Positions 1 to 53,487 of a stretch of DNA of 53,487 nucleotides are shown one piece after another. Numbering within the stretch: position 1 is the first letter of the stretch; the number at the start of each line of letters is the position of its first letter. The notes under the pieces are model-generated. The model searched no databases, was not told the origin of the DNA, and worked only from the letters and a program-made list of their open reading frames with translations. Made by a program: the position numbers and the translations under genes. The DNA comes from a virus (taxonomy: Duplodnaviria > Caudoviricetes), in the IMG/VR virus record IMGVR_UViG_3300031028_000001, positions 1-53,487 of that record; one strand, 5' to 3'.

Positions 1-11
1 AGCGAGGAACG

Positions 12-995
12 GTGGCAGTACGACAACCGGGAGGAGGGGACGCTGATGAACAGTGTATATTTTGGAGCTATCTAATTACAAACAAAAGCTTTAAGCGGAT
101 GAATGGGCCTGAAGAAGTTGACAATAATGGCGCGTGTACAAGCGCCGTTCTCCTTTTCTTCGCCCCTCACGAACTGACTCAAATCCGCCGCTTTGACGCC
201 GAGAGGCAGGCTGCGGCCGAGAAGTTGGCCGAGGAGTTCCCCAAAGTTGCGGACAAGGCGTTTGCCGAAGCTGCGGCGCTGGTCAGGCGTGCCATAGAAC
301 AACAGAAGTATAGCGCAAAGCGTGCTCTCGGGATCAAGCTGAAGCCGAAACAACTGAAGGTGAAGGAGGAGCCTCGGTTCGTCAAGCTATCGCTGCTGGC
401 AGACCTGTTTCCGGAACTGGCCGCGGGTTCTGGAAACGGGCATCCTGGAAACGGATCTGCCGGTCGGTCGGTCCCCCCTGTTGACCTACCTACAGAGTCA
501 TCTAAGGGTTTAATATCTAACACCTTATTAGAGGGCGCGTGTACAGAGGCCATTTTGGGACCTGTACAGGTTCCAGCGGAATCCGTACACGCGCCGGCCG
601 GCCGGGAGTCTGTACACGATCTCTTGGCCCGGCTGCTGGGTCCTAAAATTCACGACGATCCGTCGCCGGCATTGTGCGATCGCATCGTGCGCAACATGCG
701 CGGCGCGCCGTTGGAACATTTGGAAATTCGGATAGGGCTCCGGTACCGGTCGATCAAGAGTATGGGCATGGTCGATGGCCTGGCGCTCGACGTTGGCAAG
801 GCTTGGTCGAAGCTCGAAGCCGCCCGTCAGAAGGGCGAGCAAGTCTACCACGCACGGATGGCGCAGCAGCGCGCCGAGTCCGAGGCCCAAATCCGCAAAC
901 ACTTCGAGACGGCCGATCCCACCGAGCGCGCCTGGATGCTGGAGAACTTCCCTGAACTGCGCGAGTTAGCGAAAGCCGTGGGAGGTGAGTCGTGA
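12..995 (+). CDS. Putative phage replication protein (probably 5'-incomplete)
   Basis: Long ORF at the window edge with a low-complexity central linker carrying repeated (T/C)GTACA motifs, followed by coupled small early genes. The function is inferred from architecture only. Confidence 0.35.
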   Translation: MAVRQPGGGDADEQCIFWSYLITNKSFKRMNGPEEVDNNGACTSAVLLFFAPHELTQIRRFDAERQAAAEKLAEEFPKVADKAFAEAAALVRRAIEQQKYSAKRALGIKLKPKQLKVKEEPRFVKLSLLADLFPELAAGSGNGHPGNGSAGRSVPPVDLPTESSKGLISNTLLEGACTEAILGPVQVPAESVHAPAGRESVHDLLARLLGPKIHDDPSPALCDRIVRNMRGAPLEHLEIRIGLRYRSIKSMGMVDGLALDVGKAWSKLEAARQKGEQVYHARMAQQRAESEAQIRKHFETADPTERAWMLENFPELRELAKAVGGES

Positions 996-1201
996 GCTGG
1001 AACGGTGTGTCGAGATGGCGTCCCAAGCCCAACCGCATTGCAAAGTGCCGCAACTGCAAACGCTCGTATTGGCTCTACGCCCGCACCGTCGGCCTTGAAG
1101 GATTCTGCAGCGCGGCTTGCAAAGAGGCCATGGCAGTCAAACGCAACTCAGCCATCGCCAGCGCGAAGGCAAAGGAACCTCGGCATGAAGAGTCTGCCTG
1201 A
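992..1201 (+). CDS. Small Cys-rich (Zn-finger-like) hypothetical protein
   Basis: CRNC...FCSAAC motif; GTGA overlap with the upstream stop; GGAGG upstream. Confidence 0.6.
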   Translation: MSWNGVSRWRPKPNRIAKCRNCKRSYWLYARTVGLEGFCSAACKEAMAVKRNSAIASAKAKEPRHEESA

Positions 1202-1490
1202 AGATCCGGATCACCCGGGTCACCACATCGATCCGGAAACCGGGAAAAATACCGAGGATGAAAAAAGGTTCTGGATAGACGATCCGGATCACCCGGGTCA
1301 CCACATCGATCCGGAAACCGGCATCTGGCCGATAGCGGAATGGGGCGCGTCCTGCGGAAGAGGCTTTGTCAGTAGCCAACGATTCGCACGTTCGCCATCG
1401 GAGCAGGTGATTGAGCGGACTAACCGCGAAACCACGCGCAAATGGCGTGCAGTGATCGATCACCCGCAAACCGGAAAGGAGCAACCATGA
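1185..1490 (+). CDS. Hypothetical protein with duplicated DPDHPGHHIDPETG motif
   Basis: ATG at 1185 after AAGGA; internal perfect DNA duplication. Confidence 0.5.
   Translation: MKSLPEDPDHPGHHIDPETGKNTEDEKRFWIDDPDHPGHHIDPETGIWPIAEWGASCGRGFVSSQRFARSPSEQVIERTNRETTRKWRAVIDHPQTGKEQP
1203..1321 (+). repeat. Perfect 41-bp direct repeat (1203-1243 and 1281-1321)
   Basis: GATCCGGATCACCCGGGTCACCACATCGATCCGGAAACCGG occurs twice, in frame. Confidence 0.95.
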
Positions 1491-1723
1491 TCACCCACTC
1501 GCCGGCATGGGCCAAGGGCATGCGCAAGCTCGGGCCGGGAATCTATCTCGATAGCAGCGGTGCCCTGCACTTCTCCATGGGGGAGCTGGCCGAATCATTG
1601 GGCGTGCCAAACACTGAAGAGAACGCCCGCATCATCCAGGAAAGCGCGGAAGCCGCTATCCGCGAGGTCTTCGGCACAGGGTTACCCACAACTATCGTGG
1701 AGAGCCCAGGAGAGACGCGATGA
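1487..1723 (+). CDS. Hypothetical phage protein
   Basis: AAGGAG RBS, ATGA coupling at both ends. Confidence 0.7.
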   Translation: MITHSPAWAKGMRKLGPGIYLDSSGALHFSMGELAESLGVPNTEENARIIQESAEAAIREVFGTGLPTTIVESPGETR

Positions 1724-1947
1724 GCATCCGCCGCTGGAAGCGCGTCGTTCGCCACGCCGTGCGCCTCGGAATGCTCAGTGAGCCTCAAGGCCGCGAGACG
1801 ATACACCACTACCTCTGGCTGCTCCGCGCGATCCGCGAGGACAAGAAACAGCGTGACAGCCGACCCCAACTCAGTCATGCCGTGCCACGAGGGAGTCCCA
1901 ATAAATCGAGGCTCACAAACCAAAAACGAAAGCTGAGGATCGTATGA
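1720..1947 (+). CDS. Hypothetical protein whose C-terminus reads through repeat R1
   Basis: ATGA-coupled ORF with AGGAG upstream. Confidence 0.55.
   Translation: MSIRRWKRVVRHAVRLGMLSEPQGRETIHHYLWLLRAIREDKKQRDSRPQLSHAVPRGSPNKSRLTNQKRKLRIV
1834..1919 (+). repeat. Dispersed five-box repeat, copy R1
   Basis: ...ACAAGAAACAGCGTGACA...CTCAGTCATGCCGTGCCACGAGGGA...CGAGGCTCACAAA. Confidence 0.9.
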
Positions 1948-2231
1948 ACATTCTCGAATTCACCTGCTTACGTGCCGGCTTCACGCCTAAAGAACTGGGA
2001 CTGGACGACTCCGTGCTCGAAGGCGCCGGCAACCAGCCGCTCAGCATCCGGTATGATCTGGGGCACGACGAACGGCTCTATCGAGTGTTCTTCAAATACC
2101 GCCGGCCAGCTATCCCGAAACCGAGGCCTCCGTACATCGTGCCACCGCCGCGCGACTGGTGGACCGCGGAAAGTGAACGGGAAGCGGTTGCTTCGGCCGA
2201 AGCCGCGCGGACCAAAGGAGCCACGGCATGA
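1944..2231 (+). CDS. Hypothetical phage protein
   Basis: GAGGA RBS, ATGA coupling. Confidence 0.65.
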   Translation: MNILEFTCLRAGFTPKELGLDDSVLEGAGNQPLSIRYDLGHDERLYRVFFKYRRPAIPKPRPPYIVPPPRDWWTAESEREAVASAEAARTKGATA

Positions 2232-2482
2232 GCGCGCGTCCACAGAGGGCCAGAATCACCCATCCAGAGGAACAGCAACTCGATGAGACCTTGCATCTGA
2301 TCGCCATGATGGTGGAGGACTGCGTATCATCCCATCGCTTCGAGGAAGGCCGCCAGAAGCGCATTGCCGAGGGCCAGGAGCATGTCTGCGTGGTCTGCGG
2401 ATGCTCGGAGTCGAGGAGTTGCGAGGAGGGCTGTGTGTGGGCTAATGAGACGCATTGTTCGAGGTGCATATGGACCCCGTGA
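2228..2482 (+). CDS. Small Cys-rich protein (CVVCGCSE...C...C...CSRC)
   Basis: Zn-binding-type Cys pattern common in phage accessory ORFs; AAGGAG RBS. Confidence 0.7.
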   Translation: MSARPQRARITHPEEQQLDETLHLIAMMVEDCVSSHRFEEGRQKRIAEGQEHVCVVCGCSESRSCEEGCVWANETHCSRCIWTP

Positions 2483-2579
2483 TGGCGGCTCTCCATCGAC
2501 CGGCCGTAGCCATCGTGCTGCTGGGGATCGTTCTAGTCGTCGCGCTCTGGGTGATTTTCGCACCAAGAAAGGATCGTTC

Positions 2580-2942
2580 ATGACAGACACGGAGCTGCGC
2601 AGTAAAATCAGCGCATTCACCAGCCGAAAGCAGCAGTGTGAGGAGAAGATCGTCACCTTGGCGCGCGCTGTAACGCCGGTATTGCACGATCACAACCTAC
2701 ACGCCTGTGCGAAACCCTTGGACGAGGCGCTTTTTGAAATGGACGCCATCGAGCAAGAGATGGTGGAACTCGTGAAAGCGGACCCGCAGCAATTCTTCAA
2801 GGTGTTGATATGTCATGACCCGGGATGCCCGTATAGCATTCAGCGAGGTGGTGCGGTTGATGGCACTTTTGACCGAGGCCAAGACGCCGCACGCCAAGGC
2901 ACTAGCGGTGGTGATCAGCGAGCGCCTGATCAACCTCTCTGA
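2580..2942 (+). CDS. Hypothetical protein
   Basis: AAGGA RBS before ATG 2580; helical N-terminal part; the 3' end overlaps the next ORF. Confidence 0.55.
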   Translation: MTDTELRSKISAFTSRKQQCEEKIVTLARAVTPVLHDHNLHACAKPLDEALFEMDAIEQEMVELVKADPQQFFKVLICHDPGCPYSIQRGGAVDGTFDRGQDAARQGTSGGDQRAPDQPL

Positions 2943-3132
2943 AACCGATGACAGCGGCGACATCCTGCCCGAGAGCGAGATAGCTGAGTGGATTCGGTTC
3001 GCGCGATTACTCAAGGTCCAGGACCAAGCGGCGGCCGCTAACGCCAGCAAGAAACGGCGTGGCACCAAATCCGGCTCAGTCATACCGTTTGGCGAGGGAG
3101 CGGGAACGCCGCGAGGCTCACAAAAGCCATGA
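2815..3132 (+). CDS. Hypothetical protein whose C-terminus reads through repeat R2
   Basis: ORF track; ATGA-coupled to the next gene. Confidence 0.6.
   Translation: MTRDARIAFSEVVRLMALLTEAKTPHAKALAVVISERLINLSETDDSGDILPESEIAEWIRFARLLKVQDQAAAANASKKRRGTKSGSVIPFGEGAGTPRGSQKP
3039..3124 (+). repeat. Dispersed five-box repeat, copy R2
   Basis: TAACGCCAGCAAGAAACGGCGTGGCACC...CTCAGTCATACCG...CGAGGGA...CGAGGCTCACAAA; ends 4 bp before ATG 3129. Confidence 0.9.
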
Positions 3133-3347
3133 GAACGATCTGGCTGCACGCCATCAACCGCAGGGTAACGCTGGCCTCCTACCTGGCTGCCGTGCGTCTG
3201 GCGCAAGCCAATCCTACAGTGACGTTCAAACACGGCTTCACCACCTGGTGGCCGACCACCGGAGAGGAAATCATGCGCCAGTTCCGGGAAGGGGTGACCG
3301 ACCGCATCAACCAGGCCATCCCCTATTGCAAACGAGGAATTCAGTGA
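3129..3347 (+). CDS. Hypothetical phage protein
   Basis: ORF track, coupled start and stop. Confidence 0.65.
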   Translation: MRTIWLHAINRRVTLASYLAAVRLAQANPTVTFKHGFTTWWPTTGEEIMRQFREGVTDRINQAIPYCKRGIQ

Positions 3348-3529
3348 TGAAGATTCGTAAGATCCGTTGTGAAGGCTGTGGAGTGGAATTCTACTGGTGG
3401 GAAGGACACTCGTTTGCAGAGTGTTTAAAAGCGAAAGAGTGGAGAGAGCAGCAGGAGTACTTAGATCGATTGGAACTGGATTTTGTGAGCCTCGATGTGC
3501 CACAATCGCGCGTCATACGTCATGACTGA
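3347..3529 (+). CDS. Small CxxC protein whose C-terminus reads through repeat R3
   Basis: GAGGA RBS; MKIRKIRCEGCG. Confidence 0.55.
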   Translation: MKIRKIRCEGCGVEFYWWEGHSFAECLKAKEWREQQEYLDRLELDFVSLDVPQSRVIRHD

Positions 3530-3566
3530 GGCGAGGGTGTCCGGTCGGGGGAGTGTTTGCGTAGAG
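3482..3566 (-). repeat. Dispersed five-box repeat, copy R3 (inverted)
   Basis: Reverse complement: CTCTACGCAAA...GACCGGACACCC...CTCAGTCATGACGTATGACGCGCGATTG...CGAGGCTCACAAA. Confidence 0.9.
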
Positions 3567-3576
3567 AGGGGGAACG

Positions 3577-4209
3577 ATGAAAGCTGTTCGGATCTATTCG
3601 GATCGAAAGCTCAGCCGACAACAGATCTGGGAAATGAAGCGGCTGTGGCGCGACGTTCCCCACGTGCAATGCAAGGGGCTCTGCCAGGGTGCTTGCACCA
3701 ACGTTCCACTGATGCCGGTCGAAGCGATCTACCTGATCGAAAAGCACGCCGCCAACCCGCTGCCGGCGTGGCACGGCTTCGGCTACAAGGCGACCATGAT
3801 GCCCACTCTCGGCATCAATGGCCCTTGCGAGTTCCTGCGGGAGGGACGCTGTTCGATCTACGACGACCGTCCGGCGGTCTGCCGGGAATACGGCCACAAA
3901 GTGCTCACGCTCGACTGCGGGCACGATTGCCAGCCGTCCAGGCCGTTCACCAACGAAGCGGCCAGCGCGATCATGCTGTTGATGTCCTACGTGCTGGATA
4001 TTCAGGGTGCGATGGCTGTGGTCATTCCCCGCGATAGCGAGCTAGTCTTCCGGCATCTGCAGGAATCCGTCGATAACCTGTGTGTTGATGTCGAGATGGA
4101 AGACGGCGAGGAAATCTCTGCCAGCGGAAACAGCGTGACACCCGAACCCAACTCAGTCATGCCGTGCAACGCGCGAGACGGAACGTTGCGAAGCCACAAA
4201 GGGCTATGA
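3577..4209 (+). CDS. YkgJ-like Cys-cluster (Zn/Fe-chelating) protein
   Basis: CKGLCQGAC ... CEFL...RCSIYDDRPAVCREYG signature. Confidence 0.8.
   Translation: MKAVRIYSDRKLSRQQIWEMKRLWRDVPHVQCKGLCQGACTNVPLMPVEAIYLIEKHAANPLPAWHGFGYKATMMPTLGINGPCEFLREGRCSIYDDRPAVCREYGHKVLTLDCGHDCQPSRPFTNEAASAIMLLMSYVLDIQGAMAVVIPRDSELVFRHLQESVDNLCVDVEMEDGEEISASGNSVTPEPNSVMPCNARDGTLRSHKGL
4116..4200 (+). repeat. Dispersed five-box repeat, copy R4
   Basis: CTCTGCCAGCGGAAACAGCGTGACACCC...CTCAGTCATGCCGTGCAACGCGCGA...CGAAGCCACAAA; ends 5 bp before ATG 4206. Confidence 0.9.
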
Positions 4210-4433
4210 AGCTCACTGTCGTATTGGCCCGCTATCCTCCCAACACCCCAAAAGCCGGTTACCTGGCAGCCTATGCGGTATCCGAAGATGCCCGCCGCGG
4301 CCGCAATCTCCTGGCAGGGATGCACATCACCGGAGTGCCACATGCCAAGAACATGGTGAAACGCGAGCTGAACTACCTGATGCCAGGAGCGGAAATCACA
4401 TTCGAAGGTCCGGAGGGAGAAGTGGGGAAATGA
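4206..4433 (+). CDS. Hypothetical phage protein
   Basis: ATGA-coupled ORF. Confidence 0.6.
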   Translation: MKLTVVLARYPPNTPKAGYLAAYAVSEDARRGRNLLAGMHITGVPHAKNMVKRELNYLMPGAEITFEGPEGEVGK

Positions 4434-4696
4434 TCGACGATCGCGTTCCTGAACAACTCGAGAACCTGGTGCTCTACGCCTGGGTGGGACCGAAGGACGA
4501 CCCGCACGCCCAAGACGACCACTGGGGCATCAAGATAGGCGTGGTGCCGGCGGGCACGATTCCCCTGGTGGCGATTGATCGTACCAAAGTCGAGAAGGTG
4601 TGGCCGCAGATGAAGGGCTTGGCGAGGGGCACCGGGAAGGTGCGGTATCTCGCGCGGTTCGAGTTTGCCGGCGTGGTGCGGGTGGAGAAGCCGTGA
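4430..4696 (+). CDS. Hypothetical phage protein
   Basis: Coupled ORF in the early cluster. Confidence 0.65.
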   Translation: MIDDRVPEQLENLVLYAWVGPKDDPHAQDDHWGIKIGVVPAGTIPLVAIDRTKVEKVWPQMKGLARGTGKVRYLARFEFAGVVRVEKP

Positions 4697-5022
4697 TGCC
4701 AGTCGTAATCGTACAAGCGCTTTGCCCGTCACGGCATTGCATCGTGGCGTGCGCGAAAGAGGGAGAAGACCCGAAATTATTGGAATTCTTCCGCCGCATG
4801 ATCGAAGTCGCGGTTTCCCGCCACGCCATCAACCCGCATTGTGGTCTGTGCGGCGCGCCGAAGAGCACCTGGACCTACGAGGTTGGCGTCACGAAGTTTG
4901 CCACGATGGAGGAGGCGCTCCCGGAGATCCAGCGCCTGGAAGCTGAGCAGCTTGAACTGCGCCGGCAGATGTTCACCTCCGGGCGTGCGTTCGATGTGCT
5001 GCATGGGACGGGGAAACTTTGA
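4696..5022 (+). CDS. Cys-rich hypothetical protein
   Basis: LCPSRHC ... HCGLCGA; TGATG coupling. Confidence 0.65.
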   Translation: MPVVIVQALCPSRHCIVACAKEGEDPKLLEFFRRMIEVAVSRHAINPHCGLCGAPKSTWTYEVGVTKFATMEEALPEIQRLEAEQLELRRQMFTSGRAFDVLHGTGKL

Positions 5023-5354
5023 TGGGACGCGCGTCGCGCCGGAAGCCGGCCCACGTCGTCAGTCAGCGGGTGGCCGACAGTCCGTGCCCGAACTGCGGCA
5101 AGCTGCTGAGCGGCGTAACGGCTGCAAGCATTGGCGCGCCCTTCGAGCCTGGGCCGATTCGCTACAAGGGCCATGCGACCCTGTGTGGCTATTGCGGAGC
5201 GCTGCTGATCTTTGCCGACGATGCCGGGCGGGTGCGCGCGATGAGCGAACGCGAACGCAATTCGTTGCAGCTTGCGCCGATCGTGGAGCAGCTCTACGCC
5301 CAGTGGCGGGCGGAGCATCCGGTTGGAGACTTCACCAGGAAGCGGTTCAATTAG
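5019..5354 (+). CDS. Zn-ribbon-like hypothetical protein
   Basis: CPNCG ... CGYCG pairs. Confidence 0.7.
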   Translation: MMGRASRRKPAHVVSQRVADSPCPNCGKLLSGVTAASIGAPFEPGPIRYKGHATLCGYCGALLIFADDAGRVRAMSERERNSLQLAPIVEQLYAQWRAEHPVGDFTRKRFN

Positions 5355-5357
5355 CCA

Positions 5358-5442
5358 CCACGCCCGCAAGAACCCGCGTGACACCCAGCGGTCCTCAGTC
5401 ATGCCGTGCCCGTGAGCGACAGAACGCATCGCAGCTCACAAA
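5358..5442 (+). repeat. Dispersed five-box repeat, copy R5
   Basis: CCACGCCCGCAAGAACCCGCGTGACACCC...CTCAGTCATGCCGTGCCCGTGAGC...CGCAGCTCACAAA; fills the gap between two convergent stops (5354 and 5448). Confidence 0.9.
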
Positions 5443-5447
5443 AGGCT

Positions 5448-5825
5448 CTAACCGCTGGCCGCCATACCCTGAGGCTGGAAAGCCTTCAGTGCCGTAGTTA
5501 GCGCCTCAATCCGCGTAGTGACATCCCGGCTCTCCGTTTGCAACGCCTCTATCCGGTTCAGCTCGTGATCGATCTGGGCTTTACGGGTGGTCAATTGATC
5601 GAGGGCGGTTTGCAGGTGCGTTTTGGGATCGGCTGCGGTGATGGTCTGCTTCCCTGGAACTTCCACGACCTTGACTTCCCCGCCACTGATCGTTTCGATC
5701 GTCTGGTGGTGCCGCTGGTGGCTCGCCAGGGCGGTATGGCTCTTGAACGTGCGGCCAGGATGGTCCGGGCAGGTCAACGCCTGCCGGGCCGGGGTCCGGG
5801 CTTTATTCTGCTTGGGCTGCTTCAT
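5448..5825 (-). CDS. C2H2-like Zn finger plus coiled-coil protein
   Basis: CPDHPGRTFKSHTALASHQRHH followed by a heptad-rich helix. Confidence 0.65.
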   Translation of the reverse strand: MKQPKQNKARTPARQALTCPDHPGRTFKSHTALASHQRHHQTIETISGGEVKVVEVPGKQTITAADPKTHLQTALDQLTTRKAQIDHELNRIEALQTESRDVTTRIEALTTALKAFQPQGMAASG

Positions 5826-5871
5826 GCAAACATTGTCGCCCTTTTTTGTCGTAAGCGGTAAAATTCCGGGT

Positions 5872-6054
5872 ATGAACCAGAAAGCGAAATTCGTAGCGTT
5901 CTGCGAGAACAAACTGAAGCTCACCGAAGCCCAGGCGCAGATTCTCTACGATGGCATTAACGAGGACCCGTTGGGGTTCAAGGGCCAGATCCATACGGCG
6001 TGGCCGGATGTGTTCGAGGCTCCGGAAAAAGGGACAGAGAGCGCCAGACCCTAG
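5872..6054 (+). CDS. Small hypothetical protein
   Basis: ATG 5872, divergent from the previous gene. Confidence 0.5.
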   Translation: MNQKAKFVAFCENKLKLTEAQAQILYDGINEDPLGFKGQIHTAWPDVFEAPEKGTESARP

Positions 6055-6088
6055 AAAGGAGGGCGCGGAAGATAGCCAGAGCCATCTG

Positions 6089-6154
6089 TCGGATGCGGCT
6101 CCATACGGAGCACGTTTATTCCTGGCCGGGGTAACGGAGCGGGGTCGCATCCGA
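6089..6154 (+). ncRNA. Putative structured RNA stem upstream of the tRNA-like element
   Basis: TCGGATGCGGCTCC (6089-6102) pairs with GGGGTCGCATCCGA (6141-6154); both mismatches are G-U pairs on the + strand. Confidence 0.45.
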
Positions 6155-6167
6155 TTTCATTTCTTGT

Positions 6168-6244
6168 GGAGCGGTAGCTCAGAGGCAGAGCGGCCGGTGT
6201 GTAGGGCGGCAGGTTCGGGAGGGTTCGATTCCCTCCCCGCTCCA
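6168..6244 (+). tRNA. tRNA-like RNA with aberrant anticodon arm (identity not assignable)
   Basis: Acceptor GGAGCGG/CCGCTCC-A; D arm GCTC-AGAGGCA-GAGC; T arm GGAGGG-TTCGATT-CCCTCC. The anticodon arm is only GCCG/CGGC with a 10-nt loop, and no CCA is encoded. Confidence 0.7.
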
Positions 6245-6270
6245 TTCAATACTCAAATACTCATTTGTTG

Positions 6271-6350
6271 CTTGGGGCTCCGCGCATTCTGGCTCTTACG
6301 TGCGCTTGGTCGCTGAGCCGCGCTGGGTAGCCTGCTTTGATTTCGTCAGG
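6271..6350 (-). repeat. Dispersed five-box repeat, copy R6 (inverted, degenerate)
   Basis: Reverse complement: ...ACCCAGCGCGG CTCAGCGACC AAGCGCA CGTAAGA GCCAGAATGCG CGGAGCCCCAAG. Confidence 0.7.
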
Positions 6351-6361
6351 AGTTGGGGCGG

Positions 6362-6565
6362 TCATGCCTTCGCCAGCTTTGCGCGTTCCGCCCAGAACTT
6401 GTAGCGCGCATGTTCGATGGGCTTCCCGGAATGCAGGATAGCTTCCGCCATTGTCTGATCCAGGCCAGTCGAGCGCTCGATCAAAGCGAAGAACGCCTCC
6501 ATATCCTGGACCTCGACCGTCGCCTGAAGATTTTTCGCGTAATAGGTCCAAGTTGGTTCCGTCAT
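6362..6565 (-). CDS. Small hypothetical protein bracketed by R6/R7
   Basis: GAGAGGGAGAG RBS then ATG (MTEPTWTYY...). Confidence 0.65.
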   Translation of the reverse strand: MTEPTWTYYAKNLQATVEVQDMEAFFALIERSTGLDQTMAEAILHSGKPIEHARYKFWAERAKLAKA

Positions 6566-6576
6566 TCGCTCTCCCT

Positions 6577-6659
6577 CTCTACGTTGGAATCCGCCCGGCA
6601 TTCCACCGCCGCGCAGCCTTCCATCCTACCGCGCGACTGAGGCGCGCGAAGCACCCAAA
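6577..6659 (+). repeat. Dispersed five-box repeat, copy R7
   Basis: CTCTACG...CGGCA...CGCAGCCTTC CATCCTAC CGCGCGA CTGAGGCGCG CGAAGCACCCAAA. Confidence 0.8.
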
Positions 6660-6967
6660 AACATCTCACGCAGTTCTCTGATTATCTGTGCTACCTCCAG
6701 ATGGTACAGCCGTGCAAATCTCACAGGCCCCAACTTGTGCAGTGACAGATTCCCTCTTGAGTGATGCCCCCGGCATAGTGGAATAGCCTGTCTGTCATCC
6801 GCCTTCTGCGATAATCCCCGCGGTCCGGTATGCGCCGATTCTATATACCGCCATGAGCCGCAAACGGCGCAAGGCTGCGCCCGGACCCAGGCGAGATACT
6901 TCCGATCCCGCGTCGGGGGTTCTGAGCGCTTCCAGGGGCGAGGAATGAGCATATACGCCTTCATCAT
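6626..6967 (-). CDS. DUF968/Ref-like HNH-type nuclease domain protein
   Basis: KYLAWVRAQPCAVCG ... AHTG.RG...KADD...IPLCRGHH signature. Confidence 0.75.
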   Translation of the reverse strand: MMKAYMLIPRPWKRSEPPTRDRKYLAWVRAQPCAVCGSWRYIESAHTGPRGLSQKADDRQAIPLCRGHHSRGNLSLHKLGPVRFARLYHLEVAQIIRELREMFLGASRASVAR

Positions 6968-7500
6968 CGGCGGCCTCCGGAGATGAGCCGGTTCATTAAC
7001 AGACAGCGCACGTCATCGCGCGAAACGACGTCGCCATGCCGTTCGCTCGCGTACCGGCAGCAGCTCGCGAAGAGATCGATGATCGCTTCGGTTTGCGCCT
7101 GCAAATGCGCTAAGCTTTTGGCGAGTGGCGCAATCACGGGCTGGCTGGGTTTGATACCATTTTCCTGGCCAGTTCCCAGGGCAGCCACCCGCATCGCAAC
7201 CTCCGGATTTGGCGCGGGCTTTGGAGAATCGCTCGCGCCGTTCTTTTCCCGCCAGATATCCCACCGTTTCGCTTCGCCGCGCTCTCCGGACCGCAGGCAG
7301 ATATTGAACAGCTCGTGAGGCCGGATGCCCATCTGCGGGATCGACGCGGCAACCTCGGGATCGAGAAACAACGTGCGCCCGTCCACGCAAGTGAACATCG
7401 CGCGCTGGCCGGACGCGGTACTGAACAGCTTCGGCTGTTGGTATTTCACGGCGAGCTGTACGGGCACGTTGGCGGCGAAGGCTACGATGTTGGCGGCCAT
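6964..7500 (-). CDS. Hypothetical phage protein
   Basis: GGAGGT RBS and TAATG coupling; start at 7500 (MAANIVAF...). Confidence 0.7.
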   Translation of the reverse strand: MAANIVAFAANVPVQLAVKYQQPKLFSTASGQRAMFTCVDGRTLFLDPEVAASIPQMGIRPHELFNICLRSGERGEAKRWDIWREKNGASDSPKPAPNPEVAMRVAALGTGQENGIKPSQPVIAPLAKSLAHLQAQTEAIIDLFASCCRYASERHGDVVSRDDVRCLLMNRLISGGRR

Positions 7501-7601
7501 TACGCCACCTCCTGGAGCAGCTCCAAAACGCGCTCGAAGGCAAGCGCCTCTTCGGCCAGTCCGCCGATGAGGATGGCCCAGATCACTATGAGGGCGGTCA
7601 T
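7500..7601 (-). CDS. 33-aa hydrophobic peptide (MTALIVIWAILIGG...)
   Basis: Hand-translated; coupled at both ends (ATGA and TAATG). Confidence 0.5.
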   Translation of the reverse strand: MTALIVIWAILIGGLAEEALAFERVLELLQEVA

Positions 7602-7696
7602 CGTGTGGCCTTCTTGGGGGCTTCAAAGTGGCCGCCGCACTTTACCGCCGCGTTCATCTCGAACAACCGGGTTTCGCTGTTGACGGGTTCGGCCAT
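7598..7696 (-). CDS. 32-aa peptide (MAEPVNSETR...)
   Basis: Hand-translated; GGAGGT RBS and TAATG coupling. Confidence 0.5.
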   Translation of the reverse strand: MAEPVNSETRLFEMNAAVKCGGHFEAPKKATR

Positions 7697-8070
7697 TACG
7701 CCACCTCCTCGAACAACCCGAGCTGCGCGGCCGCGGCCTTGCGTACAGGCTCCGATTGCAGATCCGCTACCGAGGTAGCCGCCTCCAGCATGGGGAATTC
7801 GAACGGATCGGCTGCGACCAGGTTCCAGCCCTCCGGCGCTTCATTCCACTTCTGGCAGGCCGGGCAGTAGCGCCGCTCCTCGTTGCCGAACGGGTAGTTT
7901 GAACGCGAGGGAGTCTGACCGCGCCATCCGCAGGTGTTGCACTCGTACTCGGTAGGGTCTACGTCAGCGTCGAAGCTCAGCTCGTCGGGCTCTTCGCGGG
8001 GTTCGGAGAGCGGATAATAGCGCGGGTCCGTCAGGGTTTGGAAGATGGCCGTGTTGGAAAAGCTTGTCAT
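7696..8070 (-). CDS. Zn-ribbon-containing early protein
   Basis: CNTCGW ... CPACQ; first gene after the leftward promoter. Confidence 0.7.
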   Translation of the reverse strand: MTSFSNTAIFQTLTDPRYYPLSEPREEPDELSFDADVDPTEYECNTCGWRGQTPSRSNYPFGNEERRYCPACQKWNEAPEGWNLVAADPFEFPMLEAATSVADLQSEPVRKAAAAQLGLFEEVA

Positions 8071-8088
8071 TGAATTGCCTCTATATTC

Positions 8089-8117
8089 ATCATACGTGCT
8101 TCTAGCACGTAGGTCAA
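8089..8117 (-). promoter_or_regulatory. Leftward sigma70-type promoter with palindromic operator in the spacer
   Basis: TTGACC-17 bp-TATGAT; operator TACGTGCT-N3-AGCACGTA at 8093-8111. Confidence 0.85.
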
Positions 8118-8126
8118 GGATTATTC

Positions 8127-8155
8127 TTGCAACTAGCTCGAATAAGTTCTATACT
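8127..8155 (+). promoter_or_regulatory. Rightward promoter for a near-leaderless transcript of the 70-aa gene
   Basis: TTGCAA-17 bp-TATACT; the ATG follows 8 bp later with no SD. Confidence 0.75.
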
Positions 8156-8163
8156 TCTCAGAG

Positions 8164-8376
8164 ATGGGAAGAAAAATTAAGGTGACCGTGGATGTCGATG
8201 AGCTGAGCGCCGCCGGTGGGCGCGCGCGCGCCGCCAAGCTCTCGGGCAAGCAGCTTTCGGACGCCGCCCGCCATGCCGTCAAGGCTCGATGGAAGAAGTA
8301 TTACGAGGAGCACCCGGAGAAGGTGAAGACGCGGAGATCGGGTGCCAGCCGCAAGAAAAAGCTGCAACCGGCTTGA
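8164..8376 (+). CDS. Small basic DNA-binding protein, candidate repressor
   Basis: SAAGGRARAAKLS...AARHAVKARW motif; lies between two operator-containing promoters. Confidence 0.7.
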   Translation: MGRKIKVTVDVDELSAAGGRARAAKLSGKQLSDAARHAVKARWKKYYEEHPEKVKTRRSGASRKKKLQPA

Positions 8377-8401
8377 CATACGTGCTGGCAGCGCGTATAA
8401 T
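8373..8401 (+). promoter_or_regulatory. Perfect-consensus sigma70 promoter with second operator copy
   Basis: TTGACA-17 bp-TATAAT; operator TACGTGCT-GGC-AGCGCGTA at 8379-8397. Confidence 0.9.
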
Positions 8402-8431
8402 AAAGAGGTAGGGAAAAGGAAGTAATCAAAA

Positions 8432-8647
8432 ATGGCAGAAGCTTTGACGACGCGCGTGACGCGCCTGGAAAAGGCGCAGATGAAAACCGAGAGGCTGTTC
8501 CGTGAAACGGATAAGCGTTTCCGTGAGACGGATCGACGCTGGCGCGAGACTGACAAACGCTTCCGCGAAACGGATGAGCGCATCGACAAGCTGGTATCGG
8601 GAATCGGCGAACTGATCCGCATAGCGGGGCTGGATCGGAAACAATGA
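8432..8647 (+). CDS. Coiled-coil heptad-repeat protein (FRETDKR-type x4)
   Basis: Tandem 21-bp / 7-aa repeats. Confidence 0.75.
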   Translation: MAEALTTRVTRLEKAQMKTERLFRETDKRFRETDRRWRETDKRFRETDERIDKLVSGIGELIRIAGLDRKQ

Positions 8648-8652
8648 TGGGA

Positions 8653-8670
8653 TGGGGGGAAATCCCCCCA
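8653..8670 (+). terminator. GC hairpin after the stop codon (possible terminator)
   Basis: TGGGGGG-AAAT-CCCCCCA; no U tract. Confidence 0.35.
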
Positions 8671-8757
8671 CCACGCCCGCAAAAACCAGCCTGACACCCC
8701 CGCGTAGCTCAGTCATCCCCCTTGACGAGAGAGAGAAAACGGCGCGAAGCTCACAAA
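8671..8757 (+). repeat. Dispersed five-box repeat, copy R8
   Basis: CCACGCCCGCAAAAACCAGCCTGACACCC...CTCAGTCATC...CGAGAGA...CGAAGCTCACAAA. Confidence 0.9.
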
Positions 8758-8782
8758 TACAGGAGGGCTTTTCGCAAGCGCC

Positions 8783-8989
8783 ATGCAACGTACCAGACCA
8801 ATCAGTTTGGAAGAATTAAAGCGACTCGGATGCGAACCGGACTGCCTGGATTGGCTGATCGAGTGGGCTATCAAGGAGCTGGCATCTCGTCGCGACGCCA
8901 TCAGGTCCGCCGAAGCCATTCTCGAGGAACGCATCGAGGAGTGGGCGGACAAGATCGAGGGACAGCCGCAGAGCGACGCGGCGGACTGA
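8783..8989 (+). CDS. Small hypothetical protein
   Basis: ORF track; AGGAGG upstream, though distant. Confidence 0.55.
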   Translation: MQRTRPISLEELKRLGCEPDCLDWLIEWAIKELASRRDAIRSAEAILEERIEEWADKIEGQPQSDAAD

Positions 8990-9082
8990 AGCCCAGCCAC
9001 ACGCCGAAAGGGTCCTCATCCTCGTCGTCGAATTCATCCCATTCGGGCAGCGTTTCGATGGTATAGCGGAGTAACATTGGAC

Positions 9083-9343
9083 ATGCCGAAATGGCTGCAA
9101 GACATTCTGACGGCGCTTCAGATTTTCGCTTCACTCCTTCCGATCATCACGGTCGCCGCTGCCGCGTTCGGAGCAAACAGCGCAGAAGCGCAAGAGCTGG
9201 TGACGTCGATCACCTCGGACCCGGACATCCCGCAGAAGGTTCAGGACCGCGTGACGAAGTACGCGCAGATCCACCTGAAATTACTCGCGCGAGTGGCGAA
9301 AACCAATGGAACCGCCGCGCCAGTTGCACAAGTTCCCGCATGA
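9083..9343 (+). CDS. Small protein with hydrophobic N-terminal helix
   Basis: ILTALQIFASLLPIITVAAAAFG segment. Confidence 0.6.
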   Translation: MPKWLQDILTALQIFASLLPIITVAAAAFGANSAEAQELVTSITSDPDIPQKVQDRVTKYAQIHLKLLARVAKTNGTAAPVAQVPA

Positions 9344-9386
9344 AGCTGATTATCGAAAGCACCACCAAAATCGTGAAGCTGAACGG

Positions 9387-9435
9387 CTCAGTCATGCCGT
9401 GCGACGTGAGCGGCAGAACGCCACGGAGCCACAAA
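9387..9435 (+). repeat. Dispersed repeat, copy R9 (boxes 3-5 only)
   Basis: CTCAGTCATGCCGTGCGACGTGAGC...CGGAGCCACAAA; directly abuts the stop codon of the last late-operon gene. Confidence 0.9.
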
Positions 9436-11031
9436 CTAAAGCGGTCCAATCTGCCATACAGGCGCACTAGGACAGCTCGTATAAAACAACTGATCTACTG
9501 CTGAGTAGCCGCCGCCCATACAGCCATTCGACTGTCCTGCCGGCCGCTGCCCGACATCCCACCCTGACGGATCAGATAGCGAGTGCGAGGCGTGATGCCG
9601 CATGTAGAAGTTCCCATAATCGGCGACGAATCCGACGATGGGATCGCTCGGTGTGTGGACGTTCAGCCAGGTGAGCTGGAAACTGCCGGCCGTGACCTGG
9701 TTGGCGAGCGGGCTCGGCGGATGAAACAGGGGAGGATAGGCGAAGCCGGCGGCGGTCCAGGCTGAATTGGTGGTCAGGTTCGTCACGTCGAACATTTCCC
9801 AGGTGGAAGTCGAGGCCGTGATATCGAGCGAAGTGAATCCGGAGGGGCACGCTTGGGTCCCGGCTGCCGGCGAGCTGCAGGTGGCCACCGGGACTCGCAG
9901 CACGGTAGAAAGCAGCACCGTGGTAGCGTGCGACGTCGTGGTGGTGTTCGATCCAAATGGCGTGAAATACAGATACTCGATGGTCCCGGCCGGGTTCCAG
10001 ACAGGCTGTCCGCCGATGTAATCGTTCTGCGTCTGGACCGCGTGCAGGTTGCCTGAGCCAGTGACGGCCGGGTAACCGACGGTGCCCAGATTCGACAGAT
10101 TCAGGACTTTGTAGGGCGTGCCAGAAGCGTTGGTGAAACTCTGCGTGGTGTCATAGACCACCAAATTGCGGCTATCTGCTGGAAGCAGATAGACCTTCTG
10201 GCCATCGAAGGCGCTCGACTCGAAGCCTCCATTCAGCGCGCCTCCAGGAAGTGTGGAGAGATTGAAGTGCGAGAAATTGGCGATCGCGAACGGCTGTGTG
10301 GTGTCGTACCGGATCAGATTCGTATTCGCGTAGCCGCCGGCATCGGTGGGCGTGTAATAGATGTACCTGCCATCGAACACGCCAGTGCACCAGCCATAGG
10401 TAGCGCCCAGGGGCGAGGTCCCCGCGGTTGGAGCCGAAAACGAAGTATAGTTTGCCGCATTCGAAACCGATGTGCCGCCCGATCCGGCGGAACCGAAAGG
10501 ATTGAAGCGGACGAAAACAGGATTCTGATTGGCCGCATCCGGAGTGTAGTAGACGAAGTTGAGATCCGTCGCGACTCCGACGAAGGCTGTAGCGGCATCC
10601 GCGCCAGGGCACGTATAGGTCGCCGGACAATTCAGCGGCAGCGTGGTCATGTCGAACCAGTCCCAGTTGGCCGCGGCGCACGTTGATGTGGTGCAGCCAA
10701 ACGTTCCCGAGGGGCCTCCGGCATAGGCGATCACCGTTCCGTGGCGATAGATGGTCTGGTATTGCCAGGGATCGAAGCCGGCCAGGCCGTTCAGATACCA
10801 GCCGCCCTGATAGCCCACCGCGAGATGCGCGCCGCTGTCCACTGTGGGGAAGCCGGGGAAGATCGTGGTGCTTGGGGAGAACCCGTGCGAGGTGAGCGTT
10901 AGCACGTTGAACGGCGCCGGCGCCTGGGCACCCATCTGCGTGGGGCCTTGGACCGAGACTTTCCCAGCCGTGCTGACTTGCGCGATCGCCGGAAAAAGAA
11001 TAGCAAAACAAAGGAATAAGAATTTCAGCAT
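9436..11031 (-). CDS. Signal-peptide protein, beta-propeller-like (adhesin/tail-appendage-like)
   Basis: MLKFLFLCFAILFPAIAQ; repeated FDGRYIYYTP / FDGQKVYLLP blade-like motifs. Confidence 0.75.
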   Translation of the reverse strand: MLKFLFLCFAILFPAIAQVSTAGKVSVQGPTQMGAQAPAPFNVLTLTSHGFSPSTTIFPGFPTVDSGAHLAVGYQGGWYLNGLAGFDPWQYQTIYRHGTVIAYAGGPSGTFGCTTSTCAAANWDWFDMTTLPLNCPATYTCPGADAATAFVGVATDLNFVYYTPDAANQNPVFVRFNPFGSAGSGGTSVSNAANYTSFSAPTAGTSPLGATYGWCTGVFDGRYIYYTPTDAGGYANTNLIRYDTTQPFAIANFSHFNLSTLPGGALNGGFESSAFDGQKVYLLPADSRNLVVYDTTQSFTNASGTPYKVLNLSNLGTVGYPAVTGSGNLHAVQTQNDYIGGQPVWNPAGTIEYLYFTPFGSNTTTTSHATTVLLSTVLRVPVATCSSPAAGTQACPSGFTSLDITASTSTWEMFDVTNLTTNSAWTAAGFAYPPLFHPPSPLANQVTAGSFQLTWLNVHTPSDPIVGFVADYGNFYMRHHASHSLSDPSGWDVGQRPAGQSNGCMGGGYSAVDQLFYTSCPSAPVWQIGPL

Positions 11032-11036
11032 TTGGG

Positions 11037-14000
11037 TTACTCCAGGATTACTGTGAAAAGCTGCATGGCAGTCGCATTGCCCTGCGCGCCGCCGAGCACT
11101 GTAACGATCACCGCCGAGCCAGCCGTACAGGTTGCCGTGCCGCTGCCCTGCGTGGCAGAAGTGGAGACGCCGGTGTAGCCCTGTCCGGTGTTGGTAACGT
11201 AGATCGGTGTGCCGCTGGCGATGGTATTCGTGCCAGTCAGATAGACTGTGGCTGTTGCTCCAGTCCCCACCGTGCCGTTAAACGCCGTCAACAGGCAAGT
11301 CGTGCCGGCCGCTCCGGTGACTGCCGGACCGCTGGTGTATGTGCCCGATACCACGCCGTGCGTGTTGTAATACATCGGCATGTTCAGCGTTTGCGTCGCG
11401 GTCGTGGATACCGGCCGCGACGCGAGGCTGTTGTAAATCGCGGTAGTCCAGCCAGGCATCCCGACAAAGGCGATGTTGCCTCGGGCTTGGCCGCTCGCGC
11501 CTACGACCGGAAAAGTCACATTGAAATTCATCTCGAAGTTAGCCGGATTCAGGCTGGCGGGCACGGTCGGGTTGCCGGCATAACCGATGAGCTGCGTAGA
11601 GCCGTAGAGCAGGTAGGGCGCCGCATGAAAAGTCTCCGCAGTCGAAGAGCTGTACATCGCCATTTCGGCCGCGACCAGGTAGCGGCTGCCAGCGCTGAGC
11701 GTTCCGCCGGTGATGGAGTAAGTCGAATTGAACGCCATGGCACTCGTATCGTCAGCCAGATTGTCGCAACTGGAAAACAGCACCAGAGCGCCGGAGCCTC
11801 CATCCACTGTGCTAATGCCCGTGGGTAGAGGGTTACACGCGCCTTGCGTGACCATGGACAGGGCAGTGATAGCGCCGCCCACCACGGTGATTAAGCCGGA
11901 TGGCTCCGTGGAGCAAGTACCGCCCGTGCCCGTCCAGGTGTCGCCATTGGTATAGCCCGATCCGCCGGGCGCGCCGGCGGGGACGTAGGCGAGCTGCACG
12001 ACGCTGCCGACGATGATAGTGGTATCACCGCCATGGGCGCAAAGACAGTCTCCAGTCGGAATGGTTTCTTTCACCAGACTGAAAGGGCTCGCCGCGACCT
12101 GCGAAATCGCAGTGATGGCTCCCTGCGCATTTACGGTGAGAGAAACGGCTTCCGCAGTGCCACCATACGTACCAGCCGACGCGCCGCTGGCCGGAATAAT
12201 GTTCTCCAGGGTCGCGCCCGGATTGCAGCAGATCTGCGTGCCGGGATTCGTGGTCGCGCTATAAACGATGGGCGTAGTGTATCCGGAGATCGTGTTCCCG
12301 GTGACGACATGGCCGCCCGTGTCTACCCCCGATCCGACGATGTCAATACCAATCGAAGACGCCGTGCCCGCGCCGAGACAGGAGTTGCCGGTAACCGAAG
12401 CGCCATCGGCTGGCGGCGAGTTCAAGGTGATGCAGTAGGCCGCTTCTGTGTTGAAGGGCGTCCAGCTCGTATCGATCTGGTTGCCTGTCACTGTCGAGTG
12501 CTGGATCAGGCTGTTGCCGGGCGTCGAAACGTAGATATTTCCTCGCACGGTGTTGGCTTGCACTTTACTGTCCGGACCGTCAATCTTAAGACAGTTGCCG
12601 ACAAATCCGGTGCAGTCGATGGTGTTATCGACGATGCGCGTCTCGCCGGTCAACGTGGGGAAGTCTCCGGTCGTTATCAGCGGGTAATCCACCATGCCAA
12701 CTGACGGCGTCCCTGTGGGAATCCGAATCGTGTTATGTCTCCACTCCAGGTCGAGACCGCCGCCACCGACGAAGTATCCAGCGGAGTTCGCCGTGGATTT
12801 CAGGTAAATCGAATTGTCGTGGATTCTTGCTCCGATATTGTACTCGCCATAAGCGAACCCGGCCGCTTGCAGGAACGTGCTACTCCGGATCTCGATGTTG
12901 TTCGAGGCGCGCTGCGGAAGCTCCACAAACGTGCCGTTGGCTTGGATGTTGAGATTATCGAACAGCGCGGCCTGCACGTAATTCGCGCTAAAGACGCCGG
13001 AGCTGTTGGAGCCGACCAGAGTAACCGTCCCGCTGAGGTTGCCCAGGGTCAGGTTTTTCACTTGCAGCATCCCAAACAGATAAGTTGCGGTCAGGCTGCC
13101 GCCCTGTATCGACACGCCAGTGACTTGGTAGGCCGACACATCAGCCGCCACCGGAGATGTTCCATAGGACTGCAACAGAGGCCGGTCCAGCGTCACTACG
13201 CCCGTGGTGGCATTACTCGAAACGATCTTGGCCATTTCCGCAGCGCAGGGATAGGTGCCGTTGGCGATCCAAATCATAATATCGTCGCCCGCGACGAAGT
13301 TGGCAGCCTGTGAGGCGGTCGTCGTGGTGATTGTGCTCTGGTTCGCCGTGGTCGGATTTATGGCGTAGTGAGTGGCATTTTCTGCCGATTCCGTCGTCAG
13401 GTCATAGCCAATAGCAATCAGAAACGTGCCGCCGTTGCCACTCGCCAAGGGACCGAGACCGCCCGTCGCCGATTGCACGATGGAAGCGTGCGCGTTCAGT
13501 TGCAACGCGATGTTATTGCAGGTGATCCGCAGATTCGCCCAAGTCCCGAGAACCACGCTGGCGGCTCCGGCCGACTGATAGGAATTCATCAGATACGTGC
13601 CGTCGGGAAAGTACACAGTGCCGCCGCCGTTGGCGCACGCGGCGGTGATGGCAGCCTGGACCGCCGGGCGATCATCCGATGTTCCGTTGCCGGTTGCGCC
13701 GAAGTCCATCACCGAAAGAGTGTCGCCGAGCTTGGAGGGGATCGTGCGCGTTACCGCGCCTGTGCCGGGCGCCGTATACTGCGTCAGATCGGCGGCGGGC
13801 AGCAGCGCGTTGACATCCAGAGGCGCAACGCCATTAGCCGCGCCCACGGTAGCGACGCTCACCCTGCTCGTGTCGGTAGGATGCACATGATCCGCGCGCG
13901 CGTATGCGCTGGATGTCCCAACCGCGGCCGTGCCATCAACCAAAGGCGTGACACTCGAAGCAACTGGAATGGTCGGGAGATTCAAAAGATCGGTATAGCT

Positions 14001-15551
14001 CCCTGACGAATCCACCGCTGGCATGGATGGATCTAAGTCCGAGGTCACGATTAGCGATGGGCTCAGAATGCACGGTGTCGTAGCCGTTGCATGAACAGGT
14101 CCCGCTACCGGGATACCCCACCAGGTGCAATTGAACGAAGTGGGCACCGACGGCGGCGCCTGCAATCCCACGGAATTCGCCGGCGGGGTTTGGGCGGAAC
14201 CAGCCGTCATCTCGAATGCGCCTGCGCCCGTGCCTGAACCGATAAATCCGTTGCCTAATACGTTCGAGCTTCCATCCAGAGCTGCGTAGCCGCTGGGCTG
14301 CCCTTTATTGGCCACGTTCTCAGGGGTGTACGAATACGAGCCGGCCGGTCCGGTCGCTCCTGTCGCGCCGGTGGCTCCCGTTGGGCCGGTGCTTCCTGTC
14401 GCGCCAGTCGGCCCTGTGCTGCCAGTAGGTCCGGCAGGCCCGGTGAGGCCCTGAATCCCTTGCGAGCCGGTAGGTCCTGTCGTTCCCGTGAGCCCTTGAA
14501 TACCTTGAATCCCCTGCGCGCCTGTTGCGCCAGTCGGTCCCGTTAAACCGGTATCTCCCTGCGGCCCCGAGAGCTGCGTCCATTGATCCGAGGCATAGGG
14601 CTCGACGGAGCACGCATCCACGCCGGCGCCCACCCAGATCCAAAGCACCGTACTCGAGTGGGCGCTCGAGAGCCAATCCGATACATACTGCCCCACGGCG
14701 TAGGGGCAATTCCCGGCGGACCAGGATCCTTCATCCGTCAACCCCAGGCCGCTGGCCCCCGGTATGCCTTGCGGGCCTTGCGGGCCGACCGGACCTGTAA
14801 GGCCGACAGAGCCGTTGGTTCCAGCCGTTCCTTGCGGACCCGTGGCGCCCGTGACGCTCGCGCCGGCCGGACCTGTTGGACCCGCAACGCCTTGCGGACC
14901 TGTGACGCTCGCGCCGGCGGGACCCGTGGCACCTGCTGGCCCCGTGGGCCCCGCCGGACCGGTCACGCTCGCGCCGGTTGGACCGGCAGGGCCTTGCGGC
15001 CCGAGTCCGCCCGTCAGTCCGATAATGCCTTGGATACCCTGCGGGCCGGCGGGTCCGGCTGGTCCAGTGGCCCCGAATACGGTCCCAGGAAGCCAGGAGG
15101 ATCCATTCCATATAGCCGATTGCCCCGCCGTCGCGCCGTTCTGGCCCATCTGCGACCAAGGAATGACGAACGACGACGCCGGCGGCGCATTCACGATGAC
15201 CGATCCAACTGTCACGGGAGTCGCGCTGGTTGGAACCACCCAGGTCTCTGTATACTGGCTCGAGTTTCCAGGCGTCTGGCTGGACATCTGCCAGGTGACC
15301 GCATAGCTGGTGCCGAGGGGAATGCAGGTGTCATTCGGGACCAGGTTGACGCTGAAGACTCCTCCTGTGACTGTCACTGGGATGGGCGCCATCGAGACAT
15401 AGTTCGAGCCCGAGATGCAGGGCTGCGAGATCTGGATGGAGCCCCGGCCGTTCGCTCCGCCGAGGTCCGCGCCCATGACGGGCTGGGTCACTGTGGTGGT
15501 TTGCGCCAGCAGGGGTACTATACAAAAGAGCAGTATGAATAGTCGTTTCAT
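11037..15551 (-). CDS. Large tail-fibre-like protein: signal peptide, collagen repeats, pectate-lyase-like beta-helix
   Basis: [17 protein letters not shown]; long G-X-Y runs; [23 protein letters not shown]...[12 protein letters not shown] motif. Confidence 0.85.
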
Positions 15552-15560
15552 GAAGGGCCT

Positions 15561-15643
15561 TTTGGGTGCTTCGTGCGCTTCAATCGCGCGTCAATCTCAA
15601 GGCTGTGTTGCGATTCGATGCCGGGTCACTTCCGCTGGTAGAC
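15561..15643 (-). repeat. Dispersed five-box repeat, copy R10 (inverted)
   Basis: Reverse complement: GTCTACCAGCGGAAGTGACCCGGCA...CACAGCCTTG AGATTGA CGCGCGA TTGAAGCGCA CGAAGCACCCAAA. Confidence 0.85.
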
Positions 15644-15648
15644 TTGCG

Positions 15649-17673
15649 CTACTGCACTCCAGCCACGTTTGCCAGCACTGCCGCCACGTTCGCGCCAAGG
15701 TCCGCGCCGTCCGCGCCGGCCAAGTGATATTTGCTCGTTGACGCGAGAGCGCATCCCGGAAGATCGGAGCCAGCCAAGCACCCTGGAGAGTCAACCATGC
15801 CGACCATCGCCCAGTTGAGCGGCTGACAAGCGGTCTGCAACGGCTGCACGTTACAGGCGTGCGTGCCGCCCGCCGGGTTAGCCGTCGATATCGGCTGGAA
15901 AACATGATCGGCCAGCGGATAAATCGGCGTGCTCGCCCAGGTGTCTCCCACCTGCATGTTATTCAGATAGGTCCCGGTCGCCGGAAGCAGCGCGAGCGAT
16001 GCGCCCTGAGCGTTGCCGTCCACCGCTACACCGCCGTACCCGATATTGTTCGTCACGGTGAGCCCCTGAATCAGCGCGATATTGGCCTCGCCGTTCCAGT
16101 ACGATTCGTTGATGTTCGCCGCGATGGTTCCGTTTAAATTAACGCAGGTATTGTGGTCGAAGGTGATATTTTGCATCCCACCGTTCGACGGCGTGCCACC
16201 AGAAAGGACAAAGCAGTCCGGCGCGCTCGGCAGACTACCTCCCCAGTTGGTGTTCACGTCCAGAAACAGATTGTTGCGAAAGAGAATGCGCGCCGTGTTG
16301 GCAGTGACCGTCTGATTATTCGAGGCGACGTAAGGGCCGCCGGCCGCGTGCTGAAACAGGTTGTTCGAGTAGGTGATGTCGGTATCGTGCCAGCAGGTGG
16401 AAGTCGGACACCCGCTGTTATTGGAGATGAAGTTTCCCTGCCCCTGTGCAACCGAATAATCTGCGATGTTGGAGTCCCATAGCGCGCGGATACAGTCCTT
16501 GCATTCCATGTTGTCTTTGATGTCGAGCGTGAGGCCGGCAAAGAGCTGGCCGTACCAGCTCGGCTGCTTGTGCAGATAGTTCCGGCTGACGATGATATCC
16601 GAAGGAGGCAGCAGGCCCGTGCCGCAGCCGCCAAACATGATGTTTTCCCCGCTCGCTTCCAGGTGATTGTTGTAAATCAGAAACGGCCCGGTCGAGTCAC
16701 ACGCGATTAGCGCCTGCGCATCCTGGGAGGTGTCGATCATCCCGACTACTTGCGAATTGATCAGCGCGAAGTACGCCGAGTCCGCGTAAAAACCGCGCAC
16801 CGTCATCCCGTTGCCCGAAGCAATCACGCGGTCGAACGTGATGTTAGATGGCTCCTGGTTCATGGCCGTAGCGCTCACGGCAAGCATCACGATGCCCCAA
16901 TTCGGCTGGCTGGGAGTGCCGACGTTGCTTGTGGTGAACGAGAGGCCGGCGAAGTACCAGTTACTCGGAACAGATGTACAGGTGCCACCCGGAGGCAGTT
17001 GGCAAAAGCCGAGCGCCTGGTTCTGATTCGGAGATGAGAGCGTCGCTGTGAGTCCGGCTTGTGATAACTGGATCTCCTGCGTAGTGGCCGCGTTGCCGCC
17101 GGGCAATTGAGCCATCGCAGAAGTGTTGACCAGGATCGGGCTACTGGTCGGACACGCCGTGCCTGGCGTGTTGAAGTTCCCGCTCCAGGTGACTCCGGCA
17201 TCGAGCACCAGGTTCTGACCGCATTGCGCCGCATTCAGCGCCGTTTGCAGATTCGCGCCGGCATGTACTGGGACGACCGTCAGGCCGGTCGGATAGTTGA
17301 CGGTGACGAAATTCTTGGGCAACGCGGGCTGCACTACGCTGGCAGGCAACGCGGGTAACCCGGTGGGCGCGGGCGCGGTGGGAATGACTATCGGGGGAGT
17401 GACCGCCGGAGATGTGCCAGCGGGTCCAGCGGGTCCGATAGGTCCGACTGGTCCGACGGGCCCTTGTGGCCCAATTGTGCCAGCGGGTCCAATGGGTCCC
17501 GTGAGTCCAGTCGGTCCAGGAACAGGGGCAGCGGGAGGCTGGCATGTGATCGTGATGGATTGAGGCGTGGTCACAACAGTCACAACCGTGCCCGCCGCGC
17601 ACGTGGTGGTTTGGGCGCTTACGGCAACAACCGCAAGCGCTCCGATGATTACAGAAAGCAAAATGTTTTTCAT
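15649..17673 (-). CDS. Signal-peptide protein with short collagen repeat and right-handed beta-helix
   Basis: MKNILLSVIIGALAVVAVSAQ; GPTGLTGPIGPAG; NLQTALNAAQCGQNLVLDAG; Asn ladders. Confidence 0.8.
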   Translation of the reverse strand: MKNILLSVIIGALAVVAVSAQTTTCAAGTVVTVVTTPQSITITCQPPAAPVPGPTGLTGPIGPAGTIGPQGPVGPVGPIGPAGPAGTSPAVTPPIVIPTAPAPTGLPALPASVVQPALPKNFVTVNYPTGLTVVPVHAGANLQTALNAAQCGQNLVLDAGVTWSGNFNTPGTACPTSSPILVNTSAMAQLPGGNAATTQEIQLSQAGLTATLSSPNQNQALGFCQLPPGGTCTSVPSNWYFAGLSFTTSNVGTPSQPNWGIVMLAVSATAMNQEPSNITFDRVIASGNGMTVRGFYADSAYFALINSQVVGMIDTSQDAQALIACDSTGPFLIYNNHLEASGENIMFGGCGTGLLPPSDIIVSRNYLHKQPSWYGQLFAGLTLDIKDNMECKDCIRALWDSNIADYSVAQGQGNFISNNSGCPTSTCWHDTDITYSNNLFQHAAGGPYVASNNQTVTANTARILFRNNLFLDVNTNWGGSLPSAPDCFVLSGGTPSNGGMQNITFDHNTCVNLNGTIAANINESYWNGEANIALIQGLTVTNNIGYGGVAVDGNAQGASLALLPATGTYLNNMQVGDTWASTPIYPLADHVFQPISTANPAGGTHACNVQPLQTACQPLNWAMVGMVDSPGCLAGSDLPGCALASTSKYHLAGADGADLGANVAAVLANVAGVQ

Positions 17674-17684
17674 AAGCAACCCAT

Positions 17685-17768
17685 CTCTACGAAAAAAGCT
17701 GAATGACCGGACGCTCTGGCTCAGTCATGCCGTGCCCGCGAGAGGCACACAGCCACGAAGCTCAGAAA
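17685..17768 (+). repeat. Dispersed five-box repeat, copy R11
   Basis: CTCTACGAAA...GACCGGACG...CTCAGTCATGCCGTGCCCGCGAGA...CGAAGCTCAGAAA. Confidence 0.9.
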
Positions 17769-17779
17769 CCAAAATCCCT

Positions 17780-18946
17780 CTACCACGACGTGCTGAATCC
17801 CCCTGGTCCCACCCTTGCCCAGGAGTTCGCCGCATAGCACCAGTAGTAATTCCCAGCGCTGTCAAAGCTGATCTGCCCAGCCACGCCCGTGCTGGTCGAA
17901 TGCGCCGGAGCCGTGGTCGACCAGGTTAGAAGCTGGTTGCCGTTCCCCGTGCGATCGCTAGCCTTGATCTGGTCGTAAGCGATATTGCCGCGCTGTGTGG
18001 GAGCGGGCGGCGCGGAGGGCGCATAGAGAAACAATTCGCCAACGTCCGTGTAAGTCGGGTCGCCATTATTCGCGCTGATATTGAGGCGAAAATAGCGATA
18101 GGCCGTTGTGCCGACGCACGTGTACGTCCTGGTCTGATAGATGCCCCATGCCGTCTGGGCGGTCTCGGTATCGAGCACGGTCCAGGTCGAGCCGTCGTTC
18201 GAGCCCTCCCAGGTCCAGGCGCTGGGCATCCTGAGCAGCTCGTTGGTCGCCTGAATGGCGTAGGAGCCGACCAGCACGGCGCTGCCCATGTCGATCTGCA
18301 GCCAATCCACTCCGCCGCCGGTTCCAATCCACCAGCCTCCCGGGAGTCCGCCGCTATAGAACCCATTGTCGAAAGCGTAATAAGGCTGAGACGTGGAGCC
18401 GTAATAGCTGGAGGCCGATGCGACGAATGGCGACTGAGTGTTGTCCCCGGTCATGCCGTGCGGGCCAATTCCGGCCGGGATGATCGGAAGCGTCTCGTAC
18501 AGGAACAACTGCGCGATATTGACATAAGTCCCGTCTCCGCCTGCCGTGATATTGACCCGAAAATAGGCGTAAGAAACGGTGATGGCCGCTGGCGTGAAGG
18601 TTCTGGTTTCCGCGTTGGCCCATGCCGCCGCGCCAGTTTGCGTGTCGAGCGTTGTCCAAGTAGAACCATCATTGCTACCTTCCATCGTCCAGGTAGTAGG
18701 GCCTCGGACGCCATCGCCTACCGCAATGGCATAGGAATTGAGAAGAGCTGGTCCGCCCAAGAAGATCTGGAGCCAGTCAACGCCGTGGTTAGTGCCAGTC
18801 CATCCAGCCTCCGATCCCAGCGTCGCTCCATCGAAAGCGTTCCACGCGCCGAAGCCTGAAGTATTGAACTCGGTCGATGCCGAAGCGACAAGCGGGGACG
18901 GAGCATTGTCCGCCGTCATGTTGTTCGGGCTGATTAAAGTAGGCAT
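17780..18946 (-). CDS. Tandem discoidin (F5/8-type C)-like domain protein, likely receptor-binding
   Basis: Two copies of AFD...W...WLQID...EGSNDGSTWT.LD...Y.YFR.NI; fibre-like C-terminal motif GQISFDSAGNYYWCYAANSWARV. Confidence 0.8.
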   Translation of the reverse strand: MPTLISPNNMTADNAPSPLVASASTEFNTSGFGAWNAFDGATLGSEAGWTGTNHGVDWLQIFLGGPALLNSYAIAVGDGVRGPTTWTMEGSNDGSTWTTLDTQTGAAAWANAETRTFTPAAITVSYAYFRVNITAGGDGTYVNIAQLFLYETLPIIPAGIGPHGMTGDNTQSPFVASASSYYGSTSQPYYAFDNGFYSGGLPGGWWIGTGGGVDWLQIDMGSAVLVGSYAIQATNELLRMPSAWTWEGSNDGSTWTVLDTETAQTAWGIYQTRTYTCVGTTAYRYFRLNISANNGDPTYTDVGELFLYAPSAPPAPTQRGNIAYDQIKASDRTGNGNQLLTWSTTAPAHSTSTGVAGQISFDSAGNYYWCYAANSWARVGPGGFSTSW

Positions 18947-18947
18947 G

Positions 18948-19202
18948 TCAGTTGTAAAACGCCATCATCCAGTCACTTACAACTGGTGGAACCGTGAACG
19001 TGACGGTCACTCCGCTCAGGGTGTAATCCACTCCCGGATTCTGCACCACTCCGTTCAGCACCAGCATCAGCAGGTTTGCTGTCGAGCTTAAAGTGAAGAC
19101 CGTATTTATCCCATTGAGCGTTCCAGCAGGAGCGGCGCTAGGAGGAATCACGGCTGGCGCGGCGTTGTTCTGCGCGGTGATGAACCAGTTCGGAAGGGCC
19201 AT
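18948..19202 (-). CDS. Small tail-associated protein
   Basis: GTLNGINTVFTLS...LNGVVQNPGVDYTLSG beta-sandwich-like motif; position in the tail module. Confidence 0.7.
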   Translation of the reverse strand: MALPNWFITAQNNAAPAVIPPSAAPAGTLNGINTVFTLSSTANLLMLVLNGVVQNPGVDYTLSGVTVTFTVPPVVSDWMMAFYN

Positions 19203-19214
19203 TAGTCTGTTTGC

Positions 19215-22200
19215 CTAGCTGTTGATACGGGCGATCCTGAAGAAAGAATATTGCAGGGGAAGCAGGTAGGAATTCGAGCCTTCGATCATTTCCCCGGTAG
19301 CCGCCAGCACCGTCACTGCATTCGTGTCCACCGAAATCTTCTTGATCATCAGACTCGGCGAGATCATCGCGGCGGCCGCCAAAAGCTGAATGGTCACCGG
19401 ACCAGTAGTCGTATCCACCAGGATGCTCTGATCGCTGGGACTCACCGTATAATTCGCCGTCACCGAGAGCACCTGCTCCGGCTGCCCGAAGACATAGATC
19501 TCGCGGAACGGCATCATCGCCACCGCGCCCGGATTCTCTCCGCCGTCCTCCGACTGCAGTGCCACCAGGATGGTCGACAGGGAAAGGTTTGTAATCGGGA
19601 ACGAGAGGGCCAGAGAAGTGGCGGGGCTCGCATTATTGATGCCGCGCACGGGCGAAGCGAGCGGCTGCCAGTTGGGCTTGACCACGATATACACCGTCGT
19701 CGCGTCCGGAGTCACCGCCCAGGCCTGCCCGAATGTGTGACTGGTGGGGGTCGCCGCCGAGATCGGATTGGTCAAGCCGAGCCCGGTCCCAGCGACGATC
19801 AATCCCCAGTTGCCGACTTCCTGCGCCGGGTTCATGCCGCCCGTGCCGAACGGATTGATCCATTGCGCATCGGTGGCCGTCTGCCCGCCGTCTGTCCAGA
19901 CAGGCTTCGAACGGATCGCGATCACATCGTCCGGGGCCAGGCCATCGAGCATGGGGTCCGGAGTGACGCTGAGGACTCCGGAAGTGGTGTTCCCGGTGAT
20001 CGCGTAGCTCAGGACCGGCAGCGCCGATCCGTCCGCCTTGGCGAGCACGGTGCACGCATAGCCCGCCAGAATATCCGCGGTCCAGGGTGTGCCCGGCGTG
20101 CTGATATTGATCTCTCCGGTCGACACCGCATGCACCTGCACTCCCGCGATCCCCGAATGCAGAATGAACTGGGCCTGCGAAATGATGGCGTCGAGTTCCT
20201 GATCCGGAGCGCCCCAGGACAGCACGTTGTAGCGCGTTAGGGTTACGGTGGGCGCTATCCCCACGGCGTCCGCATCGTTGGTTCCGTCTCCCTGCCAGGA
20301 GAGCCTGGACGGATACATACCCGCGAAGATTGCATAGCCCGCGGTGGCCGGCTTGTCCCACCACAACACCGGAATGCTGATGCTGTTGGTTGTCCCGGAC
20401 GGGATATAAAACGTGCCCACCAGCGACGGAAAAGAATAATTGCCGGCCGAGTCTTTGGAGCAGATGGCCACGTAATAAAGGCCCGGGCCTATCGATCCAC
20501 CGGTGGGCGAGAGGAAGCCCTGCAGCGCCGGTTGTGGAGGCTGCGCCAAGCCTGGATTGTTGACGCCCACGGCGGTCGTGATATTGACCGTGCCGTTCCA
20601 TTTGCCATCCGGACCGAGGGTCCATTCCGGCGCGAGCGCGAAGGTCCCGTCGCTCGGAGCGTAGTATGGATCGCCCGCGCGCGGGAATACGGTATTCGGG
20701 CAGAGGGGATTCGAGGGCCGGATCAGTTGATTGCGCTGCGGATTCGAATAGGGCGGATCAGGCGACTGGTTGGCGTTGTCCACGTACCAGTTGTCGTTGT
20801 GCCAGGCCGCGGTGAGCGTCACCGTGCCATCGTGCGCCGGACCCGCTACAGACATCACGCGGAAGAGCTGGTTCACCAGGTTGAGCTTCACCCAGGACAC
20901 CCAGATGAGATTTCCCATGCCGATCTTCAGCGCCCGGATGGAAGTCTTGATCTGCAGCCACATGGTGCCGCGCGAGTCTCCGGAGGGGTTGCCGTAGAGT
21001 GTTTCTTTGTTGGTAATCAGCGCGAGACGGTTGGCCTGGTCGTTCGTGGGGCAGCCGTCAAAAACGATCGACTTGTTGATCTGCTGGCCGATGCGCGCGC
21101 TGTCAACGGAATCGACAATCGAAACGGAGGTCGCGGCGTAGACGTTTTCCGAATCCTGAAAGGTGAACTGCAGGCAGTTGGCGGTGTCGGTGATCGGGCG
21201 CTCGATGCCCTTGATCGAGAAGGCCGTGTCTTCGTCGAAGGAATACGCCACATATCCGACGGCCGGAGTTCCATCGCGCAGGACGCTGGCCACCGGGAGC
21301 GTGTAGTTGCTGCCATCGGGAAGGCCTGGCTGCTCGACGGCCAGCGGCCCTTTGACCTGGACCGAGATTAAGCCTGCCGAGTTGGGCTGCAGCAGCGCCA
21401 ACATGGTGCGTCGCACGCCCTGCAGGATGTCTCCGGACGGCCGGCGGAAGGGCACGATCAGATTGCACATGTAACGCTGGTGCTTGGCGCTCGAATCGAG
21501 CGTGGCGACGGCCGTAGCTCCGCTGCCGTGCCCGCCAACCGCAACCAGCGTTACTGTCGGCACGCTGGTATATCCCGATCCCGGATTGGTGACCTGGATC
21601 TGGTAGACGTGCCCGCCGCCGCCCTGGTGGTCGATCGGAGTGACCAGAGCGATGGCCGTGGCTCCCGACCCTCCGCCTCCCGAGATGACTACCGTCGGCG
21701 GAACGTCCTCGCCCGGACCCGCCGACGAATCGTAACCGCCGCCCTTGTTCGTGACGGCGATCGAGGAGACTGATTCGGTGAGGCCATAGCCGCTGTACTG
21801 CGACGTGTAGGTGATGGTCTCCGCGCAATCGAGCGCTGCCTGGATGAATGCAGGGATGTCCAGATCGGTGTAATCCCATCCGGAGAGAGTCAGGATGTAC
21901 ATCAGCAGCCACGCCGGATTGCAAGTGAACGAGCCGGAGAGGTTGGCCACCGACATTTGCGACGGCCACTGCTCGGTGTAAGTGACCGGATCTGTATAGA
22001 CGCGTAGCGCGGGCCCGGCGTAAAGCACTGTCACGGTGGGCAGGGATCCGCCCGAGGCGATGCTGTTGGGGACCACTACCTCGATCACCACATCGCTGCC
22101 GTAGGGCGTGATCAGGCCGCTCATTCCCGCGCGGGCGACGGTGGCATTGGGCGGCGTCGCCGATCGCGTGCCGCGGCCGATCCAGTTCCACCAGGCGACG

Positions 22201-23396
22201 GCCGGGTTCTGACCGGTCGAGAGGGTGCCGGTCCCGGTGATCTCGTGCGTCACCGGATCGATGATGTCGTAGCTTCCTGGAAGAATCGCTTCGCCATTGC
22301 AAATCACTTGCATGGCCTTGGTAGCCGCGAGCCCGGTATCGATCTGGTCGATGCACAGCGACACATCCATGCGGGTGTAGTTGCCGTCCTGCCGCATGTT
22401 GAGGATGGGGCAGTTCACCCAGCCGGCGCCGAAGACAATGGGGAAAGGATCGCCGTACTTGAGCGTGGCGCCGATGTTGTAGAGCTGGACCTTGGCGCCG
22501 GAGACAAAGTTTTCGCCCAAGCCGCCGTAGGAATTAGTGACCTGGAAATCGACGCCGGAGAAGTACGGAAGGTGGTTATTGGCGATGCAGCCCAGCCGCG
22601 TGTAGCCGCATGGCCCGGTATAATCGGCCGCGGTGAGCCCGCACCACCAGAACTGGTTATGGTCGATCAGCGCCTGGGCGAACTGCGCCTGTGTCTGCGG
22701 CTGGATCTTCCAGCAATACTGCTGGATCAGCGCGGACGGGAGCTGCTTCTGTTGCAGCAGCGCCTTGTACGTGGTGCGCACGGACAGGTGGGAGTCATCC
22801 ACCAGCGCCGCGGAGTCGCAGATGCCGACATAACGCACCGCGTAGTCAGTCGAGAATTGCTGGCCCAGGACGTCGTAGAAAACCAGTGTGACAGTGACGA
22901 TGCAGCCGCGAAAGCCGCGTCCGGGATACTGCTCGTAATAAGCCAGCAGGTACGAATCGGAATCGGCCAGGCTCAGGCTCAGCCGCGGCGGAATGTCCAC
23001 GCCGGAAGCGTCCAGCATGGCCACGGTGTCGATGTCATCGTTCTCGATGCGGCCCAGATAGGCGGTCGATCCGTATGTGGGATTGCCGGGCCAGGTGACA
23101 TCCAGCCGCGCGAGGTGCAGGAGGGCGCTTACCGGAGGCCCCTGGTTAGTCCATATGACCGTTCCATCCGTGGTGGTCGCTCCCACGGTGGCATTCCAAG
23201 TCGGCGCGGTCGCTCCGGAACTGCCGCCCGTAGTCACGATTTGAACATTGAGACCGTCGAAAACCTGGAGATTGATCGGGTAGGCTGTGCTGGCGGCCCA
23301 CGCGGGTGGGTCATTGGGAGGGAAAACGAAATCGTAGAACAGGACGGGAAGGTAGGACGCGACCAGTTCTTTGGCTTGATCGATGGTGAAGGACAT
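19215..23396 (-). CDS. Tail tip / baseplate hub protein
   Basis: 1393 aa downstream of the tape measure and Dit; contains NPAWLL..IL and beta-rich repeats. Confidence 0.75.
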   Translation of the reverse strand: MSFTIDQAKELVASYLPVLFYDFVFPPNDPPAWAASTAYPINLQVFDGLNVQIVTTGGSSGATAPTWNATVGATTTDGTVIWTNQGPPVSALLHLARLDVTWPGNPTYGSTAYLGRIENDDIDTVAMLDASGVDIPPRLSLSLADSDSYLLAYYEQYPGRGFRGCIVTVTLVFYDVLGQQFSTDYAVRYVGICDSAALVDDSHLSVRTTYKALLQQKQLPSALIQQYCWKIQPQTQAQFAQALIDHNQFWWCGLTAADYTGPCGYTRLGCIANNHLPYFSGVDFQVTNSYGGLGENFVSGAKVQLYNIGATLKYGDPFPIVFGAGWVNCPILNMRQDGNYTRMDVSLCIDQIDTGLAATKAMQVICNGEAILPGSYDIIDPVTHEITGTGTLSTGQNPAVAWWNWIGRGTRSATPPNATVARAGMSGLITPYGSDVVIEVVVPNSIASGGSLPTVTVLYAGPALRVYTDPVTYTEQWPSQMSVANLSGSFTCNPAWLLMYILTLSGWDYTDLDIPAFIQAALDCAETITYTSQYSGYGLTESVSSIAVTNKGGGYDSSAGPGEDVPPTVVISGGGGSGATAIALVTPIDHQGGGGHVYQIQVTNPGSGYTSVPTVTLVAVGGHGSGATAVATLDSSAKHQRYMCNLIVPFRRPSGDILQGVRRTMLALLQPNSAGLISVQVKGPLAVEQPGLPDGSNYTLPVASVLRDGTPAVGYVAYSFDEDTAFSIKGIERPITDTANCLQFTFQDSENVYAATSVSIVDSVDSARIGQQINKSIVFDGCPTNDQANRLALITNKETLYGNPSGDSRGTMWLQIKTSIRALKIGMGNLIWVSWVKLNLVNQLFRVMSVAGPAHDGTVTLTAAWHNDNWYVDNANQSPDPPYSNPQRNQLIRPSNPLCPNTVFPRAGDPYYAPSDGTFALAPEWTLGPDGKWNGTVNITTAVGVNNPGLAQPPQPALQGFLSPTGGSIGPGLYYVAICSKDSAGNYSFPSLVGTFYIPSGTTNSISIPVLWWDKPATAGYAIFAGMYPSRLSWQGDGTNDADAVGIAPTVTLTRYNVLSWGAPDQELDAIISQAQFILHSGIAGVQVHAVSTGEINISTPGTPWTADILAGYACTVLAKADGSALPVLSYAITGNTTSGVLSVTPDPMLDGLAPDDVIAIRSKPVWTDGGQTATDAQWINPFGTGGMNPAQEVGNWGLIVAGTGLGLTNPISAATPTSHTFGQAWAVTPDATTVYIVVKPNWQPLASPVRGINNASPATSLALSFPITNLSLSTILVALQSEDGGENPGAVAMMPFREIYVFGQPEQVLSVTANYTVSPSDQSILVDTTTGPVTIQLLAAAAMISPSLMIKKISVDTNAVTVLAATGEMIEGSNSYLLPLQYSFFRIARINS

Positions 23397-23399
23397 CTC

Positions 23400-26024
23400 T
23401 CAAAATCCGAATATGAACCACGAGCCGACGCACACGTAGGTGGAGGAGCCGTTGGAGGCGGTGATGTTGAGGCGGTAATAACGGAACAGGATTGCCGCGG
23501 GGTTATCGACGGCGAAACTCCGGGCTCCGGCGGGTCCGCTCACCCAGCCCGATGCGCCCGTCTGCGTGTCGAGCGTGATCCAGCTCGCGCCGTCTGTCGA
23601 GCCCTGCATTTGCCACGCTTGCGGCGTGATCTCCGCGCCGACCGGATCCGGCATTTGGATGGTATACCCGCCAACTAACTGAAGCGAGCCCAAGTCGATT
23701 TGCAGATACGCGGGTAATCCGTTGTTGCTGATCCACGCGATCGTCGAGTCCGTGGAGAACATGTTGGAGAACGCATTGAATGCGGCCGCCGGCTGATCGC
23801 CCGGATAGCTGTCCGGCATTTCGCTGGAGGCCGTAGCGACGTAGGGCGACGGGGCCGTGTCAGTGGTCATCAGCGTACCGCTCGAACTTTGCGGGCCGAT
23901 GATCAGAGGCGAGCCGATGATCACGATGGCGTCGAAGGCGCTGCAGCTCGGCGAGAAATCGAATATCGCCGTGATGACTCCGCCGGGCATTACCTCGCTG
24001 TACATGCAGGTCGAGAAGTCCGCGTCGGCTTCGCTGTTCAGAAGCGTTCCCCGGTTCACGGTCACGTGCGGACTGAGGCCGTCCGCGCGGCCCGCTCCGA
24101 AGTACAGCGCCAGCGCTCCAGCGGGTACCGCTCCCGATGTGGAGATGGAATCGGTTAGAACAGAGACCTGCTGATCGCCGTCGCACTCGAGAACTGCCGG
24201 CGCGCGGACCAGCGTAATGATCTGAGCGCCTGCCGGGGAGCTGCCCAGGAGATTCACGGTGACGCTGCCAGCGGTGATGTCTCCGGAAGTGAGCGTCTTC
24301 CACGCGACTAAGCCGTTGATGTTTGTCGCGGTGGTCTGTTCATAGAGCGATGTCCAGCCGGTGGGCACCGCGGATGGTCCGTATCCCGCGGCGACGAAGA
24401 GAACAGCCAGGTCGCCGGCGATCGTTCCCGTGGGCCAGGGGATCGTAATACTGGCCGCCGTGGCCGGCGTTTGCGCCGTGGATTCCCGGATAGTTACGAA
24501 TGGGGCCAGCGTCGGCGTAGCAGGCGGCGGAGGCGTGGTGGTTACCGTAAAGGTAACGCTTACGGGAGTGGCCGCCGCATAGGTGCCGGCTCCGGCCTGG
24601 GACGCCTGGATGGTGACGACTCCGCTCCCGGTGATCGTAACGGTGCTGCCGGAGATCGTGGCCGGTCCGGAAGTGACCGAATAGGAAACGGCAAGTCCGG
24701 AGCTGGCGGTAGCCGCGAGCGCGAAGGGCGCATCGGTGGGGAGATGATTCGGTATCCCCGGAAAAGTGATGATCTGTGGCGTGACGCCGGCGATAGAGCT
24801 GAATTCCTCGATCGAACATCTGAGACTGTTGAGGTTCGGGCTGATGCGTGTTAGCTCGATGCCCTGCGCTCCGAAGTAGCAGGAGTCATGCACCGCGAGG
24901 GTGTTGGGATCGGTAAAGGAAAACTGATTCACGGCGCCGCCCTGAGTCAGATAGAAGATGACCAGCTCCTGCACTTCCTCGTCCGTGATGGCCGGATAGC
25001 TCAGCGCCCATTTGTTCAGCGGAACGGGCCATGCCGCCCAGGAGATGCGCTTACCGGAATCCAGATCGTTACGGAAAGTCTTGAACGACGGCGCCGTGCC
25101 GAAAGGGATCTGCACCAGTACGCCGCCATTGATGGCCGGATAGCTCGGACCCACCAGCGTCGATGCGGCGGAATAGAGATAAAGCGCGTCAATTTCGGTG
25201 ACAGAGCCGCCATTGTTCGCAGTGACGTTGAGCCGGAAGTATCGATAAGCGGCGCCTGGCGAGGCGATGGTGTAGGTCTGGAGGAGGGCGCCGCCGCCGG
25301 CGAATCCCCAACCCGTGGTCTGGCCGGTCTGGGAGTCGAGAGTCACCCACGTCGTCCCGTCGTTCGAGCCCTCCATGGTCCAGGCCTGCGGACCGTTCCC
25401 CGCGCCTGCATAGCCGCCGGCGATTGCGTAAGAACCAAGCACAGAGGCGCTGCCCGCTCCGGTATCGAGCTCGATCCAGCAGGGCACGCCCGCGGTCATC
25501 CAGCCGTTGGTTGCGTCGCCATTGAAGGACAGCCACGCGGGGTTGACGGTTGCGGACGAAACCGAGGCGACGAACGGAGGGTTGCTGGTGTCCGAAGTCA
25601 GGGCGTCCGGACCGAATCCCTGAACACTGACCGGGTTGGCGGAGACCGCTTCCGAGACGGTCTGCACAGCATCGAGGCCGAGCGAAAACCACTGCGCCGG
25701 ATTCTCCGTGTAGGTGAAGGCGTCCGAATCGAACGCCATGTTGGCGTAGGACCGGATGAGTTCGGTGGCGGGATCCACAAGTGAGATCGACCAGGTGTAA
25801 TCGAACGCGCCCTTCTGCGCATTGAAGAATGCTTGAACGGTCTGCAGGTCGAAGTAATTGATCCGGCGATAATTCCACTTGAACGAGTTCAGCAGGCCAG
25901 AGATGGCGTAACGCTGGCTGGCACCGCTCCAGAAGCTCATGCAGCAGGAGCGGATCAGGAGGGTATGCTTGTATGGGAAGCGGACCGGATAGGCGCCGCT
26001 GATGCTTGGGAATGCGCCGGCCAC
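23400..26024 (-). CDS. Distal tail (Dit)-like protein with inserted discoidin-like domains
   Basis: Follows the tape measure; FFNAQKGAF.. and FYLTQGGAVNQFSFTDP motifs; two F5/8-like domains. Confidence 0.7.
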   Translation of the reverse strand: MAGAFPSISGAYPVRFPYKHTLLIRSCCMSFWSGASQRYAISGLLNSFKWNYRRINYFDLQTVQAFFNAQKGAFDYTWSISLVDPATELIRSYANMAFDSDAFTYTENPAQWFSLGLDAVQTVSEAVSANPVSVQGFGPDALTSDTSNPPFVASVSSATVNPAWLSFNGDATNGWMTAGVPCWIELDTGAGSASVLGSYAIAGGYAGAGNGPQAWTMEGSNDGTTWVTLDSQTGQTTGWGFAGGGALLQTYTIASPGAAYRYFRLNVTANNGGSVTEIDALYLYSAASTLVGPSYPAINGGVLVQIPFGTAPSFKTFRNDLDSGKRISWAAWPVPLNKWALSYPAITDEEVQELVIFYLTQGGAVNQFSFTDPNTLAVHDSCYFGAQGIELTRISPNLNSLRCSIEEFSSIAGVTPQIITFPGIPNHLPTDAPFALAATASSGLAVSYSVTSGPATISGSTVTITGSGVVTIQASQAGAGTYAAATPVSVTFTVTTTPPPPATPTLAPFVTIRESTAQTPATAASITIPWPTGTIAGDLAVLFVAAGYGPSAVPTGWTSLYEQTTATNINGLVAWKTLTSGDITAGSVTVNLLGSSPAGAQIITLVRAPAVLECDGDQQVSVLTDSISTSGAVPAGALALYFGAGRADGLSPHVTVNRGTLLNSEADADFSTCMYSEVMPGGVITAIFDFSPSCSAFDAIVIIGSPLIIGPQSSSGTLMTTDTAPSPYVATASSEMPDSYPGDQPAAAFNAFSNMFSTDSTIAWISNNGLPAYLQIDLGSLQLVGGYTIQMPDPVGAEITPQAWQMQGSTDGASWITLDTQTGASGWVSGPAGARSFAVDNPAAILFRYYRLNITASNGSSTYVCVGSWFIFGF

Positions 26025-29000
26025 TTAGCCTCCCAGGAGAGCTTGGCGAAGGGCTGGCACGCTTTTCGAGCCGTTCTGCACAACGTTATACATGCCGGCA
26101 TCGAGCTGCGTCGGGTGGTTCTGCAGGAAGGTGTTGAATGAGTCACTATCCATCGCGTGAATTGTGATGGTGGTTTGGTTGCCGACCGCGCGCGAGTTGC
26201 CGAACATGTCCGTGCCCACTGTCCCGCCAGACATGCTGCGGGCATAACTTACTGGATCGGGCCCGGTATAAGCGTCCTGCGCCGCCCAGTTGGTGATCTG
26301 CGTACCGCGCTGCAGCCTGGGATCCCCCAGGATCATCGAGACGAAGGAAGCAGCCATACCCGCGCCTTCCACGAACGGCGCGGCGGGCCCGGTGAGCGGA
26401 GCTATAGCCATCAACGTTGTGCCGACGCCCGCGAGATCGTTGTGCGCGCCTCCCCGGGCCATCTGGGAGATACCGGAGTAAACGCCCATGCCGGCGCCGG
26501 CGATTCCAATTCCAGCGCCTATGCCTTGTGAGGTGGTGAGCGTGCCTTCGTAGCCGCCGTTGGGGCCAGTCGAGCCGAACAGCATCCCGAGCGGATCGGA
26601 CATTCCCTGCCCGACTCCGGTCATGAAGCCGCCGGTCGTGGCGCTTACGCTTCTCAGCTTGGCGGACAGGGCCATCATTCCGCTGAGTTTCGCGGCTACC
26701 GCGGGAGACGCGCCCAACGTGCTCGCCAGCGCCGCGGCCGCCGGCATACTGAAATACGCGCTGCTCGAGAGATCGGGCGCGCCGCTGCTGCCGGCCCAAC
26801 TCGGAGTTAAGCTCGACATACCGAGGGCATCGGCCGAACTGTTGTCGATGGGAACTCCCATGCTGTCGTATCCGCCGCCGCTGGTCATAGCAGCGCCTGG
26901 AACGCCTCCGGGCACAAGGCCGCCGCCCCCTCCCGATCGGGACATCGCCATCGCTCTCACCGCGGCCGTGTTATCGCGCGTGGCCAGGGTATTGTCTAGC
27001 GTGGCATCCTGCAGCAGCTTCGAATCGGAACTCTTCGGAGCGAATGGCGTGCCCTTCAGCAGATCACCTAATGGGCCTTCCGGCATGTGCGGAATCAACG
27101 CGCTGCCCAAGTTCTTAAAGGCAGTCGAGGCCACGTTGCCGATCATCGTGTCTTCCAGGCCGTGCGCCTGGCCGCGGAAGAATTGCGAGATGCCGCGGTG
27201 GCCACCTGTTTCCGCGGCATTCGAGAAATCGACTACCAGCTTGCCGAAGGTGTCTGCGTCCTTCTGCGCCTGCTCCGCCTCCTGCTTGCGCAGCTCCAGG
27301 ATCTTCTCTTCGAAATCGAACCGCGCCGTCTGTGCTCTGTTGTCGTAGTCGTACTGTTCTTTGGCCATGTCGAACAGATCGGAGCGCGCCCTCTTGAGGT
27401 CCAATTCGTTCTTCAGAGCTTTCATCCGGATGTCCAGCTCTTGCTGTGCGAGCGCCACTTCGCCGTCCGGTTCGTGGCCGACCATCGCGAGCGAATGCTG
27501 CGCGCCGGCGAGCTGCACATCCTGCCCGGCGTTCTTTTCTATGCCGCTCACCCGCTTCTCGATTTCCTCGCGGTCGAAAGTGTTTGTATCACCGAAACCG
27601 GCCATGCCTCTATACAACGCCAGATTCCCGGTCGAGCGGCCGGCGGCGATGGTGGTGTTCATGTCGCCGTAAGCCATGTCTGAATAATTCAGGCCGGCCA
27701 TCTCCGGACCGTACAGGCTGGGGATGATCGATCGATGGAAGGCATAGGCCGCGGCGTCGTAATTCGCCGGCAGTTTGAGAACGGCATCCTTGTCAATCTT
27801 GGTGTGTTCCTTGAGCGAGTCCACCTCGTTTTTGTATTGGATTACCGCTTCTTTGGCCTCATCCCACTTGACCCTCAGCGCCGGAAGATCCTTCAGAGCG
27901 CCATCGGTGTAATTGGTGTGGGCTGTCTTGGCATCCTTGGTAGCTTGCGCCAGATTCTCCTGAGCCCCGATGAGCGTGTGTGAGTATGCCTCTTCGTCTT
28001 GGGCGCGCGTGGTATAGGCCGCCGGGATGGGACCGAGCTGAGACATGAAGCCCGCCGCATATCCAGGCTTCACGACGCCGCCCGGCGCGGCCAGATTCAG
28101 GCTGTTGTCGCCCATCAGCGCGTTCCATAAGGACGGCAGGCCATTCGCTGGTGTGGTTGTCCCGTAGAACCCCCCGGCCCCACCCAGAGCGGCGCCCACC
28201 GCGCTGGTTGCTGCGTTTTTGGCGCCGACGTAAATGTCAGCGCCCGGGAGGCTTCCTAAGATGCCGCTCGGCGTTCCCCATCCAGGCACCGCCCAATTCA
28301 TTACCGCGTGCTTGACTTGCTCAACCAGGTTGCCCTTGCCATCGCCTATCACTAGCGAGATGACGGCCGAGATCGGCTCCATCATTTCGCGCTTGAGCTT
28401 GTCCCATTCGGCACTGACCAGCTCTAACTGCTCCTGGTACTTCATGAACTTGGCCTGCTCATCGTCCGTCAGGCCGAAGCCCATCTCGTGAGCTACTTTA
28501 AGCTCTTCGGACAGTTTCATGATGAACGGGATGGCTTCGATGCCGGACTTTTTGAACAATTCCAGCATGATCTGATTGCGCTCCCAAACGTTGGTCATGG
28601 CGCTCAGGTGCTCGGAGAGCGTCTTCAGAGTATCGGAGGTGGACGCCGTGCCATCGCGCAGACCGGCCACGTCCACGCCCATGCCGCGCAGAGTTTCCCG
28701 GGCCTTCGCCGATTTCTCGTCGGTACCTTCGATGGCCATGGTCAGGCCACGCATGAGGCGCTCGACGATAGTAATATCGCTGCCAACGGCTTTGGCGGCA
28801 AAGGCGAACTCCCCGACTTCGCGGGTCAGCAGTCCGGTTTTCAGCGTGACGTTCTGGGTTTGCACTCCCAGACTCGCAAACTTCTCCATGGCCTCGACGG
28901 CCTGTTCGGCACCGACGGTTATGACAGAAAACGCCGCGGCCACGCCGGCGCCCCACGGCCCCATCTTTTGGAGGATGCCCTCCATCGCCTCGCCGGCCGA

Positions 29001-29177
29001 GTGCAAGGGATCTTCGATGAACCCCTTGACGCCTTCCGCGAATTTATCGAAGCCGGGGTGTTCGCCGAGGTGCTGGGCTTTATCTTCGATCGATTGAAGC
29101 GCAGCATTCACCCTGGAGGTTGAGCCGACAATCTGCCCGTCTTCGAGGATCAGTTCGATTACAGTTTGCTTAGGCAC
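26025..29177 (-). CDS. Tail tape measure protein
   Basis: 1050 aa, helical and Ala/Gly-rich, downstream of the tail chaperone pair. Confidence 0.85.
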   Translation of the reverse strand: MPKQTVIELILEDGQIVGSTSRVNAALQSIEDKAQHLGEHPGFDKFAEGVKGFIEDPLHSAGEAMEGILQKMGPWGAGVAAAFSVITVGAEQAVEAMEKFASLGVQTQNVTLKTGLLTREVGEFAFAAKAVGSDITIVERLMRGLTMAIEGTDEKSAKARETLRGMGVDVAGLRDGTASTSDTLKTLSEHLSAMTNVWERNQIMLELFKKSGIEAIPFIMKLSEELKVAHEMGFGLTDDEQAKFMKYQEQLELVSAEWDKLKREMMEPISAVISLVIGDGKGNLVEQVKHAVMNWAVPGWGTPSGILGSLPGADIYVGAKNAATSAVGAALGGAGGFYGTTTPANGLPSLWNALMGDNSLNLAAPGGVVKPGYAAGFMSQLGPIPAAYTTRAQDEEAYSHTLIGAQENLAQATKDAKTAHTNYTDGALKDLPALRVKWDEAKEAVIQYKNEVDSLKEHTKIDKDAVLKLPANYDAAAYAFHRSIIPSLYGPEMAGLNYSDMAYGDMNTTIAAGRSTGNLALYRGMAGFGDTNTFDREEIEKRVSGIEKNAGQDVQLAGAQHSLAMVGHEPDGEVALAQQELDIRMKALKNELDLKRARSDLFDMAKEQYDYDNRAQTARFDFEEKILELRKQEAEQAQKDADTFGKLVVDFSNAAETGGHRGISQFFRGQAHGLEDTMIGNVASTAFKNLGSALIPHMPEGPLGDLLKGTPFAPKSSDSKLLQDATLDNTLATRDNTAAVRAMAMSRSGGGGGLVPGGVPGAAMTSGGGYDSMGVPIDNSSADALGMSSLTPSWAGSSGAPDLSSSAYFSMPAAAALASTLGASPAVAAKLSGMMALSAKLRSVSATTGGFMTGVGQGMSDPLGMLFGSTGPNGGYEGTLTTSQGIGAGIGIAGAGMGVYSGISQMARGGAHNDLAGVGTTLMAIAPLTGPAAPFVEGAGMAASFVSMILGDPRLQRGTQITNWAAQDAYTGPDPVSYARSMSGGTVGTDMFGNSRAVGNQTTITIHAMDSDSFNTFLQNHPTQLDAGMYNVVQNGSKSVPALRQALLGG

Positions 29178-29688
29178 TGGTGTCCATTACGTTGCCGGCG
29201 ATCAGCGCGGCGCCCGCGGCGCGCCACATTTGGGACGCCACGATCATCCGAGTGGCCATGTCCTGGTAGGACTTCGCCACGACCTCATTGACCTTCGCCT
29301 CGTCTTTTGGCGAGAGCGCAAACATCTCGCAGCGCTGTTGATTGCCGGCCAGCTTGCCCTTCTGATCATCGGTCGGACTGATCACAATCCGCTTGGCGGT
29401 GGCCACCGTGACCCGGAGGGACTGCAGCATGGCTCCGGTAAGGGTCCAGTCACGTATAGCCGGCCGGCCGGTCCGCATCTGTTTTTGCACCACGTAGGAC
29501 GCGCCGCCGCGCCGCGGCCGAATGGCACAGAGGGGCTTGGCCGGCTGGTCGTTCGCGTCGGAGGCAGCCTTGATGCGATCGCGCACCACGTTCAGCGCGA
29601 TGTTGCCTACGGCGACACGCTGCGCGCGAGTGAACAGCGGAGCTTGAATGCGGACGGCGCGCTTGATTGTGATTTTGAACCCTGCCAT
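29170..29688 (-). CDS. Basic virion morphogenesis / tail completion-like protein
   Basis: DWTLTGAMLQSL motif; position in the tail module. Confidence 0.55.
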   Translation of the reverse strand: MAGFKITIKRAVRIQAPLFTRAQRVAVGNIALNVVRDRIKAASDANDQPAKPLCAIRPRRGGASYVVQKQMRTGRPAIRDWTLTGAMLQSLRVTVATAKRIVISPTDDQKGKLAGNQQRCEMFALSPKDEAKVNEVVAKSYQDMATRMIVASQMWRAAGAALIAGNVMDTSA

Positions 29689-29689
29689 T

Positions 29690-30139
29690 TCAGTCTCTCG
29701 AGTTGATCGCTTTCATGCCGGCGTAGTGTTCCGCTTTGCGCGCCAGCTCAATTACTTCAACCGCATCCGCATACCAGCACGGCCACTTCGAAGAGTCGGC
29801 GCCATACAGCACGCCTCCGCCGCCTTCGCGCACTACCCGCGCGGAGTCCACGGTCTGCATGAGTTGCAGAGTGTCGATGGAAATTAAGCCGACCGGGCAT
29901 TCATTGGTTTCCACGTCGACGTAATATTCGATCTGGTTCTTGCCGCTTCCGGCCGTATAGCGCGCTTCCCAGCAGCGGCCGCGATCGGGATCCATGTCCG
30001 CGGCGTGAAACTTGCGGCAGTTGCGCGTCAGGTCGTCGCCGCGCTCGCGACAGTCTCCGCAATCATAGGTGAGGCCGCCGGCTCCGGACTCGCTGGACCA
30101 CCCGCCGGAGGCTCTGAAGTGCCAGCTAACGTTAAATTT
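29690..30139 (-). CDS. Tail assembly chaperone extension (gpT-like), reached by -1 frameshift
   Basis: The -1 frame is open from the slippery site through YDCGDC into ORF 29690..29995. Confidence 0.7.
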   Translation of the reverse strand, partial: KFNVSWHFRASGGWSSESGAGGLTYDCGDCRERGDDLTRNCRKFHAADMDPDRGRCWEARYTAGSGKNQIEYYVDVETNECPVGLISIDTLQLMQTVDSARVVREGGGGVLYGADSSKWPCWYADAVEVIELARKAEHYAGMKAINSRD

Positions 30140-30660
30140 TCCTTCTCCGTGTTCGTCAGGCCGAGCTGGCCGGTGATGGCTTGCGCCATCTCCTGGTAGA
30201 GATCGTCGGGCCCGGCGTCGATCAGTGACTCGGCGGTGGCCGGTACTCCATCAATATCCAGGCCCGTGATCTCCTGCAGGAAGAACTTCACCATATCCGG
30301 GGTGCATTCCCGCGCATCGTATTCTTGCGCTTCCTGGGTGATGGTCATGATCTGTTCGAGCTTGTCTTCCGGGAATTCGATTTTGATCTTGGACTTTTTG
30401 GTGGCCTCTTCGCGGGTGAGGCTTTCGGATTCCATCAGCGCTTCGATTTCCGGCCGCGCTTTCTCCCGAGCAGCTTTAACGGCGGCCTGGTATTCGCCAT
30501 CGAGCGGAAGGCGGCGCTTGTAGATCTCGCGCAGCGCTTCGAACTTTTTCGCCATCTGCAAATTGAACGCAAGCCGGCGCTTGACGTTGATCTTCAGCAG
30601 GACGAAGACCACTCCCGGCATGGAGGTCGATTTAAAGGTTCTCCGCGATTCGTAGTTCAT
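30028..30660 (-). CDS. Tail assembly chaperone (gpG-like)
   Basis: Lies between the tail tube and tape measure; carries the slippery site. Confidence 0.75.
   Translation of the reverse strand: MNYESRRTFKSTSMPGVVFVLLKINVKRRLAFNLQMAKKFEALREIYKRRLPLDGEYQAAVKAAREKARPEIEALMESESLTREEATKKSKIKIEFPEDKLEQIMTITQEAQEYDARECTPDMVKFFLQEITGLDIDGVPATAESLIDAGPDDLYQEMAQAITGQLGLTNTEKENLTLAGTSEPPAGGPASPEPAASPMIAETVASAATT
30133..30139 (-). promoter_or_regulatory. Programmed -1 frameshift slippery heptamer A AAT TTA
   Basis: X XXY YYZ pattern in the correct frame near the end of the chaperone gene. Confidence 0.7.
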
Positions 30661-30667
30661 AACCGGG

Positions 30668-31684
30668 TTAGGTGATCACCAGCACGAAAGCGTCGGCCGA
30701 ACCGATCGTGGTGTCGTGCGCCTTGCCCATGAACTTCACGGTCCGGCGCGCCTGCTGTTTGTCATAGGTCGGCATGGTGACGCGGCAATTCTTCAGCGTG
30801 TAGGTCCAGATGTTGCCGGGGATGGTTCCGATCTGGTAGCTGATGCCGATGACCGGGCCCAGCGGATCGCTCGCCGCTGTTTTGAGAGTGTTTAAAATCG
30901 TCGAGTCATCGTCATAGAGTTCGGCCGAGGAGGCGACGGAATACAATCCGGCGCCGGGCGCCATCGGGTATACCGAAAAGCCGTCTTTCTCCAGCTCGCG
31001 CGCGAGCGTCACGTCGATCGAGCCGGTGCGCACGGTGGTGAAGGCGTTGCCGTCGAGCGTGATCAGCCCGGAGAAGCCTTGCGGCGGCGCGCCGTTGGTT
31101 ACCGGGGCGCTGGGCTGTACCGGGAACGAGGCCAGGCCGCCGGGCGCGATCGTGTCGGTATTCGTGTCCGCCGCCTGGATGGTGTCATAGACCCACATGC
31201 ACTCGCCCGAGAAGCTGAGCATGGGGACGTCGCCGCCGAACGAAGTACTGAACTTACTGCAGAGACAGCCCAGAGCGGCAAATTGAGCGGCCGTACCGGG
31301 GTTGTTGTAATCGAAGACGGTGGCCGTGGGGCAGCCGATCTCGTTCATCGTGTAAGTCACCGAGGTGCTGGCGACGGCGACGGAGGCCTGGCCGAAGAGG
31401 AGCTGCAGGAAGACGTCGCAATCCGGCTTGATGCCTTTAACGCCATTCGCCGCGGCCGAGAGTGTGGCGGACCAGGTGGCCGAACGCCGTCCCATGATGC
31501 CCAGGATTTCGCCGAATGCGCCGGTCTTGTCGGGGCGCACGATTTCGGGGTTTTTCGCGTCGCCGGAAAAGGTGGTGATCAGGCAGCAGTCGCTATCGGA
31601 GGGGGCGCCCGCCGGCGCGATGCCGAAAGTCGTCTCGATCGCGGGATAGACCCGCTGCAGCCTGGTATAAATTTGGTTTGCCAC
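30668..31684 (-). CDS. Major tail tube protein
   Basis: Position, size, and motifs such as E.TFG and IG...GNIWTYTL. Confidence 0.75.
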   Translation of the reverse strand: MANQIYTRLQRVYPAIETTFGIAPAGAPSDSDCCLITTFSGDAKNPEIVRPDKTGAFGEILGIMGRRSATWSATLSAAANGVKGIKPDCDVFLQLLFGQASVAVASTSVTYTMNEIGCPTATVFDYNNPGTAAQFAALGCLCSKFSTSFGGDVPMLSFSGECMWVYDTIQAADTNTDTIAPGGLASFPVQPSAPVTNGAPPQGFSGLITLDGNAFTTVRTGSIDVTLARELEKDGFSVYPMAPGAGLYSVASSAELYDDDSTILNTLKTAASDPLGPVIGISYQIGTIPGNIWTYTLKNCRVTMPTYDKQQARRTVKFMGKAHDTTIGSADAFVLVIT

Positions 31685-32008
31685 TTAGATGGCCTCCTTT
31701 TGCTCAGGAACGTTTTGTTCCGGATCGACAGGCGGGGACGCCTGTCCCACAACTGCGTTGGCCCTCAGCTCGTGCAGCACGGTGAGGGCGCGCTTCTTTT
31801 GCTCGGCGAAGTCTTTCGCTTTGGAATCCACTTTCCCCTCGGGAAAGATTTCACAGAACGCCGCGTCCGGAATCGCGGTGATGCCGCGCTCATGCAGGAC
31901 GTTCGGGAGCTGCGCTTCCGTCAGTTCGAACTGTTGACCGAACTTGGTGAGCCTCTGTGGGTTGGGGCCGAGAATCAATGTCTGCGTCCCCAGAAAACGA
32001 TAGGTCAT
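31685..32008 (-). CDS. Hypothetical virion protein
   Basis: Coupled ORF in the structural operon. Confidence 0.65.
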   Translation of the reverse strand: MTYRFLGTQTLILGPNPQRLTKFGQQFELTEAQLPNVLHERGITAIPDAAFCEIFPEGKVDSKAKDFAEQKKRALTVLHELRANAVVGQASPPVDPEQNVPEQKEAI

Positions 32009-32541
32009 GACGTAGTTACCTCGAATAAAAGTTGAAAATGCACGGTAGCGATCGCGCCATCCTTAAACCAGGCCCACTCCGTGTTCTCGATGCGCAGGGC
32101 GTGGTTATACCAAACGTCTCCGCCGTTGATTTCGGAGTCGCGGCCGTTGAACGTCTCGACCAGCGCGGTTTTGATGGCGTCCAGGTAGTCTTCGCCGTTC
32201 GCCAGATCGGCGAGCTGCGAGACGGCGACCCAGCGGTGAACTTCCCCGGCGACTGTCACCGAACCGGAGAAGGTGTTGGGATGCTGCCAGTTCTGGTCTT
32301 CCAGTTCATCCGACCAGATGGCCATGCAGCTCGTGGCCGGCTTCAGCAGCTTGAAGAGGTCTTCGCGGGCGAGCTTGGCCTGTACGAAGGTGATCCCCGC
32401 GTCCGATTCGCCGGCGAAGTCGATGGTGAAACTCGGAACGTCGAAATCGGTGGAGGCCTGGTTCAAGTTCGCCTGGAAGGTAGCGGTGAGGCCCGTTGTG
32501 ACAGCCTGCCGCGCGGCTCTCGATATTTGGAGACTGATCAT
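32005..32541 (-). CDS. Putative tail terminator protein
   Basis: Acidic, upstream of the tail tube; positional inference. Confidence 0.55.
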   Translation of the reverse strand: MISLQISRAARQAVTTGLTATFQANLNQASTDFDVPSFTIDFAGESDAGITFVQAKLAREDLFKLLKPATSCMAIWSDELEDQNWQHPNTFSGSVTVAGEVHRWVAVSQLADLANGEDYLDAIKTALVETFNGRDSEINGGDVWYNHALRIENTEWAWFKDGAIATVHFQLLFEVTTS

Positions 32542-32546
32542 GGGGC

Positions 32547-33071
32547 CTAATGCGACACGGCGGCTGCCCGCAGCGGCTCCGCGTAGAAGATCTCTTCCTG
32601 TTCGAGCTTGAGCCCGTAGACTTTCATCTCTTCGGCCGGTAGATCCGTCTTAATGAGCTGCTTGTTCGGCTCCGGAGGCGGGATGCGCTCGAACTTGTCG
32701 CCAAAGACGGTATGCAGCGCCGCGAGCACTGAATGCCAGGTCCACTTTTTGTTGAGCAGTTTCAGCGACGGCGGAGTGAGACGCATGCCCATGACTCCGC
32801 TGGCGAGCTTCAGGATTTTCGCGCCATCCTTCTCGATCTCCGCGGCGTGCGTCAGGTAGTACTGCCGCAACTGCAATTCGAGTGACTGCTGATGACTGGT
32901 AATCAGCTCGATCGACGGCTGATACATCCGGTTTGTGTCGCCCATCAGCCTGTCTCGCTCGGCTTCCAGTTCCTCGCGCCTGGTCGAGTGCCGTAGCAGG
33001 CAGCTCATGGCCTCTTCGCATTCGGCGAGAGTTTTCAATTCTTCAAGCTGTGGTTGAGATTTTGGTTTCAT
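32547..33071 (-). CDS. gam: Mu Gam-like host-nuclease inhibitor
   Basis: Long N-terminal helix, then KILKLASGVMGMRLTPPSL ... EPNKQLIK ... GLKLEQEEIFYAEP, resembling the Mu Gam family. Confidence 0.75.
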   Translation of the reverse strand: MKPKSQPQLEELKTLAECEEAMSCLLRHSTRREELEAERDRLMGDTNRMYQPSIELITSHQQSLELQLRQYYLTHAAEIEKDGAKILKLASGVMGMRLTPPSLKLLNKKWTWHSVLAALHTVFGDKFERIPPPEPNKQLIKTDLPAEEMKVYGLKLEQEEIFYAEPLRAAAVSH

Positions 33072-33391
33072 GGAAAATTCTTGTTGAGGATGAGGCGGTA
33101 ACCGTTCCCCACTTTGTCCGCGGTGACATCGTTGACGTAGTAGGCCACGCCGTTCAAGATCACCGTCACGTAGCGGACCGGCGCGAACGGAAGCTCTCCC
33201 GGATTCGCGCCCACGGAGACGAAGAAATCACAGAAGTAGCCGGGCGCCTTGGATTCCGGCATCCCGGACGCGAGGATGATTCCCTGGATCTGCAGCGCGG
33301 GACCTGTCGGCGGCTGGTACGTCGCCGCGGTCCCGAACACACCTATGGCGCCCGCGTTCAGGGTTGCCAGGAGACTGGCGAAGTTGCCCAC
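33068..33391 (-). CDS. Head-tail joining protein
   Basis: Follows the capsid gene; FG..ATYQP motif; GTG start inferred. Confidence 0.65.
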   Translation of the reverse strand: MGNFASLLATLNAGAIGVFGTAATYQPPTGPALQIQGIILASGMPESKAPGYFCDFFVSVGANPGELPFAPVRYVTVILNGVAYYVNDVTADKVGNGYRLILNKNFP

Positions 33392-33399
33392 GGGGAGGC

Positions 33400-34461
33400 T
33401 CAGATGGTCAGCTTCTGAATGACCAGAGGCTTGAGACAAATCGGCAGCGGATTGGACTGACACTCCATCTCGATGCCCTTGTCATAGTTCAACGGTCTCT
33501 GTTTCGAATAGAAGGGCAGGCCTTCCGTGTTGACCGTCTCCATGTAGTCGGCAGGCGCGTAAAAGGTCTTGAAGACCGAGGTCCCGAGCGGGAAGAGATA
33601 GGAGGAGCCGGCATCGATCAGCGGCTGGCTGGCGCCGGTCGAATCGGTTACGGCGCCGGTATAATCCACCCAGGTGACTCCGCCGAACACAAAGCCGCGC
33701 ACGCCCTGATTGGTCATGCCCGCGGCGTTGGGCTGCTCGTTAGTGCCCGAATAATCGCCGGCCAGGTTCTGCCCGTTGTTCTGGTAATAAGTGAAGGCCA
33801 CCTTCACGTTGGGATGCGAGACCAGCGCATCGTAGAAGGTATCCGAGCACAAGCCGATAAACTGGGTCATCAGCTCGCCGCGCAGGTTGAGCAGCGTCAC
33901 GCGCTTCTGTTTCGCGATCGCGCCCATGACGTCGGTCGTCGAGGTAGCGAGGGCCAGCGAAGTGACCGCTTGAGTGAGCCCGAAATCGGAATAGATGTTC
34001 AGGATGGTATTGCCCAAGCCGTCTGCCACGATGCCGCCCTTGAGCACGCCCAGGCGCATCCACTCGAGAGTTTGTTCGAGCTTGAGGCGCATTTCCTTCA
34101 TCTTCTTGCCCAGGAGCCATTGCGCGTCCTGGACTTCGTCGGAGCCAGGCCGGCGGCGCCCCTGCAGATCCCCAGCGAGAATCTGATCGTTGATGGGGAA
34201 GTGCGGCAGGTTATAGCTGCGCGTGCGCGCGACGTTGGTCTTGTTGGCCACGCCCGGTCCGCCCCAGCGGGATTGCGGGAGCAGTTGGTTGGTGATGGGG
34301 TCGAAGTCCACCGCGACCATGCGCTGATTGACCCCTTCGTCTTTGAAGAGGCCCATGGCGCCGAGGCGCCCGTATTGCGGCGTTATGTCGTTGATTGCTT
34401 CAGTCAGGGCGACCACGCCGAAAGCGTCCTGAGTGAATACGTTGAGAATGTCTACAGCCAT
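33400..34461 (-). CDS. Major capsid protein, lambda gpE family
   Basis: LTEAIN..P, TLEWMRLGVLKGG, ETVNTEGLPFYSK, QSNPLPIC.KP. Confidence 0.92.
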   Translation of the reverse strand: MAVDILNVFTQDAFGVVALTEAINDITPQYGRLGAMGLFKDEGVNQRMVAVDFDPITNQLLPQSRWGGPGVANKTNVARTRSYNLPHFPINDQILAGDLQGRRRPGSDEVQDAQWLLGKKMKEMRLKLEQTLEWMRLGVLKGGIVADGLGNTILNIYSDFGLTQAVTSLALATSTTDVMGAIAKQKRVTLLNLRGELMTQFIGLCSDTFYDALVSHPNVKVAFTYYQNNGQNLAGDYSGTNEQPNAAGMTNQGVRGFVFGGVTWVDYTGAVTDSTGASQPLIDAGSSYLFPLGTSVFKTFYAPADYMETVNTEGLPFYSKQRPLNYDKGIEMECQSNPLPICLKPLVIQKLTI

Positions 34462-34502
34462 TTGGATTGTCCTTAAGCGAAGAGTTTTGAGGCGTCGGTT
34501 AC

Positions 34503-34910
34503 TTACACGCCGAATGCGGTTTCGATCTTGATGCCGAGTGCGAGAAGCTGCGTCGCAACGGTGGCGATCTGTCCGGAGGTCATGCCCGCGGTATAGACCA
34601 GGCCGGTCGATTTCACGACGGCCGGGCCGCGGGTGAGCACGTTGTACTGGTTGGTCGACAACGGCGAGACACTGCCCAGCGGGAGGGTGATCGGTTCGAG
34701 TAGAATGCCGGCGACGTTTTGCGTGCCGTCCGAAGCGGCCGGCGTCAGTTGCGTGTATTGCCCCGAGGAGGTCTGCATTCCCAGGACCTGGCCGATAACG
34801 CAGGCGGGAATACCGGCCTCGACAGTGACAGTCGAGACGACGTAGTTGACCTCTTCACCGGTCTGCCATAGCAGGACATCGCCGATGCGGGGATCTTCGT
34901 AAATAAGCAT
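34503..34910 (-). CDS. Head decoration protein, gpD-like
   Basis: GQVLG...G.YT.L.P.ASDGTQ..AGIL motif, between protease and capsid. Confidence 0.85.
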   Translation of the reverse strand: MLIYEDPRIGDVLLWQTGEEVNYVVSTVTVEAGIPACVIGQVLGMQTSSGQYTQLTPAASDGTQNVAGILLEPITLPLGSVSPLSTNQYNVLTRGPAVVKSTGLVYTAGMTSGQIATVATQLLALGIKIETAFGV

Positions 34911-34911
34911 G

Positions 34912-36507
34912 TTAGTTTTGTTTCTCCTTTCGCCCGCAAAGCGCGGCGATGACTTCCTTCCAGGGCTGTGCCTTGCCCGTGGGTTTCGTGCCTTTGCCGG
35001 GCTTGAGTGCATCGGCCCCCGGCATTACAGAACTGTTCAGCTCCGGCCCGTTTTCCGCTACCTTGGCGGCCAGCAGTTGCTTCCGCACGTCTTCGGCGGA
35101 GGTGTTCGAGCTGATGAATTTGGCAACCAGCTCCGGCTTGCCGGCGATGGCGCACATATCGACGATGGCGCCGATCTCGGCACGGGCTTGCTCGCGCGCG
35201 GCGGCGCGGACTTCATCCGGAATGGCGGTCTCTGCAGCTTGGAGCGGCAGCGCGGCGGCCGCGGCGGATGCGTCCAGGTCCATCAGTTCCGGGACTTCCT
35301 TGCCGGCGTCTTTCAGGTGCGCGGCCAGGTGGTCATGCACGCCCTGTCGATCGGCAGCGGGCATGGCCTTCCCTTCGGGGCCGTTCAGCGCATCGATGCC
35401 GGCCTTGGCCCCGGCCAGATTGGCGGCGCCTACTTTGCCGTCGTCGCTGACATTGTGATGCGGGAACTTGTAACTCGCCTTGCTGTCCGGATTCCCGGCG
35501 GGGTCTTCCCAGGCGTGCGCTCCTTGGAGCGGTTTCTGCTCGCTCGGAAGCCGTTTCACGTTCTCGGCGGCGTCCCAAGGGGCGTCCGAGGTTGCGGTAT
35601 GGTGTTTCGCGATTGCTGACATATTCATTCGTTCCTCTTGTGCGGCCTTGGCCGCGGATAGTGTCTTCTTGTTGGTCTGTACGGCGCGAGTGACAAGGGC
35701 CAGAGCGTCGGCTGGGGTGCCCACCGCATCGGCGAAACCTACGGCCACGCCGGCTTGTCCCGTGTAGGTGAGTGCCTGGGTCTTCTTTACGGCATCCGCG
35801 GTCATGCCGCGGCCGCGGGACACCGACGCGACGAAAAGGCCGTAGACCGCATCGACTCTTTCCTGCATGCGCGCGCGGGCGGAGTCAGTCAGCGGCTCAT
35901 GCGGGGTGCCGTCGTTCTTGTGATCGCCGGCGAAGATCGCTGTGTACTTGAGGCCGGCTTTCTGGTCGGCGCCCGACTCATCCAAATGCAGCAGCATGAC
36001 TCCCACGCTGCCCACGCCGGCGTCGCGCGGCACGATGATCTGATCGGCGGTCGACGCCAGAAGGTACGCCGCGGAATAGGCCGATCCGGCGAACGCGCAG
36101 ATGGGCTTGCTGCCACGCGCGGCGAGCATGGCGTCGGCCAGGTCGAACATGCCCTGAACTTCCCCGCCAGGCGAATCGATATTCAGCAGGATGCCGCGCA
36201 CCGAAGAGTTATCGACGGCGCCGAAGAAGTCGCGCGCGATCTGCGAGTAGCTGGTCAAGCCGGAGGCGGCATCCATGCCGGTCGACTTACTCACCAGCGT
36301 GCCCTGAATGTCGATGGTGGCTACGCCGTCCTGGTTGATATTGGAGGCTTTGGCCCTCGGCGGGGGATCGTCGTCGCCGTCCCACATGGCGAGATCTCCA
36401 CCCAGCAGGCGCGGGGCGACCGCGGCCACGATCACATCGAGCTTGCCGCGCTCGATGGCGAGGGGAACGCCGAAGATGCGGCCGGCTAATCTGGGGAGTG
36501 CGATCAT
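34912..36507 (-). CDS. S49 capsid maturation protease (gpC-like) with nested scaffold region
   Basis: ILLNIDSPGGEV, AYSAAY, GSVGV; internal AGAGGA-ATG at 35628 suggests a Nu3-like product. Confidence 0.92.
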   Translation of the reverse strand: MIALPRLAGRIFGVPLAIERGKLDVIVAAVAPRLLGGDLAMWDGDDDPPPRAKASNINQDGVATIDIQGTLVSKSTGMDAASGLTSYSQIARDFFGAVDNSSVRGILLNIDSPGGEVQGMFDLADAMLAARGSKPICAFAGSAYSAAYLLASTADQIIVPRDAGVGSVGVMLLHLDESGADQKAGLKYTAIFAGDHKNDGTPHEPLTDSARARMQERVDAVYGLFVASVSRGRGMTADAVKKTQALTYTGQAGVAVGFADAVGTPADALALVTRAVQTNKKTLSAAKAAQEERMNMSAIAKHHTATSDAPWDAAENVKRLPSEQKPLQGAHAWEDPAGNPDSKASYKFPHHNVSDDGKVGAANLAGAKAGIDALNGPEGKAMPAADRQGVHDHLAAHLKDAGKEVPELMDLDASAAAAALPLQAAETAIPDEVRAAAREQARAEIGAIVDMCAIAGKPELVAKFISSNTSAEDVRKQLLAAKVAENGPELNSSVMPGADALKPGKGTKPTGKAQPWKEVIAALCGRKEKQN

Positions 36508-38150
36508 GGTTTTGGTTTGCCTTTCCCGGGCGCGGGGCTCGGAGGAGCGCCGGGCGAGTCGGGCGGGGCCGGCTCAGTTCCAGCCAGGTCCTCGTTCTGT
36601 CCGGGAGGAACAGTCTCAGTAACGCGGGAATTGCCATACACCGGCACAATGCCCAGCAACTTTTCGCGGTCGTGATCGCGCTTGATGGCCGCGTCGACCT
36701 CTTCGGGCACGTCGCCTCTTGCCGCTATCTTTGCCTCGCGGGAATCCAGGCAGGATTCGATTTCCATCCTGACGGTGGTCACGTCTTTGACTGGATCCAC
36801 ATACTCCCACGGCTGCGCCAGCCATTCGACATTCAGATACTCTTCGGGATGCTTGCGGTAATCCTTGGCGTCGATGACACCAGCCAGGGCCGCGGCATCC
36901 AGCCAGGCGCGCCATATCGGGCGGCAGACCTGCTGCTTCATGACGGCGTGCTGGTACTGTTTCCAGATGCGGCGCAATCCCATCAGGCGGATGCGCGCGC
37001 TCGAATAGTTGACCTGGTTCATGTCGCCGGTCAACTGGTCGTAAGAGACGCGCAGCGCGGTGGCGATGGTCTGCTGCTGCACGCGCATGAACGCCTCGTA
37101 GGTGTTCGTGACTCCGGGGTGGGAATAGAAATCGAACTCTTCGCCGGCGTTGGCATCGAGCATGGTCATGGTGCCCGGCTGCGCTTCGACATAAGCCACG
37201 CCGGCGGGAGCTTGGTCGTTGGCTACCGTGGTCAACTGGGCGAGCTGCGGATCGTCCGGAGTGAGTGACTTCTTCCAACCGAACATGTAGGCGCCCAGCT
37301 TCTGACGGAGACGCTCGGCATCGTCGTAATCGTCCATGTCGGCGAGCTGGATCAGGATAGGCGCAAGCGAGGTAATGCCGCGGATCTGATTGCCGCGCAG
37401 AAACTCCATCACGTGCAGCACGCTCGGCGAGGGGATGCGCACGACTTCGAAGGCATTCGGCCAGATGGTCGAATCGCCCGGATGGTCGCGATAGAAGTGA
37501 TAGGCGACGCGCCGGTGGATCTGATCGAACTCGATGCCGGCGCGGACCAGGTTGGTGGGCGACGACATTTGCCCCGACATCTTCCAGAAGGGCAGTTGTT
37601 CGGGCTCGATCAGCTCGAGCTGCAGGGGCACGCGGAGGCCGATGGGCGACAAATCCGCCGCCATCCTGGGGCGCAGGCGGACGAAGGCCTCGCCGGCCTC
37701 CACCACGTTGCGGCAGACGAGCGATTGCAGCAGGTAGAAATCCTGCAGGCTGTCGGAATTGCCGTCCGCCCCGATACGGCGCGTGGCGGAGGCCTGCGGG
37801 ACCCAGAGGCCGAACTCCTTCTCGAGCAGTTGCCGGGTATCGGTATCGGAGTGCCGCGAGTGCGGACGGAGGCCCGTGCCGATGACTTCGGCGATAAACG
37901 CCGTGACTCCGCTGGCGGCCAGGGGATTGTCCATCACCGCCTTGCGCGCGCGGGCGGTGAGGAGGGGGCCGTCCGAAAGCGCGAGCGAGCTTACGCCGCG
38001 GGTCGAGCTGCCGATGGTAACCGTGCGGCGGCCCATGGCGGCGCTGTTGTAGCCGGACGTGCCGGCGGGATAGATGTAGGTGCTGGGGCTGTTGGCGGTC
38101 AGCCGGCCGGTGAGGGCGCGCCCGAGAGTTTTGAGGTACTCGCTCAACAT
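36504..38150 (-). CDS. Portal protein, lambda family
   Basis: AGIEFD..RRVAYHFYRDHPGD, QIRG, LTGD..QVNYSSAR, VDPVKD. Confidence 0.93.
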   Translation of the reverse strand: MLSEYLKTLGRALTGRLTANSPSTYIYPAGTSGYNSAAMGRRTVTIGSSTRGVSSLALSDGPLLTARARKAVMDNPLAASGVTAFIAEVIGTGLRPHSRHSDTDTRQLLEKEFGLWVPQASATRRIGADGNSDSLQDFYLLQSLVCRNVVEAGEAFVRLRPRMAADLSPIGLRVPLQLELIEPEQLPFWKMSGQMSSPTNLVRAGIEFDQIHRRVAYHFYRDHPGDSTIWPNAFEVVRIPSPSVLHVMEFLRGNQIRGITSLAPILIQLADMDDYDDAERLRQKLGAYMFGWKKSLTPDDPQLAQLTTVANDQAPAGVAYVEAQPGTMTMLDANAGEEFDFYSHPGVTNTYEAFMRVQQQTIATALRVSYDQLTGDMNQVNYSSARIRLMGLRRIWKQYQHAVMKQQVCRPIWRAWLDAAALAGVIDAKDYRKHPEEYLNVEWLAQPWEYVDPVKDVTTVRMEIESCLDSREAKIAARGDVPEEVDAAIKRDHDREKLLGIVPVYGNSRVTETVPPGQNEDLAGTEPAPPDSPGAPPSPAPGKGKPKP

Positions 38151-38392
38151 TACCAGCCGATGCCTTTACCGCCGAAGAGATAGAACGTCCTGGTCTTAGG
38201 AACTTGTGGAGGAGCGTCGGTGGCGGTGGGATAGAGCGCGTTGAAATAGCTGATCCGGTTGCGGATCTCTGCGGCAGTCTGAGCCCGATACATCCGACCT
38301 TCGAAGGACACTTCCGCCGCGGTGGCTCCGGCCAGTAGAGCAGCCTCTAGCTGAGCGATCGCTGTGTCGAGTTGCCAAGTTGTATAGGGCAT
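38150..38392 (-). CDS. Head completion protein, gpW-like
   Basis: Small ORF between terL and portal; VSFEGR.Y motif. Confidence 0.75.
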   Translation of the reverse strand: MPYTTWQLDTAIAQLEAALLAGATAAEVSFEGRMYRAQTAAEIRNRISYFNALYPTATDAPPQVPKTRTFYLFGGKGIGW

Positions 38393-38394
38393 TG

Positions 38395-40314
38395 TTACCT
38401 TAGCCTGATCTGCATACGCTGCTGCGGTCTCTGCACAGGTTGAACTGACTCACCAGGAGTCACTGGCTTGCTGGCTGCGATTCTGCTTTCGAGTGCCGCC
38501 CAGTGTTTTTCCTGAAAGCGGTGCGATCCGAAATCCCACGCCGCCGCCTGCGCGTAGATCCTGCAATCCAGCGCCTCATTCCGAGGCCGGGTCTGCTGAT
38601 ACTCCTGCTGCGCGCGCCCCTTCTTATCTCTGCGAGTGACTAAGTGCTCCGAGCAGATCTGTTTGAAGTGCTCGTCCCCATAGGTCGGATCTTCCGGCAG
38701 GTGACAGAAGCCCGCGGGATATCCGTAGCCCAAGCCCAGCTCGTCGGCGGTCGGCGGCCGCTTGCGGAGATCGGCGAAGAGCTGCCCCTTGAAGAAATCC
38801 GGGTTCAGCGTCTTGAACAGCACGCCGAATTTGAGCTTGCGTCCGCCTACCGTGGCTTCGACAGCGTGCGGAGATCCAACCGGATCGCCCTTCGAATAGC
38901 CCTTGATCGCCCAAGTCTGAGGACGGGGCTGCAAGCGTACCCACTCGTAAACTGCTGGCGTGATCGTTCCATCGCCGGAGTCTACAAACATCCGCTCGAT
39001 CGAGAGTACTCCGCCGCCTTCACGTTCAAACGTCTGGGCCCGGAACGCTTCCAGGTGCCGCCATACATCCGGCTGAGTCGGATCGCCATAGAAGATTCGA
39101 TAATCGACGCTCCAAGATTCGCGATTGCGTCCCCAGGCGACAAGCTCGACTTCGATGCGGCCGCCGTTCTCGCGCTGCACATCCGCGCCGGCCGTCAGGA
39201 ACAATCCGCCCACCGGAACCTGTCCAACCGGGTACGATTCACGCTGCTGGAGGAGGCGTTCCCATTCGAGCGCTTCACCCGGCTCGGCCCAATTCTCGGC
39301 AAGCGACGTGTTGATGAACGTCTTCAGGTCCTCGGTGTTGTCTTTCTTGGTCAGGTAGTCGAGGACGATATCCCAGAGCTGCTTCCACGGGCTGTATAGC
39401 TCGCTGATCCAGAACCCGGCGATCCCGGTGAAGGGCTTCGCCGCGCGCCACTCGCCGCGCTCGACCGCGTTCCATCTCTCGGCATCGTTCCAGGCCGCGT
39501 CGCAATGCTCGCAGTGATAATGCGCCGAGACCGCCTGCTCTTCGCGGGTCGGAAGCGTCGAATCCCAGCGCACTTGCGTGCGAAACTTCAGCATCATCGA
39601 CTGATGCTGGCCGCACTGGGGACACGGAACCCAGAACTGGCGCTGGTCCGAGACTTCGTAGCCGCGATCGATCTCGCTGCCCTCGGAAGTGGGCGAGCAG
39701 GTATCGATTTCCTTGGCGCGGTGCCGGAAGGTGGCCATGCGCTTGCGCGCGAGCGAGACCGGGTTGCCTTCGGCGCCGGCGGAGAGCGCGTATTTGTCCA
39801 CTTCGTCGCAAAACAGGAAGCGGATGGCGCGCCGGGCCAGGTTGCCCGGGGATCCGGCCGAAGTGACCGCCAGAATGCCGCCCGGGAAGCGCTTTTCCTC
39901 GATGGTGTTGCCGGAATCTCGAGATTTCGAGTCGGCCACCTTCAATTTCAGACGCGGCGTGTCCCGAATCATCGGCGCCAGGCGTTCCTTGCTGAAATCT
40001 TTGGCGTCTTTGTCCCGTGGCTGAATGATCAGCATCGGGCCTGGGTCCTGGTCGATGAAATATCCGACCGCGTTTTCGATCGTGACCGTCTTCAGGAGCT
40101 GCGTACAGCTCTTGATCACCACACGGCGCACGCGCGGGTCCGAAACTGCGTCCATGGGCTCGCGCTGGAACGATAGCGTGGTCCATTTGCCGTGCTCGGC
40201 CGCGCTTTCGGGCGACAAACGCCGGTGCTCGTCCGCCCACTGGGAGACGGTAACCTCCGGCGGCGGGGCGAACAGCCGGTAGGCGGCGCGCGATACCTCG
40301 GCAATGACGCTCAC
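38395..40314 (-). CDS. terL: Terminase large subunit, lambda gpA family
   Basis: VSQWAD, IRFLFCDEVDKY, SDQRQFWVPCPQCG, GADVQ, RNEALDCRIYA. Confidence 0.95.
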   Translation of the reverse strand: MSVIAEVSRAAYRLFAPPPEVTVSQWADEHRRLSPESAAEHGKWTTLSFQREPMDAVSDPRVRRVVIKSCTQLLKTVTIENAVGYFIDQDPGPMLIIQPRDKDAKDFSKERLAPMIRDTPRLKLKVADSKSRDSGNTIEEKRFPGGILAVTSAGSPGNLARRAIRFLFCDEVDKYALSAGAEGNPVSLARKRMATFRHRAKEIDTCSPTSEGSEIDRGYEVSDQRQFWVPCPQCGQHQSMMLKFRTQVRWDSTLPTREEQAVSAHYHCEHCDAAWNDAERWNAVERGEWRAAKPFTGIAGFWISELYSPWKQLWDIVLDYLTKKDNTEDLKTFINTSLAENWAEPGEALEWERLLQQRESYPVGQVPVGGLFLTAGADVQRENGGRIEVELVAWGRNRESWSVDYRIFYGDPTQPDVWRHLEAFRAQTFEREGGGVLSIERMFVDSGDGTITPAVYEWVRLQPRPQTWAIKGYSKGDPVGSPHAVEATVGGRKLKFGVLFKTLNPDFFKGQLFADLRKRPPTADELGLGYGYPAGFCHLPEDPTYGDEHFKQICSEHLVTRRDKKGRAQQEYQQTRPRNEALDCRIYAQAAAWDFGSHRFQEKHWAALESRIAASKPVTPGESVQPVQRPQQRMQIRLR

Positions 40315-40868
40315 GCGATGTCAGGCGAATGCTCTGACAGGTCGGTGAGGGCTTCGCGGACCGCGCGGTCGATCAAGGCGCGGCATTCGAGCACGTCGGT
40401 GAGCACGGCCGCCTTCGGCGCCACTTTATCCGGGATGAGCAGCATCTGGTTGCGCACGGTGGAGACGAGTTCGCCCCAGGCGGCCTCGACTTTGATGCGG
40501 TCGACCACGTCGCCCTGCTTGCGCTCGAAATTCAAGCGCGCCATTTCGGCCTCCCAGTATTCCCTCGAGGCCCGCGACTTCTGGAAGTCGTTGATGTTGG
40601 CGACGGGCGGGCCATCGTCGGCTTCGGCGGCCGGAGCTTCAACAGTCGGCGCCGGTTTGCTGTCCGGCTGGCTGCCACTTCTGCGGCTCGGATCGGTGCG
40701 GCGCTCCCAGTCTTTGTCGGCTTTGGCGAAATCGATCACGCCGGCGGCGGCGCGGATGCGGCCCGATTGCACCGCCTTGGCCACGGCCTGCTTCGTCGTC
40801 GGCTTGCCGTTTGTCGTCCGGTACTTAGCGTAAGCGGTGAGCCCGCCCGTCAACCTGCCTGGTGTCAC
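40311..40868 (-). CDS. terS: Terminase small subunit (Nu1-like)
   Basis: N-terminal HTH-like AYAK...QAVAKAVQSGRI; coupled to terL. Confidence 0.85.
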   Translation of the reverse strand: MTPGRLTGGLTAYAKYRTTNGKPTTKQAVAKAVQSGRIRAAAGVIDFAKADKDWERRTDPSRRSGSQPDSKPAPTVEAPAAEADDGPPVANINDFQKSRASREYWEAEMARLNFERKQGDVVDRIKVEAAWGELVSTVRNQMLLIPDKVAPKAAVLTDVLECRALIDRAVREALTDLSEHSPDIA

Positions 40869-40963
40869 CCGTCAACCAACCGTCAACCGTCGAAAAACGA
40901 TGAAAACTACACAAAAGGCGCCTCCGCATGACCCGCGCGCGGAGGGCCGGCCGGGAAGGACCC
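40847..40963 (-). promoter_or_regulatory. Putative cos packaging region
   Basis: GGGTCCT (lambda cosQ sequence) at 40957-40963, a GC-rich dyad CCTCCGC...GCGGAGG, and three CCGTCAACC repeats (40847, 40869, 40880) at the terS start. Confidence 0.6.
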
Positions 40964-40992
40964 GCGGTGACGGTGGGGTGGGATGGCACGGC

Positions 40993-41979
40993 TTAGAGGC
41001 CGAGGCGCGTGGCCGCATTATCCCGCCAGAGGTCCAGATCCCTCGTGTACCGGCGAACCATGGCCGCGCTCTTGTGGCCGGTCTGGTTCATGATCGAGCG
41101 TTCCGAGGCTCCGCCTATAGTCGCCTGGGTGACGAACCCGCTGCGCAGCGAATGCGCTGAGAATTGCGTGACATCCAAGGCCGCCGTCTTGCAGTATTGC
41201 TGCACAATCCTGCGCACCACCTGGTCTGTAAGGCCATGCTCGGCCACGTGGCCGTGTCGGTTCACACCGCGGAATAGCGGCCCTTCGACGATGCCTGCCG
41301 CCTCCAGCCACCGACGCAGCGAGCGCACCGGGCACAGTTGCGGGCTGCTGCCATACGGAATGCCCACGGCTCGGCCGTGTCCTTCTTGGTCTGTCTTGCT
41401 GCGGCGTAGCGTGACCTTCAGCCCATCGTCCTTAAAGACGATATCGTTAATGGTCAATGCGACCAGTTCCGAGCGACGGAACGCGCCCGCGAACCCGAGC
41501 AGCAGCATGGCTGTATCTCGTTTACCGATAAGCCTGTTAGGCCGGATGACGTCGAGCATCTGGCGCAGATGATCGGTCAATAGCGCTGCTTTGCCCGCCT
41601 GGGCTGTGCCGTGTGTGCGCTTGATGCCGGCCAGCACTTCCCGCACCTCGGCGTGGCGCATGGCACAGGGCGATTCGTGCCCGGCCGCCTGGTGCACCTT
41701 GGAAATGGCCGCGAGTCGCCGGATGATGGTGGCCGGCTTGTTGACGCCACCCAGATCGGCGATAAACAGGGCGATCGTATGCGGCGCCGCCGGCATGGTT
41801 TCGAGTCCCCGCAGGAGGCACCAGGTGTTGAAGTGCTGCCAGTCGCTGCGATACGCGAGCACGGTGTTCGGCGCTTTCGAAGCCGCTGCGTATTCGCGGG
41901 CTTTGTCGAAAACCGGAGCCAGTTCGCCCAGGCTGGCGACGGTGACGGCCGTTGCGTCAACCATCAAGCGTTCCAGCAA
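40993..41979 (-). CDS. Tyrosine recombinase (Cre-like), copy 1
   Basis: RDTAMLLLGFAGAFRRSEL, RSKTDQ, HSLRSG, QTGH, RRY catalytic motifs. Confidence 0.93.
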   Translation of the reverse strand: MLERLMVDATAVTVASLGELAPVFDKAREYAAASKAPNTVLAYRSDWQHFNTWCLLRGLETMPAAPHTIALFIADLGGVNKPATIIRRLAAISKVHQAAGHESPCAMRHAEVREVLAGIKRTHGTAQAGKAALLTDHLRQMLDVIRPNRLIGKRDTAMLLLGFAGAFRRSELVALTINDIVFKDDGLKVTLRRSKTDQEGHGRAVGIPYGSSPQLCPVRSLRRWLEAAGIVEGPLFRGVNRHGHVAEHGLTDQVVRRIVQQYCKTAALDVTQFSAHSLRSGFVTQATIGGASERSIMNQTGHKSAAMVRRYTRDLDLWRDNAATRLGL

Positions 41980-42004
41980 ACAATAATCATAGGTTATGGG
42001 TACG
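41976..42004. promoter_or_regulatory. dif/loxP-like core upstream of recombinase 1
   Basis: Minus strand: CGTACCCATAA-CCTATGA-TTATTGTTTGC (ATAA-N7-TTAT). Confidence 0.5.
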
Positions 42005-42623
42005 CAGGAAAACCGGCTCTGGCTGGATCATGCCGTGCGGCTTCCGCTGGTAGAGAATCCGTGGGATTGCCAATAAATTCGCCCTTGGCGAGTGACCCCA
42101 AGCGCACCGTTCCGCCGAAATACTCATCGAGCGGAAACAGGCCGTACGGCCGCATCTCGCGAAAGGTCCGGCCAAGCTTCTGCTCAATCTGATAGACCGC
42201 ATGAAAGAACGCATAGCGGTCGATCTTCATCCGGCTGCAGCAAGCGTGGTAGTCAGCGCCTTCGAGGAAGTGGCGCCGGAAAATCTCATACTCGAACTCG
42301 TCCAGTATGCGCCGGCTCACCAGGCAGAAATCCGCGATATACTCCTCGGTCTTGCGGCCGTACATCACACGATTGTCCTTGGTATGGCCGAATTCGAGAG
42401 ACACACTGCTCATGTGTTTTTCCTGTTTCATTAGGTCTCGAAAGCGTCCATAACAGGCTCGGAAGATGGCCCGGAAAACGCATTCACAGGGGCGCTGCCG
42501 ATCGCAACCGCGGGTAGTGCGCATGCCGAAGCCATGGCAGTTTGCGCAGTGCGGTTTGGCCATCGCAATGGTCTGGGATCGATCCCAATTAAACGCGATC
42601 GCAGGTTTCAGTCGAGAATCCAT
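41994..42623 (-). CDS. Cys-rich protein with C-terminal sigma-region-4-like helices; possible late transcription regulator
   Basis: CANCHG...CECVFRAIFRACY; LDEFEYEIFRRHFLEG; position upstream of the packaging genes. Confidence 0.55.
   Translation of the reverse strand: MDSRLKPAIAFNWDRSQTIAMAKPHCANCHGFGMRTTRGCDRQRPCECVFRAIFRACYGRFRDLMKQEKHMSSVSLEFGHTKDNRVMYGRKTEEYIADFCLVSRRILDEFEYEIFRRHFLEGADYHACCSRMKIDRYAFFHAVYQIEQKLGRTFREMRPYGLFPLDEYFGGTVRLGSLAKGEFIGNPTDSLPAEAARHDPARAGFPAYP
42011..42055 (-). repeat. Partial copy of the dispersed repeat (boxes 1-3) next to the recombinase-1 core site
   Basis: Reverse complement CTCTACCAGCGGAAGCCGCACGGCA matches R12 CTCTGCCAGCGGAAGCCGCGCGGCA at 23 of 25 positions. 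Confidence 0.8.
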
Positions 42624-42761
42624 GGATCCACCGGTTTCGATTGGCATAGAAACGGTTTCAATAACACCAGTTCGAGCGCCAGATACCGCACCTGCTCGGT
42701 GGCCGCGTTGTCCATCAGATAATCGAACTGCTCTTCGAGGACCGCGCGCGCATCGGTCCGT

Positions 42762-43079
42762 TCAGACGTTCGCAGTGGTCGATCGATTGCTGTTGCCGCC
42801 ATGTCGTAGCGCCAATTCGGTTCTGTTCGAGACGTTCAGTTTGCGGAAGATGCGGTACAGATATTCCTTGACCGTGCCTTCCGCCAGGTGCAGATCCCAG
42901 GCGATTTGCTTGTTGGATTTCGCCTGCGCTATGTGACTGACGATCTGCTGCTCACGGAATGACAGAGGACCGGTCCATGGCTTGCGGATACCAGCGGGCT
43001 TGCGGCATGCAGGGCAGGTATACTCTTTGGCTTCTGCTTGAAATGAGTTGCCGCAACGGGCACAGGTTCTATCCAACAT
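42762..43079 (-). CDS. LuxR-type HTH regulator with N-terminal Zn ribbon
   Basis: CARCG..CPAC; LSFREQQIV...SNKQIAWDLHLAEGTVKEYL..IFRKLNVSNRTEL. Confidence 0.88.
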   Translation of the reverse strand: MLDRTCARCGNSFQAEAKEYTCPACRKPAGIRKPWTGPLSFREQQIVSHIAQAKSNKQIAWDLHLAEGTVKEYLYRIFRKLNVSNRTELALRHGGNSNRSTTANV

Positions 43080-43087
43080 CTTTTTGG

Positions 43088-43170
43088 CTTGTGGCTTCGC
43101 GGCTCCGCAATCGCGCGAAAAGTGAGTGACTGTGTTGTGACTCAGTGCCGCGCGGCTTCCGCTGGCAGAG
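43088..43170 (-). repeat. Dispersed five-box repeat, copy R12 (inverted)
   Basis: Reverse complement: CTCTGCCAGCGGAAGCCGCGCGGCA...CACAGTCACT CACTTTT CGCGCGA TTGCGGAGCCG CGAAGCCACAAG. Confidence 0.85.
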
Positions 43171-43172
43171 AT

Positions 43173-43352
43173 TCAATAACCGAGACGCAATGTGTGCTGC
43201 GCACCGAACGCGCCAAACAGCCAGAGGAACAGCAAGACCACAAGCAGCAAGCCAACGATGCCGAGGCCTCCGCCATAGCCGTAGGTTCGGTATCCCCACG
43301 CCCCGCCGCCAAGTCCGAAAATCAACAGCAACACGATGATGATGAACAGCAT
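43173..43352 (-). CDS. 59-aa two-TM Gly-rich membrane protein (DUF3309-like)
   Basis: Hand-translated: MLFIIIVLLLIFGLGGGAWGYRTYGYGGGLGIVGLLLVVLLFLWLFG... Confidence 0.75.
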   Translation of the reverse strand: MLFIIIVLLLIFGLGGGAWGYRTYGYGGGLGIVGLLLVVLLFLWLFGAFGAQHTLRLGY

Positions 43353-43355
43353 TTT

Positions 43356-43718
43356 TCACCTTCCCTTGTAAGGATCGTCACGCGGCTGCGGACCCACGCC
43401 GCCGATCGCCACATGATTGGTTCGCGAGAAATAAAAACCGACTACCGTGCCAAACGCGACGCTGATGATGGTAGGAATATCTCCCCCCTTCGAGCGAAAC
43501 GCCGCCAAGATCCCTACGAACATGGCCGCGATCACCACCACCAGCGCAATGATCGCCTGGGTGTGCTCCCAGATCAGATTGACTCGGCGCTGGCCCGCGA
43601 AAGTCAAATCCTGCTGCGCCGTCGTCGCCGCCGGGAGAGGTATGGCCGCCTTGTCTCGGTAGAATTCAATATCGCCCGGCAGGTTTATCGGTTCGGGGGA
43701 GGGTGTTTCTTCGGGCAT
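43356..43718 (-). CDS. Two-TM membrane protein, holin-like
   Basis: Two hydrophobic segments ending VVGFYFSRT. Confidence 0.55.
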   Translation of the reverse strand: MPEETPSPEPINLPGDIEFYRDKAAIPLPAATTAQQDLTFAGQRRVNLIWEHTQAIIALVVVIAAMFVGILAAFRSKGGDIPTIISVAFGTVVGFYFSRTNHVAIGGVGPQPRDDPYKGR

Positions 43719-43731
43719 GAGCGCGTTACTT

Positions 43732-44109
43732 TCAAGCGGCGCCCAGGGCCTCGCGGATGGCTGCCAGAAGTTGACCCACGTCCATAGGTTTTTCGAGAAA
43801 CGCCTTGGCGCCCGCCTGCATAGCGCGCTCTTTGTATTCGTCAGCGTCGTGCGCGGACACTACAATGATCGGGATCGCGGCGAGAGCGGGATGATCCGTC
43901 CTGAGCTTTGCCATCACAGCGAACCCGTCGCCGGCCGGCAGCCCGAGGTCGAGGATCATCAAATCCGGATGATGCTTGCGCGCCTGCGCTATACCCGAGA
44001 CGCCGTCCGCCGCGAAGAAAGTATCGTAGTGGCTGGCCCTGAGGCGCGTTCGGATGGCCTTACGAAAATCCGGGTTGTCGTCCACGATGAGGATTTTCTT
44101 GTTAGCCAA
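43732..44109 (-). CDS. Single-domain response regulator (CheY-like receiver)
   Basis: KILIVDD, PDLMILDLGLP..DG, IIVVSA, FLEKP. Confidence 0.92.
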   Translation of the reverse strand: MANKKILIVDDNPDFRKAIRTRLRASHYDTFFAADGVSGIAQARKHHPDLMILDLGLPAGDGFAVMAKLRTDHPALAAIPIIVVSAHDADEYKERAMQAGAKAFLEKPMDVGQLLAAIREALGAA

Positions 44110-44211
44110 TTGGCACCGATCTTTTCAGGGGCGCGCTTTCCAGTTGGATTGTGCGCCCACTGTTCCGTGAGAGATATGCCTACTTTTAGGGATTTATATA
44201 CATGACTCCCG

Positions 44212-44340
44212 TTAGATTTTCTTGGCATCGCGCAACCTCTTTCGCTTCCGGCGCTTTGCTGCCTTTGTCTTCGGCTTTGGTTTATATGCCAGCACCACGT
44301 CCGTTATCCGGTCGAGTTCGGGCGGAGTTTTCATCTTCAT
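44212..44340 (-). CDS. 42-aa basic peptide at the IS end
   Basis: Hand-translated: MKMKTPPELDRITDVVLAYKPKPKTKAAKRRKRKR... Confidence 0.6.
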   Translation of the reverse strand: MKMKTPPELDRITDVVLAYKPKPKTKAAKRRKRKRLRDAKKI

Positions 44341-44753
44341 TTCGGCGGCTCCTGCAAGGGCATCCAGTGGGTTGGGTTAGCGTCTTTCGCAAATGCCATC
44401 CAGGTGTTGCACCAGTGCTTCTTGGTGCTGTGAAACATCGCCGTAGCGTAGGACTTCTGCCCCGGCAGTTCAAACCATCCAATCAACACATAGGTATCCT
44501 TCGGAGCGGTCGCGATTGGACGCCATTGGGTCTGATCCGCAAGCTCCAGGGCTTTATCGCGCCAGCTATCGGATTGCCGCTTGTAGCGGTCGCGCATAGT
44601 GGACTCTTCTTTGAACTGAACAGCCAAATCCTCAAACATGCGCCAGCAGTCGTAAGCCACGGCGTTGCGATTCTTGCCTGTGGGATCGGCCCTATCTTCG
44701 CGGACGCGGGACAGCAGGGCGTCGAGTTCGGTATGAATGACGGTCATTTCCAC
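44337..44753 (-). CDS. DUF551-like phage protein (IS passenger)
   Basis: WRPIATAPKD ... PTHWMPLQEPP. Confidence 0.8.
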   Translation of the reverse strand: MEMTVIHTELDALLSRVREDRADPTGKNRNAVAYDCWRMFEDLAVQFKEESTMRDRYKRQSDSWRDKALELADQTQWRPIATAPKDTYVLIGWFELPGQKSYATAMFHSTKKHWCNTWMAFAKDANPTHWMPLQEPPK

Positions 44754-45049
44754 TCCGATCTAATCGCTTCATCGACAGCCGCGCGGAGCGAGCGCCCAAA
44801 GAAGCGCTTCTGTTTAACGCGTACCTCGACTTGATACTTATGCCCATCGAAGCCTATCCCGAACTGGCCGTATTTGACCGATTCCAACCAATTGATTCTT
44901 TCGGCGTCTGTAATCAGCCGTTCCGCGTCGATCTTTGCGGAGGCCCGGTCGCGCACGGCTTGCGAGGGAAGCGGCGGCCCATCATCCAAGCCGTCCCGGA
45001 ACGGCGTACCATCCGGCCTCAAATTGCTCCAATCCGATTTAGACGGCAT
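44744..45049 (-). CDS. Hypothetical phage-type protein (IS passenger)
   Basis: DAERINWLE ... LRAAVDEA motif. Confidence 0.65.
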   Translation of the reverse strand: MPSKSDWSNLRPDGTPFRDGLDDGPPLPSQAVRDRASAKIDAERLITDAERINWLESVKYGQFGIGFDGHKYQVEVRVKQKRFFGRSLRAAVDEAIRSEWK

Positions 45050-45365
45050 GGGATTTCTCCAGCAGTTTGCAGAGCGCGATCTGGATACGCTTTGGAAATT
45101 TTACGGTTTTCGTGTCGAAAGCCCTGGTTGCCATTCCACCCATGGAATTCAGCGGAATCCATAGGCCGCGCTCCCCGTAGCCGTAGTATGGTCCGTAGTG
45201 CCAACGCGCCAGTTGGCGGCGATCCACGTTCGGCGGAATCTTCCAGCCGGATCGCTTCAGAATGGGATTCACCAGCTTGGCGTCTAGTTGCCAAGTATGC
45301 AGGCGCTTCAGGTGCTTTAGTATTGCCGCGTGGTGCGGGTCACGTGGGTCCAGTGGTACGCTCAT
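45039..45365 (-). CDS. Hypothetical protein (IS passenger)
   Basis: ATGA-coupled to the transposase stop. Confidence 0.6.
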   Translation of the reverse strand: MSVPLDPRDPHHAAILKHLKRLHTWQLDAKLVNPILKRSGWKIPPNVDRRQLARWHYGPYYGYGERGLWIPLNSMGGMATRAFDTKTVKFPKRIQIALCKLLEKSHAV

Positions 45366-46294
45366 GCGATCAACCTCGCGTAGGTCAGCCGCTTGCCGGA
45401 AACTCCGTCCACGAAGGAATCCAGACGCTCAAGCGTGTGGCGTTCTACGTTCCCTTCGTTCAGCCGGAAAGTGAACTCGTCAACGTACCGGAACAGATGC
45501 TTCTTGCTGGCGTGGTGGTAAACCCCATGCAGCCCGCGCTTGAGCACAGCCCAGACGCTCTCTATGGAGTTGGTGGACGCCGCGCCCCTGGCATACTCAC
45601 CGGCGCTGTGGTTGACCGTCTCGTGGCGGTAGAACAGCCCATCCAGGTCGCTGAATACCATGTGATCGTCGGTGTAGAGTTGCGATCCGGCTTCGACGTT
45701 GGCGTGGATCTGACCGTGGATGCCGTCCAGCGTGCGAATCTCAACTACCTTGGCGAACGTCCGGCCACCCTTGCCGCGCTCCCGCATCCCAAGGACGGCG
45801 GTTTTCCCGACAGGGCCGCGCCCCATGTTCAGCTTCTTGCCCTTGTGCTTGTTCCCTTCCAGGCCGCCGACGAAGCACTCGTCGATCTCCACCACGCCCT
45901 TGAGTTTCTCCGGGTCGGTCGAACCGCCGCACGCTTCCCTGAGGCGTCCCAGGATGAACCACGCGGTTTTCTGCGTAACGCCTATCTCTTTGGCAAGCTG
46001 CATGGAGGAAATCCCTTTGCGGGCCGTGACCAGCAAGTACATGGCGTAAACCCACTTGTTCAATGGCACCTTGGAGCGCTCGAAAATGGTTCCCGTCCTG
46101 ACCGTGAAATCGAAGTCTCCGCAGGCGTTGCACCGATAGAAACCGTCCTTCCGGGTCGTGAGCCGATCCGACGTTTTACACTCCGGGCAAACCGGGCCAT
46201 TGGGCCACAATCGCCCTTCCAGGTAGGTCCGCGCCGTCTCCACGTCCGGGAACATCTCGAAGAGCTTGAATGTGCTGATAGTGGAGCGGGACAT
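45362..46294 (-). CDS. IS1595-family DDE transposase
   Basis: N-terminal Zn ribbon CPEC..CNAC; VEIDECFVGG, YTDD, TNSIESVWAVLKR, YVDEFTFR. Confidence 0.93.
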   Translation of the reverse strand: MSRSTISTFKLFEMFPDVETARTYLEGRLWPNGPVCPECKTSDRLTTRKDGFYRCNACGDFDFTVRTGTIFERSKVPLNKWVYAMYLLVTARKGISSMQLAKEIGVTQKTAWFILGRLREACGGSTDPEKLKGVVEIDECFVGGLEGNKHKGKKLNMGRGPVGKTAVLGMRERGKGGRTFAKVVEIRTLDGIHGQIHANVEAGSQLYTDDHMVFSDLDGLFYRHETVNHSAGEYARGAASTNSIESVWAVLKRGLHGVYHHASKKHLFRYVDEFTFRLNEGNVERHTLERLDSFVDGVSGKRLTYARLIA

Positions 46295-46295
46295 T

Positions 46296-46529
46296 TCAGC
46301 AGCCCTCCACTTTGCGGTTCCAGGACCACTGCTCCACCGATCCCAACTGCTCCCAGGTCTTTCGGGCTCCGCCGTCGTGGTAGGTTGGCCGTTTGCGGAC
46401 ATCGGCCTCATAATCGGCCTTGCCACGTGCGGGGAGAGCCGAATTGTAGCGGTCAATCTGCTCCTGAACGGAACCGAGTCCCTTTACTTTCGCTTCCGCC
46501 GTGGTCAGGTACATTTTGTTGTTTTCCAT
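46296..46529 (-). CDS. Small hypothetical protein upstream of the transposase (IS passenger)
   Basis: AGGA RBS; lies inside the IS ends. Confidence 0.6.
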   Translation of the reverse strand: MENNKMYLTTAEAKVKGLGSVQEQIDRYNSALPARGKADYEADVRKRPTYHDGGARKTWEQLGSVEQWSWNRKVEGC

Positions 46530-46582
46530 GTCCTAATGATACATGGTTCCCGTACGGGAGTCAAGTATATAATTCCCTACTT

Positions 46583-46936
46583 TTAGGCAGCCGGAGTGTT
46601 AGCTGTGACAGCGGCCGCCAGCGAGGTGGCGGACGTGTTGAGGGAAGCTGCCAGCGCGGCGATAGCGGCCGGATCGTTGGCGTTCGCCACCAGTTGCGCC
46701 GCAAGGCCCTGAATCAGGGTGATGGCGCTCTGTTCGACGGTAGTGTTCTGGGTAACTTGCGCGGTAAGTGCTGCTAGGTCCATGATTTCCTCTTTTTGGT
46801 TGGCTAGAATCTGGTCCAACTTTGAATCCACCGCATCTAGCCGTGCGGCGAGTTGGGCGTACAACTGGAGAGCCCAGTCCATCTTGGGCGGAAAGCCTGG
46901 TGAAGCGGGACTCGGCGGCGTTGGTTCGGTGGACAC
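46583..46936 (-). CDS. Ala-rich helical hypothetical protein
   Basis: GTG start inferred; the stop codon lies in the IS target duplication. Confidence 0.65.
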   Translation of the reverse strand: MSTEPTPPSPASPGFPPKMDWALQLYAQLAARLDAVDSKLDQILANQKEEIMDLAALTAQVTQNTTVEQSAITLIQGLAAQLVANANDPAAIAALAASLNTSATSLAAAVTANTPAA

Positions 46937-46965
46937 GTTTATCCCCTTTTGTAGAGGTAATGCGG

Positions 46966-47262
46966 TCACGATGCTTTTCTCAGGCGGCGCAGGGTCCAGC
47001 ACCGCGGCGGATTCTGATCGGTTTCGTGATCGTGCGAATAGGCGCGCGGGTTGCCCTTGCGATCGGGAAGCGCTGAGTCGTCGCCGCACTCCCGAACCTG
47101 CAGCTCGACGATCATCTTGTCCTTACGGCGCCGGATGACTTTGACGTTGGGCGCCTGGATCAAACACAACAGGCGTTCGCGATTGGCCCATTCATAGCAG
47201 CGAGGACCGCGGCCAGACATGACTGGCACCGGGAACGCCTGATTGTTTTGGATTTGCGACAA
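46966..47262 (-). CDS. Hypothetical protein
   Basis: AAGGA RBS, TTG start. Confidence 0.55.
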   Translation of the reverse strand: MSQIQNNQAFPVPVMSGRGPRCYEWANRERLLCLIQAPNVKVIRRRKDKMIVELQVRECGDDSALPDRKGNPRAYSHDHETDQNPPRCWTLRRLRKAS

Positions 47263-47341
47263 GGTTCGGTCCTTGCTACAACGAAACCGGGGTAGTTTAC
47301 CGCCCCCTCCGCGAGGCCGAACGCCGTGCCGACGCTGTCGA

Positions 47342-47788
47342 TTACTTGCCGACGGGGTGCTTGGGCGAATACGTCCCTTGCGTGGGGTGGATCACCGGCG
47401 CGGGTTCATCCGCGATGGGTTCCGGATAGATGACGGTCGGATCGTTCTCCAGCACAACTTCCTTTTCGCCTGGCTCGTAGGTGGCCAGCTTATACGTGAA
47501 CGCCACGTTGTGCTTATCGGCGATGGCCTGCAGCAGTTCGCCATCCGGATCGGCGCCGTCGTGGTCGGCCTTGTAGTCGGCTACCGCTCGCACCACTTCG
47601 AAATCCTGTTCCGTCTGGGCGTTGGCTTTTTTCTCCACGCTATTCAGCTTGCGCGCCACCGGGGGAAACGGATGCGGAGGCTGGGTCGGAACAGTTCCAG
47701 CGAATACCGCGTCCAGGTCGAGCGCTGGAATAGAGAAGCGCGCGGGGTTGCCGAGCAACGATCTTGAGTCTGCTACTTTGCCTATCAT
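47342..47788 (-). CDS. Hypothetical protein
   Basis: AAGGA RBS, ATG start. Confidence 0.6.
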   Translation of the reverse strand: MIGKVADSRSLLGNPARFSIPALDLDAVFAGTVPTQPPHPFPPVARKLNSVEKKANAQTEQDFEVVRAVADYKADHDGADPDGELLQAIADKHNVAFTYKLATYEPGEKEVVLENDPTVIYPEPIADEPAPVIHPTQGTYSPKHPVGK

Positions 47789-47808
47789 TTTCGATTCATT
47801 CCTTTTTG

Positions 47809-48027
47809 TTATGCCGCCGGCGGCAGCGGGGCGATCTCACGTGGCCGCTTTTTCATCTCGATGACTTTCGGTTTTGGCGGCATGGGAGCCAGTTCGGATC
47901 TGCACGGAAAAGGAGGCAACTCATCGACAATCTCTAGGACCGCGTGAATTCGTGCAATCTGAAGCAGTGCTCCCATGTATGCCTGTTCCCATGGTGCGCA
48001 CTGTATTTCAGACCGCGCTATCCCCAA
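47809..48027 (-). CDS. Hypothetical protein
   Basis: ORF track only. Confidence 0.4.
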   Translation of the reverse strand: MGIARSEIQCAPWEQAYMGALLQIARIHAVLEIVDELPPFPCRSELAPMPPKPKVIEMKKRPREIAPLPPAA

Positions 48028-48149
48028 TATGGCTGTATAAAGTACCGTCCAAATGGATGAAAAAGGCCGCTAACTGTCAGGAATGCCACAGTTTTGAAGC
48101 CGGATTCATCGGAGCGATATCATCCAAAAGGAGCACTTCGATTTAGAGA

Positions 48150-48479
48150 GTGCGCTGCTTCGACTTTGAGAACCATGATGGCGAGCTTGTTCCGCACGTT
48201 GCGTTGTCACTGCGCGAGCGCCAGATTTTGAGCCTGCTGGTTCGCTGTCATCCGATCCGAGACATCGCCGATATTCTGGGGATTTCCCCGCATACGGTCA
48301 AGTCCTGCCTGCGCAAACTCAGCGTGGCATTAGAGTGCCATGGGCGGGCCGAGCTGGTCAGGTGGAGTCTGTGTTATCCGCAGGCGTTGGGAGGAGGCGC
48401 GGCGCCGCAGGTGGTCCATGCGGAAGGGTGTCTGTGTGGAGCGGCGTATTGTCAGATTGGTATTCACCGGGTCGGGTGA
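48150..48479 (+). CDS. LuxR-type HTH regulator
   Basis: LSLRERQILSLL...IRDIADILGISPHTVKS; Cys/His-rich tail. Confidence 0.82.
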   Translation: MRCFDFENHDGELVPHVALSLRERQILSLLVRCHPIRDIADILGISPHTVKSCLRKLSVALECHGRAELVRWSLCYPQALGGGAAPQVVHAEGCLCGAAYCQIGIHRVG

Positions 48480-48563
48480 GAATTCTGAAGTGCTGGTTTA
48501 GAATTCTCATGGCTTGGGCGACTCTCGCTCGGTTCGCGGCGCTTCGAACATTGGAACATTCCC

Positions 48564-48649
48564 ATTGGGGCTTCGCGACGTTCAGCCGCTTACGTCGTCT
48601 TGATGGCTCTTCAGCGCCTCGGTGTCAGGGCTGCTTTTTGCGGGCGTTG
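48564..48649 (-). repeat. Dispersed five-box repeat, copy R13 (inverted)
   Basis: Reverse complement: CAACGCCCGCAAAAAGCAGCCCTGACACC...AAGAGCCATC AAGACGA CGTAAGC GGCTGAACGTCG CGAAGCCCCAAT. Confidence 0.8.
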
Positions 48650-48800
48650 TCGGGTCATTGATCCGTAACGCAGCCTCCGCTATCAACCTAGCCTCGTCTC
48701 CATCGTGCGCAAGCCCTGGCAGCGCGATGATCTCCCGGAAAGCGCTCTCGTAACGCTCGATCTTGGCCAGCAGGTACCCGACGCTACGTTTAGTTAACAC
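48582..48800 (-). CDS. Small hypothetical protein bracketed by R13/R14
   Basis: GAGAGGGAGAG then GTG (VLTKRSVGYL...); the C-terminus reads into R13. Confidence 0.55.
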   Translation of the reverse strand: MLTKRSVGYLLAKIERYESAFREIIALPGLAHDGDEARLIAEAALRINDPTTPAKSSPDTEALKSHQDDVSG

Positions 48801-48814
48801 GGCGCTCTCTCCCT

Positions 48815-48898
48815 CTCTACGCAAAGCCTTGCACGGCAGACCACCGCTCAACAGCCATCCATCATAGCGCGCGATTGAAAGGCATCGAAGCACCCAAG
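48815..48898 (+). repeat. Dispersed five-box repeat, copy R14
   Basis: CTCTACGCAAA...CGGCA...AACAGCCATC CATCATAG CGCGCGA TTGAAAGGCAT CGAAGCACCCAAG. Confidence 0.85.
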
Positions 48899-48968
48899 AG
48901 AAAAGACCGTCATGATACGGTGATGATAAATTATCAAGACCACATCATGATCCCCTCTGGCCCACCGC

Positions 48969-49370
48969 GTGCCTTCCTCACTGGTGATGCCCTCGTTTCT
49001 GTTTCGAATCGGTACACTCGCGTTGCTTTTTGGGACGCTGGCGCCTGGCTGTGTTCCAGAATGGAACGCCCGCGGCGAAGTGCGGGACCAGGGGCGGCCG
49101 CCGGCAGTCAGCAGGCCGAGCATACGGCACCGCGCGAATTACTGCGTCACGTGCGAGCGAACGCCAGCCGGCCGGATTCGTCGCAGCTCAACCGCGCGGC
49201 GCACGTTTGAACGTTTGCAGCCTTGCCCGTCGACGGGAGCGGAAACGGGATCCTGCCCTGGCTACGTGATCGACCACATCGTGCCGTTGAAGCGCGGCGG
49301 CGCCGATTCACCGGACAACATGCAGTGGCAGAGCATCGAAGAATCGAAGGCCAAGGACCGATTGGAATAA
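48969..49370 (+). CDS. HNH-motif protein with hydrophobic N-terminus
   Basis: PCPSTG...CPGYVIDHIVPLKRGGAD.P.NMQWQ...K.KD; start uncertain. Confidence 0.8.
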   Translation: MPSSLVMPSFLFRIGTLALLFGTLAPGCVPEWNARGEVRDQGRPPAVSRPSIRHRANYCVTCERTPAGRIRRSSTARRTFERLQPCPSTGAETGSCPGYVIDHIVPLKRGGADSPDNMQWQSIEESKAKDRLE

Positions 49371-49537
49371 TTCACCCAAGCACCGATTGGCGCGGGTTTG
49401 GCGAGGCTTGGCGCGGCATTCCACTACGTCTCGACGTCACTGCACAGATGCGCAATATGGTATTCCCAATCAGGACGAATAAGGTCGTTATCCTGCATTC
49501 AACCTTCAAGTGATGGTTTAGCTGCTCAAGCGATGCT

Positions 49538-49813
49538 TTAACTCTTGGCGCCGGACGCCGGCTCTTCCACGATGACGCGGAATCTGAATTTCTGAGCCTC
49601 GTGGGTGAGAGTGCGGTATGCCTGCATGAAATGCTTGATGGGTTCCCTGACCGAGATTTCCTCGAAGCTCACTCCGCAACCGCCGCACGATGCTGGGGCC
49701 TGAGTGTTCGCGCCGGCGTCAATCGTAAGCCTAGCCTTGCAGTTGGAGCACGTGATCTCCAGATACCGGAGATCGGTGAAATCGAGGGCGGTCAGTTTGG
49801 TCATGGAGAGCAT
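49538..49813 (-). CDS. Zn-ribbon hypothetical protein
   Basis: CSNC ... CGGCG. Confidence 0.65.
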   Translation of the reverse strand: MLSMTKLTALDFTDLRYLEITCSNCKARLTIDAGANTQAPASCGGCGVSFEEISVREPIKHFMQAYRTLTHEAQKFRFRVIVEEPASGAKS

Positions 49814-49814
49814 G

Positions 49815-50036
49815 TTAACTCTTCGGCAGTGAGATCTTGCCCCTGCCTCCGAGCGAGATGCCCTGCGCGTCGAGGGTTGGCACCGGGCGCGCGTGGGTTG
49901 CGATCGGCGTGCGCTGCTTGCGTTGCCATTGCAGTTCTTCGAGAATGGCTGCGAGATACAGTTCGATCCCATAGCTCTCGGTCGTGGGTGATGGGGTGGG
50001 CAACCGCTTGCCGCTCAAGCTTTCCATAGGATTCAC
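49815..50036 (-). CDS. Hypothetical protein
   Basis: Coupled ORF. Confidence 0.5.
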   Translation of the reverse strand: MNPMESLSGKRLPTPSPTTESYGIELYLAAILEELQWQRKQRTPIATHARPVPTLDAQGISLGGRGKISLPKS

Positions 50037-50917
50037 TCTTTTATCCCGCCTTCAGCCAGCGCTTGCATGAAATCCTTTACGTGTCCGAGCACGCTCAACG
50101 CTCTGCCTTGGTCGTAGGGCACATCCGAAACATGCATGACGTGGTTCCGCCACGCATCCTTCAAAAACATGAAATGGGTTGCCGCTTGCGAGCAGAATTT
50201 CTGTTGCTCCTTCCAGTCGGGACCGAGGCTGGAATTCATTTTTCTGATTTCTTTCTCCACCGCTTCGATGACGTTGTGCCAGTTGGTATGACTGAAATCC
50301 ACACCGAACTTTACTGCCAGGGTGCGGAGCCCCCGCTCAAGAACTCTCATCAAATGGTATACAGCCGCCTCTCCTTGCTCAAGCGCGTAGCAGTTGCCGG
50401 CATCTCGAATTTCGGTGATGCACGACGGGAATGCTGTGTTAACCGCTATTCCGAACAGATCGTCTTTCTGGAAGTACTTCTCGTTTTCCTCCCGGATTCT
50501 GAGAAAGACCCGCTTCCGGAGTTCCGCAGAAAACGAAAACCTCAAAGTATCCAGATCGCTCAACATCTCGTGGTATGTATATGCCTCGCCTTTTCGAAGT
50601 ATCTGGGCCTCGTGGTGTGAGATCAGGCCTGAAGTGTGCTCCAAGGCTAGAGCATCGCATTCCTTTCGCATCTCGGAAAGAGATTTTGATAGCGCTTGAC
50701 GCAGTGAGGCGTCAACCGTCGTCGGGCGAGAACTGGAAGACATAATCTTGGCGTGTTGGTATTGGTTTTCAAGGTGGCAAACAACCTCGTAGAAACCGAA
50801 GGCGTACCTCTCCAGCATGTCCCATAGGCTCACCAGCCTGTTGGAATTCTCGCCGTCGAGGCAGGCTGGTAGCGCGTCCTTACGGGAAGAAACCGCTTCG
50901 TCAATTGCCAACATCAC
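50033..50917 (-). CDS. HEPN-like domain protein
   Basis: A.YHLMRVLE.GLR helix and an Rx4H motif (WRNHVMH); start uncertain. Confidence 0.65.
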   Translation of the reverse strand: MMLAIDEAVSSRKDALPACLDGENSNRLVSLWDMLERYAFGFYEVVCHLENQYQHAKIMSSSSRPTTVDASLRQALSKSLSEMRKECDALALEHTSGLISHHEAQILRKGEAYTYHEMLSDLDTLRFSFSAELRKRVFLRIREENEKYFQKDDLFGIAVNTAFPSCITEIRDAGNCYALEQGEAAVYHLMRVLERGLRTLAVKFGVDFSHTNWHNVIEAVEKEIRKMNSSLGPDWKEQQKFCSQAATHFMFLKDAWRNHVMHVSDVPYDQGRALSVLGHVKDFMQALAEGGIKE

Positions 50918-51125
50918 AGCACCCGCGTAAGATGAAAAGTGCTGCGAACCCGCGTCAACGGGTTGGCGGTTTTTTCCAGTAAGAGTTTTTTGGGGGCCAC
51001 TTTCCGTGGCCCTTCGCTTTCCTTAGCCTAGCAACGCTGTCCTCTGAACGCGACACTTGTGTGCTGTCCTGACAACAGACGATGGGCTATTTTTCTTCGG
51101 GCAGTGGCCGTTTCAGCATGGGCCT

Positions 51126-51211
51126 TTTGTGGGCCTCGATGCGTTCAGGCGCTCGCGTTCACCGCATGACTGAGCAATGTCACCCAGTCGTGCGAGTTCT
51201 TGCTGGCGTGG
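51126..51211 (-). repeat. Dispersed five-box repeat, copy R15 (inverted)
   Basis: Reverse complement: CCACGCCAGCAAGAAC...GTGACATTG CTCAGTCATG CGGTGAA CGCGAGC GCCTGAACGCAT CGAGGCCCACAAA. Confidence 0.9.
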
Positions 51212-51249
51212 TGTGGCATTGGCCATGCGAGTGCAGTTGTCGTTTGGAT

Positions 51250-51858
51250 ATGAAAAAACTGATGGCAGGCTTGGCATTATTCGCGGGCGCGGCTTTCGGA
51301 CAGGTGAATGCCGCAAGCCTTACAGCATCACAGGTTCAATCTGCGATTCAGAAAGGCCAGGAGTATAAATCTCCAGACAAGTTCCTCAGTAAAGGACTCC
51401 TGGGAAGGCGTGTGGAAATTGGCAGGTATACCACGGTCACTTTCTTTAACGACTGGCAGGACATTGCCCTTGCTTCCGCAGAGGCTCGGTTCGAGATGCG
51501 CGAATTGAAGGTTGTCGATACCCACCCTGTTGGACTGCTGCACGCGTATGTTGAAGTTCAGTTGAATACCAACGGCTTTACGGCATGGAACTTGAGAGAT
51601 GCTGAAAACGCCGACGCACATTCCCATCGTTCCAATCTCGTTATTACGATCAGCGGCAATGCAATTCAGCCAGTTGCACGTCGGGTTGTGGCGAACAAGG
51701 GCCACACGGTTGTGATGGCCTTCGATTTCGCCGTTTCGCCTGAAGATCTTTTGAACCCCGTGACGGTTACCACGATCGACGGGGACGACGGACGCCGGCA
51801 TCATAAGACGGCCGATCTGGCGGGAATCCTATCGCCTGAGTGGGATTCCAGGCATTAA
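51250..51858 (+). CDS. Secreted/periplasmic hypothetical protein
   Basis: Signal peptide MKKLMAGLALFAGAAFGQ. Confidence 0.7.
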   Translation: MKKLMAGLALFAGAAFGQVNAASLTASQVQSAIQKGQEYKSPDKFLSKGLLGRRVEIGRYTTVTFFNDWQDIALASAEARFEMRELKVVDTHPVGLLHAYVEVQLNTNGFTAWNLRDAENADAHSHRSNLVITISGNAIQPVARRVVANKGHTVVMAFDFAVSPEDLLNPVTVTTIDGDDGRRHHKTADLAGILSPEWDSRH

Positions 51859-52174
51859 ACCTGCTTCCCGAATCGTCCTTCGCCCTTCATTCGCTGAAAT
51901 CTTTCGTCCGGCCGTGTCAGCCCCATCACGGTACTGTTACACTGACGGTTTCGTTCTGGGATGGCTATGAGTTCCTCAGCTAAAAATCGGTACCCAGAAC
52001 AGTACTTACAATCGCGCTGTCGTGCGCAAAAATGAAATGTCGGGCGGGCCGGCCAGCCTTCCCGATTAGCAATAAGGATTGAGGACGGCGCAGGCCGGCG
52101 GCTCCCTCAGCCAATGGGTGTCTCCTGCGCCGCTTCCTCAGCCCTAAGACACGGGGCGAGCGATGGAAGCCCAC

Positions 52175-53110
52175 TCAGAGACCACGCATCGACGACGCGT
52201 TAGCCCGAAAGGGATCCCCCTCACGAAAGTATCTTCGCAGCGTGACCAGCGATCGATGGCCCGTCTGGCGCGCAATCGTAAATTCATTGACGCCGGCCGC
52301 GACGGCCGTTGTGACAAAACCGGAACGCAGCGAGTGCGCCGCATAGTCCCTGGGATTCAGATCGATACTGCGGATGGCGGCTTTCAGGATGTTCGCCACT
52401 GCGACAGGCTGCAATCGCTGGAAGGGCCACCGCAGACGGCGGAACAGCGGTCCACTGTCAGAGCCTCGGATCTCGAGATACGCGCGGAGGGCGCCTACGG
52501 CATCCGTTTCCGGTTGCTGCCCGGGTTCCACGCCGATCAATCGCCCTACGCCAGCCTGATCCTGTTTCTCGCGGTCCAGGACGACGACTATGCCCTTTGG
52601 GACCCATCGGATGTCATCCAGGTCCAGCGCCACGATATCCGATCTCCTCAGAGCCGTGGCGAAGGTCAGAGTGAGCACCGCCCGATTTCGGATGTCGCCT
52701 GGTCGTGTGCTTCCCAGCATTGCAGCGCAGATCCGGCGGAGGTCCTCGATCCGCAGCGGCGTCTTCTGGTCGGGCTTCTCGCAACGAAGTCTTTGCGCGG
52801 ATATCAGAAACTGCCGGATGGCGAGAGGTTCCGGAATTGGAATCCTAGCAGACCGATGCGCATCGTTCACGGCGTTCATGTAAACCCGCGCGCTTTCGAT
52901 CTTGCCTCCGGAAAGAAGCGAATCGGTGAGATACAGAATCACTGTTTCGGCCGACGCTGGAAATGGGCAGCGATTGGCGCGACCGCACCAAAGAGTGAAT
53001 CGCCTCCAGCTCTCTCGGTAGCAATCGCGAGTGCGCGGGGCCTGCACCGATTCGTCGATGCGCGCGCGGTAGTCGAACAGTTTTTTGAAGTCGGGGGAGC
53101 CTTCAAGCAT
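52175..53110 (-). CDS. Tyrosine recombinase (Cre-like), copy 2
   Basis: RNRAVLTLTFATALRRSDI, REKQDQ, HSLRSG, QTGH, RRY. Confidence 0.92.
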   Translation of the reverse strand: MLEGSPDFKKLFDYRARIDESVQAPRTRDCYRESWRRFTLWCGRANRCPFPASAETVILYLTDSLLSGGKIESARVYMNAVNDAHRSARIPIPEPLAIRQFLISAQRLRCEKPDQKTPLRIEDLRRICAAMLGSTRPGDIRNRAVLTLTFATALRRSDIVALDLDDIRWVPKGIVVVLDREKQDQAGVGRLIGVEPGQQPETDAVGALRAYLEIRGSDSGPLFRRLRWPFQRLQPVAVANILKAAIRSIDLNPRDYAAHSLRSGFVTTAVAAGVNEFTIARQTGHRSLVTLRRYFREGDPFRANASSMRGL

Positions 53111-53172
53111 CTGCCCACTGTGGTTACTTTACGGCGCGGAATTCAATCCGTACCCGGCCTGAAAAGTACCGG

Positions 53173-53200
53173 GACGCGCATAAGCCCAGTTATAGTGACT
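53173..53200. promoter_or_regulatory. dif-like 28-bp site upstream of recombinase 2
   Basis: GACGCGCATAA-GCCCAG-TTATAGTGACT (11-6-11), compared with E. coli dif GGTGCGCATAA-TGTATA-TTATGTTAAAT; overlaps CTCAGTCATC, box 3 of the repeat. Confidence 0.6.
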
Positions 53201-53487
53201 CAGTCATCGGGCAGTATTCAAAACAAAGAAGTTCTGAGGCTGGGGGGCCTATGGATATAGTATCCGAAGTGCCCGGGGTCCTCGCAGCACGCGCCGCGCG
53301 TAGTCCACCTTCCGTAACACTTTGACGCTCTGAACTGCACCCAGTCACTGCCAAGAAACGAAGTGCTGTTCCGAGCTGAACGCGTCCCGGAAGGCTATTC
53401 ATATTTCTACCACGGTTCTGTGGTCGATTGAAACCCTCTCTGGGCGCATTTCCTTGCGGCCCACCGGCGCGCCTCACCGCCGGCAAC

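What the first reader, a model, noticed from the sequence alone, without database searches (positions are those of the whole stretch)
1834..51211. About 15 dispersed ~85-90 bp five-box repeats at gene junctions: candidate phage gene-cassette recombination system
Seen: copies at 1834+, 3039+, 3482-, 4116+, 5358+, 6271-, 6577+, 8671+, 9387+ (partial), 15561-, 17685+, 43088-, 48564-, 48815+ and 51126-. The shared layout is box1 (CTCTRC or CACGCC, then often MGCRRAA), box2 (GTGACA or CGGCA), box3 (CTCAGTCATG, usually 28-31 bp after box1), 7-8 bp, box4 (CGCGCGA or CGTGAG), 10-12 bp, box5 (CGARGC[T]CACAAA). Spacer lengths are conserved while spacer sequences vary. Copies occur only in accessory and fibre regions; I found none in the core from 17.8 to 41 kb. 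They fill intergenic gaps almost exactly or are read through by gene C-termini, and they occur in both orientations relative to transcription. I see no target duplications. Inference: fixed spacing suggests multi-site protein-bound DNA. Mixed orientation, plus copies between convergent stops (R5, R9), argues against simple promoters or terminators. This fits recombination sites that shuffle genes, analogous to integron attC sites or pdif modules, but it matches no site family I recognise.
Basis: partly seen in the sequence, partly recalled or inferred. Interest (0 to 1): 0.92.

Follow-up and report, generated by a model that had tools for sequence, protein, structure and literature searches.

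The report
Polar gene-boundary repeats in peat phages
A temperate phage from peat carries 15 copies of a 90-base DNA element that sits exactly at the starts and ends of genes with a fixed polarity; it is a real element family of unknown function, more likely a gene-expression boundary signal than a recombinase site.

Summary
The window is a whole 53.5-kb temperate siphovirus record.

The family recurs in related metagenomic phage contigs: 80 unique copies in 16 contigs. It was not found in more distant relatives or in the bacterial genomes searched.

The recombination-site reading is not supported:
- No copy folds as a hairpin, as RNA or as single-stranded DNA.
- There are no attC cores, Xer-like arms, terminal inverted repeats or target duplications.
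- No inversion or excision joint was seen.
- Homology breaks fall at element-free gene boundaries too.

What emerged instead is a strict polarity. The conserved 3' end (CGAAGCnCmCAAAA) abuts a start codon in forward copies and a stop codon in reverse copies. Orientation alternates along contigs (42 of 54 steps). One subtype (ATCGCGCGATTGA) goes with starts (11 starts, 1 stop).

Single copies are gained or lost precisely between a stop and the next ATG. Two orthologous copies persist where the flanking proteins are only 38-46% identical.

Best reading (about 0.4): protein-recognised DNA signals marking transcription-unit boundaries, which also act as homology patches for module exchange. The nearest analogues are T4-type PeSLs and mycobacteriophage ESAS. 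The function is untested.

The parts
1834..1919 (+). Repeat copy, type 1 (box 3 CTCAGTCATG). It lies inside the 3' end of ORF 1720-1947. ATG 1944 follows 24 nt after its 3' end.
   Evidence: (E 3.6e-15)
3040..3126 (+). Repeat copy, type 1, forward before a start. ATG 3129 follows 2 nt after its 3' end. It is read through by ORF 2815-3132, whose stop overlaps that ATG (ATGA).
   Evidence: (E 2.5e-16)
3481..3567 (-). Repeat copy, type 2 (CGCGCGATTG), reverse to the local + genes. Its 3' end faces 133 nt of non-coding DNA after stop 3347. Its 5' end (box 1, CCCTCTCTACG) lies 10 nt from ATG 3577 and doubles as that gene's Shine-Dalgarno-like stretch on the other strand.
   Evidence: (E 1.1e-12)
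4115..4201 (+). Repeat copy, type 1, forward before a start. ATG 4206 follows 4 nt after its 3' end. It is read through by ORF 3577-4209. Orthologous copies in L200, L206 and L209 have different upstream genes.
   Evidence: (E 2.8e-17)
5359..5444 (+). Repeat copy, type 1, between convergent stops (5354 and 5448). Together with gene 5022-5354 it is absent from relative L206.
   Evidence: (E 8.3e-17)
6271..6354 (-). The most diverged copy. It forms a head-to-head pair with 6576+ across a spacer of about 220 nt that holds small ORF 6362-6565(-). Its 3' end faces the tRNA-like 6169-6243.
   Evidence: (E 1.4e-9)
6576..6661 (+). Repeat copy, type 2, reverse to the local - genes. Its 5' end lies 10 nt from ATG 6565 of a - ORF.
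   Evidence: (E 1.2e-11)
8672..8758 (+). Repeat copy, type 1, forward, 24 nt before ATG 8783. It lies downstream of the perfect sigma-70-type promoter at 8373-8401. A variant DNA contig diverges at 8667.
   Evidence: (E 1.1e-16)
9377..9437 (+). Partial copy (model positions 29-89; boxes 1-2 missing), between convergent stops 9343 and 9436. Its 3' end overlaps the stop of the 531-aa gene.
   Evidence: (E 1.6e-11)
15560..15642 (-). Repeat copy, type 2, forward before a start. It lies between stop 15649 and ATG 15551 (8 nt) of the 1504-aa collagen-repeat fibre gene. An orthologous copy precedes the homologous gene in G002.
   Evidence: (E 1.1e-12)
17685..17768 (+). Repeat copy, type 1, reverse after a stop. 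It lies between stop 17780 of the 388-aa gene and the start of the 676-aa gene. An orthologous reverse copy follows the homologous gene in G002.
   Evidence: (E 1.3e-14)
42015..42059 (-). Chimeric remnant: boxes 1-2 of a minus copy joined to the reverse complement of a box 3 stretch. It lies at the point (42028) where homology to relative L053 ends.
   Evidence: D9, D14; E 2.9
43088..43170 (-). Repeat copy, type 2, forward before a start. It lies between stop 43173 and ATG 43079 (8 nt) of a Zn-ribbon plus GerE/LuxR-HTH gene, at the head of the long minus-strand block that runs to 17780.
   Evidence: (E 2.8e-12)
48564..48648 (-). Repeat copy, type 1 (box 3 variant CTGAAGAGCC). It forms a head-to-head pair with 48814+ across a spacer of about 160 nt.
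   Evidence: (E 7.1e-11)
48814..48900 (+). Repeat copy, type 2, reverse to the local minus-strand genes. Its box 1 is CCCTCTCTACG.
   Evidence: (E 6.2e-13)
51124..51211 (-). Repeat copy, type 1. Its 5' end lies about 36 nt from the ATG of a divergent + ORF with a signal-peptide-like start. Its 3' end is followed by a 10-codon mini-ORF.
   Evidence: (E 3.5e-17)

Best explanation
The repeats are a clade-specific family of non-palindromic, strand-asymmetric, multi-box double-stranded DNA elements, about 90-105 bp long. They mark the boundaries of genes and operons with a fixed polarity.

**Proposed mechanism (inferred).** A phage- or host-encoded DNA-binding factor, together with host RNA polymerase, recognises the shared boxes.
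- Forward copies lie directly upstream of a start codon. They act as the start module: a non-sigma-70 promoter or activator site plus an A/C-rich, Shine-Dalgarno-poor leader.
- Reverse copies lie directly behind a stop codon. They act as the end module: a polar stop or insulator for transcription leaving or entering the unit.

Each accessory gene, each fibre gene and the long minus-strand block would then be a separately bounded expression unit. Because the boxes are conserved between phages whose genes are not, the elements would also serve as short homology patches. Modules would be swapped at these patches by ordinary homologous recombination, as proposed for T4-type PeSLs.

**Shown:** the family, its polarity, its subtypes, its precise gain and loss, its conservation, and the absence of folds and of recombinase-site features.

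**Inferred:** protein binding, promoter and stop activity, and the role in exchange.
For: **Position and polarity**
- The conserved 3' end abuts a codirectional start (gaps 0-45 nt, often 0-12) or a convergent stop (gaps 0-10 nt in most). Of 80 copies, 29 abut starts, 17 abut stops, and 34 have no called gene end nearby.
- Orientation alternates in 42 of 54 neighbour steps in the 14 contigs other than the window (binomial p = 2.6e-5).
- In the window, copies bracket units:
  - 43088- ... 17685+ around the 25-kb minus-strand block;
  - 15560- ... 9377+ around the two fibre genes;
  - 3040+ ... 3481-;
  - 51124- ... 48814+.

**Subtypes track context**
- Type 2 (ATCGCGCGATTGA) abuts 11 starts and 1 stop. 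Type 1 abuts 18 starts and 16 stops.
- Within type 1, the after-stop copies favour GCTGAATGACC in box 2.

**A DNA signal, not an RNA**
- There is no consensus fold on either strand for either type.
- Single-base indels separate the boxes.
- Read-through ORFs use different frames.
- Type 2 has box 3, GATTGA and CGAAGC spaced 17-18 nt and about 7 nt apart. That is a promoter-like geometry, judged from my own reading of the alignment.

**A start signal is needed**
- Element-rich contigs show no sigma-70 consensus upstream of their genes. G004 has 4 matches against 3.7 expected, and none lies in front of a gene. G002 has 6 against 5.1.
- The window does hold a perfect TTGACA-17-TATAAT promoter at 8373-8401, so the host is likely to read canonical promoters.
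- In G002 two type 2 copies follow divergent gene pairs, where a promoter must lie.

**Selection acts on the element**
- Copies are 72-90% identical between contigs whose shared proteins are 25-72% identical (most 25-59%).
- Orthologous copies persist before the fibre gene (protein 38% identical between G000 and G002) and after the 388-aa gene (46% identical).

**Exchange**
- 25 of 98 internal homology ends lie in elements, against 6 expected.
- Box variants combine as a mosaic.
- Three lineages share the 4115+ copy and its downstream gene but have different upstream genes.
Against: - No box matches a known promoter consensus. The sigma-70 scans find nothing in the elements. My checks against sigma-54, sigma-28 and ECF spacing, done by eye, failed.
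- Reverse copies have no stem-loop plus U-tract, so a stop function would need a protein or Rho.
- No binding protein was identified. No protein family is shared by the element-bearing fragments apart from structural proteins and recombinases. The GerE-HTH gene next to copy 43088- has no homologue in the fragments held.
- Three type 2 copies in the window (3481-, 6576+, 48814+) point into DNA without a called gene.
- 34 of 80 copies have no called gene end within the limits used, and my gene calls are a home-made codon-usage caller.
- Metatranscriptome data were contigs only. They show no ends or strands.
Confidence: 0.4

Rival explanations
1. Site-specific recombination sites of a phage gene-cassette system (attC- or pdif-like). 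One of the two tyrosine recombinases would cut within the element, and the modules between oppositely oriented sites would be inverted, excised and captured.
For: - The genome encodes two tyrosine recombinases.
- Orientation alternates as it does for pdif modules.
- One gene-plus-element indel ends exactly at the element's 3' end.
- A chimeric remnant sits at a homology break.
Against: - There is no single-strand hairpin.
- 0 of 80 copies carry both attC cores.
- Xer-like arm pairs are at the shuffle level.
- The recombinases score far below the XerC, XerD and integron-integrase cut-offs.
- No inversion appears in any multi-block comparison.
- The laid contigs show no joints between copies; the joints listed there are relatives' copies mapping across.
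- Gene indels also occur at junctions without elements.
- Conservation is spread over five boxes and 90 bp, not concentrated in one core.
Confidence: 0.07
2. A non-autonomous selfish mobile element (MITE-like) that spreads within and between these phages and survives only at gene junctions. Any regulatory effect would be secondary.
For: - A discrete filled-versus-empty site: G002 19412-19508 against TGAcATG in the window.
- E-S modules are present around the same genes in L195 and absent in G002.
- The family has many copies, subfamilies, and truncated and chimeric copies.
- It is restricted to one clade.
Against: - Terminal inverted repeats and target duplications do not exceed shuffled controls in 80 copies.
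- No transposase is associated. The IS1595 element in the window has its own unrelated 36-bp ends.
- Copies within one genome are only about 60-90% alike, with identity concentrated in boxes.
- Orientation relative to genes is non-random.
- Orthologous copies are kept across deep protein divergence.
Confidence: 0.15
3. An RNA-level signal. The A/C-rich forward copy would form a 5' leader and the G/U-rich reverse copy a 3' trailer. The two would pair, either across a gene or as a long hairpin between neighbouring genes, to give RNase III processing, mRNA stabilisation or translational control.
For: - Box 5 lies directly beside the start and stop codons and is complementary between forward and reverse copies.
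- The head-to-head pair in G004 folds far better than shuffles (z = -6.2).
- In both folded pairs the base of the stem joins the two box 5 stretches.
- Pieces of elements occur in contigs from RNA libraries.
Against: - There is no consensus structure in either orientation.
- The G001 pair is not better than shuffles (z = -1.4).
- Partner copies do not co-vary in box 5, from my reading.
- Many copies are solitary, or have partners 6-25 kb away.
- Three copies lie inside coding sequence.
- RNA-library contigs may be DNA carry-over.
Confidence: 0.12

Closest known systems
PeSL (promoter-early stem-loop) cassettes of T4-type phages (PMC2839356: abstract and section 13 read; PMC4122927: abstract read)
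   Same: - Both are repeated composite intergenic motifs that run from the stop codon of one gene to the start codon of the next.
- Both are concentrated in the variable regions and associated with accessory genes.
- Both come in subclasses.
- PeSLs are proposed to bound expression units and to serve as points of homologous exchange between otherwise unrelated genes.
   Different: - A PeSL is a sigma-70 consensus promoter plus a stable stem-loop. The elements here have neither.
- As I read the paper, PeSLs lie upstream of genes, stop to start. Here the same family also occurs inverted behind stop codons, and orientation alternates.
- PeSL mini-circles were shown experimentally. No circular or joined form was seen here.
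Start-associated sequences and extended SAS (SAS/ESAS) of Cluster K mycobacteriophages (PMC3203893: passages read with 'find')
   Same: - Both are clade-specific repeats with 11-19 copies per genome, confined to the non-structural part of the genome.
- Both end a few bases before start codons and are rare or absent in the host.
- ESAS pairing is not supported by covariation, and its authors favour a DNA-binding protein.
- The function of both is unknown.
   Different: - An SAS is 13 bp and contains the Shine-Dalgarno core. An ESAS adds two 17-bp inverted repeats.
- Nearly all SAS copies are in one orientation and before starts.
- Here the element is about 90-105 bp, lacks a Shine-Dalgarno core at its 3' end, has no inverted repeat, and also occurs reversed behind stops.
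Integron attC sites and Acinetobacter pdif modules (features recalled, not taken from a paper read here)
   Same: Both are repeated sites at cassette borders. In pdif modules the orientation of the sites alternates, as it does here.
   Different: - attC sites are imperfect palindromes that fold as single strands, carry RYYYAAC and GTTRRRY cores, and all point one way.
- pdif sites are 28-bp sites with XerC and XerD arms.
- None of these features is met here.
REP/BIME, ERIC and MIRU-type bacterial intergenic repeats (recalled)
   Same: Both are short dispersed intergenic repeats. MIRUs can be read through by flanking ORFs whose stop and start codons overlap, as in 3 of the 15 copies here.
   Different: - Those repeats are host-genome-wide and mostly palindromic.
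- This family was not found in the bacterial genomes searched and is not palindromic.

Membership tests
Integron attC | An imperfect inverted repeat that folds as a single-stranded DNA hairpin | tested here: not met
   Single-stranded DNA folds of 15 of 15 window copies give z-scores from -1.88 to +0.90 against 200 shuffles each. No consensus pairs appear in alignments of 23, 24 and 56 copies.
Integron attC | RYYYAAC and GTTRRRY core sites at the two ends (feature recalled) | tested here: not met
   RYYYAAC occurs in the first 35 nt of 3 copies and GTTRRRY in the last 35 nt of 1 copy. Both occur together in 0 of 80.
Integron attC | An IntI-type integron integrase next to the array | tested here: not met
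   Recombinase 40993-41979(-) scores 20.4 bits against the integron-integrase model, whose cut-off is 265. The other recombinase gives no hit to that model.
Integron attC | All sites in one orientation, one per cassette at its 3' end | tested here: not met
   Orientation alternates in 42 of 54 neighbour steps.
pdif / Xer modules | A site of about 28 bp with two inverted arms around a spacer of 6-8 bp (feature recalled) | tested here: not met
   Pairs of 7-bp arms (up to 1 mismatch, spacer 5-9) occur in 21 of 80 copies against 24% of shuffles, and at no fixed position.
pdif / Xer modules | XerC/XerD recombinases | tested here: inconclusive
   Both phage recombinases are generic tyrosine recombinases. 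Their best XerD and XerC scores are 63 and 48 bits, against cut-offs of 330 and 335. The host's Xer proteins could not be examined because the host is unknown.
PeSL (T4-type) | A sigma-70 consensus promoter inside the motif | tested here: not met
   None of the sigma-70-type matches in the window (7), G002 (6) or G004 (4) lies in an element. These counts equal the shuffle expectation.
PeSL (T4-type) | A stable stem-loop acting as a terminator | tested here: not met
   There is no consensus fold. The terminator-like scan places no stem-plus-T-tract consistently in the elements.
PeSL (T4-type) | Sits between stop and start in variable regions, with homology breaks at the motif | tested here: met
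   25 of 98 internal homology ends lie in elements against 6 expected, but about 38 lie at element-free gene boundaries.
MITE / small transposable element | Terminal inverted repeats and target-site duplications | tested here: not met
   The best 12-nt window of terminal inverted identity averages 7.2, against 7.3 for shuffled ends. Direct words shared between the flanks have the same distribution as in shuffles (80 copies). The filled and empty sites show no duplication.
Host-wide REP-like repeat | Many copies in the bacterial host chromosome | tested here: inconclusive
   - A strict pattern gave 0 hits in the collection of one genome per species.
- The model gave 0 of 5 hits in genomes holding the closest IS1595 relatives.
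- 2 of 151 genomes of the phylum of G011 gave single marginal matches at E 4e-4 and 8e-4. One of them, G039, is marked unpublished.
- Only 28-150 candidates per genome were scored, and the host is not known.
SAS/ESAS (Cluster K mycobacteriophages) | A 13-bp motif holding the Shine-Dalgarno core 3-7 bp before the start, in one orientation | tested here: not met
   The 3' end CGAAGCnCmCAAAA has no AGGAG core. 17 of the 46 copies with a called neighbour lie reversed behind stops.

The most novel reading that the evidence does not exclude
One element family, read in opposite orientations, defines both the beginning and the end of every exchangeable expression unit in a clade of peat phages. An as yet unidentified factor would bind the shared boxes and would start transcription out of the element's 3' end. 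The same bound element would act as a polar barrier at the far side of the unit. Genes would then come as insulated plug-in modules that can be swapped between phages through the conserved boxes. Because the flanking copies are inverted, they cannot delete the gene they enclose. This would be a bacterial-virus counterpart of gene-start and gene-end signals combined with insulators, and a new type of promoter.
Probability: 0.2. Interest if true: 0.8.

Novelty: new variant of a known kind. Interest (0 to 1): 0.55.

Why it matters
Repeated intergenic motifs are among the few handles on how uncultured phages organise expression and exchange genes.

This family is long and strongly conserved: more so than the genes it separates.

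It is strictly polar with respect to coding boundaries and unlike any promoter, terminator or recombination site that I could test.

If it is a boundary signal, three things would follow:
- a non-canonical promoter and stop system for phages of an abundant but poorly studied soil group;
- a ready marker for delimiting expression units and mosaic modules in metagenomic phage contigs;
- portable insulated cassettes for engineering.

If it is merely a tolerated selfish repeat, it is still a useful clade marker.

Tried and rejected
**Searches for relatives**
- Near-identity searches of the phage collection with both halves of the genome found nothing.
- A terminase protein search found only relatives below 44% identity.
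- The repeat model found no copy in 80 terminase-related viral loci totalling 889 kb.
- It found no copy in 5 larger relatives, whose terminases are 46-66% identical and whose estimated completeness is 67-97%. So the family is confined to a narrow clade, or to parts not held.
- The protein of ORF 3577-4209 found no relatives in viral or metagenome contigs.

**Readings tested and dropped**
- *RNA family:* no Rfam match at gathering thresholds.
- *Coding repeat or micro-ORF:* rejected because single-base indels separate the boxes and the read-through ORFs use different frames.
- *Sigma-54, sigma-28 and ECF promoter spacings:* checked by eye on the alignments, and none fits. This is my own reading, not a tool result.
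- *Intrinsic terminator in the reverse orientation:* no stem directly before the T-run of box 1.
- *A small hairpin before CGAAGC:* seen in some copies, but its right arm is not consistently complementary.
- *A conserved gene in the spacers of head-to-head pairs:* 22 spacers of 11-935 nt share no homology apart from one duplicate record.
- *A shared DNA-binding protein among element-bearing fragments:* none found.

**Host**
- The IS1595 transposase has its best relatives in several phyla. The best is 83%, in a record titled Acidobacteriota. This is only a hint.

**Read laying**
- All four runs were contigs at low depth.
- There were no joints between copies. The entries in table 5c are relatives' copies mapping across two window copies.
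- One contig skips 1677-1942 with a short side (30 nt), and one variant diverges at 8667. Both are weak hints of mosaic junctions at element edges.
- Parts of the window without RNA cover carry no meaning.
- The runs that hold the window are labelled peat metagenome.

**Tools and limits**
- Complex prediction, structure prediction, the protein atlas and the large protein searches were not used, because no candidate binding protein emerged.
- Supplementary files of the three papers were not seen. The PeSL and SAS lists there could refine the comparison.
- Three literature searches turned up no description of this repeat. None of them can search by sequence.

Full report
**What the window is.**
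The window is a whole virus record of 53,487 bp with 60% G+C.
- It has a lambda-type head module: portal, S49 protease, capsid E and large terminase.
- Its tail and fibre proteins carry F5/8-type-C and collagen repeats.
- It encodes two tyrosine recombinases.
- It has a divergent pair of sigma-70-type promoters at 8117-8089 and 8373-8401. The second is a perfect TTGACA-17-TATAAT.
- An IS1595-family insertion lies at 44177-46589.
- The genes of the right arm (43-53 kb) lie on the minus strand. The long plus-strand ORFs there gave no family hits, while the minus-strand ORFs did.
- The sequence occurs in many runs labelled peat metagenome.

**The observation.**
All 15 copies are real. A profile built from them finds these 15 and nothing else better than E = 0.023. 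That test is circular.

Independent support comes from other records. A 17-base core and a gapped pattern pulled out viral and metagenomic contigs in which the full-length element recurs at up to one copy per kilobase.

After removing duplicate records I hold 80 unique copies in 16 contigs.

The family was not found in the following searches:
- A strict pattern gave no hit in one genome per prokaryotic species.
- The model gave no hit in five genomes with the closest IS1595 relatives.
- 149 of 151 genomes of one phylum gave nothing. The other two gave single marginal matches, and one of those genomes is marked unpublished.
- 80 loci around related terminases gave nothing.
- Five larger, more distant relatives gave nothing.

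The genome searches scored only a few candidates per genome and the host is unknown. So 'not host-wide' is likely but not proven.

**Anatomy.**
The element is not palindromic.
- Its forward strand is C 34%, A 29%, G 25%, T 12%, against about 30/20/30/20 for the contigs.
- Conservation sits in boxes separated by variable spacers, with single-base indels between them.
- The most conserved part is the 3' end, CGAAGCnCmCAAAA.
- In relatives the element begins further 5', with CAGTGTAACC before box 1.
- Box variants combine as a mosaic:
  - box 1 is CTCTACGCAAGAA, CTCTACCAGCGGAA or ACGCCCGCAAAAA;
  - box 3 is GCTCAGTCATGCC, CTGAAGAGCCAT or AACACAGYC;
  - the stretch before box 5 is either CGyGAGCGnCnGAACGC (type 1) or ATCGCGCGATTGA (type 2).

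**Not an RNA fold, not a peptide.**
- RNAalifold finds at most three pairs.
- Rfam finds nothing.
- Single-stranded DNA folds of the 15 copies are no better than shuffles.
- Three copies are translated as C-terminal tails of upstream genes, in two different frames.

**Polarity: the main new finding.**
In relatives whose genes all run one way, forward copies end 0-20 nt before start codons. Reverse copies begin 0-6 nt after stop codons, and the TAG lies within the conserved ...AAAAGRCTAR end. Examples:
- G001: gene 3849-7319 is preceded by a forward copy at 3762-3847 and followed by a reverse copy at 7322-7411. Gene 22560-23657 lies between 22460-22545 (+) and 23660-23746 (-).
- G004: four successive units are bounded in the same way.

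Across the 14 contigs other than the window, orientation alternates in 42 of 54 neighbour steps (p = 2.6e-5).

With a uniform but home-made gene caller, the counts for the 80 copies are as follows:

| Subtype | Abuts a start | Abuts a stop | No called gene end within limits |
|---|---|---|---|
| Type 2 | 11 | 1 | 12 |
| Type 1 | 18 | 16 | 22 |

Among type 1, the after-stop copies tend to carry GCTGAATGACC in box 2.

In the window the same logic brackets these units:
- the 25-kb minus-strand block (43088- to 17685+);
- the two fibre genes (15560- to 9377+);
- gene 3129-3347 (3040+ to 3481-);
- a right-arm unit (51124- to 48814+).

The 5' ends face outward. They form head-to-head pairs with spacers of 11-935 nt that share no homology.

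In some window copies a gene starts right at the 5' end, and the complement of box 1 gives a GAGAGGG stretch before the ATG.

**Evolution.**
- Between the window and the related contigs, nucleotide similarity is largely confined to the elements (72-90%). The proteins the window shares with G001-G005 are 25-72% identical, most of them 25-59%.
- Two positions are orthologous between the window and G002: before the fibre gene and after the 388-aa gene.
- Elements come and go as discrete units:
  - G002 has a reverse copy exactly between a stop and the next ATG, where the window has TGAcATG, and there is no duplication.
  - L195 has reverse-plus-forward modules between genes that are 85-91% identical at the DNA level to genes of G002, which lacks these modules. 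The homology ends exactly at the TAG and the ATG.
  - G001 has such a module between two core tail genes that are adjacent in the window.
  - The window has a gene plus a copy (5022-5444) that L206 lacks.
- Of 98 internal ends of pairwise alignments, 25 fall in elements (6 expected). About 38 fall at gene boundaries without elements, for example the junction at 4696.
- All multi-block comparisons are collinear.

**What it is not.**
- It is not an attC site, a Xer site, a MITE or a PeSL by their defining features.
- The recombinases are ordinary for a temperate phage.
- The laid contigs gave no joints between copies.

**What it most likely is.**
The tight anchoring of one end to coding boundaries points to a DNA signal that delimits expression units. 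So do the subtype that goes with starts and the placement at the head of the long block and of fibre genes. Further pointers are the lack of canonical promoters in element-rich contigs of a phage that elsewhere uses a perfect one, and the conservation beyond that of the genes.

I take forward copies as start modules and reverse copies as end modules, both bound by an unknown factor. In type 2 the spacing of box 3, GATTGA and CGAAGC (17-18 nt and about 7 nt) resembles the layout of -35, -10 and +1. This is my reading, not a test.

Exchange of modules through the conserved boxes would follow as a by-product, as proposed for PeSLs (PMC2839356, abstract and section 13; PMC4122927, abstract). The Cluster K SAS/ESAS are a second analogue whose function is also unknown (PMC3203893, passages).

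I put this reading at about 0.4. The rivals are:
- a tolerated selfish repeat, 0.15;
- RNA-level pairing, 0.12 (one head-to-head pair folds at z = -6.2 and another at -1.4);
- recombinase sites, 0.07.

The remainder is open.

**Limits.**
- Gene calls are my own codon-usage caller.
- The relatives are fragments.
- The host is unknown. The IS1595 hint at Acidobacteriota is weak.
- No transcript ends could be seen.
- Paper supplements were not available.

Noticed in passing
window 44177-46589: This is an IS1595-family insertion sequence. The transposase is at 45362-46456(-), and a DUF551 ORF at 44337-44753(-) lies inside the element. The ends are 36-bp inverted repeats at 44177-44212 and 46554-46589 (83% complementary). 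The closest transposase relatives are in MAGs of several phyla; the best is 83%, in a record titled Acidobacteriota.
   Followed up: partly
window 6169-6243 (+): A tRNA-like gene. ARAGORN calls an odd two-base anticodon. Rfam tRNA scores 27.7 bits, just under the 29-bit threshold, with a 10-nt insert in the anticodon arm. Contigs from two RNA libraries cover 6075-6238, and this bin has the highest depth of the 20 kb laid. Several runs have loose ends at 6053 and 6086, as if a short stretch were shared with other genomes.
   Followed up: partly
window 42762-43079 (-) and 43732-44109 (-): A response regulator appears to be split into two genes: a stand-alone receiver domain (125 aa) and a Zn-ribbon plus GerE/LuxR HTH protein (105 aa). 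They lie 650 bp apart, with two small genes and repeat copy 43088- between them. The HTH gene is the first gene after that copy. No homologue was found in the related fragments held.
   Followed up: partly
window 8064-8401: A divergent promoter region: TTGACC-17-TATGAT on the minus strand (8117-8089) and a perfect TTGACA-17-TATAAT on the plus strand (8373-8401). It lies between gene 7696-8070(-) and small plus-strand genes, which looks like a lysis-lysogeny switch. Neither flanking protein matched a repressor family.
   Followed up: no
window 40993-41979 (-) and 52175-53110 (-): Two tyrosine recombinases, 34% identical to each other. The first lies inside the long minus-strand block, between the small terminase gene and the HTH gene.
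   Followed up: partly
window 17780-18946, 23400-26024 (families D1, D5): Two tail genes share repeated F5/8-type-C (galactose-binding-like) modules. The fibre genes 11037-15551 and 15649-17679 carry collagen-like GXY repeats.
   Followed up: no
window 42015-42059: A chimeric repeat remnant, made of boxes 1-2 of one orientation fused to the complement of box 3. It sits exactly where homology to the closest relative (L053; terminase 90% identical) stops. It may be the footprint of recombination between two inverted copies.
   Followed up: partly
window 3348-3480: A non-coding stretch of 133 nt between gene 3129-3347 and the reverse copy 3481-3567. It holds a hairpin (ACACTC-N7-GAGTGT) and no start codon on the strand the copy points along. 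It could be a small non-coding transcript.
   Followed up: no

Follow-up and report, generated by a model that had tools for sequence, protein, structure and literature searches.

What does the 80-bp stretch in front of the recombinase 1 gene do, and do its two components, a short palindrome-like core and a fragment of a dispersed repeat, belong together? The window, that is, the whole stretch of DNA analysed here, is 53,487 bp long with 60% G+C and without a terminal repeat, and its source is a tailed phage or prophage. Along the minus strand, orf217 is followed by recombinase 1 and the small terminase gene, the same order as in the related lineage L178; further minus-strand genes encode a portal protein, an S49 protease, a major head protein and long collagen-like fibres. 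The phage is termed cos-type here. With slightly more confidence than doubt, we read the 80-bp stretch as the control region between orf217 and recombinase 1, in which a putative dif/lox-like site of the enzyme's own lies beside an unrelated repeat fragment. The features concerned are:

38395–40314, minus strand: lambda-type large terminase
40311–40868, minus strand: small terminase subunit (TerS), directly downstream of recombinase 1
40993–41979, minus strand: recombinase 1 (328 aa, TTG start), a tyrosine recombinase resembling Cre and XerD (Pfam, profile and chain matches)
41976–42004, minus strand: candidate core site of recombinase 1, CGTACCCATAA-CCTATGA-TTATTGTTTGC
42004–41994, minus strand: left arm of the core, CGTACCCATAA
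41993–41987, minus strand: 7-bp centre of the core, CCTATGA
41986–41976, minus strand: right arm of the core, TTATTGTTTGC, which includes the TTG start codon at 41979–41977
41994–42647, minus strand: orf217 (217 aa), a possible sigma-region-4-like regulator with a positive codon-usage score
42016–42059, plus strand: partial repeat copy (the 3′ third of the unit; boxes 1–3 of the original prediction, read on the other strand), with a strong match at 42031–42059
52175–53110: recombinase 2, a paralogue of recombinase 1 at the opposite end of the early region

Recombinase 1 matched the Pfam families Phage_integrase (PF00589; 3e-17) and Phage_int_SAM_1, and its SAM-like N domain and catalytic domain occupy all 328 aa, leaving no arm-binding N-terminal domain. 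It aligned over its full length to XerD (18–279) and Cre (49–330) chains, the similarity to Cre (residues 47–317 of recombinase 1) being weak, with an E value of about 1e-6. Arg-168, Lys-195, His-276, Arg-279, His-302 and Tyr-311 were invariant in an alignment with nine relatives, and we take them to be the catalytic R..K..HxxR..H/W..Y residues. The protein missed the NCBIfam equivalog cut-offs for XerD (62.9 bits vs 329.6), XerC (47.6 vs 335), XerS (43.3 vs 267) and XerA (42.1 vs 220), and its identification as an integron integrase was rejected (TIGR02249, 20.4 bits vs a cut-off of 265). As judged from these matches, recombinase 1 is a tyrosine recombinase of the simple (Cre/Xer) type. Since the 92%-identical L022 enzyme has an ATG at the position of the TTG and lacks the inner ATG, the true start is the TTG at 41979–41977 and the ATG at 41964 is not used; L128 (66% identity) starts in the same register. 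The closest named relatives are plasmid genes annotated as "site-specific integrase" (40–50% identity). Recombinase 2 is about 33% identical to the L022 enzyme and 29–40% identical to other relatives.

The original prediction placed a loxP/dif-like core at the recombinase start, and the letters it quoted are indeed present on the minus strand from 42055 to 41976. Only 6 of 11 positions pair between the two arms, and 2,318 of 53,458 window positions (4.3%) do as well or better; therefore, the window by itself proves nothing. Compared with the CGATA..TATCG consensus described below, the sequence CCATAA-CCTATGA-TTATTG has two mismatches, and 37 window positions are equally good. The inner ATAA-N7-TTAT is exact in the core and is the only one in the window, where 0.12 occurrences are expected; by our own arithmetic, the chance of finding it within about 30 nt before the start is about 1e-4. 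Formally, the core stretch falls within the open reading frame at 41994–42647, the TAA stop of which forms the end of the left arm. A search of the window yielded no convincing second site or half-site partner for the core, and a sigma-70 promoter scan gave no site within 41800–43400.

Four lineages provided both the recombinase gene and its upstream region: the window itself; L022/L126/L127, with 92% amino acid identity and DNA homology running from window position 42028 to 36994; L128–130, with 66% amino acid identity; and L178, frameshifted and with about 48% identity (tblastn). The core stretch is kept in the same register relative to the start codon in the window, L022, L178 and L128. The right arm is the poorer arm in all four, and the L128 palindrome, TAACGATAA-N7-TTATCAGTA, lies in the same register over its ATG and is better than that of the window. 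What the window, L022 and L178 have in common here could, alternatively, be the mark of a promoter or of a translation-start region. The case for the window site rests on its position, the unique inner palindrome and this conservation in three sister lineages.

A related motif recurs upstream of more distant members of the recombinase family. Palindromes of the form ..CGATAA-N6/7-TTATCG.. (CGATA-N8/9-TATCG) often stand just upstream of the genes of this Cre/Xer-like recombinase family in phages, plasmids and chromosomes. The ..GATAA-N7-TTATC.. pattern was first noticed by eye upstream of genome-contig relatives, the motif thus being defined after part of the data had been seen. We assembled 94 loci, 89 of them with at least 120 nt of upstream sequence and 81 remaining after removal of near-identical ones. 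ATAA-N7-TTAT was found 11 times in 28,312 bp upstream of the gene vs 13 times in 527,629 bp elsewhere (89 loci), and exact CGATA-N8/9-TATCG 14 times in 25,752 bp upstream vs five times in 476,744 bp elsewhere. The exact motif was present in 14 of the 81 de-duplicated loci (Fisher p 7.8e-15), 11 of these 14 being viral loci fetched once the motif had already been seen and defined; with at most one mismatch, it was present in 22 of 81. In a later, independent metagenome set (40 usable loci of 80), the exact motif occurred in 6/40 (p 8.5e-4) and the motif with at most one mismatch in 10/40. Six plasmids were picked from the top of the list of relatives for taxonomic spread, and four carried the palindrome upstream of the gene, those of Protochlamydia and Hymenobacter with perfect 13-bp arms around a 7-bp centre. 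Genome, viral, metagenome and plasmid loci, each fetched separately, thus all showed enrichment upstream of the gene. The exact motif was absent within −300 to +20 from most family loci (67/81 and 34/40), and a generic best-palindrome statistic upstream of the relatives was not significant for most loci; only the specific motif, not palindromes in general, is enriched there.

The geometry of the class members fits a crossover site as well. The relatives' arms pair at up to 13 of 13 positions, and their outer letters vary by lineage yet stay palindromic (e.g. GTCCGATAA, TAGCGATAA, TAACGATAA and GGTTCGATAA); the centres are 6–7 bp long and unrelated across lineages. The recombinase is the sole gene common to the motif-bearing loci, and no second conserved neighbour gene was found among eight genome loci and 15 further loci, the neighbourhoods of which were heterogeneous. 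In two close pairs, the left arm's outer edge marks the end of homology (at −15 in L091/L095 and at −13/−18 in L058/L063), as recombination between two full sites would predict. Between the window and L022 and between L030 and L044, homology continues for at least 38 nt beyond the site, so these junctions do not lie at the site, and the right boundary of the 2.27-kb module shared by L030 and L044 carries no half-site. L030 has a second site 5 kb away that, read on the other strand, resembles classical dif, a likeness judged partly against what we take to be the firmicute dif sequence. Together, these patterns suggest that the class palindrome is most likely the binding and crossover site of the enzyme, and the window site CCATAA-N7-TTATTG is, to judge by its letters, a degenerate member of this class. 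The dif/lox-like core of the original prediction gains its support from the enrichment of the class upstream of relatives and from its likeness to dif, the pairing of the window's arms alone being at chance level.

This arrangement appears to be of a known kind, a recombinase beside its own palindrome, as in Xer/dif and Cre-like systems. According to a review, xerS immediately adjoins difSL as one module and large plasmids carry a recombinase beside its site (PMC5357621). The XerS/difSL and XerH/difH systems resemble the present one in that an Xer-like enzyme and its own imperfect palindrome form one module (PMC5357621, PMC2731167). Published dif sites read ..[CG]ATAA-N6-TTATG.. (PMC2731167, Table 1), and the inner ..ATAA / TTAT.. 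dyad of the window core matches these classical XerCD/dif tables; since the published sites share this dyad, the class is dif-like not only in shape but also in sequence. Unlike Xer/dif, the module here is found on a tailed phage (and on plasmids in relatives) rather than at a chromosome terminus, its 7-bp centre differs in length from those of classical dif (6 bp) and difSL (11 bp), the two arms in the present family look to be of a single type, and recombinase 1 lies far below the NCBIfam Xer cut-offs. We also know of no link between the phage module and FtsK, in contrast to Xer/dif.

The Cre/loxP system of P1 and Vika/vox share with the window a phage- or plasmid-borne two-domain enzyme that acts alone on a palindrome near its gene, this action being a prediction in the present case. 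The relatives with perfect 13-bp arms are like loxP in this respect, and vox was found in the same way, as a palindrome near the Vika gene (PMC3553980). In contrast to Cre/loxP, the spacer measures 6–7 bp rather than 8 bp, and the arms are unrelated in sequence to those of loxP. The site in the window is, moreover, not symmetrical and extends over the start codon, and recombinase 1 resembles Cre only weakly. Plasmid multimer-resolution systems are similar in that the closest named relatives are plasmid-borne and four of the six sampled plasmids have the palindrome upstream, and differ in that the present phage has no plasmid maintenance genes that we could find. No partition or replication genes that would mark a plasmid prophage were found among the window's genes. 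Our literature search, supplements aside, turned up neither an account of this palindrome class nor one of a tailed phage that encodes an Xer-like enzyme of its own together with a dif-like site.

In the mechanism that we infer for the window, recombinase 1 monomers would bind both arms of the core, and strands would be exchanged across the 7-bp centre between this site and another copy of it, carried by a sister, dimeric or concatemeric circular genome. Cre/loxP and plasmid resolution systems operate in this manner. Circular phage DNA would thereby be reduced to monomers; a less likely partner would be a similar host site. The bound enzyme should also shut off expression of its own gene, since the start codon lies within the right arm and the centre coincides with the ribosome-binding position of L022, in which AGAGGA stands eight bases before the ATG where the window has the 7-bp centre. 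The core is plausibly the enzyme's own site and probably an autoregulatory operator.

The same overlap with the start codon and the ribosome-binding position would also suit a palindrome that only controls transcription or translation, is bound by the recombinase or another repressor and never serves as a crossover site. Other loci of the family point the same way: in L042, the palindrome is a different one and stands behind a good TTGACT-17-CATAAT promoter, and the L206 site precedes an AbrB/PIN pair, a kind of operon usually autoregulated through palindromes. The absence of a partner site from the window is also what a pure operator would predict. However, the recombinase is the only gene shared by all motif-bearing loci, arms of 11–13 bp around a free 6–7-bp centre and the likeness to dif fit a crossover site, and the homology breaks at the arm edges in two close pairs hint at exchange; we therefore consider a role as operator only to be rather unlikely.

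A further alternative is that there is no site at all in the window, the core being a chance weak palindrome in an AT-rich translation-initiation region to which the family motif does not apply. The chance-level arm pairing (6/11), the two consensus mismatches with 37 equally good window matches and the degenerate right arm in all three close lineages are compatible with this reading. Against it, the 53 kb contain a single exact ATAA-N7-TTAT, which lies in the approximately 30 nt before the start (about 1e-4), and in L128, the 66%-identical relative, a better palindrome stands over the ATG in that register. We regard a chance origin as unlikely, slightly more so than a role as operator only, and retain the reading of the core as a dif/lox-like site of recombinase 1.

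The second question concerns the repeat fragment that adjoins the core. The repeat is a DNA family of about 90–100 nt, present in the window and in the related viral contigs L001, L006/7, L013, L015, L017 and L126/L127, which reads on its canonical strand TTTGTGAGCYTCG .. CTCNCG .. GCACGGCATGACTGAG .. GTCAnGC .. TTCTTGCGG or TTCCGCTGGTAGAGAT, with a GCATGAC..GTCAnGC dyad in its middle. The copies of the window are:

1839–1924, 3043–3124, 4121–4200, 5362–5442, 8675–8761, 9360–9441 and 17689–17774, minus strand: full repeat copies
3482–3570, 15556–15647, 43083–43174 and 51126–51207, plus strand: full repeat copies
43083–43174, plus strand: R12, the comparator for boxes 1–2, between a DUF3309 gene and the LuxR-type gene at 42762–43079
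15556–15647, plus strand: second copy of the repeat sub-type of R12, abutting the start of the tail-fibre gene at 11037–15551

The repeats are intergenic, occur in either orientation, often abut a start codon and are arranged in a cassette-like manner in the 1–9.5-kb region. A consensus fold of 21 copies revealed no conserved fold on either strand (−0.86 kcal/mol and four pairs for one strand, no pairs for the other), which led us to reject a structured-RNA or attC reading, and Rfam gave no match at gathering thresholds over the whole window. Since neither an Rfam match nor a conserved fold was found, the repeat is a set of DNA boxes rather than an RNA. It was also rejected as a standard promoter, the sigma-70 scan having given only one weak site that was specific to a single copy. 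The boxes, the central dyad, the placement at gene boundaries in either orientation and the presence of several small HTH proteins in the phage (two LuxR-type proteins and possibly the sigma-like orf217) suggest that the repeat may be a protein-bound regulatory or exchange element.

As originally claimed, boxes 1–2 (42031–42055) match 43146–43170 at 23 of 25 bases. The 29-mer at 42031–42059 matches 43146–43174 at 26 of 29 (repeat family D14), and the best match in 200 shuffled windows was 23. Past box 2 the similarity decays, reaching 29/44 over 42016–42059. A piece of the repeat is therefore present, and its description as a half copy was generous, the fragment corresponding to roughly the final third of the unit: when aligned with 21 full copies, it aligned only over the 3′ approximately 31–35 nt, and the family profile matched it only antisense to recombinase 1 (model positions 68–98 of 100, 5 bits). 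We also considered the whole spacer between orf217 and recombinase 1 as a decayed sense-orientation copy, in which GCACGGCATGA and GTTTTCCTGCGTA resemble family boxes, and rejected it at a profile score of 0.5 bits.

The coupling of fragment and core did not extend to the relatives. Boxes 1–2 occur in the window only and are absent from L022/L126/L127, L178 and L128–130; the family profile found no match upstream of the recombinase in L022, L178 or L128, the nearest repeat copy in the L022 lineage is about 700 nt away, and no member of the repeat family lies next to the gene in relatives at 31–58% identity. The repeat-plus-core arrangement, the conservation of which upstream of orthologous recombinases had been proposed as a check, is thus not conserved, three lineages carrying the core without the repeat, an outcome that the original prediction had itself listed as speaking against the link. 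The fragment is best described as a lineage-specific add-on that the site would not need, and it would have been inserted or retained only in the window lineage.

This distribution bears on two further readings that tie the enzyme to the repeats. In one, recombinase 1 would use the repeats as secondary sites, the fragment would be a scar, and the enzyme would shuffle or spread repeat-bounded modules in an integron-like manner without attC folds; we hold this to be highly improbable. In a milder variant, the phage may enter the host dif by means of an Xer-like enzyme and a dif-like site that are its own. The other, in which the repeat part and the core form an attI-like primary site linking the repeats to the enzyme, or boxes 1–3 are cer/psi-like accessory sites, takes its appeal from the fragment directly adjoining the core and from the cassette-like repeats at gene boundaries in both orientations, yet is hardly credible given the core without the fragment in three lineages, the lack of repeats near the relatives' genes, the lack of ATAA-N7-TTAT (searched for in the window's repeats) and of a conserved fold on either strand in the repeats, and the integron-integrase score of 20 bits vs 265. 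The comparison with known systems agrees with this assessment. Integrons likewise combine a tyrosine recombinase with an upstream site and have repeats at gene boundaries; they differ in that recombinase 1 misses the integrase model, the repeats here have neither an attC-like fold nor a shared core, and the repeat–core junction is not conserved. In cer and psi, the accessory regions belong to the site and share its conservation. The window resembles them in having extra DNA beside an Xer-like core and differs in that this DNA is missing in the relatives. The tempting link between the recombinase and the repeat family was therefore removed as unsupported.

The upstream gene shows a similar lineage-specific feature. 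The last approximately 30 codons of orf217 cross the repeat fragment, and the frame terminates within the left arm of the core. The orf217 homologue in L178 ends about 70 nt short of the site, and the atlas relatives of orf217 are 166–192 aa long and align to residues 19–187 only; as judged from these alignments, the tail is an extension specific to the window lineage. The sigma-like leads for orf217 all score below 0.9.

Should the site prove genuine, phages of this group would possess a Xer/Cre-like module complete in itself, located at a fixed place between their late regulator and their terminase; through it, one could study how they maintain circular DNA as monomers or select where to integrate. 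On a wider scale, the palindrome class yields predicted target sites for dozens of phage and plasmid recombinases that are as yet uncharacterised; these predicted sites are easily tested and could serve as orthogonal lox-like tools.

With regard to the origin of the phage, a DNA search of cultured phages gave no match to the window, and the corresponding protein search gave only relatives at 23–34% identity, such as those of Streptomyces phage ZL12 and Bacillus phage vB_BtS_B83. Since relatives of recombinase 1 occur in Bryobacterales/Solibacter assemblies, the host is probably an acidobacterium, and the phage would be a tailed phage of the Acidobacteria type.

We found that a dispersed DNA repeat, common to the window and related viral contigs, is located at gene boundaries in either orientation and often abuts a start codon. 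Its copies in the window are as follows:

1839-1924, repeat copy 1
3043-3124, repeat copy 2
3482-3570, repeat copy 3
4121-4200, repeat copy 4
5362-5442, repeat copy 5
8675-8761, repeat copy 6
9360-9441, repeat copy 7
15556-15647, repeat copy 8
17689-17774, repeat copy 9
43083-43174, repeat copy 10
51126-51207, repeat copy 11

The repeat unit spans ~90-100 nt with six conserved boxes and is centred on a GCATGAC..N16..GTCAnGC dyad; searches of the repeat for an RNA fold and for a sigma-70 promoter found neither. On the related viral contig L013 (7313-7523), two copies were arranged head-to-head with overlapping 3′ ends.

Upstream of recombinase 1, the Cre/XerD-like tyrosine recombinase, orf217 (41994-42647) encodes a Cys-rich protein of 217 aa, the relatives of which (~190 aa) are acidobacterial and viral. 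The protein weakly resembles sigma-70 region 4 and DUF722-type phage regulators, with scores below the tool's confidence bars, and may be a late-gene regulator. A late-gene regulator usually precedes the terminase genes. Where the conserved part of orf217 ends, a T-rich run follows a weak hairpin resembling a terminator (42079-42091, minus strand), immediately before the repeat fragment that adjoins the candidate recombinase core.

A paralogue of recombinase 1 was identified close to the window end:

52175-53110, recombinase 2

The CGATA-type palindrome that is enriched upstream of recombinase 1 relatives was absent from the 377 nt available upstream of recombinase 2; the sole dyad noted there was a short GGATA-CTA-TATCC (53253-53265), ~145 nt before the recombinase 2 start.

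In a single Alicyclobacillus strain, the chromosome and a plasmid each carried a 2.27-kb module consisting of the palindrome, an HTH protein and the recombinase (L030:4713-6979 and L044:4713-6979; 91% identity). Another site, which is dif-like, lay 5 kb downstream of the chromosomal copy (L030:9741-9766), with acetyltransferase genes in the interval.

Elsewhere in the window, the plus strand has a perfect TTGACA-17-TATAAT promoter at 8373-8401, which faces a TTGACC-17-TATGAT promoter on the opposite strand (8117-8089); the arrangement resembles a divergent early or lysogeny switch. An IS1595-family transposase gene (45362-46456), encoding DDE_Tnp_IS1595 and zinc ribbon domains, lies within the phage regulatory region. 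At 6168-6244, ARAGORN called a tRNA-like gene whose two-base anticodon is undetermined. Very long tail-fibre-like proteins (11037-15551 and 15649-17679) carry collagen triple-helix repeats and a pectate-lyase-like domain, and proteins encoded nearby contain F5/8 type C (discoidin) domains.
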